A DNA stretch of 64,000 bases, taken from positions 64,001-128,000 of IMG/VR virus record IMGVR_UViG_3300029305_001878. One strand, given 5' to 3'. Below the pieces are notes generated by a model, which made no database searches, was not told the origin of the DNA, and saw nothing but the letters and a program-made list of their open reading frames with translations. The stretch is from a virus (lineage: Duplodnaviria > Heunggongvirae > Uroviricota > Caudoviricetes). Positions 1-64,000 of this stretch are shown here, one piece after another. The translations under genes were made by a program, and so were the position numbers. Within the stretch, counting starts at the first letter, position 1. Each line of letters begins with the position of its first letter.

Positions 1-346
1 ACTTTATGATGGAGAAGAGAAAAAAGCAATTGACAAAGCAATTGATAAAAAACTCGAACCAATAGTTGAAGAGTTAGATGAATTACGCATGGCCCTTCAA
101 AAGAATAAGGATTTAGAAGAATCTCATTTAAGGATAATTCTTTCTTCTTATCGTTACCGCTTAATGTCTTTATGTAAGCAGTATATAAAACAGGGCTATA
201 TTACTCCAGAACAATATGACCAATTAACTGAATTTTATAAAGTTTATCACGATTTAGGTGGTAATGGTCAAGCAAAAGAATTCTACGATAAAGCGTTAAG
301 TCTTCCTTGTCACGGAGACGCTACAGTGGAAGTATATCACGAATAA
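1..346 (+). CDS. hypothetical protein, 5'-partial (runs off window start)
   Basis: Frame of ORF 89..346 is open back to nt 2. It ends at TAA 344-346 and is followed by a hairpin terminator. Confidence 0.5.
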   Translation, partial: LYDGEEKKAIDKAIDKKLEPIVEELDELRMALQKNKDLEESHLRIILSSYRYRLMSLCKQYIKQGYITPEQYDQLTEFYKVYHDLGGNGQAKEFYDKALSLPCHGDATVEVYHE

Positions 347-390
347 AAAAAATAGGGAAAGTGAATTAATTCACTTTCCCTATTTTTTAT
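347..390. terminator. bidirectional intrinsic terminator between convergent genes
   Basis: Inverted repeat atagggaaagtgaat/attcactttccctat (352-383) flanked by A-run and T-run. Confidence 0.6.
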
Positions 391-391
391 T

Positions 392-706
392 TTAACAACC
401 TTTTATATCACAAAAAGTTTGATTAGTAATATCAATAATTTCTTGACCGTAAGTTGCAATTAAATCTGCTACTATTTCTTCGAAATATATATCCATAAGA
501 ATACCATAACTAAACATTGCCGCGTGTACTAATTCGTGACATAAAACTTTTTTAAACATTTCTCTATCTAATGATTCATAAATATAAATAGTTTTATCAA
601 TATCATCACAACATCCAATAGTAACAGAACCATCACTTCGAATTAACGTTGGATGATTGGTAGAAACCAGGATAATTTGCCAATATTCACCATTAATAAC
701 AAACAT
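392..706 (-). CDS. small HExxH metallopeptidase-like protein (ImmA/SprT-like fold?)
   Basis: Intact 104-aa ORF with motif LCHELVHAAM (HExxH). TAA stop at 392-394. Confidence 0.5.
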   Translation of the reverse strand: MFVINGEYWQIILVSTNHPTLIRSDGSVTIGCCDDIDKTIYIYESLDREMFKKVLCHELVHAAMFSYGILMDIYFEEIVADLIATYGQEIIDITNQTFCDIKGC

Positions 707-1254
707 TATTTAACCTAACCGATTTTAGATGCTAAAGCCGAAACTCGTTTTTCAAGATATTGTCTTTCTTCTGGTGAAGCATCTTCAATCATTTCTACCA
801 TATCCTGTGTTAATTCTTGCATATATTTTTCTAATTCTTTAATTTGAGATGCTTTATCTCGATGCATCTCTTTTGATTCCATATAAGTTTTTCTTGTCTA
901 ATGACTGCGGCCTTCGCGTGGGTCACGCATCATCATATCATATTCAGTATAAGAACGATTACTGCCGCCATTTGAAGAACTACTACGACCACTTTGTCCA
1001 GAAGAAGAAGAGGATGAAGAGGAAGGAGTATAATACATTCTACCCTTTTCTCTGTCCATATCTCTTTCATTATACATTGGTTGAGTATAGTAATGATACT
1101 CCTTTTCTTTCTCTTTTCCTTTTTCTTTCATCGCTTCAGTAATAGTGCAATAATACATTGCTTCTTCTAAATCTTTCAACATATCAATTGCTTCTCCAAG
1201 TTCTTTAGCATCAACATCTTTTAAATTACCCATTTGACTTTGAACGCAAGCCAT
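706..1254 (-). CDS. hypothetical Ser-rich/coiled-coil protein with in-frame TAG codons
   Basis: Frame-1 ORF 898..1254 ends at TAG (898-900). The same frame stays open for ~60 more codons (…TRKTYMESKEMHRDKASQIKELEKYMQEL…) through a second TAG (715-717) to TAA at 706-708. The true 5' end may lie further upstream. Confidence 0.35.
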
Positions 1255-1307
1255 TAAGGACTATTTCATCATTTCATATTGACTCATACACATATTAATC
1301 CTCCTTT

Positions 1308-1730
1308 TTATGCCACACGTTCAACAATCAAATTGGCATTCTGAACATTGATTGGTTGAGTACTTACATTTCTTACACTAACGCTCATACAGCAATTGCG
1401 CGGAACATCAATAAATATAGCGCTAAATACATTAAAAAATTCTTCAACGGCTGCAGGAGTAACTATCATAGTAGTTGTTCCAATTGCCTCTCCTTCAATA
1501 GCAATTGCTAAAGAGATTGCTTCAACGGTACCACCAGTAGGAATTGAAATATTGCCGCCGAAACTCACTTTAAAGCGAGCCCGACTTTGGCAATTAGTAA
1601 TTCCTCTTAAAGTAATAAGACCACTACCATCACGATGGACTATGGAGCAATTCCCGCAAGTTACAGTATCAGTAAATTGAACATTCTGATTCACAGGGAC
1701 AACCTGTAATACATTAGCAGTTATTTCCAT
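1308..1730 (-). CDS. hypothetical beta-rich protein (GC-rich, TAG-free)
   Basis: Intact 140-aa ORF, TAA stop, RBS GGAGG upstream. Confidence 0.5.
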   Translation of the reverse strand: MEITANVLQVVPVNQNVQFTDTVTCGNCSIVHRDGSGLITLRGITNCQSRARFKVSFGGNISIPTGGTVEAISLAIAIEGEAIGTTTMIVTPAAVEEFFNVFSAIFIDVPRNCCMSVSVRNVSTQPINVQNANLIVERVA

Positions 1731-1764
1731 TTATTTTCCCTCCAATATAGTGTTTTATTACTTA

Positions 1765-2541
1765 TTAACCAAAATAGTTACTTCCTTCGCAGCATCCGCT
1801 ACTTCTAAAACCATAACCATAAGGACTATAGCAGCAGTTAGGATTTGGTACAAAGTACGCAGGAATTGGGCAAGGATCACTTAATTTACTTACCAAATAG
1901 GCGTTCTGGGCTTGCTGGGAAGCAGCAAATTTTAGTGACTGATTCTCGGCCTGTAAAGCAGAAATTCTATCTTGTGTTAAGAAATCTAAAATAGAACGAA
2001 CACCTGCATTCTGATTATCAATAATATCACGAGTAGAATCGCTAATAACGTGGCGAGTATCACAAGACTGAGTTGCTAAATTATAATTGGTATCAGAGAA
2101 GCCACGTTCAATGGCTCTTTGAGTTCCACAGCAACAGTCGCTTATTTGATGAGATAAACTATTCATTGCCTGCGCTTCTTGGTAGCCTAAAGTACAAATA
2201 GCATTATCAATTCCGTGGAAACCACTCATTAAAGCATTATTTAATGCATAAGTACTATCTGCTAAACCATAAGTCTGCTGGTCTAATTTAGAAATTAAAG
2301 TCTGCTGGTCAACAGCAGCACGCACATCTTCTTGAGTGGCAGGGAGTCCATAACGCATTCCACCACCACCACCAAAACCACTACCGCCGAAGCCCCATCC
2401 GCCGGCAAATAAGAATAATAAAATTATCCACCAACCATTGTCGCCAAATAATCCATCACCATTTCTACTGGAGCCACTGGTGACAGCGGCAATGTCGGCT
2501 AAACTATACATACTATTTCCAAACATTTTCATTTCCTCCAA
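1765..2541 (-). CDS. hypothetical Gly/Cys-rich protein with N-terminal membrane anchor
   Basis: Intact 258-aa ORF with hydrophobic segment WWIILLFLFAGGWGFGG, poly-Gly tract and several CC/CCC motifs. TAA stop. GC-rich. Confidence 0.5.
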   Translation of the reverse strand: MEEMKMFGNSMYSLADIAAVTSGSSRNGDGLFGDNGWWIILLFLFAGGWGFGGSGFGGGGGMRYGLPATQEDVRAAVDQQTLISKLDQQTYGLADSTYALNNALMSGFHGIDNAICTLGYQEAQAMNSLSHQISDCCCGTQRAIERGFSDTNYNLATQSCDTRHVISDSTRDIIDNQNAGVRSILDFLTQDRISALQAENQSLKFAASQQAQNAYLVSKLSDPCPIPAYFVPNPNCCYSPYGYGFRSSGCCEGSNYFG

Positions 2542-2553
2542 TTAATTTAAAAA

Positions 2554-2799
2554 TTATTTAAAACCATATTGGGCTTTAAATTTTGCAAATTCTGTATCGA
2601 AATCTAATCCTCTTTGAGCAACTAAATTTCGAGCAATTTTTTCAATCTCACTCGTTTGTCCAGTCCGTGCGAGATTTAGGAGATTTTCTCCCATTGGGGT
2701 TCCTTTCATTTGATTTTCTAATACACTCATTACTAACTGTTGTGGATTATATCCTTGCTTAATCATCCCAATCAACTAATTGGGGTCTACGTAGAACAT
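2554..2799 (-). CDS. hypothetical protein (81 aa) with TAG at codon 8
   Basis: ATG at 2797-2799 preceded by AAGGAGG (revcomp of 2807-2814). TAG at 2776-2778 lies in frame between the ATG and the body of ORF 2554..2775. TAA at 2554. Confidence 0.55.
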
Positions 2800-2820
2800 T
2801 GGAAGATACCTCCTTTAAAA

Positions 2821-3222
2821 TTAAAATTTAAAAACTGGTTGCGATTGCTGTGCCGCAGGCTATGACATTTCTAATAATTTACCCTCATATGTTTTTATTA
2901 ATTGATTAATTACTTCTTCAAATTCTTCACGGGTAACATAAGAAGAGTCATTAGACTGGTCAGCAGGTTTAATTTGGCTTAATTCGTATAAATTTATACA
3001 AACCGTGCCATCCATATTTATAGATTTAGTATAAATTTTTTTATTTGCTACATCTGGAAAATAAAACACTGAACCATCAAAATCAATAGGAGAGGCTTTC
3101 ACTTCTTCAATAGAAGAAACAGGCCTAACCTATGATATTACTTGAGGATTTATGTTCCAGTTTGTATATGGCTACTATCTATAATTAGGAATAAATTGCT
3201 ATTGCTGATAGGGGTAATTCAT
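2821..3222 (-). CDS. hypothetical protein (133 aa) containing 5 in-frame TAG codons in Gln-rich context
   Basis: ATG 3220-3222 with AGGAGG RBS (3231-3238 revcomp). Frame 1 is open to TAA 2821-2823 and includes ORF 2860..3102. TAGs fall in contexts such as YQQ-TAG-QF and R-TAG-TAG-P. Confidence 0.5.
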
Positions 3223-3362
3223 AAATAGGCGCCTCCTTTACATTTTCATTTTCCTTACCTCTTCATTACTATATAATTTTTAAGTCAAATAAATAAATAA
3301 AAGAAACTCACACATTTTTTGATAAATTTTTCGTTGCTGCGTTTTTAATTAAATTTTTCAAA

Positions 3363-3431
3363 CTCACAATTTTAATTGAAAAAATTTTTCTCACAATTTT
3401 AGTTGATTTTTTCACAAAAATATGTTATAAT
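3363..3431 (+). promoter_or_regulatory. sigma70-like promoter (TTGATT-N17-TATAAT) with two upstream direct repeats CTCACAATTTTA
   Basis: -35 at 3403-3408 and -10 at 3426-3431. Direct repeats at 3363-3374 and 3390-3401. An AAAGGAG RBS precedes ATG 3468. Confidence 0.45.
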
Positions 3432-3467
3432 ATAATAAAATAATAAATAAATAAAAAGGAGAAATCA

Positions 3468-4172
3468 ATGTTATCGATTGCTATTTACAGTGACAATTTA
3501 AATGACGCACGACTTCTTCAATCAAAAATTTAGGATTTTCTTGTAGAGAATAAAATTTTAGCAAAAACTAAAGTATTTGATACAATGGAAAAATTTATTA
3601 CAGTACCTGATACTTTCGATATTTATTTTATGGATATGGACTCAAAAGATGATGTATTAAGCATTGGAAGCCAAATGATAGATATTGACCAACAAAGTTA
3701 TTTTGTATATTGGAGCAGTGATAAAGCATCTGCATATGATGTAACAAAAATTCGTGCAAATTACTTCTTATTAAAACCCATAGAACCTGGAGACTTGGAA
3801 GGTATTATGAATAGTATCAAGAAAAGAATTAAAAAAGATACTGTTATAATAAAAACTCCAGAAGGAGATAGAAGAGTATACACCAATGATTTAAATTATG
3901 TTAATATTGTAAAAAGGTGTACGTGTTATCATTTAGTAGACGGTGCAGTATTTGATGGATAGACACTGCGCGGCGCATTTGAAAAAGAAATATATCCATT
4001 ACAAGAACATCCTAAATTAGCATTTATTCCACCAAGTTTATTAGTTAATATGACAAATATTAAAATATTAAACAAAGAAAGTGCAACTTTTGACAATGAT
4101 GATGTTATATATTTGCCAAAGAAAGCATATGATATCATAAAAAACAAATGGTTTTTATATAACCAAATATAA
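3468..4172 (+). CDS. LytTR-family (AgrA/ComE-like) response-regulator-type transcription factor, with 2 in-frame TAG codons
   Basis: ATG 3468 with a strong SD. The N-terminal region is REC-like (…YFLLKP…). TAG at 3531-3533 and 3960-3962. The C-terminal continuation TLRGAFEKEIYPLQEHPKLAFIPPSLLVNMTNIKILNKE… is a LytTR DNA-binding domain. TAA at 4170-4172. Confidence 0.6.
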
Positions 4173-4214
4173 AAAAAATAAGGCTCGTATCAATTAAGAT
4201 ACGAGCCTTATTTT
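4173..4214. terminator. bidirectional intrinsic terminator
   Basis: aaggctcgtatc…gatacgagcctt hairpin flanked by A-run and T-run. Confidence 0.6.
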
Positions 4215-4604
4215 TTATTTTTTATTAAGATTTACACTTGCTTCAATTTTTTTACTTATATAAGTATCTAAATCTCCAACTACTGTTGCTAAATATTCTT
4301 TAGCATCATCTGTTAGAATTAACATAACCGCGTCGGCTGACTTTTTAAAAGCCTCTTTTTGCGCTTCAATAGTAAATTCGCCTTTACTTTTTAAACTTTC
4401 AACATAAGTTTGATTTGTAGCAATAACGCAATCAGTAATTGTCTTTTCTAATAATGTCATATACTTATCATATTGAGCATTATTAGTTTTTTCTTTTACT
4501 TCTTTCATATGAGTATTTAACCATTTAATAAAATAAGTAGTTAAAACTCCTAACAGAGGTATAATACATACTTCAAAAATTTGAGCAATTAATCCAATTT
4601 CCAT
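4215..4604 (-). CDS. membrane protein with N-terminal TM helix and coiled-coil (holin/XhlA-like?)
   Basis: Intact 129-aa ORF with GGAGG RBS and TAA stop. Hydrophobic N-terminus IAQIFEVCIIPLLGVLTTYF. Confidence 0.4.
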   Translation of the reverse strand: MEIGLIAQIFEVCIIPLLGVLTTYFIKWLNTHMKEVKEKTNNAQYDKYMTLLEKTITDCVIATNQTYVESLKSKGEFTIEAQKEAFKKSADAVMLILTDDAKEYLATVVGDLDTYISKKIEASVNLNKK

Positions 4605-4620
4605 ATATTATTCCTCCTTA

Positions 4621-7600
4621 TTAATAATAACTTTCAGTATCCCATACAGGGATTATTTTATTTAAATAACTTGCAGTATAAGTAATTTCTTTAGCATATA
4701 TATCATCTTCAACAATAGAGTCACTTAATACGGCTTCACCAGTTAATAACATTAATGACCAATTGTTATTAACATATTGACCCCACCAGGTTTCTTCAGC
4801 AACTAGTTTAGTAGCATCTTCCTTATCGATGTGATATATATTCATAGTATATACTTCACCATTTTGGCTATTAGGTACTCCATTCGCAATATCATATTGA
4901 GAAATAATATCATTTAATTCATCTATCTTACTAATATAATAAACAGACGAATTATTTTCATCTTTCTCTAATGAGCCTACTTCAACATTGTCTTTACGAA
5001 TAAATTGTAAAGTCTTTACACTTTGAGGGGTGCCAACAGGACCTAAAATAGAACCTTGCTTTATCCATTTTCCATTTATATACATAAATACCCAGCCACG
5101 GCAAGGGTCATCTACTCGAGTTACAGTATGAATATAAATATCATTTTCACTTAAATCTCTATCTTCTAAAATATTAGGCTAATAAGAGTTTGTGTCTGCG
5201 TTCCAAGATAAATCTTTATCTTTAAGGTCTGAAGCAGTAAAAATATGAATTGCTTTTGGTAAATAGAAACTAAATAATTGAACATCTTGATTTCTAATTG
5301 ATTCCTCTATTTGAATCTCTTCTCTATTATTTATTTCTATTTTTTCACTTCTAAAGTAAGGAATATTTGGAATATGAAAAATAAATTTTTCTCGATATCC
5401 ATTATCTTTTTCTCCTATTAATAAATTAGTTGATAATTCAACTTTTGAACGTGTATATTTCTAAATATTATCTACTGAATCTTTATAAAGTTCAAAAGCA
5501 GATTTTTCTTGAATTTCAACTTCTGGAGAAGGTGCTGTTATAATTCCTATATATCTTACACTTAATAAATTTTCTTTTTTACTCTTAAATTGATATAATC
5601 TACCTGAAGGCTTATTAATATACATATCTCCAGGTAATACGTCCTATTCTAATAAAGCAAAATGATATCTTAAATTAGATAATAAATAAGTATATTTTTG
5701 AATATATTTTATTATATCATAAGAATAAATAAGATATTCTCTTTCAACACTTTCTTCTAATAAATTATCTTCATTATGCAATTTAATATAAATCCATCTT
5801 AAATCAATAACTGAATCATAAGAATTATATAAATTTAATAAAGTAGATAAATTTGAATTCCACATATAACCTTTATAATACTAATAACAATATTCATACT
5901 ATTTATCAGTATTTAAAGTATTAAAATATTCTTTACTATAAAAATTATTTTTATTCCAACAATCATTTAAGAGATTTAAATCATTAATTGTATTAGGTCT
6001 ATAATTAGAGATAAAATTTTCTAATGGTTCTTTCATTTGATATAATTCTGAATAAATTGCATCACAATAGTCTTCTAATTTATCTTTATATTCATATTTT
6101 AAAGTATTTTTATTAAAACCATATAAGCCCCAAGGAATTTTATTTTCTAAATCATCTACTTCAGAAGTATTACTTAAAATATTAAGCAAACTTTTATCTT
6201 TGTAATAATAATTTTTGATAGAAGGATAATTATCAATATTATTATTTATATAATCAGTAAATAATCTTACACTAAATATTTTATCAGTATCATCTACTGT
6301 CATAATTTCAACAGAACCATTACCACCATCAAAATATAAAATAGTTCCTTTAACTTCGTTAATAGGACATAATTTTGCATATACTCTAATAAAATTATCT
6401 AATATTTCGACTCTAAAGAAATCTTCTTCATAAGGATTGCTCATTGTAAGAATTGCAGAGTGAGAAGTTGTTATTCCTTCTACTGGAATGTCAACATAGA
6501 ACTAATAACTTTCAGTAGCATAATTAGGATTAACTTCCCAATTTCCAAGAGTATCAATACTATATTTTCCCGCTGGTTCTATCCCTTCGCCAATCTATAC
6601 TGCAATCATTCCATCACGAGTATTAACTGTTTCATCTTGATTTAAATCAGCATACATTAATTCGACTTCATCTTCTATGCCAACTAAAGATTCTGTTATA
6701 ATTCTTCCATCTTCAGAATCAATCTTTCCATCACCGTTAACATCACCACGCATACGACCGGCCGGAATGGTAATTTCCTAATTCTCACTATTATTACTTA
6801 TATCCGCCGCGCTTAATGCGCCGCGCAGTAAACTAGTTAAATCAACTATTTTATTAATATCTTCACTACTACAACTATAAATAATATCATCAAAAGACCA
6901 AGGATGTTCTGCAGTATAACTAAATGGAAATTCATTTAAATCGCCTTGCCCAAATAAAGGACCAGAGAAATACTTTACTTCTCTTGGTAACTAAAAATCT
7001 AAAATAGGTTTAGTTAAAGTTGCTTCAACTAATTTACCATCAATTTCTCTAACTTCACCACTTACTAACAAATCAACATCTGGGTCTCTAGTAGGCCCTA
7101 GAACTGTATTATAAATATTTTCAATTCTCTATGCTCTTTGCTAATAAAATTTAATCTGTGGTTTATCAGGGTTAGTTAAATCATAGGTCACATAAGGATC
7201 TCCATCTTCAATATCAATAGTCTAATGGAAAACTTGAATTCTTGGAGTTTGACCTGTAACACAAGCAATTAAACGATAACCAAAGCCAAAATTCTCTTCA
7301 GAATAAATATCAGAAGTTTCTTTTAAACTTTCACCAGGTATCTATCTAAATCTAATAATAGTACCATCAGGATTAATCCAGTTACCATCTTTATCACAAG
7401 GAACATTTTGATTTAAACTTGGAGAATAAATAGAGTATGTTCCATCTCCATTAGGATTTACTTCTCCAACATCTTCAAAATTAATAAAAACATAAACATT
7501 TTCTTCCGAATTGGGAAAGTCAGGAGATACTTCTTTACTATCTTCTACATAAATCTTCTACCAAATAGAGTTAGTATAAGATTTACCACAATTCATTAAG

Positions 7601-7836
7601 TCAATATTTAAATTCTATTCATAAGTAGAAGGCTCAACAATTGTTTCACCATTTTCATTTTTATATATTTTATTTAATTCAGCAATATCGCCATAACTAA
7701 TAAAAACATAATCGCCAACATTAATAGGAGAATACCAACGAGCCTATAAGTCTTTTAATAAATCTTCAGAGCGATTCGAGAAGATTTGAGAAATTCTAAA
7801 ATCTTGACCTTTCTATCCACCATAAAAACTATACAT
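4621..7836 (-). CDS. tail fiber / receptor-binding protein (~1070 aa) carrying a type-I dockerin module; many in-frame TAGs
   Basis: ATG 7834-7836 with a G-rich RBS. Frame-1 ORF fragments 5899..6444, 5644..5865 and 4621..5085 are joined only by TAG (the 6445-6780 and 5086-5176 junctions were checked). TAA at 4621. The 5176-5644 stretch was not fully checked. Confidence 0.4.
6610..6750 (-). other. dockerin type-I module inside tail fiber
   Basis: Translation …GDVNGDGKIDSEDGRIITESLVGIEDEVELMYADLNQDETVNTRDGMIAV… contains two 12-residue Ca-binding loops (D-x-N-x-D-G-x-I-D-x-x-D and D-x-N-x-D-x-x-V-N-x-x-D) about 22 aa apart. Confidence 0.55.
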
Positions 7837-8540
7837 TAGATACTTCCCCCCTCAAATGTTGTAAACATAAAATCTATAATAACATTTTTCAAATCCTGTA
7901 AATAATCATTTTCAACATAAACACCCGCTAAACCTTTTATATATCTTGCTCTTGCGGCATTATACTCTGTTAAATATTTGTTATGGATTACTTCATATTG
8001 TTCCCAAAATTTTTCATTTGTTATTGTAGAATTTGGTGCCTCTTGTTCTAATTTTAACTATCTATAAGCCTTATCAAAATCAGTTTTTGCTTTTTCCATT
8101 TGACGAACTCCATCACTAACATAGTTATTAGTTTGATAAACATCAATAGTATACATTTTAGGACGTGCAAAAACCAATCTTTCCACTTTTATATCATCAT
8201 CCAATTCATAAATACCAGTACGACCAACAATAATCTCTTGCCCAGAATATTTAACAACTTTACCCTCTTCATCAACATCAATCTATCCATCTATATAAAA
8301 TTTTGTTCCAGGAGGGGCTTGAATACCTAATTTATAAATACTCTAACTAAAATTTTTAAATACATTTTCAGTATAAATATTAATTTTTTTTTCTTCATAA
8401 TCTTTAGATAAAGATGAAATTATATAGTTATTATTATTAGGATTTGAGGCTTCATTAGAGGGTTTAATGTCTTTAGTACTGGAAATTAATCCACCGGTTC
8501 CGCCATAATCTTCTAAATTATATATAATTTGGCCTATCAT
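7836..8540 (-). CDS. tail/baseplate protein (234 codons, TAG-containing)
   Basis: ATG 8538-8540 with AGGAGG RBS. Frame 0 is open through TAGs (8343, 8292…) to TAA 7836-7838, overlapping the next ATG. Confidence 0.4.
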
Positions 8541-8556
8541 ATATATATTAACCTCC

Positions 8557-11500
8557 TTATACTCTTACCATTGCTTGATTAGTAGTAATAGACATATTAC
8601 CATTATATCCCAATGGTAATGTATATTGAGTAATAATGTAATCTCCATATATATTACTCTTACTATCACTAACATAAATAATATTATTTGGTTCTAAATA
8701 ATATTTTGGTACACAATTTATATTAACAGAAATATTATAATATAAATTACTATATAACATTTCTCGAATTAAATCAAAAGCCGTAGTTCCAGTAGAACTT
8801 GAAGCAAAGTATTTCATTTGAGAAGGCTTAATAGCACAATACTATTGTCCTAAAATTTGATACTCTTCTATCTACTGTAAAACTTCAGCAGTACCTGTAT
8901 TTTCAATAAAGACAATATCAGGTACTTCTAATTTATACAACATTTTAATATTTTCTTTAGTAATCGCTTTAGTGCGGCGACCTATCTAATTTACTGAATA
9001 AGTATTTATTAACTAAATACTATCAATAAAATCTAACCAAAATGTTAATAAACCTGGGTCCCTATATATCGCAGGATTCCAACCTTCCCAATTATCATCG
9101 ATATAATCTACCCATTCTTTTTTCCATTCTTCATTTAAAGTATCAAAATTCTAACGCCAAAACGCTAACAGTTCTTCATCATAATAGCCCGTTTCACCTG
9201 CACTCGATTGATTCAATAAGGCTTGACGATATAATTCTTCTCGCCACTCTTCGCAAGGATTACCAATTAAATCATAATAAAAATTATTTTCATAATCAAA
9301 ATCATTTTTTAATTCAGGGCTATAAGTAATAACTTCTTGTAAATAGTTCGCGGCCGGCGCACTTGATAAATCAACTTTATAATTATAATAATAATCAGCC
9401 ACTTCTAATAGTAACTAATTTACAAAATCATCTAATCCTGCAACTAAATAATAATCATAAATTAATTTACCATCTTCGACACTAACAATAGAAAACTATG
9501 TTTTTTCTTCCTCTTCTTTTTCTTCTTCTTTTGGTTGTTCATCATCGTACTTATTATCAGTATCCCGGTCTGGATCTATAGTTTCAGTCCAAGGCAATAA
9601 ATTATTATAATCTTCATTATTGGCTAAATCAACTATAACTCCTATATCATTAACTAAAGCAGTAGAATTTTGAGAATAATAAGATGTTAAATTTTTTATC
9701 ATTTTTTCTCTATTTTCTTTAGAGAACAATATTTTTCCTTCTGAATCAGTAACATCTTCAAAATTATAAATAAATTTAATATCAATCTTATCTCCGTTGC
9801 CTTGACGAATATCTTGAGGATTTGCGTCATTCATATATAAACCTGATGAATTATTTATTTTTGTAATTACTGATAAATTATTATATTCATCTACAAAATC
9901 ATTAGATACAAAAATTCTGATATTATGAGTTGTTTTAAAAAGTGAAGAAATACTTTCTAAATCTTCAATACTCATTTTAGAATCTTTTAAAGTATAGACA
10001 CTTATCCATTCTTCTTTTTCATCATAATATCCTAACTCTTTTTCTTTTAATTGTAATAAAATATAATATTTTTCAATTACTTCTTCCTCTTCTTCCTCTG
10101 CTAAAGTTTCTATACTAGAATCAACCTCTTCAGTCCAATCAAGAATATTATCTCCTTCAGAATCAGTATCTTCTTTTGGAGCATTATATATTCCTATTAA
10201 AAAAGATTGCTTTGATATAGTATCTGTATACATATCTAAATACTCGATATATTCAATAGCCTATTCTTTTATTGAAGCCTTATAATATCTAATCTCATTG
10301 CCCCAATAGACTCTTAAATATAGAATAAAAGAACTTTCATATGAAGAATAATTTACATAATTTTTTATTAAATAATCTGTGATATTGTCTATTATCTATT
10401 CTTCTTTTGTATTTGTTGAATCAAAATATAACTCAATAGGTTCTGGTTTAGGCACATTTATATAATCTTTATAAGTTGGCTCAAATAAATAATATAAATG
10501 TTCTTTTTTACCATTTTTATAATTTAATACTTCCCACATATATTGATTAGCCAAATCAATATAAGGTTTTTCATCTATTGCAACGTGATACTTTAAATTT
10601 TTTGTAACACCATTTGCATCTGTGCGACTTCCCCAAACAACAAAATCATTTTTAATATTATCATATCGAGGACTATTGTAATAAGATAAACTATCTTTAG
10701 CATTGTCTAATGTTTTATAATATTTAGTATCAGAAAAGGCTTTAATATAAAAATTATCATTTAATTCCATAACAGGAGTATAATAACTATTTAAATAATT
10801 TTTCTTTTCTTGAAAAACAAAATGCCCATCTAAATCATAAAAATATTCATAATTTCCAATAGTCTAAATGATTTTATCTAAAACTGCGGTGACTGGCTCA
10901 CCTGCAGAAAATACTAACTCTCCTGGATAAGTAAAATCAGTTTCCATATAACCAATATCTTGTCCATAGATAAATTTATGCGCTAAAAAATTTTCATTAT
11001 CTGGTGCTTTTTCACTAATCATAAAACTGCTATAATCATCAGTAAACCAAATAGGATAAGTACCCATATATTTCATACTTTGTTTAGCAACTAATTCTAC
11101 ATCATTAATGATAATATTTTGTTCAATCTCTTTACCATAATGACGTACTAATTCTTTTATAATAGTAAAAATTGGAATTTTTTCAATTTTTATATCGCCA
11201 AATTCATCTTCTATTTGCGCTTCGTGGAAAGTTACTGTAGCGGGTAAGGTGCCGCCGCAAGTACCATCAAGCATACACATTTTATCTTTGCCTTTTATGC
11301 TAATAGTAGCAGAAGTTGCAGTTGTTGAACTTGTTGCCTCTGTAATAACATATACTCCAATAGGAAACCAAATTATATCTCCGTAGTAAGCATATGTCTT
11401 AAAAGGATTTTTTATACCAATTTCAACTTTAATTTTTTTATTAGCAGAAATGATATTATCAATATTACTAATATCATTTTCATTTTCAGGAGCAACTAAA

Positions 11501-14500
11501 GTGAGTGCAAGAGTGCGGCGGACCGCAGATGCACCATTTACAGTTACAGTGCCTGCGGTCGCTATTCCTTGTATCTATCTAATAGGTTCTTCTTTAAAAT
11601 TTAAAACCTATAATCTAATAAAATGTTCTTTAATGCGCATTTCGTCTAATGTTCTTAAAAATTCTATATCATTTAAATATTCTCTTGACATTGAATTTTA
11701 CCTCCATTAACCTTGCCATATTCCTTTAATTTCCAAGGATGCAATGGCTCTATAATTTACTATACCGTAAGATGGCTTAGCAAAACGCAACTAATCAATA
11801 TTTCTATTAATTGTTTTTAATACAAATTTATTAGTTGGTCCAATTCGAGTTCTTGTACAATCTCCGGTCATTATAACTTCACCATCAACATATTTATCAC
11901 GCGCATTAAAAATAACTTCAACATTTTCATCTGCTTCAATTTCAATGGCTTCTAAACCATCAAAATGATAAATAACATAATGTCCTTCATTATCCATCCA
12001 TACATCAGTTGAACTATCTTGTTCTATTGTAGATAATGGATAATAGGTCTTTAAAATTTTATTAGCCTCTTCAACCTATTCTTCATAAGACATTAATAAT
12101 AAATTTTCTTCTTTTAAGAAATTATCAATTGTTTCCTCTAATTTATTACGAGTCATTTTCAATGTTATGCCATACATATCAAAAATTCTCTAACGAGTTT
12201 TTTCTTTTATAATATCCATAATATCTAATGACTAATATAAACGATAATTATATTTTTCAGAAACAGTTAAAATTTCAGGATTTCTTTCTACTTCGTGGTT
12301 ATCTAAAATTTTCTAATTAGTAGTAAATAATCCACCAACCTAACCCCAATTAGCCAATTCCTATTTTTCAATAGTAACTTTTGGTAAGAAATCAACTTCC
12401 TCTATTTCTGCTACATAATTAATTAATACAGGACGAGTATATTTTAAATATAAACTATCAATATCAACATTATCTAACTAATAAACTCTTCCTGGGAACA
12501 TAGTAATTTCTTTGCCATTTAATATCATAGTTATAATATTTGATTGACTTAACTCATACTATTTTAACATTAGTTCATATTTAGCAATCTATAACTATTT
12601 CTTTAGTTTATTAATTTTAGTATCATAAGTAATAGATTTTAAATTTTGTATTTCCTATTCAATATTATATTTAGGATATAACTCAACCCAAATCTATGAT
12701 ACTTTATTTAATTGATATTTCTTTTCATCACTTATTTCAATCTCTTCCTATTGGCGTATCCATTCAATAATATTATCCTATTCAGAGTCCCAATAGGGAT
12801 TTAATTTTTGAGAAAAATGTAAATCTTTTGATTTTAAATAAATAAAATTAACTATTTCAGAAGGTAATTTTTCATAAGTGATATATTCATTTTTTACCTT
12901 ATCAAAAAATCTCCAAGGCGCAAGCCCTTTATCCAACATTTCCATATATAAATCTTCTGGAATAGACATAGAATTTATATATTTACCATCGAATGCGCCG
13001 CGCACCTATCCGGGCACTATACGATATGCAGACTCAAATTGACCTATTTCATTAACTACATTATGAGAAATTGCGTCTAATGGATTAATATTATACAATT
13101 TCATATTAGCAACAGTATTTTCTGCCACTTCATAAACAGTTGAATTAAAATCAGCAATTAGACGTCCTAACTATTGATTAGGTACCAATGATACATTAAC
13201 AAAAGTAACTATCATATTGCCTTCAGTAGGAGATTTATATAGTTTATATCCACCATCATTTAAGAATGCTTCAACATATTCTCGATAAATACGTTCCATA
13301 AAAACATTATTATTTGTATGGTTAAAATCAAAAATAGAATTATCATATCCACTAGAAGATATTTGAATAATATCTTCAAGTCTTAAATGTCTATCGTAAG
13401 ATAAACAAAACTTTTCTGCGGGAATTACTATATTATTACCATAAATATATCCGCCCAAATAAACCTATTCCTTTGATTCAGGGTCAAAATCATATCCGAC
13501 TGATTTTCTAAAGAAAGTATTTTCATCACTATGTAAAGTAATTTTTGCTCCTAATGAAAATTCTCCATAATTTGCTAACCCATTTCTCAAGATAATAGGA
13601 TATTTAGAATTTAAACTATCTTGCTTTTGGAATAAACGAGTATGTTTAAATTGCTATATTTTTACATCTAAATCTAATTTTACTTGTACACCATTGCAAT
13701 AAACATAACAATGCTAGAAATTAGATTGATGCGCTGGAGATAAACCTAAATCACTTAATTCATATTTGGGCGCCGAGCGCAATCCAGACACACCTTGTCT
13801 TTGAATAGCATATTTATATTTAACGCCACTTTCAACAGTATAATCTTCATATAATAAAGTCAACTTTTCATTATAAGCATCTTCATTAAACCATTCAAAG
13901 CGCGCAATATCTTCCCAAATTGTATAATTTGTTTTTTCGCTTGCACGGCTAATAAAATATACGCCATCGAGATTTTGCAAAACTGTAGTCAATTCCCAAT
14001 CATAATATCCTGTTAAATCATCAAATTTTTGATATTCTCTTTGAGTAGGATTATTTTTAATATATAAACGAAGACATCCATTATCGTCAACAAAAGTATC
14101 ATTATCTAATGATTTTGCCCAATTTTGGCGTTCTTCTAAAGATAAAATTATATATTTTTCTTTTTCTTTATATACAATATCAGTATCTTTAACTTTTAAT
14201 CCAGTTTCTTCTTCAAAGACTTCTTTACTTTCAAAATCTCCATCATCTCCAAAACTGATAAAAGTAGCATCTATGGATAATCCAGCCAATCTCTAATAAG
14301 TTCTAAACACCGACCTAGTAGGAGCATAAAACTTATCAGCGTAGAAACCAGAATTAGTATTATCTTTTACAATAAAACTTAAATATTCTAAACTTTTTAA
14401 ATAAACCTCTGTAATAGTAAAAATATAAGGTTTAGAAGAACACTGATAACCATTTTTAGTTATTATATCAAAAACTAAAGTATAATATTCATCACCCATA

Positions 14501-15255
14501 TACTATAAAGGCTAATTGAATACTTGTTTAACTAAAGCAGTATAAGTTTCATTACCGCTTCCATTAAACTACATCCATTCAGTAGATAAATAACTATTAT
14601 ATTCTTCACCGACTTCTTTTCCTTCATATAATCTAAAACGATATTTATCTAAAGGTTCTTCGGCTACATTGGAATAGCCACCCTAAAATTCAGGAAAACG
14701 AGTTGATTCAACATTTTCGCTATGATTTAATATTATACTTGAAGATGCGATATTTGTTGATAAATTATTTAAAATATCAACTCGAGGCTCTGATATGGAT
14801 TTAGTGATTATAACATTAGACCATTCAGAATATCCACTTACTGAAGTTTGGGACTTTTTCCATTTAAAGAAGGATACTCTATCTGTATAATCAAGTTCAT
14901 TATATCCAAAACGAATTTGAATCTTATAGAACATATTATCAGCCCAACCTACTTTATCGGCTATTTTAATATCACTTCTATTAACTGTTAAAGAATAAAC
15001 ACCATAATTATCGACCGTTATATTGCTGTTAGTATTAGCAATGTAAATAATTCCATCATAATATCTATCTGTATCAACTACTGACTTATTATTACTTTGC
15101 TGTACAATGCGCACTGCCATATGTTTAACATTATCAAAATTAACCGTTAAAGGCAATGTAAAAGAAATTCTTAACCCTGCCGCCATTGATAAAAACGCAG
15201 GAATAGAACTTTCTACTATTGGGGGATAAATCGTATTTATATTTACAGTAGCCAT
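8557..15255 (-). CDS. giant tail/baseplate structural ORF (up to ~2230 codons; possibly more than one gene), densely TAG-containing
   Basis: ATG 15253-15255 with AAAGGAGG RBS. Eleven listed ORF fragments (14683, 14293, 13714, 13171, 12778, 11791, 10864, 10396, 9496, 9151, 8557) are all in frame 1. Every checked junction is TAG. The 8817-9150 and 13459-13716 stretches were translated without TAA/TGA. TAA at 8557. Confidence 0.3.
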
Positions 15256-15329
15256 ATTTTACCTCCTTTATCTCATATTATCTATTTAAATTTAAAAAAT
15301 AACTTTCTATAATGTGCGATATTTGCCCA

Positions 15330-15366
15330 AAAAGAAAAAGGATAAGGGTATATTTATACCCTTATC
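15330..15366. terminator. intrinsic terminator
   Basis: ggataagggtata…atacccttatcc hairpin plus T-run, directly after TAA 15368. Confidence 0.55.
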
Positions 15367-15367
15367 C

Positions 15368-18325
15368 TTACGTTAAAATACTTTTTAAAAATTCAGTAAA
15401 AGCATCGCTTGCGCTAAATTGCTATTTACCATTTTCGTCATAACTCATATTTATTGCGCCATTGCCTAATGAAAAACTACCATCTGATTTAATTGTATTA
15501 GTAGGAGTTCCGTCTACATCAAATCCAAATAAACCACTAATAGCACTCATAATTTCAGTACCAAATAGCATACCATTTGAAAATACTTCATTGGCTCCAT
15601 TAATAGAGCCAGCGCCAATAACTGAATTTATTAATTTAGTTTTTTCAATATTTTTATCATCGATAATAGTAATTACTCCGCCATTATATCCATCAATATT
15701 TTTATTCATATCAGTAGCCAATAGCATAGTAACTGGTTGAATAAGATATGATTCAGAAACACTTGATATTTTTATCTTTATCGCGCCCATTGGAATCATA
15801 GTTTCTCCACTTTCATCTATGGGGAAATTAGCACCTTTATAAATTTGTGCTGGATAGATATAATAATCTATTGAACCATTTGAATGATTTAAATAAGAAA
15901 TAAAAATATTATCATTTAATGATTGCGGTTTTGCTAAACTTACCTATTCTACTCCTTTATAAATTACTGAAATATATTCAGAACTATAAGAAGGAGTATC
16001 TCCATTTGCAGTATAAGTGACTAAATTAGGAATTTTAATTGCGGTTAAATCATCAATATTTATATCACCATATGCAATTAATATAGGTTGATAGTAATTA
16101 ATGATATGACTTGATTCTTCTTTATCACCATTCATAACTTTAATAGTGGTAACAAAACGAACAAAATATTGTCCTTGGTCATTCAATTCATCATTACCAG
16201 TTACCTCAAACAATGAATCATTTTTATTACTTGATCCAATAGAAGTAGTTTTTACATTAATGGACTAAACAACATAAGAAATTTTATAATATCTATTATC
16301 ATCTATTTTAGTATTATTATAAATAGTTTTACCATCAACAAAAATCTTTGGATGTAAATAAACTTTACCCCAAGTTTTTTTCTTATAAGTCAAAGGAATT
16401 GATTTTCCATATTCCTATCCTTTATCATCACTATAATTAACAATCATAGTATATGTTAAACCATTCGCGCCTTGACTGCCCTCTTTAATAAAATTAATTG
16501 TTTTATTAAAATAGTAAGTGCTACCTGTTGAAGTTTCAATTTTTAACTATAAAGTATTTAAATTTCTATTGCTATAAAATTTAGGACTTATAGTAAAATG
16601 AACTGCATTGGTCGCCGCATTAACTCGTATATTACGCATCATTGAATCTTCTGGAGACTGTTTAGCCTCAAAAATGCGGGCGCCGCTTGGCCCAAACCAA
16701 GTAACACCGGTAACTACTGTTGAAGCGTTAGTATTTATAATAGGAGTAATAACCATTTCTTTATCATAATCTGTATATGTAATATCTCCATTTACATCAT
16801 ATAAAAAAGTATCAATACCATTATAAAATACTCGAATATCAGTATCAATTAAAGTATTCTTTAATTCATAATCATATGGAATAACAGTATTATCATCTAA
16901 TTTTATAGCAGCCTAAAAAGACACTTCAGGATAATATAAAAATTCAGATACATTAATCTAGTTTGCGCCACTCGCATATTGATAATAACTACCATCGGGC
17001 AAGCGCACATACCAATCTGCAGTTTCTATTTTATCCTATGCATCAATTAATTCTAAAAAAGTTCCAGTAGCATCAGATACTTTATTAATAGCAAAACGAG
17101 AATTAAAATATTTAACTACTCTAACTTCATTTGAAAAAGTCATTGTATTATTATAAATTATTACTAACTTAACTCGCATTTGCTAATATACATCGGAGCC
17201 ACGCAAAGTTAATATATTATAATTTACTTTACTATCAATAATTTCTTCCCATCCACCACCGGCGTATTGATTATATAATTCGTGACCTGGGACAACTACT
17301 GGATTTTGTTTAAACCAATAGCATTGACAATTAGAAGGACTTAAAACATCTTTAAGAGCGTAATAAAATTTGCCTTCTAAAGTAATTGTATCAGTATCTT
17401 GCGCGAGCGACAAACCCTGAACCGCTTGAATGCCGCAATAATATAAAGAATCAGTATTATCTATATTATCAACAAAAGATATTTTAATATTCTTTACAAA
17501 AATATTAGGTTCAGTTTTATTTTCATAAATAATATTTCCTTCATTATCTTTTAAGTTGTCATATTCGGTATATCTTTCTTGGAATAAGGTAATCTTTTTT
17601 ACCGCAGTTAATTTTATATTCTCCACTTTATAAATTGCATATTGTGGAGAAAAAACTAAATACTAATGTAAACTACCAACAAAATTAGCGATTTCTAATT
17701 TGCGCGTATATGTAATATTTTCATTTTCTTTATCGGTATAAAATTCTACTTTTAAACCATAGTTGCCGCTTGTGGGGTCGCCCTTAAAATCGGTTTTAAA
17801 ATCTGCTGAAATTTTAATAGTTGGATATGCTAAAAAAGTACTAACAAAAGTAGCATCTTCTTTATTAGTTAAATTTTCATAAATAACTGATTCATAATAT
17901 TTATCTTCTTCACCTGCGCCCGCAAGTACTGAATATGTTTTATCTGTATCCTAAAAACCATATCCCATTTCAATTACATTAGAAGCCATAAAATCATATT
18001 CTTCTTCTGTAATGGTCGCCGCACTTGCTTTACCTTCTATTAATTTCTTCGCACTAAAATCCCCACCTGGAATTTTTACATATACATTAACACCCTCATT
18101 ATATACATAATTTAAATTGGTAGGAGCATAAGCCTTAAATTTACCTTGCTGATATGAAACATAATATTCACCAGTTTCGGCATTATTTAAACTAACTACT
18201 TCTGCGATAATTGTTTTATCAAAATTTAATTCACTATCACGAGCCTATGCAATTAAGTCTATTGTTTTTATTAACTCATCACTAATATATTTAGGCTTCT
18301 TTACTTTAGCCAAATAATTATCCAT
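15368..18325 (-). CDS. distal tail / tail-associated protein (~985 codons, TAG-containing)
   Basis: ATG 18323-18325 with GAGAAAGGAG RBS. Frame-2 fragments 17183..17626, 16547..16756, 15944..16213 and 15422..15799 are co-frame. TAA at 15368. Confidence 0.35.
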
Positions 18326-18337
18326 ATTTACTCCTTT

Positions 18338-18372
18338 CTCTCCCTAAAATAGGGGATAATATTATCCCCTAT
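18338..18372. terminator. intrinsic terminator after tape-measure gene
   Basis: aaaataggggataat/attatcccctatttt hairpin. Confidence 0.55.
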
Positions 18373-18373
18373 T

Positions 18374-21300
18374 TTAGATTTTACTTAAATTAAGATATTG
18401 AGAAGCGTTATTAGAAAGATTAGACAATGCTTCTTGAATTTCATATTGGTCAACAACATTCGGGAATTCAGCATTAATATGAACATTTTGTTCAATTGCT
18501 TTTTCATCGAATATTGGTAATTTAGTGCTACCTAACATACTTCTTAATTGATAGTCGGTATTAGCAGTCATCATAGAAATTTGATTATCAATAGAACGAG
18601 ATACTTTTACTGCGTCTAATATATTAGCAGTATCTTGTTTATTTAATACAAGTTCTTTTTCGTCTAATAAAGCCAAACGACCTTCAGAACCCCAAGAACC
18701 AGTGTATCCACCTGTATCAAATTTTTTAAGTTTATCAAGTTTGTCTGCAATAACTTCATCATTATAAGAGCCACCATCAGCAATATGTTTAACAACTTCA
18801 TTTGCAGTAGGATTTCCTTGAGACGCCTGAATTAAAACATTTTCTAAATCTTTATTGCTAATATATCCACTCTTTTCAGGATCTCTTTCTGCTCTATCTG
18901 CCATTAACTATTTATAATCATCAGACTATAAATAATTAATATCATTATACAATGCTTCAGTAACATCACGGCTAATATCTCCACTGCTTTTTTTAGCGCC
19001 ACCGCTGCCAGAAGTAATAGTATTATTAATATAAGCCTCATTTTTAGCAAGTTCTTCATCAGTACGTTTACTGTATTTAGCCTGCCATTCTTCAACCATT
19101 CCAATAGCCTAGGAGACATAAGACATTAATACATCGACCAATTCAGATATTTCATCACATAATTGTTGTACATAAGTTTCTAAAGAACCTAATGTGCCTT
19201 CAGTATCTGCGCCAAAGGTTTCCCAACTAGTTCCTGCAACATTCATTGCCTATTCAACGACACCTTGCCAATCTTTATAATTAACCATTAATTCAGAAAT
19301 AGTTAAATTAGAATTTTCCAAGAAATGATTATAAGCATCTTCATAATCATAAATATCAGTCATTTGACCATAAAGAGTATCGTGGAAAAGAATACCACTT
19401 TCTTCTACACCTTTGTTCAATTCATCTAATAAATAGCGTTGACGTTCAGTGTAATATTCTTGTAATGCGATTAATTGGTCTTGATAGTCAGCCGCATTTT
19501 TATCTAAATCCATTAAAGCATCTTTATACTCAATTTGATTTTCAATCAATTGTTGAGATACATCATCGATATAATCTTTAGCCAATTGGTCTAATTCAAA
19601 TAAAGCATCTTCATATTTCTATGTAGCATCTTCAATAGATTCTTCATCAGCGTCATATGCATAAGTCCAATTACCTGCGGCGTCGCGCACCAAGCGCATA
19701 GAGGTCTTACTATTTTGCGCTTCCATTAAAGCAATTTCAGCCAATTGTAAATCATATCTCTTTTGGAGAATATCTAAATCAAATTGACTCATATCTACGC
19801 CTGCTTTTTGCAGTTCGTAAATCTATTGCTGAATATCTCTTAATTTAGACTTTGCTAATAAATCATTTTCATCTTGGATAGCAGAATTTAATTGACGATT
19901 TAATTTATTTAATTCATAAAGTTTTGTAGCATCGTCTAAATATTCATCTTGAATAGTTTTAGCCTATTCATAATTTTGCTGGAATAATTCTAATGTAGAG
20001 AATGGACTTAAAGCGTCACTCATTGTATTGACTGCTAATTCCATTCGCATTTCAAATAATTCAGCCGCAGCATTTAAAGTTTCTTCCCAAGAGCCAAGAA
20101 ATTCTTCAGAAGCACTTTCTAATTCGTGCTTTAATTCTTCAACTTGGTTTTCCCAGAATTTAACAGATGTCTCGTCGTTGTCCGCCGCTCGGTTAGCCAA
20201 GGCCTCTTGCGCTTGTTTAGTGGCGGCCGCAAGCCCATCCATTTGCTGCTTTAAGATACCCATTTTATTAACCATAGTTTCGACTCTCATAGTACCAATG
20301 CGGACTTTTAAAGTCTAATCAAGCATTGTTCTACCTGACAAGTCGATTATGTTATTAAAATGGTCTAACATAGATACATATTTATCTAGCCTATCAGTTT
20401 GAATATCAATTTCTTCAAGTGCTAATTCAAGAACATTCTAAACTAATTCTTCCATCTCTTTACGAAGTTCTAGAATATCTTTATTAACATCAATTAAATC
20501 ACTTTGATATTCTAATATCTATTCATCAAACATTTGCTCATATCCCGGGTATTGCGCTTTCGCCGCATTTAATTCATCAATGCCTTGGCGCAATGTAGCA
20601 CCCTTTTCAAACAACTAAAGCATTTCTTGCTCTTGATACTGGAAACCTTCAAGCATTGCTTCAATTGTTTGTTTATTTCCGTGAGCCTGTAATAATAATT
20701 TTTCTTGATAATAATTTAATCTTTCAATCTGATAATCAATCTGTTTTACACGCCAATCAATTCTATTGGTAATATCTTCTAACGCTTTTTCAGCCTATTC
20801 ACGTTCCTTATCAGCAATTGAAGCAACATTATCATCAATTTTAGATTGTAATTCAGTAGCCTAATCTAAATCAAAACTTATATCTCTTAACCAAGCCTCT
20901 GCTTTATCTTCACTGCCGGTTTCCTGCAGAATTTCTTGGTATTTATCTTCCATTTGTGCATATAAATCACTTAAGTTAGCAATTTCACCATCATCAGTTA
21001 ACTTAATTTCAAATTCTGGATGTTTAGCATTAAATTCTTTAACTTTTTCCTTTAGAAGTTTCTTCCAAGTTTTAATTTGGTCTTCGAGGATTTTTTGCTC
21101 TTCTTCAAGAAGTTCAATTTCTTCTTTGATGTATTTACTTGCGTCTTCTGGATTTAGGCCTTCACGTTGAGCCTCCAAGCGTTTGCGTTTACTTTCGCTT
21201 GTTGACATGCGCTTATCTTGAAGTTCATCATAAGCAGAACCTGAGGAACCTCCTCCACCGCCACCTGAACCTTGATATGGGTTGGTTACTGGAGTACTAT

Positions 21301-24300
21301 TTCCTGGACCAGTAAGTATTTCCATATTAGATTTAGCATCACCAGGAATAAGTCCACTAAAGCCTAAATCTGCTAATTGATTTTCAGCCTATATTAATAG
21401 TTTTTCTGCCTAAAGAGGTCTTGAACTTGATAAAGCCAATCCTTGTTGCATTAAACTTAAAGCACTAATTAATTGCTAAAATCCCTCAGGGGACAATTTA
21501 GTTTCACCTATTGCTGCTAACCAAGTTGCAACTTTTTCAGCCTCAATATTTGATGTTAATAAGCCATTTAATAATTCATTAAAATCGCCTTTACCATTTA
21601 CATATAAATTTACGGCTTCTGTATTTTGAACTTCACTAATAATTTCCTAAAATTCTTCAAGGTTACCTTCAAAGCCTACTTTTAATCGAATTTCATTCTA
21701 AATATCTTCAAATAAATCTTCAGTACTAATTTCACCTTTACTCCAAGCATTTAGAATATGGTCACGATTTTTTATATATTCTTCACTAACTTTAACACCA
21801 AAAGCATTTTCTAATTGCTATTGTATATCGCGAATTGCATTATTATATTCGTCACCTTTTAAATCATCTAAAGATTCAGTTAATTTTCCAATGGCCTATG
21901 CTGCTTTATTAACTTCAATTTCTTTAATCTATTTAGAAAACTCTTCGGCCGCGGCAGCACACGCTTCAGTATTACCCTTATTATCATTAAGAGCCTTATT
22001 ATATTTCTAAAATGCCGTCGCATATTCTTCACTATCAGCACCTAATTTATACAAAGCATTTCTTGAAGTTTCATCGGAAAAATCAAAATCTTTATCAGAT
22101 GTTAAATCATTAATATTATTATAATTATATAATCTTTGCTCTTTATCTTTAGCAATAACTGCATTTAAATCAGCATTATGAGCATCTTTTAATTGCGTTA
22201 AATAATTAGCGGCTTCTGTTTCATTTAATTCTTCAAGATTAACATTTTTATCTATATCTAAAAACTGTTTTAAAGCATCACTGTCAGAACTTTGATCTAT
22301 AGCAAAATTTAAAAGCGCTTTTGCAGAAGTTTTACCAAGTTCTCCAGTATCAAAATAGTCTTGTACTACAATACTATTAATACCTTCTGTAAGTTCTTGT
22401 CCATATCTAGCCTTTTCTACAATTTCTTCTGAAACTTCTTCTGGAGATTTTTTATTCTACACCATAAATTCTTCAGAATTAATCCAAAAACCTTCAATAG
22501 CATCTCCAAGTTGCTCAACTTGTTCTTTAGAGATTATATCGCCAACTTTAACGTCGCCTAATAGTTTATATAGCGTTTCAAGACGTGAAATAAAATTATT
22601 GAGTTTATCAATAGGTAATTCACCGGCCACTTTAGCCATTTGGTTAACAAAAGTACTAATATCAATACTATCAAGAGTAATACCTAAAGCAAGCAATTCA
22701 TTTTTAAATCTATTAACTGCATCGGGTGATTCCCAATCAAAATTATTAATTAGATTAATAAAATCATCTTGCTAATCTTGGTCAATACTTCCCCACATTT
22801 CAGATAAAGTATTTTCTAATTGTCGCTTTCCATCTTCTCCCAAAGATAAATAAGCCTATCTTAATGCACCGGATAACCCTTTTGCAGCATAAAGTGAAAC
22901 ATTATCAAAAGTCTTTGATAAACCAAGGTCAGTAATAGCATTTGCTGTTTCCTCGGCTTTACCTAATATAAAACTTGTTAATGTGCCTTCTTCTATTTGG
23001 AAATAATTTTCTAATTCTTTTTGCTATTTCGTTGTTAATTTTCCTATATCTGTTTTTAATTTATCTCTTACTAACTAATCCTATGATACATTTTCAAAAT
23101 TTTTATTTTTAATAAAAGAAATAAGTCCTTCGCTTGCCGAATCTAAAATATTATTAGCAATATTGTTTGCGGTTCCCGCATTTTCTATAGCACGAGACGC
23201 AGCAACACTATCAATAATACTTTTCGTATCATAAACTTCTTCTTTATATTTACCATCTGCTTGTTTAACTTGGATAACAAAAGTTCCATCACTACGGACT
23301 ATATTGCCTTGATTTAACCAATTACCTTCACCAAAGAATTCATTTAAAATCTTTTCAGTTTCTGTACCTTCTTGTATGTTTGCATCACTGCCACTATATT
23401 TATTTAACTAGTCTTCAATAAATTTCTTATTGGTTTCAATCTCTTTATTGACAATGGCATTGGTTAATTGAACTTCACCATCTCTATCAGCAAATTTTTC
23501 ATCTAAATTTCTAATAGCATTTTCTTGTTCTAAAGTTAATAATTCATTATTTCTTTCTAATGTTTTATTATTATCTATTATTGCTTGTTGATTATTTTGA
23601 ATTGCTTCAACAATTTTATCAATATTAAAGTATTGTGTAAAATTATAACCTTTTCCAAATAAACTTTCAAGTTCACCTGAAGTTAATGAATCAAGTTTAT
23701 CATAATTATTTAATAAGGTTTCTCGCAAGTGTTCAAACGCAGAATTATAATTTTCATCATAATATTCCGCATATTCTGGAATAACCTAATTTATTATATT
23801 CGAAATATTATTATCTTTATTTAAATTATATCTATCCTAATTAGTTCTCTAATCGGCTTCTAAAACTCCATAAGTTTTACCGATAACACCTTTATTTATT
23901 TCAAACTAATGTTCTTTTCTGCTTTCTGGGTCAATATAAATTTCGCCAGTATCATAAACTTCATATTCTAATTCAGGAACTAATTTTAATAATTTTAAAG
24001 CCTCTTCATTTGCTGCACTTAAAGCATTTTTCCATTCTTCAGTACCTTTTGTACAACTTTCTAAAGCCTTTTGAGCATTATCATAAGAATTAAAAGCACT
24101 ATTTAATTCATTTGCTTTCTATTTAGTTTCTTCTAATTTAGTTCTTAAAGCCTCGGCAGATTCTTCAGAACTCTTTAATATTCCTTCTAAAGAATTCTTT
24201 TTAGCATTTTCAATTGCTTTAATTAAAAGAGCAATTGCGGCTGCTATAGCACCAATAATAATAATCCATTTTGCAACAGGTAATAATGCTTTTTTTAATG

Positions 24301-27010
24301 CAGCATTAAATAACTCTACATTAGTTGCTGCACCTGCATAACTCTCTCCTAAAAGTTTATTTGTAACTACTTGTCTTATAGTTTGACCTTCAGTTGCTTT
24401 AAGTCCAAAAACAGATGCTAATAAAGTAGGAATAAATCCTCCTTCAATAGATTTAGATATTGCTGAAATTCCAGTAGAAAGAGCAGAGAATCCATTAATA
24501 ATAGAAGGTAAAGACATACTAACAGATAACATTACACTACTAAATTTTTCACCAAAACTTAAATCTTCATTGTTTAAAACCTAAATTGCACTGTGTAATC
24601 CTATAAAACCTGCGGTTAAAGATGTTACGCCTTCTATAGTAGAAGATAATCCTTCTGAAAATATTTCAGTTGTATCTTTTTCATTAAAATTACCATTAAG
24701 ATTTTCATTTATGTCTTGGATGACTTTACCGTGCTCTTCATCTTTTTTCTTTTTTTCTGCATCTAAATCAGTACCTTCTTGCAGATTTCTTGCTAAATTG
24801 CGAGCCTCTTCTCGACCTTCAGTTAATCCATTAATATAATCATCTAATGCGTGAGACTGTTCTTTAAATCCGCCAGTTGTATTTTCTAATTCTTCATCTA
24901 ATTTTCTATTTGCTTCTGCTATTGCATCTACATCGCCTTTGGCTTCACGAACTTTTCTTTTATAATTTTCAATTATTTTTATCTACTCATCAGTTGCACC
25001 ATACTCTTGAAGTTTTGCTTTACCTAAGCCTTTAAAATCCTTGCTCATTACGCGTTTTCGTAATTCATCTTTTTTTGGATTATTACTATTTAAATCTTGC
25101 TAATATAAACTATTAATTTGTTCGATATAATCTTGATGACCTGACTAAATTAATCTATCTTCTATTGCTACTCTATCATTTTTATTATTAGATATATTCT
25201 AACTAATTGCTACACGCTATTCAGATAAATTATTAGCAACTCCCATTTTTTCTTTAATTAAATTTAAAGAAAATTCATCTATTTCATTATTATTTACCTT
25301 ATTTGCTAATTCGTTTGTCCACGCTGATTGATTCTGTAAATTAGCAAAAGCAATATCATTAGTTCGGCCAAAATCTGCATTTAACAAAGCCTCATTTGCT
25401 TCATCTTGCATACGTCTAGCCGTTCCTTTTACTCCATCTGTAATAATAGGTAAATTATTTATTGAACGACTAATTTCTTTAGTTAAATTCGGGCCTAATC
25501 CCCTTAATAATGCCGAACCTACGACTGCTAAAACTCCTGGTAAACCTCCAAGAGAGTCAATTAATTTTTCAATTATTCCTAAAGTTCCTTCTAAACCATT
25601 ATTAATACCTATAAAGAAATCTTCATCAATTAAACTATCATAAATGCCTTCTGCGGCCGCGCGCACACGCTTACTTGAGGCTTCCCAACTTTCAGCGTAA
25701 ACTTCCGCCTGTCTTTCTAATTCTCCAGTAGAAGAATAAGCAGTATTTAAATTTTCTTGGAATGTACTCCAATTATCCATTAATGCGATTAATTGAGCAT
25801 ATTGACGTACGCCTGCTACAGTTTGCGCGGTTGCGATTTGAGTATCTTTACTTAAAGTTCCCCATTTAGCACCTAATTCATTTAAAATAACATCCATTTG
25901 CTTTACTTCGCCATTGGCATCTTTAATACTGATACCAATCTTATCTAAAGCCTATGAATATTTATTTAAAGTAGTGCCATCATCCATAGTTTCTCCCAGA
26001 TTCAAACCTTGAACACGAGAGAATAATGTTTTTAAAGCGTTACCAACTACATCTGCGTTTTGACGAGTTTCGGCAGTGATAGTAGCAAGAGCAGTAGTTG
26101 CATATTCATAACTTAAACCTACAGTTTCTGCTACTGCTGCGAATTTCTCTAATCCAGTTGCAATTTCATCAGTACTAGAAGCGGTTGCCGCACCTAACGC
26201 AGTCATAACATCAGCATAGTATTCTAATGATTTACTGCCATTATCAAAGTTATTCCAAATAGCAGTCAGATAGTCAGATACTTCTTTTACAGATTCGCCA
26301 GTAACATTTGATACTTTTGTTGTAATATTAGTTCTTGCTTTTACTTCTGAATCACTTAAACCCTATTGATAGTAAATTAATGATGCATCAGTATAAGCAG
26401 TGGTAGTTACGCTTAATGCCTTTGCTGCTTTATTGGCTTCTTTAGCAAATTTAGCCATCTATTCAGCATTCTATCCACTAACAATTCTAATATTATTTAA
26501 TGATTTATTTAAATCTTGAGCATATCCATATGAAGTCTATAAAGCACCCATAAAGCCATGCATCATACTTGAAGAAAATTGCCACTTAATTGTATTTTTC
26601 ATAGTAGTGGCAAAATCCTATAGCATTTTATTACTCTTTTTTAAAGGTAATTCTGCCGTCGAAATTGACTGTGCTAATTTTAAAAAAGTTTTCTAGCCTT
26701 CAATACCTAGACTGGAAAGTTCTCTTGAATAATCACTTAAACTTTTTCCTGATTTGGATAAAGACTATGAAAATTTAGAAATATCTAATTTGCCAGTATT
26801 TACATTTGTCGCACTTTTTATAGCCGCTTTTAAAGAGGTTACTGTATTTAAAGCATCTTTAAAATCTGCGTTGATTTGCTATCCAGCACTATTTGTTGCT
26901 GGTTGTTTTAAAAGTGAATCAAGACTATGCTATAAATTTTCTAATTGCGCTTTAGCCTACTTTACGTCCGCAGTCATTACTAACTACGCACTATAAACCC
27001 TATCAGCCAT
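18374..27010 (-). CDS. tail tape measure protein (giant, up to ~2880 codons; TP901-type core, TM segment, coiled coils), TAG-rich
   Basis: ATG 27008-27010 with GAAAGGAG RBS. Ten frame-2 fragments (25952, 25217, 24119, 23408, 22457, 20861, 19964, 19250, 18374…) are separated by TAG. The hydrophobic block …IIIIGAIAAAIALLIKAI… lies in 24119..24532. TAA at 18374. The listed frame-1 ORF 18904..19119 is spurious. Confidence 0.45.
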
Positions 27011-27054
27011 ATAGATATTACTCCTTTCACTCTTTTATTTTTATATATAAAACG

Positions 27055-27096
27055 AAAAAGGGTTATGAGAATATAATTCCCATAACCCTTTATTAT
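27055..27096. terminator. intrinsic terminator
   Basis: aagggttatg…cataaccctt hairpin plus T-run. Confidence 0.5.
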
Positions 27097-27131
27097 ATTC
27101 CTATTAAAATTTAAAATATAATTTAGTAGTC

Positions 27132-27665
27132 TTATCCTAATTTGCTTAATACGTCTTTTAATAATGTAAGATTTTCAGGATTAGAAATATTCTTTTGTAA
27201 TTCATCAATATCAAAATTTAAATTATCATAATCAGTAGTCATAGCCTCTAAAATGCCGCGCACACTATTTTGCTATGCATAAATCTTATTAAGAATATCA
27301 ATAATCCAAGTTTGTAAAGCGTTATACTCTCTCTCGCATATTGCAAGAATTTGTCCTAATAAAGTAGAAGACACTAAAGCATCATATAATTTATAAGAAT
27401 TTTCTTTCTGTTTATCAGTAAAAGAAATATTAGTATAATTATAAACCATTTCTAATCCTAAATTTACTAAAACTTGAGGAATATTAAAATGCTTACTATC
27501 TGCTTCTAAAGTAGCACTTACTACTTTATTCATAATAGAAATCTTCTCTTGGATAGGTAAATATTTTCTTACTTCAATATTTTGCTCATTCCATTCAATA
27601 ATTTCTATACTTTCATCTATTTTTAATCCTAATTTACTATAAGAAATTTTTGCCAAATTAAACAA
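27132..27665 (-). CDS. hypothetical tail-assembly-region protein B (TAG-containing)
   Basis: Frame-0 ORF 27273..27665 continues through TAG 27273 to TAA 27132-27134. AAAGGAG RBS upstream. Confidence 0.35.
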
Positions 27666-27708
27666 CTCCTTTTACTCTATTATACAAAAAATTTTTATGT
27701 ATGTCAAA

Positions 27709-28770
27709 TTATTTATCCATTTTATCTAAAGCTTTTATAGATATTCTTGTTCTATGAGTCTTAAAAGGCTATGACAAAGAACTAAATATTCCAGTATTTT
27801 CACCATTAATATAATCATCTAAAATGGATTGTGTACTAAATACTTTTATACTTCCATTTAAAGTTGAATCGTTAACTATTAAGAAATCTACCATCTCTTT
27901 ATTACTATTACTATCTAACAAACCCAATCCAACTAATTCATAAGTTGAATAAATATGTCCTAAATGTTTCAAAATTAAACTTTTATGTTCATTATGAAAA
28001 TCATAACAATTTTTCATTCTATAATACTAATCATATATTCTTTTATAGCTATAATTTGTAACAGCTCCAACCACACTAGCATACATTCTAAAAGAATTTG
28101 TACGACCTAGTTTTGATGCCTCAAAATGTTTTGAATTTTTTAAAGAAAATCTAAATGCTTTTAATATAGAAAAAGCTCTCAAAGCTTTCGCACTAGCTTT
28201 ATAATCAATATTTATATGAATATTAAAATTTGAACCAGCGAAATCGGTTTTTCCATATCTTTCAACTAAAGCTTGCCTTGTTAATGTGTTATAATTATTC
28301 TAATCTTCTTTTACTATATTTTGAATTTCCTTTTGATAATCAGTAATTCTTTTTTTAGTCCCATTTTTATTTATATTAATAACAGCATTTGTTTTACCTA
28401 ATCCACCTAAATTAAAGCTCCCCTATAAATCTTTTAACTATAATCCTTGGTCAAAAAACTATTCAGCAATATTTTTATCTAAAATGCTAGCAATACTTAA
28501 CATTAAAGCCTCAAATTCATTTTCTAATTTATCGCCAGCAATGTTAGCGCTACTTCCTTCATATAAAAATAACTACTATCCACCCAATAAACTATTAACC
28601 CTTTCAGCTAAAAGTCTCATAATAGGGTCATTAGACTAATTAGCATATCTCAACTCATTTAAAAAATCTTCTAAAAACTAGGCAATATCACTTAAACCAT
28701 TATTTCTAGAGTATTTTGTAGCTAAAGATGGATGAACTATATTTTCTAAAAAAAAATCTGTACTTATAGT
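27709..28770 (-). CDS. hypothetical protein A between major tail and TMP genes (tail assembly chaperone candidate), TAG-containing
   Basis: ATG 28768-28770 with GAGAAAGGAGAAAAA RBS. Frame 1 is open through ORF 27769..28017 and TAG 27769 to TAA 27709-27711. Confidence 0.35.
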
Positions 28771-28801
28771 AGCCATATTTTTTCTCCTTTCTCTCAAAAG
28801 T

Positions 28802-28846
28802 AAAAAAAAGGAGAGGAAATTAAATTTCCTCTCCTTTTTTTTATTC
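28802..28846. terminator. strong bidirectional terminator
   Basis: ggagaggaaat…atttcctctcc hairpin flanked by A8 and T9. Confidence 0.6.
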
Positions 28847-29004
28847 TTTTACAGGGGCATTTGCCTCTATTGCGACTTTTTTCTCTTCCTGCTTTTTAAC
28901 AGGAAGTTTTTTTTCTTCAACCTTTTTCTGACGTTTTTCTACTTCTTTCTTTACAATAGTAGAAGCAGACTTTCGAGGGGTTGCATGAATAATCATATTA
29001 TTGA

Positions 29005-30120
29005 TTAGCCAACGAAACTATTTTCGTGTAAGGGTTCATGGAAGGTCTGTGTACGAACCATATCAGTAGACAGAACATCTTCGATGACCTGGATAGCAGC
29101 CATAACTTTCTTGGTGCTATCGAAACGAGTATAGCCGGGGAAAGCGTCAAGAGTAAAGGTGAAGGTTGAGGGGTCACCACTGGAAGCCATAGAGAAGGTG
29201 AAGTTAGACTGTACCTTGCAGTTAGGAATGATAAATTCAGCAGGCAGGTCAACACCGTCTTGGTTACGGAACAGAGTGGAGGCTTCTAAATAGAAGTTGC
29301 CGCCGAAGGATTCAGCAGTAATTTCAATCTGCTTTACGTTGGAAGCCTTTTCAGTATAATAGTCAACCAAGAAAGTAGAAACACCCTGAACGAACATATT
29401 GCTCATTAAATATTCATCATTAATTTCAGTGAGATTATGAATCTTATAATCTTTATCATCCTGATTAACATAATTATATTGAGATTCTTCAGAAGCATCT
29501 TTCTTCATAGGACTCTTTGGCTGAATAGTAATAGCATACTTTTCAGGTAATTTAGTTTCAGAAGCATCTTTAACATTTGCCCACTTGCTACCATCCCAAT
29601 AAACTTCAACAGGGTCAGCAACTACAGGTAAATAAGGTTCAGAAACAACTTCACCATTTCTCATAGCCATAACATAAACGTAAGACTCTTGTTTTAAATA
29701 TGCTCCACCAATCTTGGGTCCCATATAAGGCTTCTGACTTAAATAAATAGTAACGCCAGCAGTCTTATCTTCAGGGTTATAAGCAAAATCAGTAGTAGTT
29801 TCAGTAACGTGCTGCTTAATGGTGTTAGAAGAGTCGGCTTCAATCAGACCTGCGCCGGCCAGAATCATCAGACCTTCAGGAGAAATCAGAGCATCTTCCA
29901 TAGTGAAAGTTAAGGTCTTTTCGCCGTCCCAGGAAACTAAACGAGCATTGCCGCGTCCGCCCTGTGCATAAACAGTGGTAGAAGCGCCTTCTAAAGTAGA
30001 AGTCTTTAAAGTATCGAAATACATAACGGGTTCATCTTTATAAAAGATTTTATGGCCAATTTTCATAGGAGCCTTGGCTTTTAATACGACGTCGCATATT
30101 TCGCGAATACCATATTTCAT
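29005..30120 (-). CDS. major tail (tube/sheath-class) structural protein (371 aa), GC-rich, TAG-free
   Basis: Intact ORF with AGGAGG RBS and TAA stop. Positioned between the neck genes and the chaperone/TMP genes. Codon-optimised appearance. Confidence 0.4.
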   Translation of the reverse strand: MKYGIREICDVVLKAKAPMKIGHKIFYKDEPVMYFDTLKTSTLEGASTTVYAQGGRGNARLVSWDGEKTLTFTMEDALISPEGLMILAGAGLIEADSSNTIKQHVTETTTDFAYNPEDKTAGVTIYLSQKPYMGPKIGGAYLKQESYVYVMAMRNGEVVSEPYLPVVADPVEVYWDGSKWANVKDASETKLPEKYAITIQPKSPMKKDASEESQYNYVNQDDKDYKIHNLTEINDEYLMSNMFVQGVSTFLVDYYTEKASNVKQIEITAESFGGNFYLEASTLFRNQDGVDLPAEFIIPNCKVQSNFTFSMASSGDPSTFTFTLDAFPGYTRFDSTKKVMAAIQVIEDVLSTDMVRTQTFHEPLHENSFVG

Positions 30121-30149
30121 AAGTATTTTTCCTCCTTAAATTGTTTAAT

Positions 30150-33100
30150 GAATATTCTTCATCCAATTTTCAACTTTTTTGTCGCTTTTAGCGCCAGCAA
30201 GTTTTCCTCGGATATCAATATCCCAATTTATATATAACGAATATCTCTCAATTAAGTCATATAACTAATACATTGTCAGATTAATACAATCTTCTAGTGA
30301 CATTGAATTAAGCCCTACAGTAAGAGTGGAAAGATATTGGCTAAATATACTAACATTGGCAGAATCATTTAATTCAGCCACACGTTTGCGCCCGCGCATA
30401 AGTTTTTCAGCAATCTCTTTTGCTTTCTTATTCGCAGGATTAAAAGTATCTTCTTTTCGTTTTTCGCTATCAAAACAAAATACTTTTTCTAAAACTCCCT
30501 ATAATATTTCAAAATTATCCTCGTCTATCATAGCACCTTCTGGCTAAACTATTAAAGAACGAGGAGTAAAAACTACTTTACTATTTGGGAATAATAAGGT
30601 CAATACTTGCTAAACAGCCGCTTTTTTATCAGCAGTCTATTCATCTTTCATAACCATCATAAATATCTAAAAATTATTCGTATCTTCCGGTATAGAATTG
30701 TCCATTAAAATACTTTTATTTATACATAAACATTGCGCGCCAGTTAAAAAATCTTGTTCACCAATTAAAGCAATTTCTTTCATTTTTGGCTAATGCACAA
30801 CCAACTATAATTCGGGAATGGGTAAATCAGTCCCGCACATTAAACCTAATCTATAATCAATCATAAATAGGCATTTTCATAAAATTTTCAAGAAACTGCT
30901 ATTCATCCATTGGATTGGGCATAAATTTTTTATCTTCGCCACCGTGTACAACTCTATATCTTAAACACATACCTGCATATTCATCGTTTTCAATTAATTT
31001 AGAATCTAATGATAAAAATTCCATTTCACCCATATTAGTTAAATGCTTTTTATCAAGCATACTATCAAGTTCAGCCGCAATTCTAAAAGGTCTTAATTTA
31101 AAGTCTTTTAACATCCATTGGTCAACGTGACATATAATATCAAATTCAATTATATTATCTCTAAACTCTGGATTATAAGTTGTCTAAAAACCATCAAAAT
31201 TAATTAATAAATAATTTTCTACTAATTTATCTACTTTAATTTTTGGAACAAATTTAATATTATTTTCAATTAAACTTTGCATTTGTTCTTCATTTAAATC
31301 TTTACGATTTAATGCATCTGGCGTGTTATAATATAATAATTTTTGTAAACTACGATTTTCAAAAATTCTATCCATAATCAAAGCCGCGTCTTTTTCAACT
31401 GATAAAAAACTTGATTGTGGATTTTTTACATTTACAATATTCATACACCTTTTACTCCTTTTAAATTAAAACAATGACTCAACTACAATAGTTTTCTTTA
31501 TATCACCATAATATAAATCAAATTGTCCAGAATAAGAAGAACTCCATTTAATAATTATTTCTTTTCCTTTTGGAGCAGCCTAAATCGGCAATTTCTTATC
31601 CCAAGTCCAAGAGGAATCATTATTTCCTTGATAAGTATAAGTATGAGTTGTTTTAGGTTTTATAAAAGTATCTCCATCAATTAATTCAGTAATATTTGGG
31701 TCGTTCTATTCAGGAATTAAAGCACCCACTAAACCCTTTTCAATATCATCTTCGTGGTCATTTGAATAATATTCAACGGCATTTACTTCTATAATTCCAG
31801 GAGTACTATATCTATCAACAGCCTCAATACGCCAACACACATCATCACCCTTTAAATAAAATTTAGTATAACGCTAGAAGAATTTTTTATTTTCTTCATT
31901 ATAAGGTACTAAAAAATTTAAAGAATAATTAGGATTGTCTATACTTATTTCGTGCTTTTGAATATAATCTATTTTTGTTTCTACAGGACCTCTTAATGCC
32001 GCCATTGTGTTATGTAAACCATTATCGTCTTCCCAATTAATTTCATAACTACAACGTCTAATTTGTCCTCTAAAATAAGCCAATTCAGTCATATCTTGTA
32101 AATAAATTAACCAATAAGAATTAGTTCCAATCCATTCAAAAACATCACCGACTTGATAATTATATTCATAACCTATAGAAATAATTTTATCATCATAGTC
32201 TTGTTTTAATTTATTAGGGTTAATTAAAGCCTTATATTGTAATTCATCGTTTAGTTTTTTTACATAAGCACCCTAATAAGAATAGTTAACTGCGCGGCTC
32301 AATGTTTTGCGCTTATCAATAATCATTCGCTCTTGCTATAAAGATGTAAAAACATCAGGATTTTGATATTTATTTAACATCTCTGATTTAACTATTCTTT
32401 GTTTCATTAAATCTAAACTGTTAGCCAAGGTTTTAACCCCCTTAACAGGGTAATAGATTCAAAAACGGTTTTTCGATAAAAATCAAAATCCGTTTCAATA
32501 TTTTTTAAACCTTCTAATTTACTTAATAAAATTAAAAAGTTTTCATCAATATTAAATATATGATAAAGACCGGTAATTTCACAAATCACAGTATCTAACT
32601 GCAACTCCCAAGATTCTTCTTTTTCTCGCATTGGGATCAATTTCCATATTTGATTAGTTAGTCTATTTATATTTGTCTGAAAATTTTCATCTTCAACAAC
32701 AAAACCATATTTAGTCATCAAGGGCGCTAACCTCCCTCAATACAGACCAGTTAGATTCTATATAACCATCAGCAGTATATCTGCGACGTTTATATAAACG
32801 CTACATATGAAATCCCATTCTGCGAATTTCCGTTTTTAATGATAAAAGTTTTGCTAAATGATTTGCTTGGGAAGTCATTTTAAAATCACTTCCAGAGTAT
32901 TTCATTCTTGTAACTTCTATCGAAGCAATCTAGCGATTTATCCAAGCCTCTTCCATAAGTAAGGCCAAGATATTCATTTCTTCATCATTTAAATCAGCAT
33001 TAAAATAAGAAGTATTCTACGGAGAGAATACTTCTTCAAAGGCTTCATCTATATCTCCACCATCTAGAATTCCATCAGGTGTTAAATCTTTTATTGCGCC

Positions 33101-33307
33101 GCCATCTATAGCGTCTCTGATTGCGTTAGGCGCATCCAATCCGCTTAACACATAATCTAATCTTTTACGAGGAAATTCAAAGCCTGGAATTGCATCAATT
33201 AATAATTGACGCATATCTTGTAAAGTATCTTGAGGAGTTAATTCTAAATACATATCATCGGTAATTTTACCTAGAAATCTTTCATATATATAAAAGAAAG
33301 ATGTCAT
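30150..33307 (-). other. head-tail connector / neck gene cluster (several TAG-interrupted genes; starts at 33307 and 31444 have RBS)
   Basis: ORF fragments 33017..33307, 32413..32721, 31874..32092, 31184..31444 and 30899..31114. The frame of 33017..33307 continues past TAG 33017 for more than 80 sense codons. Confidence 0.3.
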
Positions 33308-33327
33308 ATGTATAAAGCCTCCTTAAA

Positions 33328-33897
33328 TTATTCAGCCTTACTTACTACATTATATTTAGTAGTGGTTCTGCGGCGAGTAGGAGCCTCTTCAGTCTTAACA
33401 CGACGTTCGAAAGCCGCAGGTTCGATTTGTCCAGCCTTACTTTCAGCCTTTTCTGCTTCTAAATTCTTTAAAGCAGTATCAACGTCAAATCCAGTCTTTT
33501 CTTTTAAAGCATTGCGCTTATCATAATCCATCAAAGGGACTGAAACCGCAAATTGCTTTAATAAATCAATTACTCCAATAGGAGCAAAATCTAAACAATC
33601 TAAAAATGCATCTAAAGAGCCATTTTTAATCAAATTAACAATATCTGCTTCGCTCATATAGTATTCATTTTCAGGTTGAATGTTTAATTCTTGGATTGCA
33701 GCATTTTCAGTAATTTGTAAAAAATTACGCATTAAAGTAGTACCGCCTTGTTGATAACTTAATTTTAAAAGTTCAACACAAGGAATTCTTTTAGTTTCAC
33801 CAGGCTGAAATTCTCTACGAATACCATCTTCTCTGATATTATAAACAACCATACTGGAACTTCTATTCTTTACATTGACAATTCTATTTTCATTCAT
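33328..33897 (-). CDS. hypothetical head protein (189 aa), GC-rich, TAG-free
   Basis: Intact ORF with TAA stop, immediately downstream of the capsid gene. Confidence 0.45.
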   Translation of the reverse strand: MNENRIVNVKNRSSSMVVYNIREDGIRREFQPGETKRIPCVELLKLSYQQGGTTLMRNFLQITENAAIQELNIQPENEYYMSEADIVNLIKNGSLDAFLDCLDFAPIGVIDLLKQFAVSVPLMDYDKRNALKEKTGFDVDTALKNLEAEKAESKAGQIEPAAFERRVKTEEAPTRRRTTTKYNVVSKAE

Positions 33898-33982
33898 TTC
33901 AATAATCTCCTTTTACTCAAAAACAATAAGGGGATGGGGAAATCCCCATCCCCAAATAAAATATATATTTAGTTAATTAAAA

Positions 33983-35122
33983 TTAGCCTTGAACGTCTCC
34001 GCCATCAACATCATCTTGAGAACCAGTGATGTTACCTGCGTAGTCACGAACATAACCAGTTACACCGTCTAAATGCCAGGTGACCATATCACCCAGTAAT
34101 TCGGTGTCACAGTAGCAGCAAATGTTGTTAGCCAGCATTGCTAAAACGCCAACCTTCTTGTAAACGTGGATTTCACGAGACCAGTCATAGTTGTTATCGC
34201 GTTCAGCAACTAAAGTGCCGCCTTCAAAAGCGATCTTAACAGGCTTGCTGTCAGCGCAGGAAGGAATAATCCAGCAATAACCGGGATCAATAACCTTGCG
34301 GCTATTGGTTCCATCTTCGAAGCCCTGCTCTAAAATAACAACCTTATGGCCCTTATAAGAAGCCAGACGACCAGTTCTCCACAATTCATCCTTCATTGCT
34401 TCAGTATAACGCCAAGCATCTTTGGGAATCATACGGACAGCAAATTCATAAGTACAATAAATAGTAGGAGTACCATAAGCGCCAGCAATCATCAGTAACT
34501 TGTCGAAAGCAGCCTCATCGAAACCATTAGTAGCAACACGGTTTGCAGGAGGTAACTGATTAATAGAAGCCTTCAGAGCAGCAGCAACTTCTTTATAAAT
34601 CAGTTCATCCATACCTTCCATAACAATGCGAGTGACAACAGAGAAGTCAACACGACCATCAAGGAATTCTTCGAAGCCGATTTGAGCGGCGCCGCCAATA
34701 GCACTAGTAGGTACCATAAAGGATTCTTCGCCAGCACTTAACTTAAATACTTCATAAACACCTGCTAAACCAATGCGAGTAACGAACTGCTTTGCACGAT
34801 GGTTGGAGCCGAGTTTTCTGCGGAAGACAGCACGGTCACCCTGTGCGAAAGTCTTAACTTCAGCAAACTGGGCATACTGTTCTTCAACTTTCTTAGGAAG
34901 AACTTCATTTAAAGTTTCTTCAATAATAGAGAAAATCAGGTTCTTATTTTCACGATATAATGCATAAGTACCTGCTAATTCATTAAATTCCTGACGTAAA
35001 GTCTCATTTAAAGCCTCGTAAGACAGAGACTGTCCATCAAAACTGTAAGCAACAGGAGCAGAAGGGTCAGCCTTTGCGACCTGTTTGGCAAGAGCAACTA
35101 AATTATTTCTATCTAAAGCCAT
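33983..35122 (-). CDS. major capsid protein (HK97-fold class, 379 aa), GC-rich, TAG-free
   Basis: Intact ORF with AAGGAGAG RBS and TAA stop. The ~380-aa size and its position after the scaffold gene are typical of HK97-type MCPs. Confidence 0.5.
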   Translation of the reverse strand: MALDRNNLVALAKQVAKADPSAPVAYSFDGQSLSYEALNETLRQEFNELAGTYALYRENKNLIFSIIEETLNEVLPKKVEEQYAQFAEVKTFAQGDRAVFRRKLGSNHRAKQFVTRIGLAGVYEVFKLSAGEESFMVPTSAIGGAAQIGFEEFLDGRVDFSVVTRIVMEGMDELIYKEVAAALKASINQLPPANRVATNGFDEAAFDKLLMIAGAYGTPTIYCTYEFAVRMIPKDAWRYTEAMKDELWRTGRLASYKGHKVVILEQGFEDGTNSRKVIDPGYCWIIPSCADSKPVKIAFEGGTLVAERDNNYDWSREIHVYKKVGVLAMLANNICCYCDTELLGDMVTWHLDGVTGYVRDYAGNITGSQDDVDGGDVQG

Positions 35123-35140
35123 TTTTCTTCTCTCCTTTCA

Positions 35141-35938
35141 TTAAGCGATACGCATTAATTTAACACCGCGCTGATGGTCGGGCATAGTATAAACTTTAAC
35201 AACCTGCCACTGGATAGAGCCATCGCCGGACTTGCTTAAAATACCATCAGCAGCACGAGGACTTAAAACGTCACCGACTACTAATTCTTTTTCCATAACC
35301 ATATTAGTGGTAAATAAATCACCAGGCATAGTCTTTAATACACGAGGAACCATAACAGTGCCTTCGGGCATTCTCTTTTCTCTATAAGGTCCTTCAATAT
35401 GGAAAGGATCTTCATTATAATGTAATTCATAAGGATCGGTAGCAGCAGGAGCAGTAACCTTATCGAAAGGATAAACCTTACCATTTAATTCAATAGAACT
35501 ATTGCCTTCTGCGTCGACGCCATTATAATATCTGGTCTGACGGTCCCAAGCAGTATCTAAATCAGCAGTGGGATTGCCATCCTTATCAACACCATAGCCA
35601 AATGGACTATAGATACGAGCGTTGTAATTGTGCTTTAACATAGCAAATTCGCAATCCATCTGCATTGGGTCACGATATAACTTAATTTCATTAAAGACCA
35701 TCATCCACTCGCCTGCGCCAGTGAAGTTAACAACACCATTAGCATAGTCATACTTAACGAACTGACCTTGCTCTAAAATCTGAATATCTTTATTAGCAGG
35801 TAACTGTGCATAAACCTGACCATTGCGCTGTGCACTTAAATGGTTGGGTTCTACCTGACCGAAACCATAATCAACATATCCGCCAGCGGCTTTAGAAGCC
35901 TGGGAGACGAAATGCTGACCAATGAAATCTTTTAGCAT
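35141..35938 (-). CDS. second abundant head protein (265 aa; decoration or capsid-associated), GC-rich, TAG-free
   Basis: Intact ORF with AGGAGG RBS and TAA stop. Confidence 0.4.
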   Translation of the reverse strand: MLKDFIGQHFVSQASKAAGGYVDYGFGQVEPNHLSAQRNGQVYAQLPANKDIQILEQGQFVKYDYANGVVNFTGAGEWMMVFNEIKLYRDPMQMDCEFAMLKHNYNARIYSPFGYGVDKDGNPTADLDTAWDRQTRYYNGVDAEGNSSIELNGKVYPFDKVTAPAATDPYELHYNEDPFHIEGPYREKRMPEGTVMVPRVLKTMPGDLFTTNMVMEKELVVGDVLSPRAADGILSKSGDGSIQWQVVKVYTMPDHQRGVKLMRIA

Positions 35939-35957
35939 TTTATATGTCCTCCTTAAA

Positions 35958-37481
35958 TTAATTTAAAGTTTTCGCAACTGACATTGCTCTCTTAACCCAA
36001 GCAGGAGTAGAACTATCATCAGTATCAGTTAGATTAAAAGTAGTAGGTTTATTATCTTTCTTATCTTCATCAAGATTGAAATTAACCTTGTTGCGAACAC
36101 AAATAATAGAAAGTTTTGCTTCAATATCATCTAAAGAATAAGTATCAATATTATCAATAACTTCTTTCTTATCTTCATCAGAAAGCATATAGAAGTTTTC
36201 AATCATTGCTTCTTTTTCTTTCTTCTCAATTTTAGCCTTAAAATCTTTTAAAGAAGAAATTTCAGTTTCTAAATTTTCTTTTTCAGTTACTAAAGCATTG
36301 TAATTTGCCTCTAATGCGCTATAACGGTTTAATAATTCAGTGTATTCTTCTACTTCTTCAAGAACATACTTTTTCTTTTTATCTTCGTCATTATGCTCAC
36401 AGGTGCATTCAGACTTTGGTTTGCCGCATTCAGGGCACTTTTCTTCTGATTTATTATCAGAATTCTCGGATTTAGTTTTTTCTTCTTTGCCCTAATTTTC
36501 TTCATCTTTTTTTGCTTTGTATTCAGCAATTGCTTCTGCACTGAATTGAGGCTCTTCTTCTGGAGTATACTCAATAACTTCAGTTTCTTCAGCAAAAGAA
36601 TAAGTATTAGTTTCAGCATCTAAAGAAAAACTTAATTTAACATACTCTTCACCATTTTTGAGAACAGCAAAAGTACTTTCATCCTCAAAAATTCCCTCAA
36701 TAGTCATTTGAGAAAGATTTGTTTCAACATAACTATAAAGAGCAGTCCATAAAGCGTCACCAATTTCAACACTATATCTGGAAAACACTTTTTCTCCTCC
36801 TTTATTATTTAATAACTCCCTCAATTCATCCATCATTGTACGAAGTTCATTTTTAAAACTATCATCAAATGAGAACTCTATTGTGGGCTTGGTAATTGTA
36901 GAACCTTCAAAACAAGGTTCTTCTTCATCACCTAATATACAAAGTTTTGAAATAATTGCTTCATTGATAATGAAGAATTCAGGCATACCATTATTATCTT
37001 CTGTCCAATAAGCATTTAAAGTTTCTTCATCTAATTCCATTGAATGATTATTTCCTTTATCAACACAGCGTTGACATTCTTTATACTATTTAGTCCATAA
37101 CCATCCTTCGGTCATTAAATATTCACGCTCAAATTGGTCATCATCAATGAATTTCTAAAACCACACCTTAGCATTTAAATCAACAAAACCATAAGGCTTA
37201 GTTTTATCAATAATTTTAAATTCTTTATTTGTGATTTTTATTTCTCTACTATGTTCTTCAAAATCTTCATTGTCTTCAATATAAAAACCAACAATAGGAC
37301 AACCAGGCAAACTATTAGCCATTTTAGTTGCTACTTCTTTTGTAATAATACTTCTATTACGATTTGGTTTATCACTGACATAACATACCTTAATTTCGCA
37401 TTTAGAAATTAAAGGATTATATGGAGTTATATTGATAAATTCAACAGGTGAAGATTCTAATCTAACACTTTTATGTCTCAT
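35958..37481 (-). CDS. scaffolding protein (possibly fused to a prohead-protease-like N-domain), ~507 codons with 3 TAG
   Basis: ATG 37479-37481 with AAGGAGG RBS. ORFs 37155..37481, 36492..37040 and 35958..36206 are co-frame (0). TAGs at 37155, 37086 and 36492. The acidic coiled-coil C-terminal half is typical of a scaffold. TAA at 35958. Confidence 0.4.
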
Positions 37482-37493
37482 TATTCATCCTCC

Positions 37494-39101
37494 TTAACTC
37501 ATTGATTCATTATTCTAAATGGTTTTTTCACTTTTTTCGCCTTCAGCCTTTTGCGGGCGTCCACCTTTGTTATCTCCAGTAGTAGACGCAGATGTAGAAG
37601 TAGAAGTTTTCTTCTACCCTAAAATATCCTCGCCGCTTAAAGTAGAACTCATAAGTGGAGGAATCATAATTTCGCTTAATTTTAAATTATCATTTTCAAA
37701 ATAAGCAGTATTTAAGATGAAACTCTATGAATGTCCAAGCGCAATTTGCGGCAACATTTTTGAATATCCTAATTGAGTTTGTTCTTTATACATTTTTGAT
37801 AAGTCTTTATAATTATATTGTGTAGTTTCAAGCATATAAAATTTAAAGACATATCCGCCTTTTTTAGAAAACTTTTTAGCAATAATATTATCAAAGAAAA
37901 TATGAAACTATAATAATAGATTACGCATTATAGATTCATCATTTAAAATAGATTTTTCAAGAGATAAATTACCATCAGTATTAAATAAGTTCTGTGAAAT
38001 ACCAAAAGCATTAAATAATGCTCTTTCTATTTTCTCTAAATCATCAGTAGTTGTTGAACTATTACTATCGTGCGTATCTATTGAATCAATATCAGCAAAA
38101 GTAGTTAATACATCAACACCCACTGAACGTTTTAACATCTGAACTGCGTTATTATGAATATCTCTTGCTTCATCAACGTCAAAAATCAAATCGCCATTCT
38201 TATCTCTTGGAAGTTTTTGAACTATAATTTTTAATAATCGTTGCATTTGTTTGCGACGGTCTAAATCTTGCGCTGCATCTAAATCTAAAATTGCGGGAAT
38301 AGCATTAATAAACATTGGGACATCACTATTGTTAAAATTAAATTTAATACTTGAACCTATATCTAATAAATACCAACTACCATATTTATCATTCATATTA
38401 TCTCTTGGTAATTTACCTTGTTTATAAAGCATATATCCTTTTTTAAATTCATCAGGAAAAAGATTTAATACTCGCATTCGATAATTAATATCGCTAAAAG
38501 TATCAAAAAAACGCATATCAAATTCAATAGCGGGCAATTGACCTACAAAATATCTTGAACGGCAATATTTAACAGGCAACTACTGTAAAACAATCTAATC
38601 ATTAGAAGGAACAAGATAAGCATAATATGCTCCATTCTTAATTACTTCTAAAGCAATGTCTCCGCATATCTTTTTAATATGGCTTGCATCTAAATATTCA
38701 AGAACTTTATTAAACTCTTTTAATATTTTTTCATCTTTAATTTTATCATCATAGATGGTCGGCGCAACATACCAATCATATCTATATAAAGAAGCAAAAT
38801 AATTACAAACTCTTTCATAAATACCATTTATATTATAATAAAAATTTGAAATATTTCGTAATTCTTCTAAATTGTGTTGTCCAATAGCCATCTAAATAAA
38901 AGCCTTATTAGTATATTGATGCCGAGGAAAAGATTTCTGTAAAGACCCTAAATCCAAAACCGCATCAGTTAAAGTTTTAGTGCCTACTTTTATTTTTCCA
39001 TAATCTAAAAATTCACTTATTTCATCACGTCTATTTAAATTATATTCAGCATAACTATCACTTATATTAAAGCCTTTAGCGTGAATAGATTCTTTATTCA
39101 A
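37494..39101 (-). CDS. portal protein (~535 codons, TAG-containing)
   Basis: TTG start 39099-39101 lies 9 nt after AAGGAGG. Frame 0 runs through ORFs 38892..39101, 38595..38891 and 37908..38579. TAGs at 38892, 38595, 37908, 37725, 37614 and 37515. TAA at 37494. Located directly downstream of terminase. Confidence 0.5.
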
Positions 39102-39113
39102 AACTCCACCTCC

Positions 39114-39470
39114 TTAATAACCAGCAAGTTTCATAATATAGTCATATGAAATGAGGTTTTCTTCTGTATATGGAATTTCAATTAAAGTAAAATCGTGAAG
39201 CGCGCAAAATCTTCGCTTTTGATTATCATTGTATTGCTATTGGTACAATCCTTTTTTACCACCAAATTTCTAACTTGCTTCATAATGCTATTTACCTTGA
39301 TATTCAATAATAAAATCAATATTACCATCATCATCAAATACAACAAAATCAAAACGAAGGGGTCTGCCGCCAGGACTATTTAATCCAGGAAAACTATATT
39401 CCATTTTAAAAGGCAATTCAGCATCAGTTAAAATTTCTTCTATTTTTAATTCGGCACGTGAGGCTCTCAC
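39114..39470 (-). CDS. small hypothetical protein between terminase and portal (2 TAG)
   Basis: GTG 39468-39470 after AAAGGAGG. Frame 0 is open to TAA 39114-39116. This real TAA separates it from the co-frame portal gene. Confidence 0.35.
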
Positions 39471-39535
39471 ACGACCCCTCCTTTCTATTAATTAAAAAAT
39501 TGCCAATCTTTTGCGTTAAATCGCTTTTTCTTCTT

Positions 39536-41230
39536 CTTATTGTCTTCTTCTTCTTTAATATAATACAATCCATATTCAAAAGCAGAAAACTTATCTTTCT
39601 TAATGCCTTTATTAGCCTATTTGAGAATAATGTTTACGCCTTCATTTTCTTCACGTAAATTCATCATCTCTTCTTTTAATATGGATGTTAAACTAAAAGG
39701 TTTTAAATATTCTGCCCTTTTTTCTGGAGTCATTTGCTAACCCATTTTTGTACCTAATAATTTTATTTTCGCGGCACGTTCATCAATAAGCATTTTAACC
39801 TTACCGGAAGAAAGTTGAGATTGTACATTCGCGTGCGCTTCTGTATTAATTGGCGCATTTGCTTTTATAATATAAACTGCGTCTTGTTCACAATTATTAG
39901 TTCTATATTTCTTATAATCTCCATCTGGGTCATTATAAATTCCAAAATCAGGATAAGTATCTCCATCATCTGGATTAATCTATGTTTTTACTAGATAATC
40001 TACTAATCCAATACCTAAACCATTACCGTCAATAATTAATCTTTTTGCATTATATTTATAAAATAATTTCTTTAATTCAATACACTGTTCTTCAAAATGT
40101 TCATTTGATATTGTATATATATTAACTAAAGTTTTAATAGATGCGCCTTGCGGCTATGGAGTGACCTTAAAAACGCATACGACAGTATCGCATCCTTTAC
40201 GTCCCACATCGCAAGATAAAATATAAAAACTATTTTTATTAGAACGTCCAGATGCTTCATATTCAGGTTGTTTTAATATTCTATTTCGTTCAAAAACTTC
40301 TGAACTGAAAAAAGCATCTTCTACAGTTCCAGACCATTTAGACTCATATTCTCTATCAAATGAAGCCTCGTTGTAAGTACCCTCATTTTTTTGGTCAGTA
40401 ATAAATGTTTTCTATTGTAATCCAACAGCAACAGGCGTTCGCCAAGTACCACCTAAAACTATACATCGGTCAGGTTGTGTAATCATACGAACTAATAAAC
40501 CAATTAATCTATCATAAGGGTAAGTATTTTTGTATCCAGCAGTAGTAATATAAATTTGACTTTTATTAACGGCCTCTTCCTCGTGCGTTGAACCATCAGC
40601 GGCACGTCTTGGGATAGCCATAACAGGAATAATAACTTCGCGCAATGTAGTATCATCGATACCAACACATTCTTCCATTAAACCCCCGTGTCTACGCTAA
40701 CCACGAGAACTCTCTCTCGCCGCAAGGTTATCAAGTTGAGAACCATTTTTAAATTTATAAACTACTCTATCTTTACCTTCTAAAGTTTTTCCTCGACCCC
40801 AATCAATTTCTCGAGAAAAACTTGGAATTAATCTACATATTTCTTGAACTTTATCGTGAAGAATACTAGCACCTTGTTCTTTACCTCCAGATGTAACAAA
40901 TAAATGTACTCCAGGATATAAAATACATCTAATCATAAGTGCCATAACTGATAGAAAAGATTTAGAGTAAGCGCGAGGGAATACCGCGTACACATACTAA
41001 AAACGCATAACGCAGCGCAAAAAAACTCTTTGATAAAAATAAAATTTAAATTCTCCTGGTTTTTCTTCTGTGCGCGTTCCTCGTACCATAAAATCAACAA
41101 ATAAATCTGGATATTCTCTCCAAAAGGCTGTATATTGTCTAATTACAGGTAAAACGGCTCGGACACGCTCTTCAGACAAACCAACCTTTTTTCGTTGGAC
41201 AGATAAATCTAATAAATTAGATAAAGCCAT
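39536..41230 (-). CDS. terminase large subunit (~564 codons, at least 4 TAG)
   Basis: ATG 41228-41230 with AAGGA RBS. Co-frame (2) ORFs 40997..41230, 40697..40993 and 40412..40678 are separated only by TAG (40997, 40697, 40412 verified). The frame continues with sense sequence (…KTFITDQKNEGTYNEASFDREYESKWSG…) to TAA 39536-39538. The C-terminal region has an RNaseH-like nuclease character. Confidence 0.55.
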
Positions 41231-42438
41231 TAAATTTCATCCTTTATCATAAACATATTTTCATCTTCTTCAATTTGTCCTTCGATAAATTCATTAAAAT
41301 CTTCAAAATCTTTATCAACAAGAGTTCTATCCAAATCTTCATAAGATAATTCAATATCATCTACGATATCAAACTCTTCATTTGCTTTTGCGTCTTCATC
41401 TTCTTTGGCATTTTGTTTTAATGCCATTTCAATCATACTACTTAAATTAGTTTCTTCTTCAATTAAAGTTCTTGTATATCTTTGCATATCTTGAATAGTA
41501 AAATCAACTTTGTCATTTGGCTATTCAATATAGTATCTTTCAATATATCCTTCTTTTTCACACATTTCAATTAATTCTCCAACAGAATCAACAAATTCAC
41601 CCTATTCGGCTTTGTTTTGAGCAGCAGTAAATTTACCAGACTTCATAAGTCCATCATACATTTTAATCATCTTTTGCGCTCCATCAACATCACCAAGGTC
41701 AAGTAGTTGATTTGCTTTAAGCGATGTTTTGCAAATTAATTTTAATGTATCAATATGACCTGCGGTTTGAATATCATATGACCCCATCATTTCTTCATAT
41801 AACTATTCAAGTCGAACCCATTCTTCAGGTCTATAAGTTTTTCCCCATTTTAATCTTAAATAAGTTCTATCTTCATCAGTTAAATCGTCATTAAAATTTG
41901 TTTCATTATCTCTATCAAAATAATCTTCTTCTTCAAAAGTTATATCATTTTGTTCTAAACGAGGAGAGGAAGGAGGTGGAGGCGGCAATAACTCTTCACT
42001 TGGTATAGCATAATCTTGACGGTCAAGCGCAAGCGCAATCTCATTATCATCATAACCTTGCTACATCATAGTGATTTTAAGTTTATTTGCGGCCATTTCT
42101 TTTAGATGTTCATTATCTTTCCATCTATAATCTTTATATTGTTTTAATTTCATCTTGGATAAATATCTACCAAGAATAGTTGTTCCTGTTAGTTTGGTTT
42201 TATCTTTGGCATATTTTACCATCAATTTCTACCATTCTTCTGGAACCCAAGGAATATCAACTTCCTATAAAATCCATAAAAAAGTTTCTGGATTAAAATT
42301 ATCAACGTGTCTTGTTATACATTTCTTACATTCGGGTAATTTACCATTTGGCGGATATTTTTCAGTGTTATATGAAGTGTAAAACTGTTCTTCCGCCATT
42401 GTTCTATTACAAGTTTTACAATAACATTGATTTGACAT
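41230..42438 (-). CDS. terminase small subunit candidate (~400 codons, N-terminal zinc ribbon, acidic C-terminus, 7 TAG)
   Basis: ATG 42436-42438 with AAGGAAAGTAGGG RBS. Frame 1 was translated continuously through TAGs at 42223, 42265, 42061, 41803 and 41602 into ORF 41230..41487. N-terminus MSNQCYCKTCNRT…CKKC. Confidence 0.45.
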
Positions 42439-42440
42439 AA

Positions 42441-43500
42441 TTATCCCTACTTTCCTTTAGAATTGCGGCAACATTTACAAATACTATATAAATTATCTTT
42501 GCTGGTTTTATTTTTACTAAAATATTTATTATGGGCTAATTTAATTTGCCCACATCTAGAGCATTTCTTAAATTTACCTTTTTCAACATTAGTATAGTAC
42601 CAATACAAATATTCATCTTCTGCGGTCGACGCAATTAATTTAGGAATTTTATTTCGCCATAAACTTGAAATATACTCAAGACTATGTTTAATACCAAATT
42701 CCATTTGTAAAATTTGCTAAATATCAATATTTTGCATACCATCGATTTTACATTCAACAATTCTCATATATAAAGGATAGTCGGCTAATGCTTTATCACA
42801 TATATTTTCAAAATCATAAATGAGATACCAAGTATCTCCTTCAAACTAATCCCAACTATCTTGCTTTAAACGAGAATAATTGCAAAGTATTGCTGAACAA
42901 ATTTCTGGATTTAATAAACTAACTCCTTCTGGAATTGGATATCCGTCTTCATCAAAACGATAAGTAGTATCTTCTAATTTTAATGAGTATTTAGAACGAG
43001 TTAATTTAGTAGGAATAATAGGTTGTCTATAAGAATTTTTTATTAAATATTGGTCTTTGCGCATTTCAATTAATGCTTTTTTTATTGTAAAGGCATCTTT
43101 ACCTTCAGTTACTTTGAGTTTCGCATCCCAAACATCTATGGCTTCGCGCAATTGTTTTAATGGAGGAATTTCTTCTATATCTTTTTTAGTTATTGTTATC
43201 TTTGGTTGAAATATTACATTTTTATTATTAGTTATTAAATTATATATACCATCTTCGCCATTTTCAAGTTGGGAAACAAGACCCTCAAAAGAAGTTTCTC
43301 TTTTATTAACAGTAGTCATTCTATTGTCAGTGAGAATTTTCTTTTCTTTTTTTTCTTGTTTCTCCATACAAAGAATTAAGTAGTCTGCTAAAATCTCCAA
43401 ATATTTTTCATTTGGTTCAGGATTTTCTTCCAAAATCTTTTTGACTAATTCGTTTCTTTCTTCAGGAGTCTATAAAGAATAATCTAATTTAATCAATTTT
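42441..43500 (-). CDS. first gene of the leftward late operon: hypothetical protein with C-terminal Cys4 zinc ribbon (TAG-containing)
   Basis: ORFs 42846..43433 and 42447..42704 are co-frame (0) and joined by TAG. Likely start near 43490-43500, after a GGGAGG RBS. TAA at 42441. Confidence 0.35.
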
Positions 43501-43519
43501 TTATTCGCCTCCCAATCTA

Positions 43520-43600
43520 TGGTTATTTTATCACAAAAAAATAGAAATGTCAAATTTTACGTTGACTTTTTTTAGAAAAAATGTTATAATATTTGTATAA
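43520..43600. promoter_or_regulatory. divergent promoter pair at the module boundary
   Basis: Minus strand: TTGACA-N17-TAAAAT (read from ~43560 leftward). Plus strand: TTGACT-N17-TATAAT (43566-43596), feeding gene 43624. Confidence 0.45.
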
Positions 43601-43623
43601 AATAATGAAGGAAGTTTAAATTA

Positions 43624-44055
43624 ATGTTTTTTTTAATTGCGGTTTTTATACTTTTATTGTTAGGTATAATTTTATATAATATAGATAAAATAGTCTATGA
43701 AGAAATAGAAATAGATGCGGTTTATGGTGAAGTAATATATGGAAATGAGTTTAAAAAGATTGTTATAGATTTAACAAAATTGCCCAAAGACAAAATAGTA
43801 GGAGTCACGTATTTTGTAAAAGAGGACGAGCAATCTATGACAGATAAAATCGCAAACGGCATTTTGAATACTTTAGAAAAAGAATATAACTATAAATTTA
43901 ATGCTGAAGATAGGATAGGGGCTTTAGCAGAAATTAAAAGTTTTAAAAAAGTATCCGCTCCTAAATTATTTTATATGAAAAATGCGGTTTTATTATAGAA
44001 TCGTTTTACAAAAAGATATGTTTTGGAAGGAGAAACTAGAGAATGGACCCAGTAA
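43624..44055 (+). CDS. membrane protein (N-terminal TM), with TAG at 43996 read through to TAA 44053
   Basis: ORF 43624..43998 ends in TAG, and the frame continues for 19 codons. If TAG is a stop here, the gene ends at 43998 instead. Confidence 0.4.
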
Positions 44056-44246
44056 TTGGCCTTTTATGGTGCATTATGGCTCTCTTAATTGGAACGCAAT
44101 ACGCGCAAGTATGTGCTGGATTAAAATGGTATATGGCAATATTTGTATGTGTAATATTTTTTGTATGCGCTCCTGCGTTTATTATTGTACAAATTGCTGA
44201 AGCAATACTCGATGCTATTTTACCGGAAGGATGGGATGAGCAATGA
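44043..44246 (+). CDS. small two-TM membrane protein (67 aa)
   Basis: GAAGGAG RBS and an intact ORF. Hydrophobic segments. TGA stop overlaps the next ATG (ATGA). Confidence 0.45.
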   Translation: MDPVIGLLWCIMALLIGTQYAQVCAGLKWYMAIFVCVIFFVCAPAFIIVQIAEAILDAILPEGWDEQ

Positions 44247-44629
44247 AAAAACCATATGCAATAATTGAAGTAGGTATAGATAGTGGGCGATTGGCTTATT
44301 TTGAAGATGACCACCCTGAAATATGGTATAATTCTGATATCTACTGGTTTAATAAAAGAGATGAAATGAGCGAGGAAGAATATTAGGAATATCATTTTAC
44401 TATTTATGATTTGACTAAATATTATGATGAAGTTTTTGTTTGCAGTTTTCGTTCAGTTTTAAGATTTGTTGAAGGCGAAGAAAATCCGATAGTGGTGGAT
44501 AGTTTATCAAGACGTGGTGTTGCAGTGCGTTATGGTACTGAAGATACAAAGATTATTCTTAATCCTATGAAAGAACCTTATAAGTCACCTTATGAGGATG
44601 ATGATGAAGAAGAAAACAGTTGTTGTTGA
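44243..44629 (+). CDS. hypothetical protein (128 codons) with in-frame TAG at 44384
   Basis: ATG 44243 is in the same frame as ORF 44411..44629, which has only a TTG pseudo-start. They are separated only by TAG. Confidence 0.45.
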
Positions 44630-44894
44630 GGTTGGTGTATGGGCAGATAGATTAACCTATTTTGCCCAAAACCACCATATTTTAGAAACTGCAGATTTTA
44701 GAACGTTTCCCTCATCTTATAGAATGACGAAAGCGCAAGAAGATGAGTATTATGAATTTTGTAAAAAAATAGATGATGAATATGTTGAACAATATATCTG
44801 TAAACCGCAATATATTTATCATATTTGTTTTAAAGAAGGATATGATTGTACCTATTCTTGTGGAGAAATAGTATGGCAAAGAGATGGTGGTTAA
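44598..44894 (+). CDS. hypothetical Cys-containing protein
   Basis: ORF 44592..44894 with TAA stop. Confidence 0.35.
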   Translation: MMMKKKTVVVEVGVWADRLTYFAQNHHILETADFRTFPSSYRMTKAQEDEYYEFCKKIDDEYVEQYICKPQYIYHICFKEGYDCTYSCGEIVWQRDGG

Positions 44895-45558
44895 TTACAG
44901 AAGGATATCAGGATGATTTTAGAGAGGAATGGCGAAAAGCGCATCCTAATGAATAGACTCCTGGATATCGATTATATAAATTGCGCGCAAAACAGTATCG
45001 CCAAGGAGAACATGAATATAATGGGGTTAAAGTTCCTTGTACTTTTCTTGATCCATTAAGTGAAGAAGATTTAAAATTAGAAAAAGAACTCGAAAAAGCG
45101 CAAGCAGATTATAGACTTCAAGAAGAGTTGTATATTGTTGATAGGGTTTATAGTGAAATTGGCTGGGAAGAGTTTTTATTAGATAGAGATAACTGTTATT
45201 ACAGGGATATGATAAAAGTTTTAACTGATTATTATATCCCATGTGGGAGCGCAGACGCACAATGTAGTTTTAATTGTCCAGTATATGGGGTGTGTAAAGG
45301 CAATGTCGAGGAAATGTAGAAACGTAAAGAAACAATTATCGAAAAGTTTGTGGCGGCAGGACTTAAAAATGAAGTATTTGTACCCGAGCAAGGAAGATAA
45401 TTGGGAAGTTTTTCAAAGAGTTGCTAATGGTGGTGGCTATTATTGTCCCAGAGATAGACATAGTATATTTGATATTATATATGATATTGTAGATAAACAT
45501 TTAAATGGATTAGAATGCGAGCATAGTATAGATGGAATAAAGGAGTTATATTTCAAGA

Positions 45559-45870
45559 ATGGCTAAGAAGATTTATAAATATGAACTTGGGGTCGATGGC
45601 GGTATAGTCACTATTAAGAATTGTTTTAGTAGGATTATTAAAGTAATGGCGCAAAATGGTTGGCCCTACATTTGGATGGAGATTGATGAAGAAAACTATG
45701 ATGAAAGTGAAATTAATATCACCGCCATTGGGACTGGATGGGACTACGATGATGATGCCGGCGTCTATGTTGATTCTGTTATTGATAGAAGCGGCTATGT
45801 ATGGCATTACTTTGTGGATAATCCCATGTTTTTAAGTAAACAAGAAAAAAGTAGATGGAATAGTATTTAA
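45559..45870 (+). CDS. hypothetical acidic protein (103 aa)
   Basis: AAGGAG RBS, intact ORF and TAA stop. A strong terminator follows downstream. Confidence 0.5.
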   Translation: MAKKIYKYELGVDGGIVTIKNCFSRIIKVMAQNGWPYIWMEIDEENYDESEINITAIGTGWDYDDDAGVYVDSVIDRSGYVWHYFVDNPMFLSKQEKSRWNSI

Positions 45871-45967
45871 GTTATCAAAAAGCTATGAATAATTTATTTA
45901 CTGGTGGATATGTGGAAAATGGTAGTAGTGGAATCTTAATAAAAGAGCCGAACATAATCCTATAACG

Positions 45968-46000
45968 GTCTCGTGGGTGTGTGCCCACGAGATTTTTTTA
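45968..46000 (+). terminator. intrinsic terminator ending the 43.6-45.9 kb plus-strand module
   Basis: ctcgtgggtgtgtgcccacgag hairpin plus T7. Confidence 0.6.
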
Positions 46001-46297
46001 TCGTTATTCGAAATTTAAAATAATTTCTCGTAATCCGAAATCTAAAAATGATTTCAAGATTGTTTTGGTCAGGCGAAAGACTTTAACACATTAAAGAAAA
46101 AAATTTTCACGAAACCCACCCCCCCCTGTATCTGAAAAAACTATACAAAAAGTATTGACAATATTTCAGAAAAAACTATGCTTCCTTTCACCTAGCACCC
46201 CTATCAATCAGCGGCGCGTCCAGGGGCCACACGCGCCGAATTTCAATAGTTTAAACGATTTCCCACTTTTCTTTAACGAATTAAAGTGCTAAAGTCA

Positions 46298-46485
46298 AAC
46301 AAACGTTTTTCCCGAATCCGCACTTCATTTGACTAAATCGTTAAAGAATACACTAAAAACTAAAACAAACGATTTTCCCGATTCCAAACTTCATTTGACT
46401 AAATCGCTAAAGAATACGCTAATTATTAAAACAAACGATTCTCCCCTTTTTCTTTATTTGACTAAATCGTTAAAGTCGCGCACGA
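46298..46485. repeat. about 63-bp tandem repeat x3 (core TTCATTTGACTAAATCGYTAAAG) in a ~1-kb non-coding region
   Basis: Units at about 46298-46364, 46365-46430 and 46431-46485. The listed ORF 46329..46586 is just a translation of this repeat. Confidence 0.6.
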
Positions 46486-46582
46486 GCCTTGAGTGCCCTA
46501 ACTTTAGCGAATTAAAGTGCTACAGCAATAAATCGCTAAAGCGTTTGCAGGAAAACTTGCAAAAAAATTTTCCTAAAACCTC

Positions 46583-46698
46583 TTGACAAAAAGCGCACGA
46601 TGTGATACAATAAAGACAGTTAAGAGAGGTACACAAAATAAAAAAAAGAAAAAAAAATAAAAAAAACTCTTGACAAAGTAAACACCATTTGATATAAT
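46583..46698 (+). promoter_or_regulatory. two tandem consensus sigma70 promoters plus the start of a ~150-nt T-poor purine-rich leader
   Basis: TTGACA 46583-88 with TACAAT 46606-11. TTGACA 46670-75 with TATAAT 46693-98. Both have 17-nt spacers. Confidence 0.55.
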
Positions 46699-46857
46699 AA
46701 AGACAGATAAAAGAGATGAGCCAAGGCGGACGAAGTAAGCGAGAGCCGAACCAAGAACGCAAGGTAAAAACAAGACAGGATGTGCCGAGAGTGAGAGGGC
46801 AAAGCCTAAGATGCACAAAGCCACTTGTTGCTCACCAAATGAAAGGAAGTAATTACT

Positions 46858-47235
46858 ATGATGCATACTATTAACGAACTGTACAAAATCGATGGCGCAA
46901 AGTTCTACACCGCCGACTACATCATCAAGCACAACATCCCCAAGGCTAAGTCTTATAATGACACTAATGGCTGGAGCAAGTGTTATGGTTTGGGAACAGA
47001 CAGAGGCACAAAGAACATTCACACTGCTGATGGTGTAAAGGTTGTCTACACCTACGGTGAAAAGACCTACTTTGACACAGCAGAAGAGAGAGATGCCTAC
47101 AGAGTACAGCAGAACATCGCAAGGGCAGAACTTAACAAAAAGAACAAACTGCTCAAGGCTATCAACAGCCATTATCAGACTATGAGCGTTGAAGAACTTG
47201 AGGAAGTGCTAAACAACATCAAAGAGAGAGGTTGA
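46858..47235 (+). CDS. early hypothetical protein (125 aa)
   Basis: AAAGGAAG RBS. TGA stop lies inside a terminator hairpin (gagagagg…cctctctc). Confidence 0.55.
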   Translation: MMHTINELYKIDGAKFYTADYIIKHNIPKAKSYNDTNGWSKCYGLGTDRGTKNIHTADGVKVVYTYGEKTYFDTAEERDAYRVQQNIARAELNKKNKLLKAINSHYQTMSVEELEEVLNNIKERG

Positions 47236-47424
47236 TAAAAACCTCTCTCTTTCTTTGTCTGCGTGAGCGGTCGCCGCACTCCTAAATTCACTACGCTAAA
47301 GTGCTAAACAAATAAAGAGAGAAAAAATATGTAAAAAAAAATAAAAAAAATTTTCCCAAAACTATTGACAAATCCAGAAGTAAATGATATAATAAAGACA
47401 CAAAGAACAAAGGAGAGATACACA

Positions 47425-47664
47425 ATGTATACTATCACCGACACAATGGCAAGACACATCGAATACATCAAGCAGAGCGCAAAGAACTGCGCACTCTATC
47501 TGCGCAAGGACGCTATGGATATTCTGCTCGACAAGGCTTTTCACGCTTACCTTTTTGTATGCTGTGCAAACAACAAGTCTGTTGACTTCACACCTGCTGA
47601 ATTTATCCAGGAGTGCAAGGCAAATGAAAACTTCTTCAATTACTATCTGGCTTACGCTGAATAA
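47425..47664 (+). CDS. early hypothetical protein (79 aa)
   Basis: Promoter TTGACA 47365-70 / TATAAT 47388-93, AAAGGAGAG RBS and ATG 47425. TAA plus hairpin terminator. Confidence 0.55.
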   Translation: MYTITDTMARHIEYIKQSAKNCALYLRKDAMDILLDKAFHAYLFVCCANNKSVDFTPAEFIQECKANENFFNYYLAYAE

Positions 47665-48031
47665 GAGAGTGTGAAAAACACTCTCTTTTCTTTTGTCAGC
47701 GTGATCGGCCACCACAGCCCATACTTCACCCAATTAAAGTGCTAAACAAATAAAGAGAAGAAAAATATGCGGAAAAATAGTTAAAAAAATTTCCTGAAAC
47801 CCCTTGACAACAAGACCATCTTGTGATATACTTAATACATCCAATAGAGAAAGGAACACGAACTATGAAGAAACTAATTCTCGATATCATTACTATTATT
47901 GCGCGATCTGCTTGACTTGGGTTGCGTGGTCTTTCGTGGACATTGTCAGCGATAACTGCGACCCCAATCCACAACACGCAAACATCAATGCTTTTGTGCT
48001 ACTGGTTGATTAAGAAAGAGAGGTAAAAAAA

Positions 48032-48466
48032 ATGAAAGAAATGCTTTTCATCCTTGGTTGTGTATTTGTTACGGTCTTGTTCTTCGCTGCAATCATTTTC
48101 TTCACTGATAGGATTACTGGATGGTACTATGATAATCGGAATAAGAAGCGTGAAAAAGAACATCCTGAATTGTACAAGTTGTTTGATGCGGTCAATGAAA
48201 AATGCAGAGATTGTTGCCGTTGGTATAATGAACAGATTGCACCCAAGAAAAGAGAGATTGACAACATTCTCAAAGATTGGAATTATTACACTAATGAAAG
48301 AAGAGCGCAAAAAGAAGCAGAATTGAAGAAATTGCGCGCAGACCTTCAAATCGCTGAAACAATCGACAAAACTTTGGAAAGTGAACTTGTTGAACTGCGG
48401 GAGCAAACAAAGGACTATGTAAAAGAACATAATGTTGAATGGGCAAAGAAAATGGGCTGGACTTGA
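48032..48466 (+). CDS. early membrane-anchored coiled-coil protein (144 aa)
   Basis: AGAGAGG RBS. N-terminal TM helix FILGCVFVTVLFFAAIIFF. TGA inside hairpin atgggctgg…cagcccat. Confidence 0.5.
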   Translation: MKEMLFILGCVFVTVLFFAAIIFFTDRITGWYYDNRNKKREKEHPELYKLFDAVNEKCRDCCRWYNEQIAPKKREIDNILKDWNYYTNERRAQKEAELKKLRADLQIAETIDKTLESELVELREQTKDYVKEHNVEWAKKMGWT

Positions 48467-48623
48467 CAGCCCATTTTTTTCGTAGTCGGTCACTGACCCC
48501 GGAACTTCAGCGAACTAAAGTGCTAAAGAAAAATAATTGCAAAATATTGAAAAATAGTTGTTGACAAATGCTTCCTAATAGTGTATACTATAGACAGATA
48601 GAAAAGCAAAGGAGATAATAAAA

Positions 48624-48821
48624 ATGATGGATTACAGACACAGCGCATACAATATCTACACCGGCGAGATTATCAACTGCGAGAAGCCCAACTACTTGAA
48701 GCGACAGGTTGCCTACACCGGCAAGGTCAACAAGGACTATTTCAATACCAATAAAGGTGGTTGGAGATGGTCACACGACTTCGGCAAGAAGTGGGAAAGC
48801 GAAGGTTTTCCGACTAAGTGA
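48624..48821 (+). CDS. early small protein (65 aa)
   Basis: Promoter TTGACA ~48562, AAAGGAGA RBS, TGA and a terminator (aaaagggga…tcccctttttt). Confidence 0.5.
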   Translation: MMDYRHSAYNIYTGEIINCEKPNYLKRQVAYTGKVNKDYFNTNKGGWRWSHDFGKKWESEGFPTK

Positions 48822-48922
48822 AAAAGGGGATAAAAAAAATCCCCTTTTTTCTAAAAAAGGTATTGACAAATCAATCAATTGGGTGTATAATAAAGACAGA
48901 TAAAAGAAAGGGGAACACCAAA

Positions 48923-49078
48923 ATGAAAAACAACTACTTCGACACTCTCAACTGGAACTACATCGAAACCTGCGCCGAAGCAGGCATTTCCGTAGACTGC
49001 TACATCGATGATAGCCGCACTTGGATGAAGCAGATCTGGAATGATGGATTTGTAGAAATCCACGAAATTGGGGCTTGA
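48923..49078 (+). CDS. early small protein (51 aa)
   Basis: Promoter TTGACA ~48853 / TATAAT, AAAGGGGAA RBS and ATG 48923. The TGA stop lies inside the ggggcTTGACAaaagcccc hairpin, which is also the next promoter's -35. Confidence 0.45.
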   Translation: MKNNYFDTLNWNYIETCAEAGISVDCYIDDSRTWMKQIWNDGFVEIHEIGA

Positions 49079-49127
49079 CAAAAGCCCCAAGGTATGATAT
49101 ACTTAATACAACAAATAAAGAAAGGAA

Positions 49128-49433
49128 ATGAAAATAATGAAAACTAATAACACTATCAACTTTACCGAAATTTGTAAACTGGATGATATGCTTTGTTTGG
49201 CTGATCTGCCCCACACTTTCTCCCACCTGCACGATGGCTATCAGATTAAGTTCTATGCCGACGGGATGAAAACTATTTATCTTGATGATGTAGTCATTCA
49301 TTCTAGCTCCCACGGTCACGAAAAAGGATTACTTGAAACCTACAATTTGAATGCTTGCTCTGGTTATGAAACCGCTGAACAGGTTTTCAAAAGTTGGGTC
49401 AGATGGTATAAGAAAGCAAATAAAAAGGGTTGA
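49128..49433 (+). CDS. early hypothetical protein (about 98-101 aa)
   Basis: AAAGGAAATG RBS. The second ATG, at 49137, is the likelier start. The TGA stop sits inside the agggTTGACAacttcaaccct hairpin. Confidence 0.5.
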   Translation: MKIMKTNNTINFTEICKLDDMLCLADLPHTFSHLHDGYQIKFYADGMKTIYLDDVVIHSSSHGHEKGLLETYNLNACSGYETAEQVFKSWVRWYKKANKKG

Positions 49434-49492
49434 CAACTTCAACCCTTTATGCTATAATAAAACCATCCAATAGAGAAAGGAAATAAATAAAA

Positions 49493-49708
49493 ATGGAAAA
49501 AATGGTAATGACTGAAACCCTCGCTAATACACTGATGGATGCGCTTGCCTGCGTTGCGCTTTCTGCTACTGGCGGAGTTGATCCCGACAACATCAATGAT
49601 GAACAAGTAGAGTATGCTCAAGAATACGCAAGAAAGACTTTCTGCGAACTGCTCGACGCTTGGGAAGAATCGACTGGCAAAGAATGGGACATTGAAGTAG
49701 AAAATTAA
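49493..49708 (+). CDS. early acidic small protein (71 aa)
   Basis: Promoter TTGACA ~49432 / TATAAT, AGAGAAAGGAAA RBS, TAA and a terminator (gcgagggg…ccctcgc plus T-run). Confidence 0.5.
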   Translation: MEKMVMTETLANTLMDALACVALSATGGVDPDNINDEQVEYAQEYARKTFCELLDAWEESTGKEWDIEVEN

Positions 49709-49799
49709 GCGAGGGGAAACCCTCGCTTCTTTTTTTCTAAATTAAAAAATTACCTATTGACAAATTTATAAAAATATGATATAATATATATATAAAAAA

Positions 49800-49900
49800 T
49801 AAAAAATTTATTTTACTTTAGCGATTTAATTGACTAAAGTAAAAATAAAAAATTTATTTTGAAATTTTATTTACTTTAGCGATTTAATTGACTAAAGTGC
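49800..49900. repeat. 60-bp direct repeat x2, each containing the palindrome ACTTTAGCGATTTAATTGACTAAAGT
   Basis: Copies at about 49812-49840 and 49871-49898. A hairpin cggctcgct…agcgagccg follows at 49903-49945. Confidence 0.55.
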
Positions 49901-50129
49901 GGCGGCTCGCTACCGGGCGCCCTTTCCCTGCAGCGAGCCGAGTTTCACAAAGCAGGGCATTCACACTTTAAATCGTTGAAGTAGGCACTTTCACACATTA
50001 AAGCGCTAATTCCCAAAACTCCCCCAAATTTTTGTGCATTTTGACGAAAACTATTTTTTCAAAATCGGTTGACAAATCCGCATTTATCGAGTAAAATAAG
50101 GTATAACCTAAATCAAGGAGGTCACTACA

Positions 50130-50315
50130 ATGACTACTCTGTTAACTGCTGATTTTGATACCTACACTGCTATTGAAGGTTATGTATTCGATCTTCTGGC
50201 AGACGAAGAAACTGAAGTTGTTCTCTCTGAAATTCAGACTTTTGCTGCTGACCTCGGTGTAGCCTTTACTGAATGGGATTTGACTTCCTTGATGATGGAT
50301 TTTGAAGAAATTTAA
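50130..50315 (+). CDS. early acidic small protein (61 aa)
   Basis: Promoter TTGACA ~50069, CAAGGAGG RBS and TAA. Confidence 0.5.
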   Translation: MTTLLTADFDTYTAIEGYVFDLLADEETEVVLSEIQTFAADLGVAFTEWDLTSLMMDFEEI

Positions 50316-50332
50316 TTTTGGGGGTAATAATT

Positions 50333-50524
50333 ATGTATAAGTACTATTTCCACATTATTGATAACGAATTCAATTCTGAATACGACTATGAGGGTTATTT
50401 TGATAACCACGAAGAAGTCGAACCTTTCATTCAAGATAATGAAAAGGTTGGTAATATTATTACCATTATTTCTCCCTATTATGAATATGTAGACAAGGCA
50501 GATTGCCCGTCTTGTTATCTTTAA
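50333..50524 (+). CDS. early small protein (63 aa, C-terminal CPSC)
   Basis: GGGGG RBS and ATG 50333. The ORF track begins at an upstream TTG. TAA stop. Confidence 0.45.
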   Translation: MYKYYFHIIDNEFNSEYDYEGYFDNHEEVEPFIQDNEKVGNIITIISPYYEYVDKADCPSCYL

Positions 50525-50532
50525 TTTCTCTT

Positions 50533-50575
50533 TTCGTCAAAATGCACAAAAATTTTATTTGTGCATTTTGACGAA
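50533..50575. repeat. perfect ~40-bp palindrome TTCGTCAAAATGCACAAA-N-TTTGTGCATTTTGACGAA
   Basis: Seen directly. Belongs to an 18-mer family also found at ~50028, 50940, 50975, 51018 (inverted), 55285 and 55322. Confidence 0.6.
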
Positions 50576-50599
50576 AATTGGGCCGGCCGGAGACGAACG

Positions 50600-51045
50600 C
50601 GCAGAGGTAGTTGTAGGCCGAACTTTCACACGCTAAAGCGTTAGCGAATTAAAGCGTGAAAGCGGCACTTCATCGATGTAAAGCGCTAAATCCCGAAAGC
50701 GCACTTCATTTGACTAAATCGCTAAAGTGATTGTTTATTTAACTTTTCACTTTTCTTTATTTGACTAAAGCGCTAAATCGGTAAAGTGATTGTTTGTTTA
50801 ACTTTTCACTTTTATTCATTTGACTAAAGCGCTAAAGTCCGAAAGTGCCCAAGGGCCCCGGAACTTTCACGAATTAAAGTGCTACAGAATTAAATCGCTA
50901 AAGTGGCACTTCATTACGCTAAAGCGCTAATTCCCTAAAGTTTTGTGCATTTTGACGAATTTATTTGACTAAATCGCTAAATTTGTGCAATTTGACGAAT
51001 TCATTTGACTAAAGTATTAAATTCGTCAAATTGCACAAACTTTTC
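50600..51045. repeat. ~450-bp non-coding repeat field (TTGACTAAAG/CGCTAAAG units, a direct repeat TTAACTTTTCACTTTT(C/A)TTTATTTGACTAAAGCGCTAAA x2, three TTTGTGCA(A/T)TTTGACGAA copies)
   Basis: No ORF with an RBS. Shares its core with the 46298-46485 repeats. Confidence 0.55.
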
Positions 51046-51113
51046 AAAATCGCTTGCAATTCGTAAAATATGTAGTATAATAGTACCATAAGATAAAGAA
51101 AGGAATTGATACT

Positions 51114-51590
51114 ATGAAGAACTTGCCGAAGATGATTTGTTTCGATATGGATGGAACGATTGCCGACCTGTACTCTGTCAGTGGATGGCTTGAGGACTTG
51201 AGAGCGGAAAACCCTAGACCCTACCTTGAAGCCACCCCAATGTGCGATATGTGCGCACTGCGTGAAGTGTTGGAGCAGTTCCGCCAGATGGGAACAGAAA
51301 TTCGTATCATCACTTGGCTGTCTATGAACAGCACCGAAGAATACAAGGAAGCAGTACGAACCGCAAAGTTGGCTTGGCTTAACAAGTGGAATTTCCTGTT
51401 TGACAATTTCCACGGCGTGCAGTATGGAGCAACAAAGGCAGACAGTATTCGCAAGTATTTGTCCGATGGTGAAACTGCTATTTTGATTGACGATAACGCA
51501 AAGGTAAGAAGCGGTTGGCATATGGGCGAAGCAGTAAACCCGATCGAAACTGATATCGTTGCTTTCCTGCGTGGACTTTTGGAAGATTAA
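51114..51590 (+). CDS. HAD-superfamily phosphatase / 5'-nucleotidase-like protein
   Basis: Motif I FDMDGTIADL (DxDGT) and motif IV ILIDDNAK. Promoter TTGCAA-N-TATAAT ~51048-51078. Conserved translation-initiation region GAAAGGAATTGATACTATG. Confidence 0.6.
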   Translation: MKNLPKMICFDMDGTIADLYSVSGWLEDLRAENPRPYLEATPMCDMCALREVLEQFRQMGTEIRIITWLSMNSTEEYKEAVRTAKLAWLNKWNFLFDNFHGVQYGATKADSIRKYLSDGETAILIDDNAKVRSGWHMGEAVNPIETDIVAFLRGLLED

Positions 51591-51710
51591 AAAAAATCTT
51601 CCAAAATTCCGTTGAAGTGGTTGACAAGCGGCGGATTATGTGATATCATATAAGAGCAATCAAGAGCGATGGCAAACTTGATTGACATTATAAAAAGGAT
51701 CTGATAATTT

Positions 51711-52463
51711 ATGAACATTGACCGCAGAAAGCACTATCTTTTGTGCGTGGACACCGAAGCTGCAAATTGCATCCAAGAGGGATGGAAAATTAGCAAGAAC
51801 TCGCTTCCATATGACATTGGTTTTGCAGTGATGGATACACACGGGATGATTTATGACAAGTTTTCCTATGTCAATTCTGATGTGTTCTATGGTATGCCCG
51901 AACTGATGGAAAGCGCATACTATGCGAAGAAGTTGCCCCGATACCGTGAAGAAATCGCTTGCGGTTTGCGGACTGTGGCTGATACTTGGACAATTCGCAG
52001 AAAGATGCTTGAAGTCTGCGAAACATACGGAATTAAAGAGGTCGTAGCGCATAACGCAAGTTTTGACTATGACACACTAAATAACATTGTTCGATATCTG
52101 ACTGGTTCTAAAGTTCGGTATTGGTTTCCGTTTGGGACTGTCGAATGGTGGGACAGTATGAAAATGGCACAATCGGTTATTTGTAAAATGCCGATGTACA
52201 AAGAACACTGCAAAGATGTACTCGGACTGAGCAGAGCAAGCGCAAAAGCGGAAAATCTTTACAGATGGATTATTCAAAATCCCGATTTCACAGAAGCGCA
52301 TACAGGACTTGAGGATGTTCTCATTGAAAGTCAAATCGTTGCATACTGTTACAGACAGCACAAGACAATGAACAAGCGACTTTTTGCGAATGATTTTCCC
52401 GAAGCAACGGACTTCCAAATTGCGCTGATGCGCTCCATCAAAGACCACCCGATGCTTTACTGA
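51711..52463 (+). CDS. DEDDh (DnaQ/RNase T-like) 3'-5' exonuclease
   Basis: Exo I LLCVDTEA, Exo II VVAHNASFDYDTL and Exo III HTGLEDVLIESQI. Two upstream TTGACA promoters (51632, 51693). TGA plus terminator (ggggagaaaaaaatctccccc). Confidence 0.65.
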   Translation: MNIDRRKHYLLCVDTEAANCIQEGWKISKNSLPYDIGFAVMDTHGMIYDKFSYVNSDVFYGMPELMESAYYAKKLPRYREEIACGLRTVADTWTIRRKMLEVCETYGIKEVVAHNASFDYDTLNNIVRYLTGSKVRYWFPFGTVEWWDSMKMAQSVICKMPMYKEHCKDVLGLSRASAKAENLYRWIIQNPDFTEAHTGLEDVLIESQIVAYCYRQHKTMNKRLFANDFPEATDFQIALMRSIKDHPMLY

Positions 52464-52617
52464 TCGAAATATGGGGAGAAAAAAATCTCCCCCAATTTCA
52501 AAAATATTTCTTGACTTTTGAAAGTCTATCGCTTATAATAGTTAGTGTAAGGGATAACCCCTCACAAAATAAATCAAAGACAGGTTCAAGTCTTAAAAAC
52601 CGAAAGGAATTGATACT

Positions 52618-53037
52618 ATGAAAAAGTTCACTAAGAGAGAAAGCCTGACTGCCATTTCCAATGTCCTGAATGAACTGCTTGTCGCAGAGGGCAACACGGT
52701 TCTCGCCAATGTCAAGGACAAGGAATACACCGTACAGGATGCATTGGAATTTTGTTCCAACGAAATCAGCCTGTTGGACAAGAAGAACGGCACGGTAAAG
52801 AAGCCGACCGACAAGCAGATGCAGAACGAAAACTACAAGGAAGCAATTCTGCGTTATCTGCGAGAGGTTGCCCCGGAACACAAGGCAATCGCCGAAATTT
52901 GGGATAGCGTGGAAATGCTCGCAAGTAATCCCGATATGACCGGTCAGAGAATTTCCGCTCTGATTACACAGTTGAAGAACGAGAACAAGATTGTTCGAGT
53001 TGAGGAAAAGCGGAAAGCCTATTTCAAGGCAGTATAA
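52618..53037 (+). CDS. winged-helix DNA-binding protein, paralog A (139 aa)
   Basis: C-terminal ~70 aa (…YLREVAPEHKAIAEIWD…PDMTGQRISALITQLKNENKIVRVEEKRKAYFKA) are near-identical to 54407..54817, including at the DNA level. Promoter ~52510 contains the palindrome GACTTTTGAAAGTC. Conserved translation-initiation region. Confidence 0.55.
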   Translation: MKKFTKRESLTAISNVLNELLVAEGNTVLANVKDKEYTVQDALEFCSNEISLLDKKNGTVKKPTDKQMQNENYKEAILRYLREVAPEHKAIAEIWDSVEMLASNPDMTGQRISALITQLKNENKIVRVEEKRKAYFKAV

Positions 53038-53140
53038 TTTGAAGCGGTGGGGATTGAAAAAATCCCCACCGACCCCTTGACAGCAACGGAAATATTTGCT
53101 ATAATTAAGGGGCAAGATAACTAAAGGAGATGAAAACCGA

Positions 53141-53500
53141 ATGACAAACGAACAGAAAAAGCGTTTGGAGTTTACAATGAAAACTCTGAATATGACCGAA
53201 GCCGAAGTGCTTGCAATGTGGGAAGAGGACAAAGCAATCGACAAGGGCGAAAAACTTTATGAACTTGACCCCGAACTGGAAGCAGGAGCGAAAAAGGCTC
53301 GGCAGGCTGATCGCAAGAAGAACAGCGAACCTACCAAGAGAGAGCGCAAAGAGGACACCGACAAAACGGAAATCCTAAATGCTCTAATGGATAGCGTAAG
53401 TTCCAAAGCGGAGAAAATCGAAAAGACCAAAAGCGGCGAATTTGAATTTGTTTTCAATGGTCGCAAATTCAAGGTCGTACTTTCTGCCCCTCGCAAGTGA
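53141..53500 (+). CDS. early basic/acidic hypothetical protein (119 aa)
   Basis: Promoter TTGACA ~53075 / TATAAT, AAAGGAGATG RBS and TGA. Confidence 0.5.
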   Translation: MTNEQKKRLEFTMKTLNMTEAEVLAMWEEDKAIDKGEKLYELDPELEAGAKKARQADRKKNSEPTKRERKEDTDKTEILNALMDSVSSKAEKIEKTKSGEFEFVFNGRKFKVVLSAPRK

Positions 53501-53529
53501 GGGGCAGAAAAGAAAGTGAGGTAAAAAAA

Positions 53530-53715
53530 ATGACAAGGGAAATGCTAGAAATTGAATACCAGACTGCTTGGGAAACAATGCAGGAAGCAGAGCGAAATTA
53601 TAAAATGGCTCGCGCAAACTTTCACGATGTTGCAGGATTGCTAATGGAAAAGTTGATGCTTGAAAATGTGGATGTGCTTGCGCGATTGCGCGAAGCAGAC
53701 ACCCCTACGATTTAA
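53530..53715 (+). CDS. early small coiled-coil protein (61 aa)
   Basis: GTGAGG RBS and ATG 53530. TAA, followed by the bidirectional terminator gtgtgcgcggctggcgcacac. Confidence 0.45.
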   Translation: MTREMLEIEYQTAWETMQEAERNYKMARANFHDVAGLLMEKLMLENVDVLARLREADTPTI

Positions 53716-53760
53716 CCAATTAAAGTGTGCGCGGCTGGCGCACACTTTATTTTATTAAAG

Positions 53761-53816
53761 TTATCGATATACTTTTATCGATATATTTCATTTTTATCGA
53801 TATATTTTTATCGATA
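53761..53816. repeat. four iterons of the palindromic 9-mer TTATCGATA at 15-18-bp spacing
   Basis: Copies at 53761, 53775, 53794 and 53808. Flanked by two hairpins and the motif TTTAGTCAAATGAAG. Confidence 0.6.
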
Positions 53817-53835
53817 ACTTTAACGCTTTAGTCAA

Positions 53836-53915
53836 ATGAAGCGCCGGGCGCTGACGTACGATGCTCCCACGTCAGCGCCGGAATTTCCATTATACCACAC
53901 CGCCAGCATTTTGTC
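53836..53915 (-). promoter_or_regulatory. leftward promoter (TTGACA-N17-TATAAT on the minus strand) firing through a 12-bp-stem hairpin and the iteron array
   Basis: Revcomp of 53880-53912 is gcTTGACAaaatgctggcggtgtggTATAATgg. Hairpin cgggcgctgacgt…acgtcagcgccgg at 53840-53880. No minus-strand ORF downstream. Confidence 0.4.
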
Positions 53916-53923
53916 AAGCAAAA

Positions 53924-54035
53924 AGTTGCACAAAAATAAATAAATTATTTATCCCGAAATTGTGCAACTTTTTCTGCAAAAGTTACAAATTGTAATTGAC
54001 TTCCTATGAGGTCGGTGTTATAATGTTAGTGTCAA
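53924..54035 (+). promoter_or_regulatory. 13-bp-arm palindrome AAAAGTTGCACAA-N25-TTGTGCAACTTTT plus GTTACAAATTGTAA palindrome overlapping promoter TTGACT-N17-TATAAT
   Basis: An almost identical copy of the whole unit lies at 55452-55535. Confidence 0.55.
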
Positions 54036-54150
54036 GGGGAGATACCTCTGAGCCACATCTATGGTGTGGGGCTACGGTTGGAAGTAGCAATAGACCTTGG
54101 TGCTCATAAAATTGCAATAGATGAGTTGCATAGGAACGCACGAGGATGTG
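54036..54150 (+). ncRNA. candidate small non-coding transcript 1 (promoter-proximal, conserved 5' GTTAGTGTCAAGGGGA leader)
   Basis: A consensus promoter immediately upstream and a second full promoter (TTGACA 54165) downstream. No RBS-led ORF. Contains the hairpin gtgaaaaaattttcac. Confidence 0.25.
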
Positions 54151-54195
54151 AAAAAATTTTCACAGAAACCCCTTGACAAACTCCACCAAGTGTGG

Positions 54196-54310
54196 TACAA
54201 TAAAGGTGTCAAGGGGAATGAGAGACTATCGTCCCCAGTTACAAGGGAGACCACAGGGGATTACATCGGCCGAGTAAGTGGTGTTGCTTGAAAAGAAATT
54301 TGAGAAAATT
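54196..54310 (+). ncRNA. candidate small non-coding transcript 2 (5' GGTGTCAAGGGGAATG)
   Basis: Lies between promoter TTGACA 54165 / TACAAT and promoter TTGACA 54325 / TATAAT. No RBS-led ORF. Contains the hairpin ggggaatgagagactatcgtcccc. Confidence 0.25.
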
Positions 54311-54406
54311 TCTGAAAACCCCTTGACAAATCACCAAGTCTATGATATAATATCAATGTAATCAAGGGAAGGAAAACCCTTAAAAAACCAGAAAGGAATT
54401 GATACT

Positions 54407-54817
54407 ATGGCTAACAAGATGGTAAAGAGAGATTATTTCACTGCTCTGCGTGGCTTCATCGAAGCCCATCCCGAAGTGCATTTCGGCACTGATAAGCATC
54501 CCGACATCCCTATCGGTGATATGCTTGCGTTCGTGGATAACGAACTGACCCTGCTTGCTTCCAAGTCTGGGGCAATCAAGAAGCCCACTGAAAAGCAGAC
54601 TCAGAATGAGGTTTACAAGACCGCTATTCTGCAGTATCTGCGCGAAGTGGCTCCCGAGCATAAGTCCATCGCTGAAATTTGGGATGGCGTGGAAGCCCTT
54701 TCCACTAACCCCGATATGACGGGTCAGAGAATTTCCGCTCTGATTACGCAGTTGAAGAATGACAATCTGATTGTCAGAATCGAAGAGAAGCGCAAGGCTT
54801 ACTTTAAGGCTGCGTAA
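54407..54817 (+). CDS. winged-helix DNA-binding protein, paralog B (136 aa)
   Basis: Same C-terminal domain as 52618..53037. Conserved translation-initiation region GAAAGGAATTGATACTATG. TAA plus terminator (ggggggctaagccccccg). Confidence 0.55.
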   Translation: MANKMVKRDYFTALRGFIEAHPEVHFGTDKHPDIPIGDMLAFVDNELTLLASKSGAIKKPTEKQTQNEVYKTAILQYLREVAPEHKSIAEIWDGVEALSTNPDMTGQRISALITQLKNDNLIVRIEEKRKAYFKAA

Positions 54818-54872
54818 ATGGGCTAACGCCCATTCGGAAATCGGGGGGCTAAGCCCCCCGAAACTTTAATCA

Positions 54873-55289
54873 ATGAAAGGACAAGAAATGTTAACAACTG
54901 AAAAAATTAAAGCCATGGACAAAAAGGCTCAAGAAAAAGGCAAGGAATTTTTTTATTGGGGCTTTTACATTGATTATCTCGGCAATATTATTTGGAAGCC
55001 CGGCACAGCTGCAATTCTGTGGAGACGCAAGAAACAACATGACCGAGATTATTTGAAACCCACGTGTAACCACCGCATGATGGACGGCACAGAATTCCAT
55101 TATTTGTGGGCTATTCCTTTGGCAAAATGGACAACCCGCAAAGTCGAAGAATCTACAATCAACAGACTGAAAGCCGAAAATTTTGGCGAATACATTCTGA
55201 ATGACCGTTTTGTTGATGTAAATCACGCTGAAAGCGTTGATATTATCGTCCGCAAAACCTATACAATTCCCCTTTGTTGTGCAATTTGA
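54873..55289 (+). CDS. early hypothetical protein (133-138 aa)
   Basis: AAAGGACAAGAAATG: the second ATG, at 54888, is the better start. TGA stop. Confidence 0.45.
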   Translation: MKGQEMLTTEKIKAMDKKAQEKGKEFFYWGFYIDYLGNIIWKPGTAAILWRRKKQHDRDYLKPTCNHRMMDGTEFHYLWAIPLAKWTTRKVEESTINRLKAENFGEYILNDRFVDVNHAESVDIIVRKTYTIPLCCAI

Positions 55290-55336
55290 CGAATCCGCCC
55301 CGTAGAAAATGGGGCGGATTTTTTGTGCATTTTGCC

Positions 55337-55440
55337 TATTGACAAATCCAAGCAGATGTGGTATAATGGCCGGCCCTCCACGTGCGCTCGGGCCGGTTTT
55401 TCCATTATACCACGCCTCCCGCATTTTTGTCAAGCGTTTT
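55337..55440. promoter_or_regulatory. face-to-face consensus promoters sharing a GC hairpin (plus: TTGACA-N17-TATAAT 55340-55368; minus: revcomp of 55400-55432)
   Basis: The ggccggccc…gggccgg hairpin plus T5 sits between the two convergent -10 boxes. The minus copy matches the 53880-53912 promoter. Confidence 0.45.
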
Positions 55441-55451
55441 TATAAAAAAAG

Positions 55452-55535
55452 TTGCACAAAATAAAATCCCGAATTTGTGCAACTTTTTCTTGAAAAGTTA
55501 CAATTTGTAATTGACTTCTATGGCTTCTGGATGTA
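55452..55535 (+). promoter_or_regulatory. second copy of the TTGTGCAAC palindrome plus promoter cassette
   Basis: aaaaagttgcacaaa…aatttgtgcaactttt, then gttacaatttgtaattgactt…TATAAT. Confidence 0.5.
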
Positions 55536-55575
55536 TAATGTTAATGTAATCAAAAGAGAGTTCTAGAGGATACCA

Positions 55576-55833
55576 ATGAAAATAATGTCGTTTTGGGTTG
55601 AAAGGGTGGTAAAAATGAAAGAAAAGTTGATCAGACTGTGGGAACGCAAAGAGCGCTACATCATCAATGAATTTTTATTGGAAAACCGCAAAATACTCTT
55701 TTCTCAGGCTTTTGGTGCTTTGGAGTTCGCTATGGAAATGCTTGATAACTGGGATGAAGAGTCCAAACTTATCGATCTGTGGGAAAATGAATGGAAAGCA
55801 AGACTGGAGGATAAAATCTATGAAGTGCGTTGA
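55576..55833 (+). CDS. early hypothetical protein (72-85 aa)
   Basis: Two candidate ATGs (55576, 55615). TGA stop. Confidence 0.4.
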   Translation: MKIMSFWVERVVKMKEKLIRLWERKERYIINEFLLENRKILFSQAFGALEFAMEMLDNWDEESKLIDLWENEWKARLEDKIYEVR

Positions 55834-55945
55834 TTGTGTAATGAGTTGGATAGACCCCGGCGAAGAATACCCCACTTGTCACGCAGACCCTAACTGGCCT
55901 GCACCTTGTGAATATGACGATTATGAAGAAGAGAGGGAATATTAA
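55820..55945 (+). CDS. small Cys-rich zinc-ribbon-like protein (41 aa)
   Basis: GGAGGA RBS and ATG 55820. MKCVDCV…PTCH…PCEY. Confidence 0.35.
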   Translation: MKCVDCVMSWIDPGEEYPTCHADPNWPAPCEYDDYEEEREY

Positions 55946-55946
55946 G

Positions 55947-56105
55947 ATGGAAATTAAATGTCCTTATTGCGGAAGTAAAGAGTACGAATGTTATGATAGA
56001 GTCGGTGATGGAACAATGCAGCCTGAAGACTTATGCGTTTGTGAGGCGTGTGATAAAGAATTTTCCATAGTCTATGCGGTTGACTATATCAAGAAAGAGA
56101 GTTGA
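55947..56105 (+). CDS. small zinc-ribbon protein (52 aa; CPYC…CEAC)
   Basis: AGAGGGAA RBS and ATG 55947. TGA inside a terminator (gagagtt…aactctc). Confidence 0.45.
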   Translation: MEIKCPYCGSKEYECYDRVGDGTMQPEDLCVCEACDKEFSIVYAVDYIKKES

Positions 56106-56172
56106 AAAAACTCTCTTTTTTTTATGCAAATTGACTATTGACAAATTGCGGCGACCTGTGGTATAATAAAGA

Positions 56173-56335
56173 GATAGGGCTTGCCTTCGGCGGGTCGGCC
56201 GCGGCAGCAAGGACCCGAATTCCCGATCGGGTAACCATATGCAAATTTTTCTGTGCATCAAGCGATATATGCCTTTATTCCCGTGCATCCCGAAACCTTA
56301 ATCTACTTAATGGGCGTTTTACGCCCATTAAAGAA
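56173..56335 (+). ncRNA. candidate GC-rich structured sRNA (~160 nt) with its own extended -10 promoter and terminator
   Basis: Promoter TTGACA 56140 / TGgTATAAT. Stems gccTTCGgc, ggccgcggc and cccgatcggg. Ends at aatgggcg…cgcccatt. The only internal ATG ORF is 20 aa and lacks an RBS. The listed ORF 56138..56347 starts at the TTG of the -35 box. Confidence 0.3.
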
Positions 56336-56346
56336 ATCCACACTTG

Positions 56347-56540
56347 ACTTTTTTTAAAAAATATGATATAATATTAAAAAAAACCTAAATTTTTGCCGCT
56401 TTTCCGCCCTTTTTGCCTAATCCAGAAGCAGAAAACTTGACTTTTCTTAAAAAATATGATATAATTATAAAAAAAACCTAAAAATTTCGCGCAAAAACGC
56501 ACTTTTCTTGACAAAATTAAAAAAAAATGGTATAATATTT
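56347..56540 (+). promoter_or_regulatory. three tandem near-consensus promoters upstream of gene 56575
   Basis: TTGACT-N17-TATAAT at ~56347 and ~56437. TTGACA-N-TGgTATAAT at ~56508. Confidence 0.5.
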
Positions 56541-56574
56541 ATAGAAAATAAGAAAAAAATGGAGGATTTATTAA

Positions 56575-56954
56575 TGTTTAACTATGAAGATATCCTGGCT
56601 ATGATGCAGAATGGTGCTAGTGCAGAAGATGTAGCAAAGGAATTCACCGATTCTCTGAATCAGGCTATTAAGGTCCAGGAGGCAGAGAAGGAAAAGATTG
56701 CGGCCAAGGCTGCGGTGACCGCTGACGCGCAGAAGGTGGCTGACGCATTCAACGAGTTTACTGCCAAGCACTATGCCGACGTTGCGTCCGGTGCGAAGAT
56801 TACTGCTGAAGATGTTCTTACTATTTATGATTTGGTATCTAGTCTTAATATTAATTTTAATAAGTTAAAGAACGGCGTTGCTGTTACTTATCATAAAATG
56901 GACGATGCAGTAGATGAAATTATCGAAAAATTCTTCGATAAGTATGGTCTGTGA
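56575..56954 (+). CDS. early hypothetical protein (126 aa)
   Basis: GGAGGA RBS, ATG 56575 and TGA. Twin strong hairpins follow. Confidence 0.5.
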
Positions 56955-56987
56955 TATTATACTCATCTCTTATATAGAAGTATTAAA

Positions 56988-57178
56988 ATAACCTACCTCC
57001 TAGTTAGCCCAGTTATGAGGACAGGAGGTAGGACGGAGACGGAAAATTTTATAGTGGGTAGGTGTCCCGATCGGGGCCACACCTACCCACTCATTTTTTT
57101 TATTTATTCACTCATTTTTTTTATTTATTCACTCATTTTTTTTATTTATCTACTTATTTCTTTTTATTTATTTTATAT
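56988..57178. terminator. twin GC hairpins (bidirectional terminator) followed by three 22-bp tandem repeats ACTCATTTTTTTTATTTATTC
   Basis: acctacctcct…aggaggtagg and gggtaggtgtcccgatcggggccacacctaccc. The repeats lie at 57095-57178. Confidence 0.5.
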
Positions 57179-57211
57179 CCAATAGCAAAGTAATTATAAT
57201 CTTTTTTAATC

Positions 57212-57670
57212 TTACTACCCGTTGTGCGGAGCACAACACAATACCTGCGCTCTCTCTTGCTCTTCCTTTAACAACTTATTTCCAATAGCAAGTCCATTCT
57301 TTATAAGTTCACTTGCCTTCTGCGCTAATACCTCAATATTCAAAAATTCTTCCTTACTTAATTGTGGCGCGTCCTTCATAGTATATGTATATTCTTTTTC
57401 ATCTGCATTTGCGCTCGTGTTCCTGTATGTATTTAAACGCACATAAGGAATCTGCATATTATAAATCTTAATTCCACCATCATTCCTACAATGACCTGTT
57501 ATATTATTATTTCGCACTAACGTAGGATATCCTTCTACTGTAGGAAAGTCTTTTATTACATAATATGAATTGCTATCGCAAGTCATTCTTTCGAACTGTT
57601 CTCTTGTTACTACATACACATCTTTATTACTATACTTACCAATTAATCCACTACTATTTGCAATATCCAT
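57212..57670 (-). CDS. hypothetical protein (152 codons; TAG as penultimate codon, then TAA)
   Basis: ORF 57215..57670 ends in TAG 57215-17, followed in frame by TAA 57212-14. AT-rich. Confidence 0.4.
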
Positions 57671-57776
57671 TTTTCAATTCAACTTTCTATTTCAATTTTT
57701 GGATTGAAAATCCATTTTGGATTTTCAATCCAATTTTCTATTTTAATTATACCATAATTTTTTAAATAAATCAACT

Positions 57777-58010
57777 TTATAATGTAAACATATTATTTTC
57801 TAATAAACTATCCAATTTTTTCATTTCATTTTCTACAATATAATCATATCTAGTAACCGTATCATTAGGATCATAAACTAATACCGTCTCAAATGTATCC
57901 ATATTAATATATACATCTTTAGCCCTATAATATCCATTTTTTGATAAAAGTTTATCTCTAAATTCTTCTTCTGTTACTCTCTTTAAACAAATTCTTGTTT
58001 CAATGCTCAC
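57777..58010 (-). CDS. hypothetical small protein (77 aa)
   Basis: Intact ORF with TAA stop. Confidence 0.4.
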   Translation of the reverse strand: MSIETRICLKRVTEEEFRDKLLSKNGYYRAKDVYINMDTFETVLVYDPNDTVTRYDYIVENEMKKLDSLLENNMFTL

Positions 58011-58335
58011 TATAATATCTCCAATTCAACTCTATTAATATCTTCTTTAGATATTCCTCTTCAGTATCTCCTTTATTCCATTCTACTCCATAATCTTTTC
58101 CTATCATTTTAACTATATGCTTTGGTATTTCCATTATTTATATCTCCCCGTATAGAAAAAATAAATGATATTGAGACGAGCGAAGCGAAGTCGATTATAT
58201 CATTTATTTTTTCCAATAATTATTTAGTCGTTTCTTTATTTAGTATTATTTAGATAATCTATGATTTTTTACCTAAAAGTATATGGAAGCATCTATGAAA
58301 TTTTACCTAAAAGCGTGTAGATAAAATTACCTACC

Positions 58336-58968
58336 TCACTTTTTTATATAATCGAAACTAAATTTTGTAAGTTTCTTTTTCTATTGCTACCCATTAAAAT
58401 ATTCACAATAATCTATTAAACCTGAATTACATAATAAATCTAACGCATTATTAACAATAGAATATCCGCGTGTATTATTCTTTACTCTAATACCTATATG
58501 ATTACCTAATTCTTCTAAATTAAATTCATACTAACGACCCTAACTTAACGCATACTTATATCTCTATCCTAAATAAATATAAATCTTAAATATATGTTCT
58601 CGGCAATTATCTTTTAAATACTATATAGTATCCAAAGGAATATAAAAGAACATACTTTCCATCTCTGGTAAAATATAATCTCCTTCTTCGGTTAATATTA
58701 CATATCCTTTTTCAATTAAATAATTCAAATGTGCTCTTAATGTTTTAGGACTTTTAATTCCTAATTTTTCACACACAATAGATTGTTTTGGAAATTTATC
58801 TTTATATACAATAGTATAATGATTACCTTCATCATCTTTTAAACCCATTGATATCTACTGCAAATAAGCATAAAGTTCTCCATCTATGTTTTTATCATTT
58901 AAAAAAGTTAAATAATCTAAACCAGTATCAGCAGGAAATCTTTTTGATATAGTTTTATCATCCAAAAT
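58336..58968 (-). CDS. double winged-helix protein (replication-initiator / regulator-like, ~200 codons) with at least 7 in-frame TAG
   Basis: ORFs 58855..59037 and 58621..58848 are co-frame. The frame was translated on through TAGs at 58855, 58621, 58564, 58540, 58531, 58387 and 58381 to TGA 58336-38. The second HTH-like segment is ELGNHIGIRVKNNTRGYSIVNNALDLL. AGGAGG RBS ~58969-74. Confidence 0.4.
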
Positions 58969-59029
58969 CATACACCTCCTACTATACTTAAAACTTAAAT
59001 AGGTAAAATTTTTCCATTTTACCCAAAAT

Positions 59030-59200
59030 ATAACCAACTATTAAATTTTACCTTTTTGTATTACAAAATTCTTATCGGCAACTATTAAAAATTACCTACA
59101 AATTTCAAATAAAAATAGGGAACTATTAAAAATTACCTCGTTTTTTTACCTATTTTGTTTCCCACTTAACATTTAGAGCCAACTATTAAATTTTACCTTT
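59030..59200. repeat. four direct repeats CAACTATTAAA(A/T)TTTACCT plus additional TTTTACCT copies (also at 58262-58340)
   Basis: Copies at ~59034, 59081, 59121 and 59183. These iterons flank gene 58336..58968. Confidence 0.55.
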
Positions 59201-59352
59201 TTTAATTAGATGTATAAAATTTTAACACAATTTTTAACATTTATCCAGATGTACAAAATTTTAACTTCTGGACTAACAATTACTAAATTGATTTTTAATA
59301 AAAAATATGATAAAATATATTTGTAAATAAAAAGAAATAAGGATGATATAGA

Positions 59353-59817
59353 ATGATTCATCTAAAACAATGTAAGACTTGCGGTTTTCGCATTAGCGAA
59401 TCGGGTAAGTGTAGACTAACCGGGCAGGTTAAACGGGAAACCGCATTTTGCGCCGACCACAATTATAACCCATCTATTTGTTCCAGATGTGGAGCATATA
59501 CTTTAAAACCAATTATTGAAGATAACAAAATCTACTGCCAGAAGTGCGCAGAAGAAATCGAATCTTGTATGGGCTGCGCCCATACAAACTGCGAATTTGA
59601 ACAAAATCCGTCACCAATTCCCAAATATATTCAAAAACAAATCCGTCAGGGGCCAATGATTAGTCAAATGACCGTAAAAAGTCAGAAAAGAATCGACGAA
59701 TTCTGCACAAAATGCATTTGCTGGAACGCTGAAATAAATGATTGCGGCAGGCAATTTAATTGGTGCGCTAATCACACTGACTATAGAAAGGAGATTATAA
59801 TCGAAGATGCTAACTAA
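59353..59817 (+). CDS. multi-CxxC zinc-finger protein (154 aa)
   Basis: AAGGATG RBS. At least 8 CxxC pairs. TAA overlaps the next ATG. Confidence 0.5.
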   Translation: MIHLKQCKTCGFRISESGKCRLTGQVKRETAFCADHNYNPSICSRCGAYTLKPIIEDNKIYCQKCAEEIESCMGCAHTNCEFEQNPSPIPKYIQKQIRQGPMISQMTVKSQKRIDEFCTKCICWNAEINDCGRQFNWCANHTDYRKEIIIEDAN

Positions 59818-60187
59818 ATGCCCTTTACCTTATTGCCAATATCCTGATTGTCCGTCAGGAAAAATTAGAAATTGCGGCCACCTACACGAAGACCTACTCG
59901 CAGAAGTAGTGGCCGAGCGCAATGAACTTCTAAATATTACACGACATACAGAACGCATTCTTAAAGATACTTTAAATCTTTATAAAGGAATTGCATTGAG
60001 CGAACCTGACTTCGATGCTTGTCCCTTCGGGCGCACTGATTGTATTAACAATCCTCAATATCGAAAAGAAACTGATTATAATGAATGGGCGGAGAATGAT
60101 TATCCTATGACCTGTTGGTATGTAGAAAATAATTATGTCTCCGTTGAAAAAGGTTATTGCGGTCACTATGACGATGAAGATAAGTGA
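59807..60187 (+). CDS. Cys-rich protein (126 aa)
   Basis: Translationally coupled to the preceding gene. TGA stop. Confidence 0.45.
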   Translation: MLTKCPLPYCQYPDCPSGKIRNCGHLHEDLLAEVVAERNELLNITRHTERILKDTLNLYKGIALSEPDFDACPFGRTDCINNPQYRKETDYNEWAENDYPMTCWYVENNYVSVEKGYCGHYDDEDK

Positions 60188-60196
60188 GGAAAATAA

Positions 60197-60409
60197 ATGG
60201 TTATGTTTAAAATTCATAATAATGCTTATATTAAATGGGATATAATTCGTGAAATTGAGATTAAACCTAACATTAATTTAGGAGAAGAATATCCTCACGA
60301 TATAGAAATAGATTTCATAGGCGGAGGGCACGACGTTTGGATGGTTGACGATGAATCCTTGGCTGAAATTTATAAACAATTAAATTCATCTACTATTCTT
60401 GGAGGATAA
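60197..60409 (+). CDS. hypothetical small protein (70 aa)
   Basis: GAGGAAAATAAATG RBS and TAA stop. Confidence 0.45.
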   Translation: MVMFKIHNNAYIKWDIIREIEIKPNINLGEEYPHDIEIDFIGGGHDVWMVDDESLAEIYKQLNSSTILGG

Positions 60410-60411
60410 TT

Positions 60412-60597
60412 ATGCCTAAATATGAAATTTTTGCCGGCATTTGGAACTTACACTCGCACGGCATTTATGAATATGACAATATTCACGAAGCGGAAAAAGA
60501 TGCCTATGAAAAAGCAATAGAAGAATATCATTCTTATGAGGGTTCTCACGGCATTCTTGACTATGATGAATGTTGCGAAGATGCTCGTGAATCTTGA
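60412..60597 (+). CDS. hypothetical small acidic protein (61 aa; the frame stays open 31 codons past the TGA to TAA 60692)
   Basis: GGAGGA RBS. Sequence after the TGA reads GCEDWTEEDFENFYNETIQLTIQYAVEEVSE. Confidence 0.4.
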   Translation: MPKYEIFAGIWNLHSHGIYEYDNIHEAEKDAYEKAIEEYHSYEGSHGILDYDECCEDARES

Positions 60598-60741
60598 GGT
60601 TGTGAGGATTGGACCGAAGAAGACTTTGAAAACTTTTATAATGAAACAATTCAATTAACTATCCAATATGCGGTAGAAGAGGTATCTGAATAATTTCTTA
60701 CTAAATATATTATATCATAAAAAGAAAGGAAAATCAACTAA

Positions 60742-61275
60742 ATGCGCACAGAGTATAAAGAAGTGTCTTGGCGGAATATGCGCCCGGGTGATATTATACA
60801 CCAATTCAAGTGCGGCAATAAAACCGCAATGGGAAGTTATAAAGTGTTAAGCGCAAACGTAGGAAATATTGTACTTCAATCTACATATCACGAAAACGCG
60901 ATTCCAGAAACTTATAATCCAGAAGAGTTCAAGTTGGTTATAGAATGTACTGAAGAGGAATTGCGCGAACGCTATCATAAGGCGGCGAGTGAGGCCGTTG
61001 AAGCGCTCAAAAACACAATCTCCCACGATGCTATTGGAGAACACGAAATGTGGAATGGTTGGCTTGGTGTAGACGCTTACGAATTCGCGCAAATTATTTC
61101 TAAAGAAGATTTTAAAATTATTGGTGTTTGTTATGATATTCCTATCAAACACGGTCTCTTTGATGATTTTGATATCGCTGTTGTAATTGAATACTCTGAT
61201 GGAGAAAGATTTTGGTGTCATTATAAATCTCAATGGTTATCTGATATCTTTAAAGATTGGGGTGCTAGTAAATGA
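60742..61275 (+). CDS. hypothetical protein (177 aa)
   Basis: AAAGGAAAA RBS. TGA overlaps the next ATG. Confidence 0.5.
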   Translation: MRTEYKEVSWRNMRPGDIIHQFKCGNKTAMGSYKVLSANVGNIVLQSTYHENAIPETYNPEEFKLVIECTEEELRERYHKAASEAVEALKNTISHDAIGEHEMWNGWLGVDAYEFAQIISKEDFKIIGVCYDIPIKHGLFDDFDIAVVIEYSDGERFWCHYKSQWLSDIFKDWGASK

Positions 61276-61745
61276 TGTTCTGGTTTGTTACTATTATACT
61301 TCTTGCTATCTTTTTTACCTGGGGTATTGTTCACAAAGAAAAAGATATTGAAGCGTATCTTTGTTTTATTCTTATTGCGCCATTTATTGGATTTATAGTC
61401 ACAAGTATTGGTTCACTAATTCTAATGCATAGTGCGCCGACCGCAATCATAACCGAAATTAATGAACCTATTGTTGAACTTGAAGATGGTATTTATGCCT
61501 ATTCTCAAAAAAATAGTGATTATTATTATGATGTTTTTACCGAAGATGAAAATGGTCTCCCACAAAAACGTACTTTTCATATTACACGGAATGATGTAAT
61601 TTATAGCAATAAGTATGAACCTACATATTATTATTGTGATAGAGATTATGAAGATGAAATTCTGCGCAAACTATTTTGGAAATGTAGTTGCGATGATGAA
61701 TTAAGAGTAATTCTTCCGCCCAATTCTTTAAAGGAGATTGATTAA
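61272..61745 (+). CDS. membrane protein (two N-terminal TM helices)
   Basis: ATGA overlap with the preceding gene. TAA, then terminator aaacctctttga…tcaaagaggttt. Confidence 0.5.
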   Translation: MMFWFVTIILLAIFFTWGIVHKEKDIEAYLCFILIAPFIGFIVTSIGSLILMHSAPTAIITEINEPIVELEDGIYAYSQKNSDYYYDVFTEDENGLPQKRTFHITRNDVIYSNKYEPTYYYCDRDYEDEILRKLFWKCSCDDELRVILPPNSLKEID

Positions 61746-61783
61746 ATATATAAAACCTCTTTGATAAAATCAAAGAGGTTTTA

Positions 61784-61812
61784 TTGATTTTTATAAAAAA
61801 ATATATTATAAT
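61784..61812 (+). promoter_or_regulatory. promoter cassette copy 1 (TTGATT-N17-TATAAT); identical 40-mers at 62715-62743 and 63761-63789
   Basis: TTATTGATTTTTATAAAAAAATAT(A/G)T(A/T)TAATATATATA occurs three times, each directly after a terminator hairpin. Confidence 0.55.
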
Positions 61813-61850
61813 ATATATACAAAGTAAAGATAAAGAAAGGAATTGAAACT

Positions 61851-62030
61851 ATGAATTGGAAAGATGCTGCTCTGTATTGTCGAAAGACCTTTGGTTCTCA
61901 CATTGACTGGGAAGAAGAATTCTTCGAGTGCCCTGAATGCGGCGAGCCCGTTTATAAGATCGATTGGGAAGACCACGACGATTGGAATATCTGCCCTATC
62001 TGCGAAATTGAGTGGGAGTGTGTTGAATGA
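61851..62030 (+). CDS. zinc-ribbon protein (59 aa; CPEC…CPIC)
   Basis: Conserved translation-initiation region GAAAGGAATTGAAACTATG. TGA overlaps the next ATG. Below the ORF-track size cutoff. Confidence 0.45.
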   Translation: MNWKDAALYCRKTFGSHIDWEEEFFECPECGEPVYKIDWEDHDDWNICPICEIEWECVE

Positions 62031-62350
62031 AACCTTATAATGAATTAGTTAAATCCTATAAATTTATTGAGTTCGATGATTTATGTGAACTGATTGGTGT
62101 AAAAAATGGTTTACGCTCATTTTGTTTTCCAGTAGAGCAAGGTAATGATACATTTGTTCCTATTCATTGTGATGATTATAGTCTAGAAGAATTGTATAAT
62201 GAATTGAATATTAATGATAATGACATTCTTTATACAAAATACTATGAAAAAAATTGGCGCGAACGATACAAAAATGAAATCAAACTCATTGAAACTCTGC
62301 GCGACACCTACGGCATTCGTGATACTGTATTGACTTATATTTCTTGGTAA
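62027..62350 (+). CDS. hypothetical protein (107 aa)
   Basis: Intact ORF with TAA stop. Confidence 0.45.
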   Translation: MKPYNELVKSYKFIEFDDLCELIGVKNGLRSFCFPVEQGNDTFVPIHCDDYSLEELYNELNINDNDILYTKYYEKNWRERYKNEIKLIETLRDTYGIRDTVLTYISW

Positions 62351-62353
62351 GGA

Positions 62354-62608
62354 GTGGTAAATATGATTAAGATGACTACTGCTAGTAAGGCTCGCGCTAA
62401 AACCGAGTTTGCACGAAGCATTGGAGAATATATTGAATCCTTTAACGAAGCAATTGAATACCGTACTTCTCGAGGGGAAGACCATATGAAAGCCCAGAAA
62501 GCACCTAAAATGAATATTGGACAGTGGAATATATTCCTTGATATGATTGAGAATGCGGGTTATCGCATTGTTAAGGATAATGATACTACAATTGATGTAT
62601 ATTGGTAA
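62354..62608 (+). CDS. hypothetical protein (84 aa)
   Basis: AAGGAGTGG RBS and TAA. Terminator ccgtggatg…catccacgg. Confidence 0.45.
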   Translation: MVNMIKMTTASKARAKTEFARSIGEYIESFNEAIEYRTSRGEDHMKAQKAPKMNIGQWNIFLDMIENAGYRIVKDNDTTIDVYW

Positions 62609-62775
62609 TTATGTTATTTGCTGAAATTGTCAGTGTAATCAGTTTTCTACTAATCCTTCTATTTGTTATTGTTAAATTTGTAAACCGTGGATGATTACAT
62701 CCACGGATTTTTTATTGATTTTTATAAAAAAATATATTATAATATATATAGAAGATAAGGAAAGGGAAATGAATA

Positions 62776-63024
62776 ATGGCTATTAAAATTTACAAGTGGC
62801 GATGTAAAGTCGCTGACCCTATGATTAATGAAGAGGGTGTCGCATCCAGTAGAGGATTAGTGGCAGCAGAAAGTTATACTGACGCCGTTGCTCGTGTATT
62901 TGAATATATGTGCTGTGGCAATGATGATGCAGTTTTTGATATTTATCTCGAATCTTGGGATACCGATATCCTTGGTATGGAAAAAGAAGTGCTGAAAGCA
63001 GTAGAGGAGGATCACATATTTTGA
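62776..63024 (+). CDS. hypothetical protein (82 aa)
   Basis: AAGGAAAGGGAAATG RBS and TGA stop. Confidence 0.45.
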   Translation: MAIKIYKWRCKVADPMINEEGVASSRGLVAAESYTDAVARVFEYMCCGNDDAVFDIYLESWDTDILGMEKEVLKAVEEDHIF

Positions 63025-63275
63025 CTACTAAATTTGTTCTTGCTGAGGATCCTCGTTATGGTGGAGAAGATATCCTCGGTATCTATTTTGATAGAGCAGA
63101 TGCCGAAGAAGCATTTTATGAAACCTGCGCTGACTGGGTTTATGAAACTATGATGACCGCAGACCCTCTCGATGTATTTGGTCTACCTGAATGGGATTGG
63201 AAGATTGACTATAAGTGGTTGATGGAAGATTGCGCTCGCACCTTAATTATCGTAGAGGTTCCTTGCTATGATTAA
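63021..63275 (+). CDS. hypothetical acidic protein (about 84 aa, TTG start after GGAGGA)
   Basis: The ORF-track entry 62955..63275 begins inside the previous gene. A TTG at 63021 lies 9 nt after GAGGAGGA. Confidence 0.35.
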   Translation: MTTKFVLAEDPRYGGEDILGIYFDRADAEEAFYETCADWVYETMMTADPLDVFGLPEWDWKIDYKWLMEDCARTLIIVEVPCYD

Positions 63276-63525
63276 ATACTATTGTATTACTGCATTTACT
63301 TCTTTCTGCGGTGAAGAAACAAATCATTATCTAGCAATTGAAAGCGATGATTGTCTTGATAATTATGACGCAGAAATTGATGATTGGGTTTGCGATAATG
63401 CTGAATCTTATTGGGATTATCACGAAGATGAATATGAATGTTTTGAAGATTATCTCGCTGAATGTTCTTGGGAAGAGTATGAGATATCTGAAGCAGAATA
63501 TATTTATTGTACAAAGGGTGAGTAA
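63268..63525 (+). CDS. hypothetical acidic Cys-containing protein (85 aa)
   Basis: Overlapping start. TAA overlaps the next ATG. Confidence 0.45.
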   Translation: MIKYYCITAFTSFCGEETNHYLAIESDDCLDNYDAEIDDWVCDNAESYWDYHEDEYECFEDYLAECSWEEYEISEAEYIYCTKGE

Positions 63526-63726
63526 ATGAACATCTTTAAAAATTGGTTTAATTCTTTTCTTTTGATTCTTTCTAATATGGGTGTCGTTTTTAGTCTATGC
63601 GGTGGTTTGGTGTATTCTGTAATTTTCATTTGTAATGCAAATCTGTTAGGTTTCGTTCTTTCCGGTTTTATCTCTGTTTTCTTGGCTTCTATTTTTAAGG
63701 CTATTAACGACAATTTGCCCATTTAA
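63526..63726 (+). CDS. small membrane protein (66 aa, 2 TM)
   Basis: Hydrophobic. TAA, then terminator gcctacctag…taggtaggc. Confidence 0.45.
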   Translation: MNIFKNWFNSFLLILSNMGVVFSLCGGLVYSVIFICNANLLGFVLSGFISVFLASIFKAINDNLPI

Positions 63727-63820
63727 TATATAAAGCCTACCTAGTTTTAGGTAGGCTTTATTGATTTTTATAAAAAAATATAGTATAATATATATATAAA
63801 AGTTGGAAGGAGTAAATAAA

Positions 63821-64000
63821 TTGGATAGAGATACCCTTGAAAATATGCCTATGGAACGGCTTGCCGAAGTCCATATGCTCATAAATACTATTTATAATGA
63901 AAGACAGGCTTCTCGTAAACAGAAACTTATTGAAAATCTATGTAAGGCTTATAATGACCTGCGTTGCGCTTATCCTGACCTGGGTTATTTCCCCATTAAT
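63821..64000 (+). CDS. hypothetical protein, 3'-partial (TTG start after GGAAGGAG)
   Basis: Open frame to the window end: LDRDTLENMPMERLAEVHMLINTIYNERQASRKQ…. Confidence 0.35.
   Translation, partial: MDRDTLENMPMERLAEVHMLINTIYNERQASRKQKLIENLCKAYNDLRCAYPDLGYFPIN

Follow-up and report, generated by a model that had tools for sequence, protein, structure and literature searches.

The reassignment of TAG from stop to glutamine in phages has already been described (Borges 2021/22, Peters 2022), and in the code-15 crAss-like and Lak phages glutamine at TAG was shown by proteomics (Peters et al. 2022, PMC9523058). In the clades of Borges et al. the early genes are compatible with the standard code and the structural genes are recoded, suppressor tRNAs are encoded and codes differ among close relatives. 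Most alternatively coded clades have predicted Firmicutes or Bacteroidetes hosts, RF2 and aminoacyl-tRNA synthetase genes are optional and found in a minority of code-15 phages, and the genomes of the Agate clade measure 154 ± 27 kb (bioRxiv 10.1101/2021.08.26.457843). The same architecture of recoded late genes and early genes was published for phAss-1 (OQ749652), which forms with BK046881 and BK025033 the proposed genus Phassvirus, with nucleotide identities of 80–86% (Babkin et al. 2023, PMC10607447).

The window analysed here, a stretch of 64,000 nucleotides (IMGVR_UViG_3300029305_001878:64001-128000), is about one third of the genome of a ~185-kb tailed gut or rumen phage. The large terminase subunit (TerL) is 43–46% and the portal protein 28–38% identical to those of phAss-1 and Enterococcus phages EF1 and H1 over more than 85% of their length (43% and 38%, respectively, for phAss-1), and the late module is syntenic with the group of Babkin et al. 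(phAss-1, Enterococcus phage EF1, Enterocloster phage PMBT10 and others). From TerL and portal homology and module order, the phage appears to fit the wider monophyletic group of these authors, and its lineage, a known one (phAss-1, Babkin 2023), is probably that of the SPbeta-like phages, Enterococcus phage EF1-H1 and phAss-1. It shares with phAss-1 the use of TAG for Gln in the genes for TerL, portal, tape measure and tail, late genes opposed to a long early/middle operon, a siphovirus-type layout and a giant tape measure (2,878 aa; more than 3,000 aa in the phAss-1 group). Recoded and standard-code members are mixed both in that group and among the relatives of the window, and phAss-1 and these relatives have the same two sequence types of tRNA(CUA) gene. 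The genome of phAss-1 is smaller (136 kb), and it has a tRNA array upstream of the NAD-salvage genes, a place in which the phage studied here has none. Membership in Phassvirus was rejected, TerL being just 43% identical; megablast with 9 kb of the head/packaging region gave no match to phAss-1 and, with no similarity at the nucleotide level, the phage belongs to a different genus.

Standard-code relatives (Enterococcus phages H1, EF1 and VRE9, Geobacillus virus E3, Alicyclobacillus phage KKP_3916 and SPbeta-like Bacillus and Brevibacillus phages), with TerL 33–47% identical to that of the window, share the order sigma factor, YonG-like gene, terminase, portal, head genes and giant tape measure, and have Gln, Arg, Lys or Glu at its TAG sites. 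Early/late logic and the TAG→Gln switch are common to crAss-like phages, Lak megaphages and the window, but the former are unrelated lineages with Bacteroidetes hosts; the comparison with them drawn in the earlier note did not hold as regards lineage, since the TerL and portal tblastn matches listed were all to Firmicutes phages and unclassified gut sequences, with no crAss-like or Lak phage among them. With the Agate clade, compared by description only, the phage is compatible in genome size, habitat and mixed codes.

When TAG was read as a sense codon, ORFs of at least 100 aa covered 97.9% of positions 392–43,556, as compared with 51.5% under code 11 and just 55.0% in a control with TGA as sense codon, and the longest ORF of the late region grew from 384 to 2,886 codons. 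The late operon then extends from 43.4 to 0.4 kb on the minus strand, and 31 genes together occupy 97.2% of positions 392–43,367. Their 13,896 codons include 191 in-frame TAG and no TAA or TGA, against 567 and 928 TAA and 158 and 998 TGA in the alternative frames of the same DNA. Thirty of the genes terminate with TAA and one with TGA, and an AGGAGG-like ribosome-binding site precedes nearly all of them. PHROG and tblastn matches extended through the TAGs in TerL and portal, and no frame change was seen at TAG sites in the homologue alignments. Of the signs that the earlier note had named as speaking against its claim, TAA or TGA between most fragments and frame changes at TAGs were not encountered. 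Conserved genes are intact with TAG in frame, and TAA and TGA are the sole stops, as code 15 demands. In the late module of the window, TAG is reassigned from stop to sense, which confirms the claim. The range given for it, 400–45,900, was right up to a firm boundary at 43,367; three plus-strand ORFs near the divergent region at 43,624–45,400 (1, 1 and 2 TAG by ORF analysis) had no homologues in the related loci searched, and TAG-containing genes were also found beyond the range, those for RuvC and dUTPase being in the left-hand flank of the source contig. TAG recoding is not strictly limited to morphogenesis genes.

The residue encoded was assessed from homologue alignments. Among five TAG-free relatives from the same clade, Gln accounted for 70 of 129 residues aligned to TAGs (54%), as compared with 56% identity at true Gln codons and a Gln background of 3.8%, and its lead over the second-best residue exceeded 160 log units. 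In a more distant set, consisting of four standard-code phages and the unannotated fragment MT836163.1 (no in-frame TAG at these sites), Gln was again best-fitting, by 18.5–26.5 log-likelihood units, with Q at 23% of TAG sites (27.6% at true Q sites, 4.6% background). Across 63 relatives, 58 of which are recoded themselves and have no in-frame TGA, the TAG sites of the window were occupied by TAG (552), CAA (554) and CAG (153). These alignments strongly support Gln as the meaning of TAG, an identity that had been proposed only tentatively.

The first gene of the operon (42441..43367) codes for a phage sigma factor (phrog_5767, E = 2e-45) and has three in-frame TAGs; at codon 217, a TAG in the window, relatives have CAA (49), CAG (2) or TAG (4). 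It is followed by a YonG-like gene with six TAGs (41230..42438, phrog_3314), upstream of the terminase gene and syntenic with the YonG-like genes of Brevibacillus phage Sundance and Enterococcus phage H1. TerL (39488..41230, 580 aa, phrog_2), 46% identical to TerL of phage H1 over 98% of its length, is a single gene with seven TAGs once TAG is sense, as had been predicted; sites 359, 417, 498 and 538 are Gln in all five TAG-free relatives, as are sites 61 and 78 of the HNH-type homing endonuclease (39114..39470, three TAGs, phrog_9084 and phrog_559) that lies between terminase and portal. The TAA at 39114 separates two co-frame genes, as described before. The portal gene, with a TTG start (37494..39101), was identified by phrog_2739 ('portal', E = 2e-83, residues 75–533, through the TAGs) and by tblastn to annotated portals; it is one TAG-interrupted gene, as claimed, with seven TAGs instead of six.

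Some head and tail genes lack TAG. Among them are a head-module gene (35141..35938, GC 0.41, 14 Gln codons, P = 0.006 given the operon-wide TAG share), a CAG-preferring gene (33983..35122, phrog_4088, GC 0.43, 12 Gln codons) and a virion structural gene in the tail-tube position (29005..30120, phrog_2729, GC 0.40, 13 Gln codons). The product of 33983..35122, 40% identical to that of the syntenic gene of phage H1, is a putative major capsid protein by position and synteny only; a capsid fold was looked for and no confirmation was obtained. The remaining head–tail connector and tail-assembly genes (27132..33897) have 0–10 TAGs each, with TAG, CAA and CAG alternating at these sites among relatives.

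The tape measure gene (18374..27010, 2,878 aa) is a single ORF with 52 TAGs and aligns with tape measure or tail proteins of Enterococcus phage H1, Sundance and Alicyclobacillus phage KKP_3916. That it is one TAG-split gene had been recognized correctly, but 52 TAGs imply many more than the ten fragments counted. ORF structure places five tail/baseplate/fibre genes downstream, at 15368–18325 (12 TAGs), 11707–15255 (25), 8557–11691 (12), 7836–8540 (3) and 4621–7836 (17), with a phrog_1887 'tail protein' match within the block (4621..18325) and a Dockerin_1 domain in the last product (E = 1.5e-7, residues 364–410). The run of 11 fragments noted at 8557–15255 is co-frame but comprises two genes with a real TAA between them, so that of the several counts given earlier some were right and others, in the portal, the tape measure and this run, were off. 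A TAG-free holin gene (4215–4604, phrog_13712 'holin') comes next; Borges et al. stress recoded lysis genes, in contrast to this holin. The distal genes are 2821–3222, with the five TAGs reported before, 2554–2799, with one, 1765–2532 and 1308–1730, without any, 706–1293, with three, and, at the end of the operon, a TAG-free metallopeptidase-like gene (392–706). The claim of a start at ATG 2797 with TAG at codon 8 was upheld by relatives, which have CAA (8) or CAG (8) at that codon.

One gene within the late module is on the plus strand (3468..4172) and has TAGs at codons 22 and 165. It had been called a LytTR regulator with a REC-like domain, a label, and with it a domain argument, that was not supported (no Pfam match even at E ≤ 5; a weak PDB response-regulator match only, E = 0.19). 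A match to phrog_8810 takes in residues 3–227 through both TAGs, and in one relative codon 22 is CAA and codon 165 is TAG.

The early block (46858..63726, plus strand) contains 31 genes without TAG in frame or as stop (16 TGA and 15 TAA). None of its 70 Gln codons is TAG (P~1e-11 given the TAG share of the late genes), reading TAG as sense extended ORFs no more than the TGA-sense control did, and the block reads identically in codes 11 and 15. Being free of TAG, these genes are readable by the standard translation system of the host, which is the compatibility expected of early genes in a code-15 phage and fits a change of code in the course of infection, from standard to code 15. The recoding pattern as a whole, with TAG in frame and aligned with Gln, and early genes free of it, is that of code 15, as the earlier note had recognized. 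On the minus strand inside the block, 58336–58971 (211 codons, seven TAGs, good ribosome-binding site) is a probable TAG-containing gene and 57212–57670 ends in TAG TAA; the JGI calls across 57212..58971 are fragments, one with a weak HTH_36 match. Since no homologues of these ORFs were found in the related loci searched, the TAG reading there is inferred only.

No tRNA gene was found in the window, as noted before, nor in 8.6 kb to its right or 2 kb to its left on the source contig (10.6 kb of flanks). Among relatives, all 11 tRNA-array loci contain a tRNA(CUA), and ten of the loci are on contigs with TerL 78–79% identical to that of the window; each of these ten has one tRNA(CUA), in an array of up to ~20 tRNA genes 53–61 kb from the TerL gene, on the early-gene side. 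The extra-arm loop of the suppressor tRNA of relatives displays a Gln anticodon. The gene that marks the array in relatives was looked for and not found for the source contig, and none of the contigs bearing the conserved suppressor locus came from the closest relatives of the window (TerL 82–87%). Release-factor genes, which the earlier note had suggested looking for, and aminoacyl-tRNA synthetase genes gave no Pfam or PHROG match in the window, and the JGI annotation of L079 lists neither RF2 nor an aminoacyl-tRNA synthetase. The earlier note placed the decoding machinery outside the window, which agrees with the lack of tRNA genes in the window and flanks and with the arrays of the relatives, and we infer that the source phage carries a similar tRNA(CUA), which would be charged with Gln. 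The E. coli amber suppressor supE is likewise a tRNA-Gln with a CUA anticodon that inserts Gln at UAG. It is a host point mutant with partial suppression; the phage-borne tRNA proposed here would serve essential TAG codons in the hundreds, and its counterparts in relatives often possess an extra arm.

The lack of tRNA genes in 74.6 kb of source contig would also be expected if no phage suppressor existed and the host read TAG as Gln or supplied a suppressor, or a near-cognate tRNA-Gln acted after RF1 was disabled. Suppressor tRNAs were detected in only 40% of TAG-recoded genomes by Borges et al. (bioRxiv 10.1101/2021.08.26.457843), and recoded relatives without a detected tRNA-Sup were reported by Babkin et al. 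(PMC10607447). This alternative is unlikely in view of the dedicated tRNA(CUA) of the relatives and of synteny, which puts the array in the other ~111 kb of the source contig or past its end; in a host that reads TAG, moreover, the complete avoidance of TAG in the early genes, both as codon and as stop, would be unexpected.

Partial read-through of TAG as a leaky stop that sets protein dosage, instead of full reassignment, has a still smaller probability. TAG is avoided in the likely most abundant proteins, and some genes end in TAG with TAA soon after (57212–57670; L079 12687–12902). Nevertheless, decoding must be nearly complete in the tape measure gene, which is essential and has 52 TAGs, and in a tail gene that has 25: at 90% efficiency per site, full-length tape measure chains were calculated as 0.4%.

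That TAG is sense but specifies Ser, Tyr, Leu or pyrrolysine is more improbable again. By classical rules, the long extra arm and discriminator G73 would lead one to expect Ser, Tyr or Leu, the type A tRNA(CUA) of relatives being a 90-nt molecule with a variable-arm hairpin and G73, whose gene adjoins tRNA-Tyr(GUA), and a few sites exchange TAG with Ser codons (TerL 498: TAG 28, TCA 19). Against this, Ser was 71–221 log units below Gln and no other residue came closer to Gln than 18 units, Tyr codons are seldom present at TAG sites, the window has mostly CAA or CAG at the TAG sites of relatives with the type A tRNA only, and no pyl genes were seen. Finally, the view that the TAGs are genuine stops, in a field of pseudogenes or a prophage undergoing decay, or come from faulty sequencing or assembly, to which the fragmented genes of code 11 and of the JGI calls might point, is refuted by the comparative data, since frames are interrupted by TAG alone, never by TAA or TGA, and without frame shifts, independent assemblies of many samples contain identical TAGs and proteins, and TAG sites are kept or exchanged with CAA/CAG across 58 relatives.

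A code-15 late operon, TAG-free early genes and probable decoding by a phage tRNA(CUA) remain the overall explanation, with a probability of roughly 0.87. The host's standard translation can read the plus-strand early genes, and the late operon (sigma factor, packaging, head, tail and holin) is in code 15, with TAG as Gln and TAA and TGA as stops. A phage-encoded amber suppressor tRNA with the anticodon CUA would most likely decode TAG, and its accumulation would make the TAG-bearing late genes translatable, among them the tape measure gene with its 52 TAGs and those for terminase, portal and the late sigma factor. Not all late functions would be gated, since TAG is absent from the holin gene and from the four structural genes of highest GC. 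What is new here is a further relative of the known recoded phages showing the TAG→Gln switch in its virion, packaging and tail genes, in which recoding may serve as a timing gate.

The window is AT-rich (GC content 32%), and under the standard bacterial code (code 11) open reading frames of at least 100 codons covered 51.5% of positions 392-43,556, the longest having 384 codons. When TAG was read as a sense codon the coverage rose to 97.9% and the longest frame to 2,886 codons, while freeing TGA instead, as a control, gave 55.0% and 385 codons, in agreement with the claim of an earlier note that the late genes become readable under code 15 (TAG as Gln, TAA and TGA as stops). With TAA and TGA as the sole stops allowed, 31 late genes were called, 30 of them on the minus strand, which fill 97.2% of the late module (392-43,367) and almost all of which are preceded by an AGGAGG-like ribosome-binding site. 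Their reading frames contained 191 TAG, no TAA and no TGA; the remaining two frames of the same DNA contained 567 and 928 TAA and 158 and 998 TGA. Such a pattern cannot be attained by chance, and TAG is a sense codon in the late module. Pseudogenes or an assembly error were rejected because the frames are broken by TAG alone, and reassignment of TGA or TAA because of the TGA control and the lack of in-frame TGA in 58 recoded relatives.

PHROG profiles identified a sigma factor (42441-43367), the terminase large subunit (TerL; 39488-41230, minus strand), an HNH homing endonuclease (39114-39470, minus strand), the portal, virion structural proteins, a tail protein and a holin. As described previously, TerL is interrupted by in-frame TAG (seven codons), a TAG lies at codon 8 after the true start of gene 2554-2799, gene 2821-3222 has five TAG, and the TAA at 39114 separates two co-frame genes. 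Other details had to be amended. The portal is indeed divided by TAG, and its profile match spans these codons over residues 75-533, but the number is seven from the TTG start at 39101, not six. The tape measure gene is likewise split, by 52 TAG rather than into ten fragments, and the 11 fragments at 8557-15255 are co-frame but belong to two genes with a true TAA between them. Gene 3468-4172 has two TAG, both spanned by the alignment of phrog_8810; its LytTR/REC label was not sustained, as no such domain was matched in Pfam even at E ≤ 5. The homing endonuclease gene, located between TerL and portal, is itself TAG-recoded, and Enterococcus phages EF1 and EF5 have an HNH homing endonuclease amid a TerL match that falls into three parts. 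Two PHROG families annotated as "unknown function" each cover a part of TerL, phrog_15503 only the N-terminal and phrog_24618 only the C-terminal portion; they seem to have arisen from terminases that code-11 gene calling had cut up.

In the late genes TAG makes up 30% of the glutamine-type codons (191, besides 354 CAA and 85 CAG), and glutamine accounts for 4.5% of all codons with TAG counted and for 3.2% without it. The median position of the first TAG is 13% of the gene length, so that most late products would be truncated early under the standard code. In the 31 plus-strand early genes (46.8-63.7 kb) none of the 70 Gln codons is TAG and no gene stops at TAG; at the TAG share of the late genes, zero TAG would have a probability of about 1e-11. 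They are consequently read in the same way under both codes, which, in the model of Borges et al., would be expected of an infection that begins under the code of the host. Genes of the late module end in TAA in 30 of 31 cases and early genes in TGA (16) or TAA (15); the GC content is 25-34% in the late genes, 38-42% in the early block at 46-56 kb and 29-34% beyond 56 kb. A leader, GAAAGGAATTGATACTATG, found at 51055-51116, 52559-52620 and 54348-54409, is common to three early genes, two of which are paralogues with 60% identity (52618-53037 and 54407-54817, plus strand). Within the early block a minus-strand ORF (58336-58971) contains seven TAG; no homologues were found against which to check the TAG reading of this ORF or of those at 43.6-45.4 kb.

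Four minus-strand late genes (1765-2532, 29005-30120, 33983-35122 and 35141-35938) have no TAG among 12-17 Gln codons each, with a joint probability of about 2e-9. Their GC content is 0.40-0.43, as compared with 0.25-0.34 in their neighbours, and CAG is favoured over CAA. By position they include the candidates for major capsid and tail-tube proteins, and they are probably the most abundant proteins of the virion; highly expressed proteins seem to avoid the recoded codon. For the capsid fold of 33983-35122 no PDB sequence match was obtained, and a single-sequence AlphaFold model had a pLDDT of 39.6. The holin gene also lacks TAG, which is not significant with only four Gln codons.

The window corresponds to roughly 94-158 kb (about 94,046-158,045) of JGI contig Ga0318466_10001127 (3300031555; 185,543 bp), with no mismatch in 11,638 overlapping bases. 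IMG/VR gave no exact match to the end of the window. Recoding extends to the left flank of this source contig, in genes for RuvC (three TAG), dUTPase (one) and a membrane protein (one), and to a GIY-YIG endonuclease gene right of the window (three). The plus-strand genes of the left flank, which contain TAG too, run towards the late operon and meet it at its end. In the left-flank loci compared (L073-L076 versus L075, L088 and L091), ENA calls read through TAG, giving proteins of 151, 161 and 190 aa that include RuvC and dUTPase, and JGI calls for identical DNA are fragmented. Two genes ending in TAG, 57212-57670 (minus strand) and 12687-12902 (plus strand) of the right flank L079, are backed by a TAA that follows immediately or seven codons on, an ending that works under either code.

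To assign the amino acid, window proteins with X at TAG were aligned with those of four standard-code phages and of MT836163.1, an unannotated fragment without in-frame TAG at the compared sites. With the poorly aligned tape measure protein left out, Q stood opposite TAG in 23%, as compared with 27.6% at true Gln codons of the window and a background of 4.6%, and the likelihood from the same alignments favoured Gln over Arg, the next best residue, by 18.5 log units (26.5 with all sites). Among 63 IMG/VR relatives with TerL 60-87% identical to that of the window, the TAG sites of the window were occupied by TAG (552), CAA (554) and CAG (153), any other single codon reaching at most 114; many sites hold these three codons exclusively and, in the reverse view, the window carries mostly CAA, TAG or CAG at the TAGs of the relatives. 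Five of the 63 have no in-frame TAG in 1,348-3,619 aligned codons and are standard-code members of the same clade (the window's phage and TerL-related IMG/VR loci). In these five, Gln is found opposite the window's TAGs in 70 of 129 residues (54%), the rate being 56% at true Gln codons and 3.8% in the background, and it leads all other residues by more than 160 log units. The remaining 58 relatives have a TAG frequency of 2-18 per 1,000 codons and lack in-frame TGA. The three independent comparisons thus agree, on sequence grounds, that TAG in the late genes of the window is glutamine, an identity that the earlier note had only hinted at. These alignment and likelihood numbers also rule out Ser, Tyr, Leu and Lys, and pyrrolysine was rejected, along with Tyr, Ser and Leu, on the likelihood comparisons. 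The TAG-free relatives (L041, L042, L051, L052 and L060) have TerL 60-75% identical to that of the window and were compared over the same late genes, and hence standard-code and code-15 phages coexist within the clade.

Recoding of late genes from TAG to Gln is established, with proteomic proof, in crAss-like and Lak phages (PMC9523058), has been surveyed over gut phage clades including large Firmicutes-infecting ones (bioRxiv 10.1101/2021.08.26.457843), and was described by Babkin et al. in phAss-1 and a monophyletic group to which Enterococcus phage EF1 belongs (PMC10607447). The phage of the window is neither crAss-like nor Lak-like, the groups with which it had been compared; its TerL and portal match the phAss-1/EF1 lineage. 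In tblastn against deposited phages the nearest TerL was an unannotated human-faecal fragment (60%), followed by Enterococcus phages H1, VRE9 and EF1 and Geobacillus virus E3 (46-47%), Alicyclobacillus phage KKP_3916 and phAss-1 (43-44%), and SPbeta-like Bacillus and Brevibacillus phages (33-35%); the portal led to a similar picture. The order of late genes is the same in the TerL-matched phages: sigma factor, YonG-like, TerL, portal, head, giant tape measure and tail genes. Megablast against INPHARED phages gave a single match, a 12-kb fragment at 72% identity; having no nucleotide similarity to phAss-1, the phage is not a Phassvirus. From these protein matches it fits the wider phAss/EF1 group and may be a member of the "Agate" clade of Borges; NCBI taxonomy contains a "Caudoviricetes code 15 clade". 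The kind of recoding is already known, and the window adds a new member that is unsurprising to a specialist.

As regards the host, the 1,071-aa distal tail protein (gene 4621-7836) contains a dockerin type I domain (6607-6747, minus strand; Pfam E = 1.5e-7), which may point to a host among cellulosome-bearing Clostridia, whose cohesins it would bind. A genome-collection scan matched only contigs in MAGs labelled Mollicutes, Acutalibacteraceae and Muribaculaceae (L156-L159). Two of these contigs have the size of a phage (164 and 176 kb), two others are shorter pieces, and their placement is probably mis-binning rather than evidence of the host.

Neither ARAGORN nor Rfam found a tRNA in the window or its flanks (8.6 kb on the right, 2 kb on the left), where the Rfam scan gave no RNA family of any kind. 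Release-factor manipulation, which the earlier note had considered, found no counterpart in the window, where neither a release factor, RF1-related or other, nor an aminoacyl-tRNA synthetase was detected. No tRNA(CUA) was present within 10 kb of TerL (60 relatives) or dUTPase (31 contigs), and the sole tRNA in these 91 loci was a tRNA-Arg (L052). The annotated tRNA-Sup(CTA) genes of phAss-1 have the common anticodon arm GGTCTCTAAAACC, and an IMG/VR scan with this arm and the T-loop matched contigs that also bear clade TerL genes. The tRNA array of the relatives, retrieved via an adjoining AAA/nSTAND3 marker gene, was found in 11 of 11 clade loci; the retrieved stretches contain 9-22 tRNA genes, complete arrays about 20, and each array has exactly one tRNA(CUA), between tRNA-Val(UAC) and tRNA-Tyr(GUA). 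Ten of the 11 loci lie on contigs of 159-197 kb, or on same-sample fragments, with TerL 78-79% identical to that of the window. In the three contigs with both positions known, TerL and the marker are 53-61 kb apart, the marker being towards the early genes. The expectation that the decoding machinery lies outside the window is borne out in these relatives, whose spacing predicts an array 49-61 kb past the TerL start, at or beyond the right end of the source contig or, should the contig be circularly permuted, close to its start, and the source phage's own suppressor was accordingly not seen. The search for the source contig's AAA/nSTAND3 copy led to other phages, one of them a small temperate phage from the same samples; when metagenomes were scanned with the clade type A tRNA pattern, 37 ENA gut contigs matched, the source contig not among them; and a PRPP-synthetase fragment from the right flank L079, used to walk rightward, had no relatives in IMG/VR. 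The "tRNA-SeC(tca)" reported by ARAGORN in L221, L325 and L327 looks false, having no convincing acceptor stem, and the L221 copy lies inside a 676-aa ORF.

Among the array loci L317-L327 the tRNA(CUA) locus holds interchangeable, unrelated-looking alleles between identical flanks (tttat...ggtgctaa): type A (90 nt, with an extra arm), type B (73 nt, without it) and, in one contig, a third form of 72 nt. This looks like cassette-style replacement of the suppressor. In phAss-1 types A and B stand side by side; contigs with type A alone, judged from sequence, clearly use TAG as Gln. Of 123 distinct tRNA(CUA) sequences from the scans, 36 are of 85-95 nt, for example L317:15957-16046 (plus strand), L221:9078-9167 and L085:18443-18533 (both minus strand), and 22 of the 36 were aligned. 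The extra arm forms a hairpin of 4 bp whose stem pairs covary: the outer pair is CG in 12, GC in 8, UA in 2 and never unpaired, U-A serves as the closing pair in 20 of 22, and the loop sequence is U[CUG]A (17), U[UUG]A (3) or a near variant (2). Since the arm was absent from the search pattern, its conservation is no search artefact. CUG and UUG are the two Gln anticodons, here with U33/A37-like neighbours. The clade, phAss-1 and the related sequences examined have G as discriminator base, and their position 1 often lacks a partner or pairs as U-A with position 72. In E. coli both traits belong to the identity features of tRNA-Gln. A long arm with G73 is the classical serine identity set (PMC7609411).

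It is conceivable, if unlikely, that TAG is decoded in the clade by an undescribed class-II-like tRNA(CUA) whose arm would mimic an anticodon, give Gln identity and escape Ser identity. Such a tRNA would read amber with its true anticodon while the arm loop displayed a Gln anticodon, would be charged with Gln via GlnRS, or via GluRS plus GatCAB, and would have to evade the Ser identity otherwise given by the long arm and G73. Anticodon mimicry is one possible, speculative reading of the arm, and no description of it was found in the literature searched. If the source phage has the extra-arm tRNA(CUA), its 191 TAG codons rely on that tRNA.

Standard gene callers shatter the late genes of this phage, as seen in the fragmented JGI calls and in two PHROG families that appear to be terminase halves, and such contigs therefore require code-15 calling ahead of any annotation, clustering or prediction of hosts. 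A large clade from the animal or human gut joins the phages that switch genetic code mid-infection, with at least 58 recoded contigs that have close TAG-free relatives. It provides a clean natural data set on how a code change spreads within a lineage, with site-by-site turnover of TAG, CAA and CAG, and makes visible the genes that resist the change, the four highest-GC structural genes without TAG; the extra-arm suppressor tRNA of the relatives may bear on tRNA identity.

What the first reader, a model, noticed from the sequence alone, without database searches (positions are those of the whole stretch)
3363..4172. Phage-encoded LytTR (AgrA-like) regulator with upstream direct repeats, an orphan quorum-sensing-type output domain
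Gene 3468..4172 is the only plus-strand gene at the far end of the late module. It encodes a REC-like N-domain (with degenerate acidic pocket SD…DMD…YFLLKP) and a LytTR DNA-binding domain. The promoter is preceded by two CTCACAATTTTA direct repeats 27 bp apart, the kind of architecture LytTR proteins bind. No cognate histidine kinase or AgrBD-like genes are in the window. It may respond to a host-made signal or be constitutively active, and could couple lysis-lysogeny or late functions to host quorum state. It also needs TAG suppression to be made full-length.
Basis: partly seen in the sequence, partly recalled or inferred. Interest (0 to 1): 0.5.

Follow-up and report, generated by a model that had tools for sequence, protein, structure and literature searches.

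The report
Divergent phage LytTR response regulator
A large gut-type phage that reads the TAG stop codon as glutamine carries its own two-domain gene switch, of the AgrA/ComE bacterial type but with no partner sensor kinase, next to repeated DNA boxes it probably binds; this is a divergent example of a known kind of regulator, not a new kind.

Summary
Gene 3468..4172 (+) is real. It has two in-frame TAG codons, both at near-invariant Gln positions in homologues. The two CTCACAATTTTA copies sit at 3363 and 3390.

The protein gets no Pfam or NCBIfam hit on its own. Three other lines identify it as REC + LytTR:
- An AlphaFold model (pLDDT 90.6) best matches full-length ComE and the AgrA LytTR domain.
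- Of the distant relatives recovered with its C-domain profile and sampled, 40 of 52 carry Pfam LytTR.
- A widened C-domain profile hits only LytTR domains in the PDB.

It is a divergent, apparently phage-only clade:
- The FhRhHRS hallmark is replaced by FLFLPPS.
- The first acidic-pocket residue is Ser.
- No kinase lies in the window or within 10 kb in eight related loci.
- No relative turned up in 185,579 bacterial and archaeal species genomes.

The repeats belong to a conserved array of TCACA boxes. Their period is 27-28 bp, and a final 21-bp pair flanks the -35 of a near-consensus promoter. In relatives that lack the gene, the holin and a six-gene late cassette are adjacent and co-directional, so the regulator and its divergent promoter region look like an insertion.

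Most likely it is a code-gated late regulator that autoregulates and controls that cassette. A quorum-sensing or lysogeny role is unsupported. Phage REC-LytTR proteins are already catalogued. Interest is moderate.

The parts
3468..4172 (+). Regulator gene, 234 aa, stop TAA. Translated with TAG = Gln.
   Evidence: There are 109 homologue clusters, mostly 234-242 aa and full length.
3468..3839 (+). Receiver (REC) domain, residues 1-124. Key residues: S8-D9, D51, D56 (acceptor position), S83, K103-P104.
   Evidence: AF2 gives a five-fold beta/alpha pattern. PF00072 is found in 47 of 51 family members, best 1.2e-9. The profile hits the LytR receiver 6m8o at 1.1e-8 with D56 aligned to the 'LDV' Asp.
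3840..4169 (+). Divergent LytTR DNA-binding domain, residues 125-234 (all-beta core plus a C-terminal helix). It carries LAFIPPS (184-190) in place of FhRhHRS.
   Evidence: Foldseek: ComE 4cbv at 5e-12, AgrA LytTR 4g4k at 1.9e-6 with TM 0.77. 40 of 52 distant relatives carry PF04397. Profile A5 hits 3d6w, 3bs1 and 4cbv only.
3531..3533 (+). In-frame TAG, codon 22, read as Gln.
3960..3962 (+). In-frame TAG, codon 165, read as Gln.
3403..3431 (+). Sigma-70-type promoter of the regulator: -35 TTGATT (3403-3408), 17-nt spacer, TG-extended -10 TATAAT (3426-3431).
   Evidence: Both hexamers are nearly invariant in 11 related loci.
3388..3396 (+). Box P1, TTCTCACAA, abutting the -35.
3409..3417 (+). 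Box P2, TTTTCACAA, in the promoter spacer, 21 bp from P1 (9 + 12 + 9 layout).
   Evidence: consensus TTnTCACAA-N12-TTGTCACAA in 9-10 of 11 loci. The exact pair TCACAA-N15-TCACAA is unique in the window.
3361..3369 (+). Box M2, AACTCACAA, 27 bp upstream of P1.
3305..3313 (+). Distal box D, AACTCACAC, 56 bp upstream of M2, next to the divergent cassette promoter region. A degenerate copy lies between D and M2, near 3335.
   Evidence: 'ACTCACA' or a close variant is present at this position in all 11 aligned loci and in L094.
3265..3277 (-). Conserved element ATTACTATATAAT in the leader or promoter of the divergent cassette.
   Evidence: Conserved in 9 of 11 loci. Also present in relatives that lack the regulator.
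4173..4216 (.). Bidirectional hairpin terminator (19-bp stem) shared by the regulator gene and the convergent late operon.
4215..4604 (-). Holin, the last gene of the long late operon, convergent with the regulator.
   Evidence: phrog_13712 holin at 1.5e-29.
392..3222 (-). Divergently transcribed six-gene late cassette, the putative target. Genes: 2821-3222, 2554-2799, 1765-2532, 1308-1730, 706-1293, 392-706.
   Evidence: Synteny is conserved. All six are PHROGs of unknown function or unmatched. 1308-1730 has a BclA-CTD/ExsF/TNF-like fold. 392-706 is HExxH peptidase-like.

Best explanation
Gene 3468..4172 encodes a phage-borne, kinase-less, divergent member of the REC-LytTR response-regulator superfamily (the AgrA/ComE/LytR type).

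Shown:
- The fold and homology.
- TAG = Gln in this gene.
- A near-consensus sigma-70 promoter.
- A conserved array of TCACA-type direct-repeat boxes between this gene and a divergently transcribed six-gene late cassette.
- Relatives without the regulator have the holin and the cassette adjacent on one strand.

Inferred:
1. The mRNA can be made by host RNA polymerase, but full-length protein appears only once the phage's TAG-to-Gln decoding is active. The protein is therefore a late-phase factor.
2. It binds the TCACA boxes as a dimer or higher oligomer.
3. The 21-bp pair that straddles its own -35 gives negative autoregulation.
4. The distal conserved box lies at about -46 to -51 of the cassette promoter region, which lacks a good -35. 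That box and the 27-28-bp array let the protein control the cassette, which its insertion has cut off from the late operon.
5. The acidic pocket is incomplete and no kinase is present. Activity is probably independent of phosphorylation, or depends on a host phosphodonor, rather than on a dedicated quorum-sensing kinase.
For: Identity:
- AF2 model with pLDDT 90.6.
- Foldseek: full-length ComE 4cbv at E = 5e-12 over 255 columns, and AgrA LytTR 4g4k/4xqj at about 2e-6 with TM 0.77.
- REC HMM in 47 of 51 family members. Profile against the PDB: 6m8o (LytR receiver) at 1.1e-8.
- The C-domain profile finds 570 representatives. Of 52 sampled, 40 carry PF04397 and 35 carry PF00072.
- Profile A4 hits ComE over residues 2-233 at 4.4e-16.
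- Profile A5 hits only LytTR domains.

Code gating:
- TAG at conserved Gln positions.
- 10 of 12 homologous genes carry 1-5 in-frame TAG codons.
- The window is recoded as a whole.

Cis elements:
-.
- The same layout, a 27-29-bp period followed by a final 21-bp step, is seen in a clade whose regulator is only 40% identical.

Insertion and target:
-.

No kinase:
- (Pfam of neighbours within 10 kb).

Analogy:
- AgrA binds pairs of direct repeats in the intergenic region between the divergent P2 and P3 promoters (PMC4227749).
Against: - No binding experiment exists. Assigning the boxes to this protein rests on proximity, conservation and analogy.
- The hallmark DNA-contact motif FhRhHRS (AgrA R198, N201 and S202 contact DNA, PMC4227749) is L-A-F-I-P-P-S here, with only the Ser kept. 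DNA recognition may therefore differ from AgrA or be weakened.
- The dominant 27-28-bp spacing is not the canonical 21-22 bp.
- The P2 box is absent from the L094 clade.
- Box similarity within pairs is modest in several loci: 4-6 of 9 positions in L004, L006, L009 and L010.
- The exact 12-mer repeat alone has p of about 0.04.
- The cassette has a conserved leader element even in phages without the regulator, so it may not need this protein.
- Only 64 kb of a probably 120-190 kb genome was visible, so a kinase elsewhere cannot be excluded.
Confidence: 0.55

Rival explanations
1. It is a true signal-responsive regulator. A host AgrC/ComD/LytS-type kinase, or acetyl phosphate, phosphorylates D56, so phage late functions or lysis timing follow host density or membrane state.
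For: - D56 is kept in 49 of 51 sequences, K103 in 46 of 51 and P104 in 51 of 51.
- The receiver is closest to the LytR and MrkE receivers.
- The gene sits next to the holin, which recalls LytSR control of holin-like lrgAB. That link is recalled from memory and was not tested.
Against: - The first acidic residue is Ser in 37 of 51 sequences. The second is Asp in only 28 of 51. The T/S position is Gly in 15 of 51.
- The nearest outgroups lack the acceptor Asp altogether.
- No kinase lies in the window or in the flanks of eight loci.
- No prophage copies or bacterial relatives were found.
- The holin is convergent with the gene, not downstream of its promoter.
Confidence: 0.2
2. The repeats are not this protein's operators. 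They could be UP-element-like A/T tracts, leftovers of tandem duplication of the promoter, or sites for another factor. The regulator would then act elsewhere, for example on host LytTR-controlled genes.
For: - Each 27-bp unit contains a TTGA -35-like segment, as promoter duplication would leave.
- The exact repeat has p of about 0.04 only.
- No further box clusters exist in the 64-kb window, so no regulon can be seen.
- The DNA-contact motif is altered.
Against: - The boxes are conserved in position and core sequence in loci whose regulators are 40-76% identical, while surrounding intergenic sequence diverges.
- The promoter spacer is conserved, which promoters alone do not require.
- CTCACANNTTT is unique to this region.
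Confidence: 0.25
3. It is a decoy or anti-regulator. With a crippled DNA-contact loop and a pseudo-receiver, it would pair with or titrate host LytTR regulators, or their kinases, instead of binding DNA itself.
For: - FhRhHRS is replaced by FLFLPPS, with P189 invariant.
- The acidic pocket is degenerate.
Against: - Other basic residues of the LytTR domain are invariant or nearly so: R135, R136, K149, R150, K219. R150 and K219 fall at or beside AgrA DNA-contact loops.
- Conserved boxes lie next to the gene.
Confidence: 0.08

Closest known systems
ComE of Streptococcus pneumoniae (PDB 4cbv), full-length REC-LytTR response regulator
   Same: - Same two-domain architecture and length.
- Best structural match, E = 5e-12, and a profile match over the whole length at 4.4e-16.
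- ComE binds 9-bp direct repeats with a 12-bp spacer (from memory). That layout is also present here at 3388-3417.
   Different: - ComE has a cognate kinase, ComD, and a peptide signal. Neither is seen here.
- Sequence identity is about 15-17%.
- The hallmark HRS-type motif is absent here.
- The box pair here straddles the -35 of a strong promoter instead of lying upstream of a weak one.
AgrA of Staphylococcus aureus (LytTR domain, PDB 3bs1/4g4k)
   Same: - LytTR fold, TM 0.77 and rmsd 2.7, with a profile hit at 1.3e-5.
- Direct-repeat sites in an intergenic region between two divergent promoters, one of which drives the regulator's own gene (PMC4227749).
   Different: - AgrA FFRCHNS (R198, N201 and S202 contact DNA) corresponds to LAFIPPS here.
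- AgrA-dependent promoters have over-long spacers of 18 and 20 nt. The promoter here has the optimal 17 nt and a TG-extended -10.
- No AgrB, AgrD or AgrC genes are present.
- The main box period is 27-28 bp.
LytR of S. aureus (receiver PDB 6m8o), LytSR system controlling holin-like lrgAB
   Same: - The receiver is the best sequence-profile match.
- The gene neighbours a holin.
   Different: - No LytS kinase is present.
- The phage holin (phrog_13712) is convergent with the gene and belongs to the late operon.
- Regulation of the holin by this protein is not indicated.
Catalogued phage LytTR proteins: A0A8S5S4H7 'Response regulator' (Siphoviridae sp. ctiV651), and stand-alone LytTR proteins of Pseudomonas phage PMBT3, Brevibacillus phage Davies and Myoviridae sp. 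ctshb19
   Same: - Phage-encoded.
- A0A8S5S4H7 matches over 242 columns at E = 7.5e-15.
- Reviews already note phage LytTR proteins as possible AgrA analogues (PMC11945551).
   Different: - About 15% identity.
- The present clade is unannotated (phrog_8810, 'unknown function') and invisible to Pfam.
- It sits in TAG-recoded phages of about 120-190 kb at a fixed position between the holin and the late cassette.
- None of these proteins has been characterised experimentally, to my knowledge.

Membership tests
REC-LytTR response regulators (AgrA/ComE/LytR/AlgR type) | N-terminal CheY-like receiver fold | tested here: met
   AF2 gives a five-fold beta/alpha pattern. Foldseek matches many receiver domains. 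PF00072 is found in 47 of 51 family members, although not in this protein scanned on its own.
REC-LytTR response regulators (AgrA/ComE/LytR/AlgR type) | Phospho-acceptor Asp at the end of beta-3, plus T/S at beta-4 and K at beta-5 | tested here: met
   D56, S83 and K103-P104 are present. D56 aligns with the 'LDV' Asp of the LytR receiver 6m8o. Family counts: D56 in 49 of 51, S83 in 34 of 51, K103 in 46 of 51.
REC-LytTR response regulators (AgrA/ComE/LytR/AlgR type) | Complete acidic Mg2+-binding pair after beta-1 (DD or ED) | tested here: not met
   The window protein has S8-D9. In the family, position 8 is Ser in 37 and Asp in 8 sequences. Position 9 is Asp in 28 and Asn in 12.
REC-LytTR response regulators (AgrA/ComE/LytR/AlgR type) | C-terminal LytTR fold | tested here: met
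   AgrA LytTR 4g4k at E = 1.9e-6 with TM 0.77, and ComE full length. Profile A5 hits only LytTR domains.
REC-LytTR response regulators (AgrA/ComE/LytR/AlgR type) | Pfam PF04397 match at or above threshold | tested here: not met
   No Pfam family at E <= 1 for this protein or its close family. Among sampled distant relatives 40 of 52 match, so the homology is transitive.
REC-LytTR response regulators (AgrA/ComE/LytR/AlgR type) | Conserved FhRhHRS DNA-contact motif (PMC4227749) | tested here: not met
   The aligned segment is L184-A-F186-I-P188-P189-S190. F186 and P189 are invariant and S190 is present in 50 of 51.
REC-LytTR response regulators (AgrA/ComE/LytR/AlgR type) | Cognate histidine kinase encoded beside the regulator | tested here: not met
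   None in the window. None within 10 kb in L005-L012 according to the Pfam hits of the called genes. The rest of the genome was not visible.
REC-LytTR response regulators (AgrA/ComE/LytR/AlgR type) | Binds paired 9-bp direct repeats about 21 bp apart near target promoters | tested here: inconclusive
   A candidate pair at 3388-3396 and 3409-3417 is conserved in 9-10 of 11 loci. The dominant period of the array is 27-28 bp. Binding itself cannot be tested with these tools.
agr-type quorum-sensing locus | AgrB processing protein, AgrD peptide precursor and AgrC kinase | tested here: not met
   No credible multi-pass membrane protein and no kinase G-box were found in the window. The only ORFs with three or more hydrophobic segments lie at 46.5-48.4 kb and look like wrong-strand artefacts in an A-rich region. 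Neighbours in related loci are all structural, replication or unknown proteins.
LytTR regulatory systems (stand-alone LytTR plus membrane inhibitor, HdrRM/BrsRM type) | LytTR protein without a receiver, co-transcribed with a small membrane inhibitor | tested here: not met
   A receiver domain is present. The gene is monocistronic, lying between its promoter and a terminator.
Code-15 (TAG = Gln) recoded phage late genes (Borges et al. preprint, 10.1101/2021.08.26.457843) | In-frame TAG at positions that are Gln in homologues, in a phage whose structural and lysis genes are recoded | tested here: met
   A suppressor tRNA was not found in the window.

The most novel reading that the evidence does not exclude
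The regulator would be a translationally code-gated timer. Host polymerase transcribes it from a strong promoter from the start of infection, but it is completed only after the switch to TAG = Gln decoding. It then oligomerises on a 27/54-bp-periodic box array, shuts off its own promoter, and switches on a separately controlled late cassette. That cassette encodes exosporium-like surface proteins with a BclA/ExsF fold. The receiver would act as a phosphorylation-independent oligomerisation module. This would be the first described link between stop-codon recoding and a dedicated phage transcription factor.
Probability: 0.2. Interest if true: 0.55.

Novelty: new variant of a known kind. Interest (0 to 1): 0.38.

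Why it matters
It assigns a fold and a likely role to a protein family so far labelled 'unknown function': phrog_8810, with 109 clusters at 90% identity. Standard domain searches miss this family.

It also shows a concrete case where a phage transcription factor is itself subject to stop-codon recoding. If the protein controls the adjacent late cassette, it offers a small, testable circuit of one protein and about 130 bp of DNA. That circuit could be used to study how recoded phages time late gene expression, and how far a LytTR domain can drift (HRS to PPS) and still find DNA.

It does not currently provide evidence that phages listen to host quorum signals.

Tried and rejected
1. Direct Pfam and NCBIfam scans of the protein gave nothing at E <= 1. 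The close-family C-domain profile (A3) against the PDB also gave nothing at E <= 10. Only the widened profile (A5), fold comparison and transitive searches worked.

2. A second candidate operator at 43510-43536 (TCCCAA-N15-TCACAA) was rejected. It is the reverse complement of the TG-extended -10 of the minus-strand late-operon promoter, TTGACA-17-TGTGATAAAAT. It is conserved as such in 17 relatives.

3. A 21-bp tandem repeat at 57088-57164 (TTCACTCAT...) was considered as a LytTR array. It is a triplicated T-tail of a hairpin terminator in a convergent gap, so there is no reason to link it to the regulator.

4. Searches for the 12-mer and for the extended promoter/operator elsewhere in the window showed no enrichment. 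No regulon is visible.

5. GenBank phages hold only three distant hits, on unannotated fragments. GTDB species genomes hold none. No host or prophage context could be obtained.

6. TRF does not call the 27-bp array. The units are too degenerate.

7. Function of the cassette proteins: Pfam, NCBIfam and PDB sequence searches were uninformative. Only the fold of protein 1308-1730 was informative.

8. Assignment to one of the named recoded-phage clades (for example Agate) was considered but not tested.
Full report
**1. The observation**

The ORF runs from ATG 3468 to TAA 4170-4172, which is 234 codons. GGAG lies 6 nt upstream of the ATG. It contains two in-frame TAG codons, at 3531-3533 and 3960-3962.

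The window as a whole is a TAG-recoded phage. Keeping TAG open raises the total length of ORFs of at least 150 aa from 7,645 to 18,544 residues. It also yields a continuous minus-strand late module from about 0.7 to 43.5 kb, including a 2,878-aa protein with 52 in-frame TAG codons.

A search of 5.8 billion proteins found 109 homologue clusters, almost all full length at 234-242 aa. In a 51-sequence alignment both TAG positions fall on near-invariant Gln: Q22 in at least 90% of sequences and Q165 in 50 of 51. phrog_8810 ('unknown function') matches residues 3-227 in one stretch. The two 'halves' are therefore one gene and TAG is read as Gln.

Ten of twelve homologous genes that I fetched carry one to five in-frame TAG codons, at varying Gln positions. 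Recoding of this gene is thus general in the clade but not position-specific.

They extend to 16/17 identity.

**2. What the protein is**

Scanned on its own, it matches no Pfam or NCBIfam model at E <= 1. Three independent lines nevertheless establish a receiver plus LytTR architecture.

- (a) Family-level sequence evidence for the receiver. PF00072 is detected in 47 of 51 close homologues. A family profile hits the S. aureus LytR receiver 6m8o at 1.1e-8, with D56 aligned to the acceptor-position Asp and K103-P104 aligned to the conserved K-P.
- (b) Structure. An AlphaFold2 model of P0001, which is 99% identical to the window protein, has mean pLDDT 90.6. It shows a five-fold beta/alpha domain (residues 1-124) followed by an all-beta domain and a terminal helix. 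Foldseek against the PDB ranks full-length ComE first (4cbv, E = 5e-12, 255 columns). It also finds the isolated AgrA LytTR domain (4g4k/4xqj, E about 2e-6, target TM 0.77, rmsd 2.7).
- (c) Transitive homology. A profile of the C-terminal domain alone finds 570 representatives among 1.84 billion proteins. Of 52 sampled across the E-value range, 40 carry Pfam LytTR (best 1e-11) and 35 carry Response_reg (best 5e-38). The widened full-length profile aligns with ComE over residues 2-233 at 4.4e-16. A widened C-domain profile hits only LytTR domains in the whole PDB: 3d6w at 1.3e-9, AgrA 3bs1 at 1.3e-5 and ComE at 1.8e-4.

**3. How it departs from the canonical family**

The most conserved LytTR motif is FhRhHRS. 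In AgrA this is FFRCHNS, residues 196-202, where R198, N201 and S202 touch DNA (PMC4227749). The alignment places it on L184-A-F186-I-P188-P189-S190. In the phage clade this segment is FLFLPPS, with F186 and P189 invariant, so only the Ser is retained. This explains why Pfam is blind to the domain. It also means that DNA recognition, if retained, uses a modified surface. Other basic residues are invariant or nearly so (R135, R136, K149, R150, K219). R150 and K219 fall at or beside the AgrA loops that carry H169/R170 and R233. Those AgrA contact residues are recalled from memory and were not checked here.

In the receiver, the acceptor-position Asp (49 of 51), the beta-5 Lys (46 of 51) and the following Pro (51 of 51) are kept. 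The acidic pair is degenerate, with position 8 Ser in 37 of 51 and position 9 Asp in only 28 of 51. The T/S position is Gly in 15 of 51. The nearest outgroups of the clade often lack the acceptor Asp altogether. This drift is typical of receivers that no longer depend on phosphorylation. That is an inference, not a measurement.

**4. Kinase and other agr components**

No ORF in the window has a kinase-type G1/G2 box. The only ORFs with three or more hydrophobic segments, at 46.5-48.4 kb, look like wrong-strand artefacts in an A-rich region. In eight related loci with 10-kb flanks, the called genes and their precomputed Pfam hits show three groups:
- a replication module (DnaE, guanylate kinase, NrdD, NrdG, dUTPase, RuvC);
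- small proteins of unknown function;
- large tail-fibre-like proteins.

None is a kinase.

A scan of one genome for each of 185,579 bacterial and archaeal species found no relative of the protein. GenBank phages hold only three distant hits on unannotated fragments. As far as can be seen, the clade is confined to uncultured phages whose contigs reach about 120-190 kb. Only 64 kb of this genome is visible, so 'orphan' is provisional.

**5. The DNA in front of the gene**

The promoter is close to consensus: TTGATT (3403-3408), 17 nt, then TGnTATAAT (3426-3431). Both hexamers are nearly invariant in 11 related loci.

| Box | Sequence | Coordinates |
|---|---|---|
| D | AACTCACAC | 3305-3313 |
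| (degenerate copy) | - | about 3335 |
| M2 | AACTCACAA | 3361-3369 |
| P1 | TTCTCACAA | 3388-3396 |
| P2 | TTTTCACAA | 3409-3417 |

Start-to-start spacings are 56 bp (that is, 28 + 28), then 27, then 21 bp.

Evidence that this is more than chance:
- CTCACA occurs 9 times on both strands of the window, 3 of them here. CTCACANNTTT occurs only here.
- The exact pair TCACAA-N15-TCACAA is unique in the window.
- An exact repeat of at least 12 nt appears in 3.9% of shuffles of this AT-rich region. The repeat alone would therefore be weak evidence.

Conservation is the stronger argument. Box D, or a close variant, is present at this position in all 11 aligned loci. P1 and P2 fit TTnTCACAA-N12-TTGTCACAA in 9-10 of 11 loci, with the -35 inside the 12-nt spacer.

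In a clade whose regulator is only 40% identical (L093-L095), there are five boxes at -114, -85, -58, -31 and -10 from the -35. Their spacings are 29, 27, 27 and 21 bp, and TCACAAT alternates with TCTCAAA. Autocorrelation peaks at 27 and 54 bp in both clades.

So a 27-28-bp period ending in a 21-bp step is a family trait. The 21-bp step is the canonical LytTR geometry of two 9-bp boxes with a 12-bp spacer, which is recalled from memory for ComE and AgrA. PMC4227749 confirms that AgrA binds pairs of direct repeats in the intergenic region between divergent P2 and P3. The 27-bp period is not canonical.

**6. Genomic logic**

The gene is monocistronic. It converges on a 19-bp-stem bidirectional terminator (4173-4216) shared with the last gene of the late operon. 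That gene is a holin (4215-4604, phrog_13712 at 1.5e-29).

Upstream and divergent lies a six-gene cassette (392-3222, minus strand). Its order and sizes are conserved in every related locus. Protein families give no function for it. There are two partial exceptions:
- The last gene is an HExxH peptidase-like protein.
- The 140-aa protein 1308-1730 models (pLDDT 84) as a BclA C-terminal domain / ExsFA / BxpB / TNF-C1q jelly roll. This fold is also used at phage fibre tips.

That 140-aa protein is very widespread, with at least 7,992 clusters and 329 IMG/VR loci. Only 3 of the 80 fetched loci contain the regulator. In relatives without it (L100, L104) the order is tail fibres, then holin, then cassette, all on one strand. 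Only terminator-like hairpins and a short gap lie between holin and cassette.

The regulator and its box-filled divergent promoter region therefore look like an insertion between holin and cassette. The cassette's own promoter region in the window lacks a recognisable -35. Box D lies at about -46 to -51 from the start site I infer from the TATAGT at 3273-3268. This placement is uncertain, because the ATTACTATATAAT element is also conserved in regulator-less relatives, where it appears to lie in the leader.

**7. Most likely mechanism**

Shown:
- a divergent REC-LytTR protein;
- TAG-dependent completion;
- a strong sigma-70 promoter;
- a conserved array of direct-repeat boxes between two divergent transcription units;
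- insertion between holin and cassette.

Inferred:
- The protein accumulates only once TAG is decoded, in the late phase. This is consistent with the recoding model of the Borges et al. preprint.
- It binds the boxes.
- The P1/P2 pair across the -35 of a promoter that needs no activator gives negative autoregulation. AgrA-dependent promoters, by contrast, have over-long 18- and 20-nt spacers.
- The distal boxes govern the cassette.
- The receiver probably serves oligomerisation rather than kinase-driven switching.

I put the identity at about 0.9 and the full mechanism at about 0.55.

**8. Rivals**

- A host-kinase or quorum-responsive regulator remains possible, because D56, S83 and K103 are kept. 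It is disfavoured by the degenerate acidic pair, the lack of any kinase, the trend among outgroups and the absence of any lysogeny signal.
- The boxes may belong to another factor or be remnants of duplication.
- The protein may be a non-DNA-binding decoy.

Each is listed with its refuting experiment.

**9. Novelty**

Phage-encoded LytTR proteins are already on record:
- BFVD holds a full-length viral REC-LytTR 'Response regulator' (A0A8S5S4H7, E = 7.5e-15 to this model) and several stand-alone viral LytTR proteins.
- Reviews mention phage LytTR proteins as possible AgrA analogues (PMC11945551; PMC3901668, listed).

What is new is modest:
- an unannotated, Pfam-invisible clade with a rewritten DNA-contact motif;
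- a fixed insertion site between the holin and a late cassette;
- a 27/54-bp box array;
- translation gated by stop-codon recoding.

I rate it a new variant of a known kind, with interest about 0.38.

Noticed in passing
window 44000-57000: An early-type region with GC 0.38-0.42 against about 0.28 elsewhere, A-rich on the + strand, containing only short ORFs. It holds at least 10 near-consensus promoters (CTTGACAA-17-TGnTATAAT, each preceded by an A-rich tract), for example at 46582, 46669, 47364, 47803, 48862, 49074, 49429, 49756, 54322, 56344, 56437 and 56508.
   Followed up: partly
window 46267-46480, 49815-49900, 50620-51045, 53805-53845: Two further repeat families. 'CATTTGACTAAATCGCTAAAG' has at least 10 copies, including inverted ones. 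'TTTGTGCATTTTGACGAA' has 6 copies, several of which form perfect or near-perfect inverted pairs (50026/50531, 50937/51018). They look like operator arrays for some other regulator of the early region.
   Followed up: no
window 57055-57164: A strong hairpin terminator (GGGTAGGTGT...ACACCTACCC) whose tail 'CACTCATTTTTTTTATTTATT' is repeated 3.6 times in tandem with a 21-bp period. It lies in a gap between convergent genes.
   Followed up: partly
window 1308-1730 (-): A 140-aa protein (phrog_20016, unknown function) models as a BclA C-terminal / ExsFA / BxpB / TNF-C1q jelly roll (pLDDT 84, Foldseek E = 7e-7). The family has at least 7,992 clusters at 90% identity and occurs in phages of about 40 kb as well as about 190 kb. 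Its cassette neighbours are Gly/Cys-rich and Q/N/Y-rich, reminiscent of spore-surface proteins.
   Followed up: partly
window 43527-43600: Divergent promoter pair at the far end of the late module. The minus-strand late-operon promoter is TTGACA-17-TGTGATAAAAT. The plus-strand promoter, TTGACT-17-TGTTATAAT, serves a small membrane protein (43624-44055). The minus-strand promoter is conserved in 17 IMG/VR relatives.
   Followed up: yes
window 1-64000: No tRNA gene was detected (ARAGORN), and no Rfam family reached its gathering score, although hundreds of in-frame TAG codons must be decoded. The suppressor tRNA or other decoding factor must lie outside this window or be non-canonical. 'GACAGGTTCAAGTCTT' near 52.6 kb resembles a T-arm, but nothing was called there.
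   Followed up: partly
window 29005-30120, 33328-35938 (-): Four late structural-module genes, including the probable major capsid gene at 33983-35122, contain no in-frame TAG and lie in a locally GC-richer stretch (up to 0.416). Their neighbours carry 2-10 TAG codons each. Recoding is uneven within the late module.
   Followed up: no
window 3265-3277; L094, L100, L104 equivalents: The element ATTACTATATAAT (on the gene strand, roughly TyATATAnyTAtGAA) lies 20-35 nt upstream of the first cassette gene. It is conserved both in phages with the regulator and in those without it. It may be a leader element rather than a -10.
   Followed up: partly

Follow-up and report, generated by a model that had tools for sequence, protein, structure and literature searches.

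The question raised by this locus is what a stretch of about 1 kb (45.87-46.86 kb), free of genes and rich in repeats, does between the late and the early module of a phage genome. For the window, that is the whole 64,000 nucleotides analysed, a sequence-only reading had put forward a replication origin, centromere-like partition sites or a regulator-binding array.

The gene-free region and the repeated core

An RBS-based ORF scan of 45871-46857 gave no gene, in agreement with the region having been called gene-free. The single ORF-track entry, 46329-46586, is not a protein-coding gene and had rightly been taken for an artefact: it starts with TTG, lacks an RBS, translates into a peptide made of repeats (LTKSLKNTL...) and lacks an equivalent among the closest relatives, a homologue having been sought in L011 and L014 and not found. 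Upstream, an intrinsic terminator on the plus strand (45967..45994, a 12-bp stem and then a T-run), conserved in L011 and L014, closes the small-gene module that carries the DUF7352 gene. It is followed by a conserved non-coding block (46025..46190) containing CGTAATCCGAAAT..., AAAAAAATTTTCACGAAACCC and the poly-C tract noted earlier, located at 46118-46127, and this block is alignable to relatives whose neighbouring proteins share only about 45% identity. One of the GC hairpins that had been described was found at 46212..46240 (GGCGCGT...ACGCGCC, -14.6 kcal/mol), directly before an array of boxes; L011 and L014 have a hairpin at the equivalent place with a different stem sequence.

The tandem units are real, as Tandem Repeats Finder reported 46297-46475 on the plus strand with a period of 66, 2.8 copies and 83% matches, and the unit length of ~63 bp first given is acceptable given spacings of 66 and 63 bp between the cores. 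The array precedes two tandem consensus sigma-70-type early promoters on the plus strand (46583-46611 and 46670-46698, with 11/12 and 12/12 matches), which are followed by a purine-rich leader of ~150 nt and then by the first early gene (46858). L011 carries a 252-aa gene inserted in its gene-free region. Some contigs begin at 45895 and 45952 and, because other contig ends are scattered at repeats, no conclusion on a genome end was drawn from these starts.

The core had been estimated to recur about 10 times, which was an undercount, as a 27-nt matrix identified 25 non-overlapping sites in 46268-53844 compared to 0-1 in shuffled sequence. With up to 3 mismatches TTGACTAAAKCGCTAAAG had 11 matches against 0.17 expected, a number reached by none of 100 shuffles, and the looser core TAAA[GT][CT]G[CT]TAAA occurred 17 times, always within 46282-53830. 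The distant repeat fields (49.8 and 50.6-51.0 kb) and the copies after early terminators were all confirmed. Every one of the 25 sites is non-coding, the non-coding share of 45871-56573 being 45.5% (P about 3e-9), and at least 8 intergenic regions are occupied. Site polarity matches the direction of transcription in 21 of 24 cases in the window, and GC-rich islands adjoin most site clusters. Direct reading of the 24-bp phage palindrome showed that it holds TTTA-N6-TAAA twice, 8 bp apart.

Correspondence to the HisR operator

HisR, the histidine repressor of Firmicutes, belongs to the YerC/TrpR family and requires bound L-histidine for DNA binding. Its published Firmicutes consensus is cacTTTAnnnnnnTAAAgtg, the protein of R. 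gnavus binds CAGTTTAGTATAGTAAAGT only with histidine present, and HisR is encoded by 174 of 195 Eubacteriales genomes (PMC9413887, Ashniev et al. 2022). For TrpR, half-sites with an 8-bp spacer have been described. The HisR consensus in the form cacTTTA-N6-TAAAgtg, with up to 3 mismatches, had 26 matches in the window compared to 6.75 expected; no shuffle out of 100 reached 26, and 20 of the matches fall in 46.08-53.84 kb. A bacterial matrix was derived exclusively from the 41 published Eubacteriales HisR sites (supplement 4 of PMC9413887). All four window matches at 16.0 bits were inside 46-54 kb, as were all eight at 13.1 bits (0.06 expected), and at 8 bits 46-54 kb had 24 matches, where 1.76 would be expected, and the remaining 56 kb had 10. 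These comparisons indicate that the candidate core sites match the operator type of HisR, the host histidine repressor, which supports the regulator-binding array of the sequence-only reading and makes it specific. The phage and the Firmicutes operators (PMC9413887) have the same 20-bp palindrome, with the best phage copies at 17-18 bits against a median of 16.

In the gene-free region, a HisR-like box of 13.0 bits on the bacterial matrix lies within the conserved block at 46079-46098 and is kept at the same position in L014 and L102. A double box designated subtype A follows the hairpin (46268..46296, plus strand; TTCTTTAACGAATTAAAGTG, with CTAAAG 8 bp downstream), has 2 mismatches to the consensus and scores 13.6 and 10.8 bits. 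The best box of the region occurs with overlapping further boxes at 46499..46541 on the plus strand (AACTTTAGCGAATTAAAGTG), after a GC-rich island at 46474-46498; the box at 46500 has 1 mismatch to the consensus and 17.1 bits, the median of published sites being 16.0.

Each tandem unit contains one box of subtype B, ACTTCATTTGACTAAATCG(C/T)TAAAG, on the plus strand (46320-46346, 46386-46412 and 46449-46475; 30-36 bits on the phage matrix). These three boxes have 3-4 mismatches to the HisR consensus, 0-1 of them within the TTTA/TAAA core, and thus lie inside the range of the 41 published sites, which mostly have 3-4 mismatches (range 1-6), yet they reach only 3-6 bits on the bacterial matrix. 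Subtype B as a whole, the three units of 46320-46475 plus six other copies (ACTTCATTTGACTAAAKCG), scores 1-8 bits, below about 95% of the published sites sampled. An other or additional reader of subtype B is possible because the 'spacer' TTTGAC is itself conserved, and this diverged subtype with its conserved spacer was a feature of the phage only and not of bacterial HisR operators.

Across the set, the HisR-type boxes are usually paired with an 8-bp offset. Beyond the gene-free region, single boxes on the plus strand sit about 30 bp past the terminators at 47.25, 47.69 and 48.47 kb, namely 47283..47309 after the gene 46858-47235 (14.7 bits) and the equivalent boxes 47721-47747 (10.4 bits) and 48502-48528 (14.8 bits), and orthologues of them are present in L011, L014 and L015. 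Two near-perfect palindromic boxes form an inverted repeat at 49816 and 49874 with a spacing of 58 bp (ACTTTAGCGATTTAATTGACTAAAGT) in the AT-rich leader of the promoter 49757-49785; this cluster (49816..50011) continues with a GC hairpin, a box at 49964 and another at 49986, the last of 16.4 bits. A plus-strand field of 11 boxes (50620..51022) lies upstream of the promoter 51054-51081 of an NT5C/HAD-like gene at 51114 and includes arrays with periods of 59 (50714-50836) and 40 (50942-51023), and the score is 17.1 bits for its box at 50621 and 17.8 bits for that at 50907. A box in the opposite orientation (53818..53844, minus strand), absent from the earlier list, is part of an ORF-less minus-strand unit in the order promoter 53917-53889, GC hairpin, box, four TATCGATA repeats and terminator 53749-53721, and L011 and L035 carry equivalents of this unit.

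The phage-derived pattern CTTTAGCGNNTTAAAKCGNTAAAG was scanned over 185,579 genomes. Five single-site bacterial matches were upstream of an identifiable gene, near its RBS: before hisZ-hisG (L112), before a YerC/YecD gene followed by hisZ and hisG (L109; TIGR02531, 134.6 bits), before polar amino-acid ABC transporters (L111 and L105, the latter with a homologue of hisR in the vicinity) and before paaK (L113). A -10-like TATAAT stood immediately upstream of the site in L112, L113 and L105. The double box with the 8-bp offset was also seen in bacterial operators before hisZG, hisR and amino-acid transporter genes. The array-bearing phage-like contigs were binned with Clostridia MAGs, including Acutalibacteraceae.

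Contigs L001-L010 were uninformative for comparison because they are 99.9% identical to the window, the sole exception noted being a missing 59-bp unit of the 50620..51022 field in L005. Eleven other relatives carried 6-33 sites per locus at 13 bits on the bacterial matrix compared to 0.0-0.2 expected (L011 7, L014 7, L035 12, L061 12, L073 15, L070 8, L080 8, L102 6, L103 26, L107 13 and L114 33), and the remaining relatives had 0-1. A comparison of position with related phages had been proposed, and the sites do occur at orthologous places, both downstream of early terminators and in the gene-free region that follows the DUF7352 gene. GenBank phages gave no DNA match to the window, and in IMG/VR neither the motif nor the exonuclease-like protein was found.

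The predicted binder and alternative readings of the sites

A search by tblastn and by six-frame HMM, with TAG as sense, detected no YerC/TrpR-like ORF in the window or in any phage locus. With no TrpR-like gene in the phage DNA examined, the host HisR is therefore the likely binder predicted for the sites. We regard it as unlikely that they are operators of a phage regulator (TrpR/YerC-like or some other small DNA-binding protein) with a gene outside the window, a regulator that would switch early units off or on in the manner of MrpR at SPBRE, the HisR resemblance then reflecting a captured or convergent repressor. The DNA examined is 64 kb of a genome of maybe roughly 180 kb, relatives being represented by contigs of 176-188 kb, so that a TrpR-family gene could lie elsewhere, and the conserved 'spacer' of subtype B, missing from bacterial HisR sites, also favours a phage regulator. 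SPbeta, with which this phage shares YonB/YonD/YonG-type structural genes, is a known case of a phage repressor that binds scattered operators (PMC10516654). The short SPBRE element, read by MrpR (YopR), likewise recurs in about ten early intergenic regions of a large Firmicutes phage, while it differs in being a 15-bp element located in promoter regions and read by a phage-encoded recombinase-fold protein that maintains lysogeny (PMC10516654). In the phage described here, the motif is of a host-repressor type, promoters are kept clear of the sites and lysogeny genes were not seen; the comparison between the two elements is one of description.

Within the window, two paralogous early genes (52618-53037 and 54407-54817) have products that were modelled with a winged-helix fold (pLDDT 89.5), with weak fold matches to forkhead, MarR, ArsR and Fur (best E 4e-3), in line with a small phage-encoded DNA-binding protein. 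These proteins were dropped as leading binder candidates despite a good fold model since their recognition helices do not track the motif, varying widely among motif-bearing phages and having similar counterparts in phages without it. Nor did the presence or absence of any local gene correlate with that of the motif. Searches of the plus-strand small-gene blocks (46.9-57.0 and 59.4-63.5 kb) against Pfam (30 proteins) and PHROGs (10 of the 30) returned almost nothing, the exceptions being an NT5C/HAD-like phosphatase and the exonuclease-like protein.

The placement of the sites also speaks against a phage regulator and bears on how HisR would act. Across 205 sites in 12 phage loci, none had its centre in the interval from -60 to +30 around a promoter-like site, so that an operator-type placement blocking initiation was not observed, and 14 were at +30 to +60. 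The sites lie past terminators and 60-350 bp upstream of promoters, never over promoters. Since core promoters are left free, the sites probably serve to recruit or titrate histidine-loaded HisR and not as operators of the classical kind. Bacterial HisR operators number one to three per genome, and those found here were just upstream of the RBS, three of them directly past the -10-like hexamer. The phage, unlike the bacteria, has about 25 sites in 7.6 kb, arranged in tandem arrays and past terminators.

An action of the conserved element in RNA, for instance in processing, in antitermination or as the seed of an sRNA, was considered very improbable, although some copies are transcribed. The orientation bias would suit such a role, as would the GC hairpins that adjoin boxes, the copies within the leader downstream of promoter 49757 and those in minus-strand units that lack an ORF, where promoter, hairpin, box and terminator follow one another. 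Most copies, on the other hand, are just past strong intrinsic terminators in poorly transcribed DNA, and the same sequence is a DNA operator in bacteria. The arms of the palindrome did not covary (74.9% of cells pair compared to 75.1% when shuffled; score 0.144 against 0.142), and both arms fit the consensus independently, a combination that fits a protein reading double-stranded DNA and not an RNA helix. An Rfam search gave chance-level matches only. Folding of 46185-46580 gave z = -2.75 and no conserved structure, and a structured RNA was rejected.

Support for a replication origin was limited. The arrays may be iterons of one or more phage origins, or cis sites of DNA entry or stop as in T5, at which host or phage proteins would assemble to open or hold the DNA, a reading that appears improbable to us. 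It draws on L011, L012 and L014, where a pair of perfect DnaA boxes (TTATCCACA-GG-TTATCCACA) stands in the slot that holds two sites in the window, adjoining a conserved TGCACAAAC element upstream of the NT5C-like gene, and on the AT-rich DNA at 49.79-49.87 kb after a consensus promoter. In T5, too, the pre-early region includes untranslated stretches in which direct and inverted repeats occur with paired DnaA boxes, and it has a gene for a 5'-nucleotidase and an HNH gene that is an insertion (bioRxiv 10.1101/866236); the 252-aa gene in the gene-free region of L011 may be compared to this insertion. In both phages, in T5 within the first-step-transfer DNA, gene-less fields of ~1 kb with direct repeats (66-bp ones included), inverted repeats and palindromes are set among small genes driven by host promoters, with sites for a host protein (predicted in the present case), a nearby 5'-nucleotidase gene and, in one relative, an inserted endonuclease-like gene. 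T5 has DnaA boxes rather than HisR boxes, its proposed injection-stop role is itself unproven (bioRxiv 10.1101/866236), and two-step DNA entry, known for T5, is not known for the phage group described here.

An origin is further disfavoured by the spread of the sites over at least 8 intergenic regions, single copies past terminators included, by the lack of an initiator gene nearby among the early proteins scanned, and by a motif of a metabolic-repressor type rather than that of a known initiator. The GC-skew analysis suggested earlier was uninformative, as the skew turned only at about 43 kb, where the transcription direction changes. DnaA boxes were at chance level in the window (23 compared to 21 expected) with no cluster at the arrays; a single iteron cluster beside an AT-rich unwinding region, DnaA boxes and an initiator gene, as in an iteron-type origin, was not seen there, and the DnaA-box pair was confined to L011, L012 and L014.

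The centromere proposed earlier fared no better. That the sites act like a centromere, as a parS site for partition of a prophage in a plasmid-like state, seems extremely improbable, even though type Ib and type II centromeres are likewise short-repeat arrays that precede promoters and the half-site GCTAAA resembles the KorB operator TTTAGCSGCTAAA. The early proteins (30 searched against Pfam, 10 of them also against PHROGs) gave no hit to a ParA, ParB, ParM/ParR or ribbon-helix-helix family, the sites are dispersed, and HisR accounts for their motif. Sites of the CIRCE, cre, parS, Spo0A, LytTR and KorB types were rejected on spacing or sequence.

A proposed role for the HisR-like arrays

We consider it reasonably probable that the tandem units belong to a set of approximately 25 sites for host HisR across the non-coding early DNA, which would hold HisR on the phage DNA. 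Counted against this reading were the polarity of the sites, needed by neither a simple palindromic operator nor a pure decoy, the GC-rich islands at most clusters and the weak scores of subtype B. Histidine-loaded host HisR would occupy the arrays soon after DNA entry and be held there, away from the one to three operators on the host chromosome, and its withdrawal from the chromosome would switch on host histidine synthesis and uptake. Where the few sites within transcribed leaders are concerned (49.8 kb and 53.8 kb), HisR bound at high histidine could also stop the polymerase during elongation. Judging by how many sites there are and where they lie, we lean towards titration over a histidine-dependent tuning of phage transcription. 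Either way, the sequence suggests a phage that senses or soaks up a host metabolic regulator.

Sites for host transcription factors are carried by other phages, including the Spo0A boxes of phi29 and the LexA boxes of temperate phages, and datA is a chromosomal titration locus for DnaA. The arrays would be like these in presenting sites of a host regulator, either to read the state of the cell or to lower the amount of free regulator.

Rex-like boxes were present in the relatives L035, L061 and L073 and at chance level in the window. It is conceivable, and as yet rather doubtful in our view, that the early regions of this phage group serve generally as DNA decoys, in which arrays of host-regulator operators draw regulators off the chromosome at entry and more so with replication. 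The HisR boxes described here, the Rex boxes of the L035/L061/L073 lineage and the DnaA-box pair of the L011/L012/L014 lineage would be instances of this host takeover by operator titration, through which host histidine supply and fermentation genes would be turned on, or host replication disturbed, without any phage protein.

A limited literature search turned up no amino-acid repressor recruited by a phage and no arrays of such size. If HisR binds the arrays, this would be the first phage known to us to recruit an amino-acid repressor, and with dozens of sites. The finding cautions in annotation that a gene-free repeat field between phage modules is not necessarily an origin. It also offers a handle on the uncultivated large TAG-recoded phages of gut and rumen Clostridia, as the host must have a HisR that recognises the motif. 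The Rex-like and DnaA boxes at equivalent places in sister lineages raise the wider question of whether phages may reprogram host regulons by decoy DNA.

The repeat element and its distribution

Tandem Repeats Finder recovered an array at 46297-46475 (period 66, 2.8 copies, 83% matches). Farther away it recovered a 59-bp period at 50714-50836 and a 40-bp period at 50942-51023, and the tandem units and distant repeat fields of the sequence-only reading are therefore real. The region 45871-46857 was free of any ORF carrying a ribosome-binding site and included the poly-C tract, GC hairpin and a terminator. The ORF 46329-46586 was, as suspected, an artefact with a TTG start, no ribosome-binding site, a product that was the repeat translated as a repeated peptide and no counterpart in the nearest relatives. 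The core TTGACTAAAKCGCTAAAG was matched 11 times in the window with at most 3 mismatches compared to 0.17 expected, and all 17 occurrences of a looser core were within 46282-53830. A 27-nt matrix derived from aligned phage copies of the element identified 25 non-overlapping sites (46268-53844) compared to 0-1 in shuffled sequence, so the shared core does recur, at 25 rather than the approximately 10 copies first noted. All 25 sites were non-coding, though non-coding DNA made up only 45.5% of the stretch (P ~3e-9).

Copies had the general form ACTTYA-N6-TAAAKYG-CTAAAG. Two subtypes were distinguished. Subtype A, represented by AACTTTAGCGAATTAAAGTG-CTACAG at 46500, flanked the tandem array on either side, followed three of the early terminators and recurred in the fields at 49.96-50.01 and 50.6-50.9 kb. 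All three tandem units were of subtype B (ACTTCATTTGACTAAAKCGCTAAAG), as were the copies at 50701-50996 and 53818. Among relatives at a greater distance, the element took the form of a clear 24-bp palindrome, CTTTAGCG-CTTTAAAG-CGCTAAAG, which holds TTTA-N6-TAAA two times, 8 bp apart. A second repeat family, TTTGTGCAWTTTGACGAA, was present in seven copies in the window (50026-50050 / 50531-50555, 50558-50577, 50937-51044 and 55279), of which the first two formed a perfect 25-bp inverted pair flanking a two-gene cassette (50130-50524) missing in the related loci L011 and L014.

A role for the element as RNA received little support. When 119 distinct copies from 13 sources were aligned and pairs between the arms counted, complementarity was 74.9% of cells versus 75.1% with the 3' letters shuffled among sequences, the covariation score between arms did not rise over shuffles and Rfam gave no match to the element. 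As there was no excess pairing, each arm fits the consensus separately and pairing is not selected, which points to an element read by a protein on double-stranded DNA and not to an RNA helix.

The window is a portion of a large phage. Its late genes were on the minus strand at 4.6-43.5 kb (4600-43560), with long ORFs only when TAG was read as sense, the longest being 2886 aa (18374-27034, minus strand). On the plus strand, the early region (46.5-56.6 kb) used the standard code and featured about 25 near-consensus promoters, TTGACA-17-TATAAT, each leading to one or a few small genes mostly ending in intrinsic terminators. No tRNA genes were found in the window. Structural genes matched Pfam families named for SPbeta YonB, YonD and YonG. 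The nearest described phages, all distant, were ~140-kb Enterococcus phages and the phAss-1 group, which is TAG-recoded and predicted to infect Clostridia.

Contigs sharing the first early protein were 99.9% identical to the window. One of another sample (L005) had one 59-bp unit fewer in the array 50714-50836 and was otherwise 99.9% identical, a copy-number polymorphism among strains. Five moderately related loci (L011-L015), reached through homologues of the neighbouring DUF7352 protein, retained the gene-free region complete with GC hairpin and element array; orthologous terminators were again followed by single copies, and the NT5C-like gene was preceded by a field. Five more distant loci (L016-L020) kept a conserved non-coding block and lacked the element, in place of which were TTGTGCA-N3-TGCACAA palindromes; in distant relatives some promoters had such a palindrome beside their -35. 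Searching metagenome contigs with the NT5C-like protein added 80 loci, and many copies were present in five of these (L035, L061, L070, L073 and L080).

The conserved block (CGTAATCCGAAAT..., AAAAAATTTTCCCGAAA..CCCCCC) occurred once per locus directly behind the DUF7352 module, at 46025-46190 in the window and starting at L011 11224, L014 9148, L016 10664, L017 10614, L018 5596 and L019 4784. It was conserved although flanking proteins were only about 45% identical, and is possibly a packaging site, origin or special promoter. L011, L012 and L013 alone had a gene between the terminator and this block (L011 10462-11220); low in GC and encoding 252 aa with CxxC motifs, it looks like a mobile endonuclease-type insertion. 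Several independent contigs started or stopped at window positions 45895, 45952, 49795 and 57172-57235. The ends at 49795 and 57.2 kb coincided with repeats, including a 21-bp tandem repeat at 57088-57172, while that at 45952, seen in two samples, had no obvious repeat.

Resemblance to the histidine repressor operator

One genome per bacterial species was scanned with the phage-derived pattern CTTTAGCGNNTTAAAKCGNTAAAG, and 14 loci were found compared to about 2 chance matches expected. Five were phage-like, promoter-rich and full of copies, and 33-34 matrix matches per 8 kb were counted in L103 and L114. The other nine were single sites in bacterial contigs, five of them upstream of an identifiable gene near its ribosome-binding site, with a -10-like TATAAT immediately upstream of the site in L112, L113 and L105. 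The genes were hisZ-hisG (L112), a TrpR-related YerC/YecD gene ahead of hisZ and hisG (L109; TIGR02531, 134.6 bits), polar amino-acid ABC transporters (L111 and L105, the latter with a hisR homologue nearby) and paaK (L113). With the exception of paaK, these are the HisR regulon of Ashniev et al. (PMC9413887). Single 24-bp double HisR-type boxes were present in four MAG contigs (L101, L104, L106 and L108; Actinobacteria, Bacteroidaceae, Saccharibacteria), with no identifiable histidine gene beside them.

HisR is the YerC of B. subtilis, of the TrpR family, and its Firmicutes operator is a 20-bp palindrome, cacTTTAnnnnnnTAAAgtg; R. gnavus HisR binds CAGTTTAGTATAGTAAAGT only with L-histidine present, and TrpR half-sites (GNACT) with an 8-bp spacer have been described (PMC9413887). 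The HisR palindrome is contained in the phage element. The published consensus, allowing 3 mismatches, gave 26 matches in the window compared to 6.75 expected, 20 of which were in 46.08-53.84 kb. A matrix was also built from 41 predicted Eubacteriales HisR sites (supplement, PMC9413887), with phage sequences excluded. At 16.0 bits, the median of genuine sites, it found 4 sites in 46-54 kb (0.01 expected) and at 13.1 bits 8 (0.06 expected), with none in the other 56 kb at either threshold; at 8 bits there were 24 (1.76 expected) and 10, respectively. At 13 bits, each of 11 related loci had 6-33 sites compared to 0.0-0.2 expected, and 17 other loci had 0-1.

The three tandem units and other subtype B copies carry TTTGAC as six-base "spacer", unlike the bacterial sites, and for this reason scored only 1-8 bits on this matrix. 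Their mismatches to the consensus were ordinary (3-4, with 0-1 within the TTTA/TAAA core), yet the conserved spacer shows a constraint not explained by HisR alone. Of the roles first proposed for the repeats, a regulator-binding array is the one favored, as the bacterial matrix and the genes behind the bacterial sites mark the element as a putative HisR operator.

Candidate binders, placement and alternative roles

No TrpR/YerC-like ORF was found in the window or any phage locus by tblastn and a six-frame HMM search with TAG as sense. Two early paralogues (52618-53037, 139 aa; 54407-54817, 136 aa) without a Pfam match were modeled with high confidence (pLDDT 89.5), showing a helical N-terminal part and a winged helix at the C terminus, and the family was widespread among related phages. 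They were set aside as the leading candidate for the binder, since their recognition helices varied freely among motif-bearing phages and similar helices occurred in phages without the motif. No local gene tracked motif presence or absence. Host HisR is thus the simplest candidate on these comparisons. The phage-like contigs bearing arrays were binned with Clostridia MAGs, and HisR was found in 174 of 195 Eubacteriales genomes (PMC9413887). A binder encoded elsewhere in the phage genome is conceivable, as relatives occurred on contigs of 176-188 kb compared to the 64-kb window.

Bacterial operators found here were just upstream of the ribosome-binding site, three directly behind a -10-like hexamer, whereas the phage sites were not. 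In 12 phage loci with 205 sites in total, the interval from -60 to +30 of a promoter-like site contained no site centre, 14 sites were at +30 to +60 and most were 100-300 bp upstream of a promoter, just behind the preceding terminator. In the window, the array of the gene-free region precedes two early promoters in tandem, at a distance of 41-315 bp from the -35 hexamer of the first, and single sites were about 30 bp behind three terminators. Transcribed DNA near a promoter contained copies only at 49.8 kb, where they lie in the promoter 49757 leader, and at 53.8 kb, within an ORF-less minus-strand unit.

That unit (53721-53917) included a consensus minus-strand promoter, a GC hairpin, the repeat element, a terminator in common with the upstream plus-strand gene and, at 53761-53821, four copies of TATCGATA at about 14 bp spacing forming two 29-nt inverted arms. 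A second ORF-less unit (55290-55433) had two perfect promoters facing each other over a 30-bp GC hairpin (55339-55433), and at least three similar units were present in L035. Candidate roles for these units are small RNAs or insulators of convergent transcription.

As the sites avoid promoters, we infer that they would not repress by promoter occlusion. They may instead hold histidine-loaded HisR on phage DNA. Bacterial genomes have 1-3 HisR sites compared to about 25 per phage genome, and some relatives more than 30 in 8 kb, which makes titration of HisR physically plausible; host histidine synthesis and uptake would then be switched on. Tuning of early transcription to histidine supply, through leader roadblocks or upstream complexes, fits about as well.

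A centromere or partition role, also proposed initially, had little support, and a replication origin was not supported by GC skew, gene neighbours or the dispersed layout. One observation keeps the origin alive: upstream of the NT5C-like gene, a perfect DnaA-box pair (TTATCCACAGGTTATCCACA, 2 bp apart; L011 15612-15631, L012 7682-7701, L014 14015-14034) fills the slot that in the window holds two HisR-like sites (50956-51022). Paired DnaA boxes also occur in the untranslated repeat regions of T5, a comparable and unsolved case.

Putative host-regulator operators in early non-coding DNA

Each early intergenic cassette in L035, L061 and L073 followed the order terminator, HisR box, two TTGTGAA-N4-TTAACAA boxes, A-rich upstream element and promoter. 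Relative to the operator of Rex, a redox repressor, the paired boxes have at most 1 mismatch, and they numbered 7, 8 and 15, respectively, compared to 0.0 expected; the pairs (for example L035 320-337 and 361-378) lie beside a HisR-like box. Host-factor sites on phages are known, and a literature search found no HisR-box arrays on phages. The HisR prediction is directly testable. Taken together, the HisR, Rex-like and DnaA boxes suggest that this phage group places operators of host regulators into its early non-coding DNA.

Follow-up and report, generated by a model that had tools for sequence, protein, structure and literature searches.

A TAG-rich gene for a putative replication initiator lies inside the TAG-free gene array of a stop-codon-recoded phage

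Why should a gene packed with recoded stop codons lie in the middle of a gene array that avoids them? We address this question in a 64-kb window, the whole stretch of DNA analysed here, which represents about one third of the 185.5-kb metagenomic genome of a large phage of a Bacillota-type lineage from gut or rumen. A preliminary description of this DNA had set TAG-free early genes against TAG-loaded late genes, and had singled out a TAG-bearing gene within the early region as a possible translational timer.

If TAG is read as a stop codon, no open reading frame (ORF) in the window exceeds its longest, at 385 aa. Reading it as a sense codon opens the minus strand between 0.4 and 43.4 kb into genes that reach 2,887 codons. 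The principal features of this part of the window are the following.

392..43433, minus strand: late/structural block of 29 genes, TAG read as Gln, open only with TAG as sense
29005..30120, minus strand: virion structural protein (PHROG annotation)
39488..41230, minus strand: terminase large subunit (PHROG annotation)
43624..45870, plus strand: small genes divergent from the late operon, sparse TAG use (3 in-frame TAGs in 613 codons)

The 29 late genes (13,448 codons) contain 187 in-frame TAGs, accounting for 31% of their TAG, CAA and CAG codons combined (187/609), and terminate in TAA (28) or TGA (one). The earlier statement that all late genes other than those for capsid and tail carry TAG was too strong: eight of the 29 lack it and prefer CAG, and only one of these eight has a virion annotation in PHROG. 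Two late genes reach 67% TAG, as do their homologues in relatives. Comparison of translations also showed that the similarity of 44243..44629 to its paralogue 44592..44894 runs on beyond the TAG. Codon alignment across the family of the initiator-like protein described below shows TAG to be decoded as glutamine, because close relatives place TAG at invariant Gln columns (window codons 38, 63 and 136) where distant relatives have CAA or CAG. A tRNA search of the window and a 9.5-kb extension (73.5 kb of the 185.5-kb genome) returned no tRNA at all, hence no suppressor; a tRNA(CUA) near the initiator homologue was found in one distant relative only. We infer that this genome has a suppressor tRNA.

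Two blocks of small plus-strand genes show the opposite codon usage.

46583..56954, plus strand: block E1, about 19 small TAG-free genes, GC 38-42%, stops TAA or TGA only
59353..64000, plus strand: block E2, TAG-free small genes, packed or overlapping, GC about 34%

Some 40 plus-strand genes had been claimed for 46.8-64 kb; 31 could be called, at 46,858-63,726, comprising 3,269 codons. The claim that this array is free of TAG, both internally and as a stop, holds throughout the window: TAG occurs 55 times off frame and never in frame, 45 in-frame TAGs would be expected at the late-gene rate (P ~2e-20), and the stops are 16 TGA and 15 TAA. Hairpin terminators close several E1 genes, and the stop codon lies in such a hairpin in 11 of the 31 genes rather than usually, as had been proposed. 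E1 appears to be driven by about 20 near-consensus host sigma-70/sigma-A-type promoters (TTGACA-N17-TATAAT with an upstream A-tract and a TG-extended -10), one per gene or gene pair, which on alignment form a shared family with the A-tract in common. Of 28 promoter matches with at most one mismatch in the window, 22 fall in E1 (46.5-56.6 kb), against a chance expectation of 1.6 for the whole window; the label "early" for E1 gains support from these near-perfect host-type promoters. The promoters of E2 are of a TTGATT type and are placed after hairpins, its first gene encodes a conserved Cys-rich protein of 154 aa, and in the source contig the block runs on to 73.5 kb or beyond. Because TAG serves as neither sense codon nor stop in E1 and E2, both blocks are predicted to be code-neutral, with proteins identical with or without active amber suppression. 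In-frame TAGs are absent from all 31 window genes, and further along the array this absence is no longer complete: a GIY-YIG endonuclease gene 5.5 kb beyond the window has three, and one small array gene past the window uses TAG as its stop. In its dense packing of very small genes, in which host-type promoters and ribosome-binding sites are strong throughout and many genes have a terminator of their own, E1 resembles the host-takeover module of Bacillus phage SPO1, except that E1 lies within the available contig and is not demonstrably part of a terminal redundancy.

The early/late TAG split and the temporal model built on it are already published for stop-codon-recoded phages (code 15, TAG to Gln) whose early genes stay compatible with the standard code (Borges et al. 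2021/2022, bioRxiv 10.1101/2021.08.26.457843, which cites previous studies of crAss-like and Lak phages). As in those phages, structural genes here need TAG as sense, one block is without in-frame recoded stops, the size class (~185-200 kb) resembles that of their large clades, and the proposed logic is the same: host code for early genes, late genes awaiting suppression. The temporal-control model is plausible, fitting the sequence and matching the published model, and is not new. The same study reported preferential recoding of lysis genes, tail genes and an intron endonuclease, proposed that a few gene families are recoded in this way as a timing device, described alternative code use in the replication machinery as "variable", and found replication genes in standard code in crAss-like and Agate representatives (bioRxiv 10.1101/2021.08.26.457843). 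The preferentially recoded homing endonuclease of Agate phages is likewise a TAG-bearing gene within an early array free of recoded stops, and the GIY-YIG gene, with its 3 TAGs, is the direct equivalent in the present genome. What differs from the phages of Borges et al. is that the most TAG-biased gene is initiator-like and embedded in the TAG-free region; unlike the Agate endonuclease, it appears to be no mobile selfish element, and rather a syntenic core gene with its own putative binding sites. The new detail is that the likely initiator gene is TAG-packed though placed inside a TAG-free region. The terminase large subunit shares 44-46% identity with those of the Phass-1 group and of large Enterococcus/Geobacillus siphoviruses (OQ749652, PP680570, OP534061, KP144388). 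TAG is likewise recoded to Gln in 28% of the ORFs of Phass-1, whose presumed hosts are Clostridia (PMC10607447); the present genome exceeds those of that group by about 50 kb.

The gene in question belongs to a minus-strand island between E1 and E2.

57053..57091, unstranded: perfect hairpin with a 13-bp stem, likely bidirectional terminator between convergent genes 56559..56954 (plus) and 57670..57212 (minus)
57088-57164: 21-nt tandem repeat following that hairpin
57212..57670, minus strand: island gene, 151 aa, ending GGG-TAG-TAA
58134..58000 (44 aa) and 58010..57777 (77 aa), minus strand: two small overlapping ORFs, no TAG
58155..58213, minus strand: perfect 17-bp hairpin, CTTCGCTTCGCTC loop and T-rich tail, downstream of the initiator gene
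58336..58971, minus strand: gene for a two-winged-helix protein of 211 aa, putative iteron-binding initiator, TAG-rich (hereafter rep)

The single TAG attributed to 57212..57670 is present, as the last codon with TAA directly after it, and is compatible with either code. This gene has a promoter-like site (TTGATT-N17-TATAAT, 57774..57746), has no match in Pfam or PHROG, and is not conserved at related loci; the ORFs within 57777..58134 appear to be variable cargo. The hairpin at 58155..58213 likely ends a monocistronic rep transcript, and similar hairpins with CTTCG-type loops occur downstream of the homologue in many relatives. Synteny is also kept: in relatives, too, the rep island is bracketed by homologues of the flanking 131-aa and 154-aa genes.

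The rep gene had been described as carrying at least seven TAGs. It has exactly seven, at codons 39, 117, 136, 144, 147, 195 and 197 (58857-55, 58623-21, 58566-64, 58542-40, 58533-31, 58389-87 and 58383-81), in a frame that is uninterrupted by TAA or TGA over 211 codons of DNA with a local GC of 28% and is preceded by a strong AGGAGG ribosome-binding site. Standard-code annotation breaks this frame into genes of 38 and 75 aa, as would befit a pseudogene or several small genes. The preliminary description had itself named separate genes in different frames as a finding that would count against it; we find a single frame, and 370 database homologues that are mostly full length (~205-215 aa), with 51 invariant columns in an aligned sample. 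The AlphaFold model is a coherent fold of two winged helices (pLDDT 87), and the 13 differences between close relatives, among them 11 single third-position changes and one CAA/TAG codon, are almost all synonymous. The locus is one gene, and we reject the fragmented reading, to which we assign next to no probability.

A 75-aa N-terminal winged-helix fragment had also been proposed to be made before suppression and the full-length protein afterward, the two differing in activity. A standard-code ORF of that length (58848..58621) does span most of the first winged helix, and standard-code gene callers annotate it. Its ATG at 58848 is internal, lacks a Shine-Dalgarno sequence and encodes an unconserved methionine, whereas from the real start translation stops at codon 39, leaving a product of 38 aa. 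An extra TAG occurs inside the first 3-11 codons in five related lineages, and no short product is conserved. A pair of short and long products is highly improbable; the general idea of a timer is strengthened, in that the gene looks like an initiator and its TAG enrichment exceeds that of late genes and is both conserved and renewed in related phages.

The surroundings of rep bear on its function.

59036..59198, minus strand: four copies of the direct iteron AGGTAAWWTTTAATAGTT, their starts 44, 41 and 60 nt apart
58291-58308 and 58257-58274, minus strand: two downstream iterons, within 58257..58335
Adjoining the rep stop codon, minus strand: degenerate third downstream iteron copy, within 58257..58335
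58997..59021, unstranded: inverted repeat of half-iterons, GGTAAAAT-N6-ATTTTACC, between the iterons and the rep start codon
59201..59265, unstranded: second repeat pair, TTTAWYYAGATGTAYAAAATTTTAAC twice, in the AT-rich spacer from the iterons to the divergent E2 promoter

Six of the eight window matches to the iteron motif flank rep, against 0.31 expected, and the motif is absent upstream of other window genes. Over about 10 lineages the iteron sequence co-varies with the protein, and an equivalent palindrome occupies the same place in L012, L014, L016, L020 and others; we regard the inverted repeat as a putative autoregulatory operator. One DnaA-box-like site (8/9) lies at 59241-59249, and DnaA boxes across the window are at chance level, with no enrichment. 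At the domain level, the model resembles the RepA_N initiator, the DnaD/DnaB N-terminal domains and ORC2. Solved structures match single winged-helix domains rather than the whole protein, those of lowest rmsd being RepA_N initiator domains, and the full-length BFVD matches that carry names are "Replication initiator protein" or replisome organisers. By sequence, the protein falls in no Pfam, NCBIfam or PDB initiator family, Rep_3 and RepA_N included, and has no match in PLSDB plasmids or in any GenBank phage record, the Phass-1 group included. Given the six to seven iterons and the putative operator of inverted half-iterons around the gene, its product is most likely a replication initiator at its origin, an identity and a function that we infer from repeat layout and predicted fold; an oppositely oriented origin module would then sit between E1 and E2.

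The repeats may instead be operators for the promoter of rep and the divergent promoter of E2, with the protein a late-made repressor or activator that, for example, switches E2 off after the code switch. They do occupy the divergent promoter region, and the sole sequence-family signals, both sub-threshold, are HTH_36 and the LexA DNA-binding domain, the latter model touched by 9 of 32 homologues. We consider a regulator unlikely: seven direct repeats distributed on either side of the gene, together with a distinct inverted repeat, form a classic iteron/operator layout, the motif is confined as described, the structural matches point to initiators, and the second domain is also a winged helix, with no LexA-type peptidase.

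Iteron-type plasmid initiators include RepA of pPS10, RepE of F and pi of R6K. The predicted protein shares two winged-helix domains with these and with RepA_N of staphylococcal plasmids (PDB 4PTA, 4PT7, 4PQL, 5KBJ). The locus shares with iteron plasmids direct-repeat arrays beside the gene, a separate half-site inverted repeat at the promoter, and repeats that co-vary with the protein. It differs from Rep_3 and RepA_N in lacking sequence membership in any curated family, its structural similarity being single-domain only, and from iteron plasmids in its unenriched DnaA boxes and in repeats 41-60 nt apart, where plasmid iterons are typically spaced by ~22 nt. To our knowledge, no plasmid initiator depends on amber suppression for its translation.

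Is the TAG load of rep exceptional? Seven of its 10 Gln codons are TAG, versus 187/609 in late genes (p = 0.013), 0/6 in the other island genes (p = 0.010) and 5/25 (20%) in the genes next to the left edge of the window, RuvC and dUTPase among them. Across eight related lineages the rep share is 62-100%, though p-values for TAG share are not independent where lineages share ancestry, and small-number effects are large with 8-13 Gln codons per gene. In the four relatives for which both loci are available, rep has 10/12, 8/12, 5/8 and 8/8, compared with 17-37% in the late genes of the same phages; further relatives have 8/8, 9/9, 12/13 and 9/10. Flanking genes lack TAG in 33 of 34 cases in the best-resolved relative, L009, and flanks elsewhere, from rougher ORF calls, show the same tendency. 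Newly arisen, lineage-specific Gln positions in the close clade are TAG rather than CAA by 24 to 5, while in the distant clade TAG stands at 10 to 23 for CAA/CAG, and full saturation (8/8 or 9/9) recurs across lineages with 52-70% protein identity. Taken together, the excess over late genes, the high share in relatives and the bias of new Gln codons show, at the level of codon comparison, a TAG load that is gene-specific and maintained. It seems not to be indispensable, because L009 and L013 have CAA/CAG in place of ancestral TAGs and the distant clade keeps the island architecture with rep at a baseline share. Nor is the enrichment unique within the genome, given the two late genes at 67%.

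These exceptions would suit an unremarkable gene of the middle or late class, placed by chance on the late-gene strand, whose TAG share arises from shared ancestry, a C-to-T bias converting CAG to TAG and weak selection on a protein of low abundance. Highly expressed virion genes avoid TAG, so that the share varies with expression level, and it is conceivable that AT-biased mutation, for which CAA and TAG are both sinks relative to CAG, gives a neutral TAG share of ~40%. We nevertheless give this account little credence, as the other low-abundance enzymes RuvC and dUTPase stand at 20%, the co-oriented island neighbours have none, same-strand late genes with the same GC skew reach 31%, and both the 24:5 bias and recurrent saturation at such divergence run against it.

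In iteron plasmids, surplus initiator inhibits origins through handcuffing and autorepression. The TAGs might accordingly be attenuators, release factor 1 removing a fraction of ribosomes at each and keeping the iteron-binding initiator scarce all through infection. Gene-specific enrichment fits such dose control equally, the inverted half-iteron operator suggests tight control of initiator level, and TAG number drifts up and down among close relatives like a tunable dial. By sequence alone it is inseparable from timing; a weak ribosome-binding site or promoter would be simpler, yet the AGGAGG site is strong, and the total avoidance of TAG in the flanking arrays is left unexplained. Constant attenuation is in our view not a probable explanation.

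We tentatively favour, somewhat short of considering it probable, a model in which initiator synthesis depends steeply on amber suppression, which would couple the code switch to origin firing or to the dose of initiator. Without an active suppressor tRNA, ribosomes would halt on the initiator mRNA after 38 residues. A calculated illustration has full-length yield falling as roughly the seventh power of per-codon read-through, for which reason the gene would behave as a steep threshold sensor of the switch. Replication gated in this way conflicts with the standard-code replication genes of some recoded phages. Once suppression became efficient, initiator would accumulate, and the iterons would be bound and fired; the expression timing and the adaptive value of gating are presumed. 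If it is true, the initiator would be made only once the phage has changed the genetic code of the cell.

Reading TAG as a sense codon changes the apparent gene content of the window. The longest open reading frame (ORF) spans 385 aa when TAG is a stop and 2,887 codons when it is sense, and on the minus strand the stretch from 0.4 to 43.4 kb becomes a contiguous, operon-like series of 29 late genes. Structural genes that are fragmented under the standard code are open under this reading, the pattern expected of code 15, in which TAG is read as glutamine. Across the 13,448 codons of the late genes we counted 187 in-frame TAGs, amounting to 1.4% of codons and 31% of TAG+CAA+CAG. The amino acid is identified by the protein family of rep (58971..58336, minus strand), a gene for an initiator-like protein that lies between two arrays of plus-strand genes. 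At the invariant Gln columns of this family (window codons 38, 63 and 136), the nearer group of homologues (the close clade) carries TAG whereas the farther group (the distant clade) carries CAA or CAG, which shows directly that TAG means glutamine in the window phage.

TAG usage is uneven among the late genes. According to the preliminary description, every gene from 0.4 to 45.9 kb except those for capsid and tail carries TAG. This holds for the plus-strand genes at 43.6-45.9 kb and for 21 of the 29 late genes, but it is too strong as a rule: eight late genes are TAG-free, and only one of these (29005..30120) has a virion annotation (PHROG). Pfam and PDB sequence searches returned nothing for the TAG-free late proteins of at least 189 aa, including the putative capsid protein. 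Four of the larger TAG-free genes (1765-2532, 29005-30120, 33983-35122 and 35141-35938, all minus strand) are GC-richer and contain 9-13 CAG against 1-6 CAA codons. Their high GC and preference for CAG over CAA suggest high expression, and they presumably encode highly expressed virion proteins. Two of them lie in one late segment:

33983-35122 and 35141-35938, minus strand: in the GC-richest late segment of the window (34-36 kb, GC 0.42), resembling the early genes

At the other extreme, two minus-strand late genes are strongly TAG-biased, with TAG at 10 of 15 Gln codons (27709-28776) and 8 of 12 (30145-30864). Their homologues in related phages share the bias (9/14 and 7-9/16, respectively), and in the window the two border a TAG-free virion protein gene on both sides. 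Pattern matches to near-consensus or perfect host-type promoters are present at the head of the late operon (43553..43525, in a divergent pair at 43525-43590) and within it (27707..27679). These sequences are compatible with translation, not transcription, setting part of the timing; if active, they could allow early synthesis of late mRNAs, with translation as the only brake.

The window belongs to a large phage genome. Its last 10.7 kb are identical to the JGI contig Ga0318466_10001127 (185,543 bp), where it corresponds to about positions 94,046-158,045, which indicates that it covers approximately one third of such a genome, and its first 7.2 kb are identical to several shorter metagenome contigs. 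An overlapping locus, L001, carries the sequence on to position 73,525 in window coordinates. We found no close DNA relative among GenBank phages; the single megablast match of the window covers 883 bp at 72%. For its terminase large subunit (39488..41230), identity to the proteins of large Enterococcus and Geobacillus siphoviruses and of the TAG-recoded gut phage Phass-1 is 44-46%. IMG/VR contains no fewer than 63 related contigs, many of them 160-200 kb long; IMGVR_UViG_3300045988_110853, _151351 and _119030 are examples from the close clade. The gene for a 1,071-aa tail-like protein (4621..7836) includes a dockerin type I module at about 6595-6753 (458-616 of locus L005). This module also points to a Bacillota host, and tentatively to Clostridia with cellulosomes or to a rumen-type habitat.

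TAG is absent from the plus-strand genes on the right side of the window. About 40 such genes had been described between 46.8 and 64 kb; we find support for 31 (46,858-63,726), and the claim that none uses TAG, internally or as a stop, stands for all of them. Their 3,269 codons include no in-frame TAG, although 55 occur off frame; at the late-gene rate, 45 would be expected (P ~2e-20). The absence of TAG stops (0/31) would itself be improbable if TAG were an ordinary stop at 15-20% use (P = 0.007-0.001). Because TAG is shunned both as sense codon and as stop, these genes yield the same product under either code. They end in TGA (16) or TAA (15), in sharp contrast to the late genes (28 TAA, 1 TGA), a difference that may arise partly from composition (GC 40% early versus 31% late). 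Hairpins, which had been placed at most of the early stops, coincide with the stop codon in 11 of the 31 genes. The arrays and an exceptional gene beyond the window are as follows:

46.6-57.0 kb, plus strand: block E1, a TAG-free array with GC 38-42%
59.35 to at least 73.5 kb, plus strand: block E2, a TAG-free array with GC of about 34%, genes tightly packed or overlapping, and TTGATT-type promoters after hairpins
69565-70227 of the extended window (L001 16298-16960): a free-standing GIY-YIG homing-endonuclease gene with three in-frame TAGs, one within the catalytic domain

The TAG-free property continues through 18 further genes beyond the window, with two exceptions. One is a 71-aa gene that stops at TAG, where read-through would add seven residues. 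The other is the GIY-YIG gene with its three internal TAGs. Its presence in an otherwise TAG-free array parallels the preferentially recoded endonuclease of Agate phages.

The promoters of E1 offer the strongest sequence evidence that this block would be read immediately by host polymerase. Of the 28 window sites that deviate from TTGACA-N17-TATAAT by no more than one base, 22 fall within its 10 kb (46583-56536), compared with 1.6 expected by chance in the whole window, and they constitute one family, marked by an A-tract upstream and by a -10 element of the TG-extended type. In its layout, with many tiny genes each under its own promoter, the block resembles a host-takeover module. Products of E2 include a nucleotidyltransferase, two phosphoribosyltransferase-like proteins and an isochorismatase-family enzyme.

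Several other elements are scattered among the early genes. Noncoding short-repeat arrays occupy intergenic positions at 46267-46477, 49804-49898 and 50700-51024, in which TTTGACTAAATCGCTAAAG and its variants recur about nine times or more and ACTTTAGCGATTTAATTGACTAAAGT occurs twice, without an Rfam match; they may be protein-binding sites or decoys. The window and its extension as a whole matched no Rfam family. Two early paralogues (52618-53037 and 54407-54817) share 73% DNA identity across 279 nt, and their C-terminal halves are almost the same; their ribosome-binding context, GAAAGGAATTGATACTATG, is also found at 51114..51590. Two perfect (12/12) consensus promoters on the minus strand, 53889-53917 and 55404-55433, oppose the direction of the early genes. 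Both are intergenic, in regions with a common repeated element, and could possibly give rise to antisense or regulatory transcripts.

A division in which early genes lack TAG while structural and lysis genes carry it is known from crAss-like and Lak phages and six further clades (bioRxiv 10.1101/2021.08.26.457843). In the model put forward there, early genes are expressed in the host code and then make the code-changing machinery. Since the split is already established, the window provides another example of it in an undescribed phage lineage, and the interpretation given in the preliminary description coincides with the published model. The observation itself holds once several details are corrected. 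ARAGORN detected no tRNA gene in the window and its 9.5-kb extension (73.5 kb of the 185.5-kb contig), and no suppressor tRNA in most related loci. A distant relative, L019, has an array of ten tRNAs, one of them tRNA(CUA), located 4.6 kb from its rep homologue, and a closer relative (L018/L209) has a 17-tRNA array approximately 9 kb from the homologue, with no CUA anticodon in the 4.8 kb covered there.

Between E1 and E2 lies a minus-strand island that departs from the early pattern:

Minus strand, between E1 and E2: the island, four ORFs
57670..57212, minus strand: 151-aa ORF ending in a GGG-TAG-TAA tandem that is valid under either code
58134..57777, minus strand: two small ORFs without TAG
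58971..58336, minus strand: rep, a single 211-codon frame (636 bp) with seven TAGs

The one TAG that had been assigned to 57212..57670 is present, but as part of the terminal GGG-TAG-TAA and not as an internal sense codon. The description of rep as a double winged-helix gene with at least seven TAGs is borne out: there are seven, and the AlphaFold2 model (pLDDT 87) contains two winged-helix domains, as looked for in an iteron initiator. In relatives, the island lies between homologues of the same two flanking genes, with variation in the small downstream ORFs. On the E1 side, a 21-nt tandem repeat (CACTCATTTTTTTTATTTATT, ~3.6 copies, 57088-57164) adjoins the bidirectional terminator hairpin that separates E1 from the island. 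On the E2 side, a gene divergent from rep and abutting its flanking repeats (59353-59817) encodes a Cys-rich 154-aa protein with many CxxC pairs; its position is kept in at least seven related loci.

A gene with seven stop codons under the standard code could be a pseudogene or a set of split genes, and separate fragments in different frames were one outcome considered for rep. We found one single 211-codon frame. The protein has 370 database homologues, most of them 205-215 aa long; an alignment of 23 sequences has 51 columns without variation, and close copies of the gene differ almost only synonymously. Together these features indicate that the gene is real, and we rejected both the pseudogene and the split-gene readings.

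TAG is concentrated in rep well beyond its late-gene frequency. Seven of its ten Gln codons are TAG, compared with 31% in the late genes (p = 0.013) and none of six in the other island genes (p = 0.010); for RuvC, dUTPase and their neighbors, adjacent to the window on its left, the count is 5 of 25. Within this genome rep ranks among the most TAG-biased genes but is not unique, since two late genes reach 67%. In four relatives for which both the initiator and late-gene loci are available, rep has TAG at 10/12, 8/12, 5/8 and 8/8 Gln codons against 17-37% in late genes. Pooled over five phages, each represented by a partial genome, the figure is 38/50 against the same 17-37%. Other close lineages have 8/8, 9/9, 12/13 and 9/10, and around the homologue in L009, 33 of 34 flanking genes are without TAG. 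The distant clade keeps the island architecture with 0-5 TAGs in the rep homologue.

Orientation-linked mutation bias was rejected as the sole cause of this load, as co-oriented neighbors and late genes on the same strand lack it. A rival reading is that the TAG load has no function. Gln positions specific to single lineages, which approximate independent events, divide TAG 24 : CAA 5 in the close clade and TAG 10 : CAA/CAG 23 in the distant clade. Losses of TAG occur too, among others in L009 and L013, and in part involve double changes within one codon. Overall, these counts point to sustained, clade-specific pressure toward TAG in rep, with turnover, subject to the caveats of shared ancestry, few codons per gene and a neutral TAG baseline that AT-biased mutation could bring near 40%.

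Individual codons illustrate the turnover. CAA/TAG differences, which take two changes via CAG, separate L009 from L010 at codon 151 and L013 from L017 at codon 92, in genes 2-6% divergent; between L009 and L010, codon 151 is the sole doubly hit codon among 13 differences. At 58855-58860 (alignment columns 41-42), the invariant Gln38 is TAG in nine of nine close relatives, and the window phage has CAG38 followed by a new TAG39, so that a TAG is kept where the most conserved N-terminal segment ends.

Published families of preferentially recoded genes comprise lysis genes, tail genes and an intron endonuclease inside an early gene, with replication machinery "variably" recoded (bioRxiv 10.1101/2021.08.26.457843). 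By its TAG counts, which come from partial genomes and carry no phylogenetic correction, rep qualifies as such a family in the sense of that study. In the literature consulted we found no description of a TAG-enriched, iteron-flanked initiator-like gene, and we rate this gene as an addition to the known class.

The surroundings of rep bear on its assignment as initiator-like. Iterons, copies of AGGTAAWWTTTMATAGWT, occur on both sides of the gene, which accounts for six of the eight matches in the window (0.31 expected):

59036-59198: upstream iterons, four copies
58257-58308: downstream iterons, two copies plus a degenerate third by the stop codon
58997-59021: inverted half-iteron repeat, GGTAAAAT-N6-ATTTTACC, between the upstream repeats and the start codon

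With four copies upstream and two to three downstream, the gene has the three or more direct repeats of ~17-22 bp that define an iteron array. The classic layout of iteron plasmids pairs direct repeats, used for initiation, with an inverted half-site operator, used for autoregulation, and both are bound by a two-winged-helix protein. The inverted repeat here is a putative autoregulatory operator, and relatives have it at the equivalent place. The layout recurs in over ten related lineages while the repeat sequence co-varies with the protein, lineage variants including TAATAGTT, TCATAGTT, GGATAGTT, GTGATAGT, CTACTTAC and CTACGTTAG. A hairpin terminator after the downstream repeats indicates that rep is apparently monocistronic. 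DnaA boxes are at chance level in the window (23 versus 21 expected, two near rep), and because the whole region is AT-rich, a distinct unwinding element cannot be called.

Neither sequence nor full-length structure places the protein in a curated initiator family (Rep_3, RepA_N, DnaD-like and others). Pfam and PHROG searches gave only sub-threshold HTH_36 and LexA_DNA_bind matches and a weak DnaD-like PHROG, NCBIfam yielded nothing above cut-off (sub-threshold LexA-type or Sso10a-type only), and a PDB profile search found nothing significant. With tblastn, no homologue was detected in INPHARED/GenBank phages or PLSDB plasmids. Foldseek against the PDB produced single-domain matches only (E >= 0.017), the best of low rmsd being non-significant ones to RepA_N domains; in a viral structure library, full-length matches include "Replication initiator protein" and "Replisome organizer". 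Comparison of the predicted structure thus lends limited support to an initiator identity.

A role for the protein as a transcription regulator remains a rival. The protein does not fit the LexA/MarR type of winged-helix repressor: PF01726 reaches 17.7 bits, below its cut-off of 23.7, and the C-terminal half is a second winged helix and not the LexA peptidase S24. The LexA TIGRFAM model matches 9 of 32 homologues (best E = 1e-4). Maintenance as a phage-plasmid was set aside, as no partition genes were seen and an unsuppressed lysogen would be unable to make an initiator so rich in TAG. On balance, the gene probably works like an iteron initiator while having no place in a described family; given the iteron and operator layout, the limited structural likeness and the lack of family membership, we file it by its manner of working and not as a family member.

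How its TAGs might act can be approached from the codons themselves. The preliminary description envisaged a 75-aa N-terminal winged-helix fragment before suppression and the full-length protein afterwards. This idea does not hold up: the 75-aa ORF would have to start at an internal ATG (Met42) that is not conserved and lacks a ribosome-binding site, the first TAG is codon 39, and under the standard code rep yields at most a 38-residue peptide. A programmed two-isoform gene is likewise rejected because the first stop is not conserved, with an extra TAG in the first 3-11 codons of five relatives (L012, L013, L015, L017 and L018).

The number of TAGs would have a steep consequence. With a per-codon read-through of s, full-length yield would scale as ~s^7, so that s values of 0.5, 0.7 and 0.95 would give 0.8%, 8% and 70%. 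On the likeliest of the readings considered, the initiator would then appear only under efficient suppression, and iteron binding and origin firing would be linked to the code switch through the TAG-gated protein. In a close rival reading, the TAGs would limit the dose of a protein harmful in excess. Returning to the code switch, we tentatively propose, as a possibility that may well prove wrong, that in a widespread clade of ~160-200-kb amber-recoded phages, in which the Gln codons of rep are almost all TAG, the switch licenses origin firing. The gene would act as an ultrasensitive sensor of suppression efficiency, of roughly seventh to tenth power, coupling replication, or a change in replication mode, to the rewriting of the code. 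To our knowledge, a checkpoint of this kind, with replication licensed by a code switch, has not been described for any replicon.

The interest of the island gene is moderate at present and would be greater if gating of replication were demonstrated. The island is an unusually clean and compact test object for the hypothesis that the code switch acts as a regulator: a single 636-bp gene with 7-10 amber codons adjoins its own putative binding sites, many related genomes share it, a number of them with ordinary Gln codons that provide natural controls, and its dependence on read-through is directly measurable with reporter fusions. Two practical points follow for annotation. Under the standard code, core replication genes of such phages are missed or split, and iteron searches can find likely origins where GC skew is uninformative. 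If synthesis of the initiator is gated by suppression, the timing of replication would join lysis as a process controlled by recoding in these phages.
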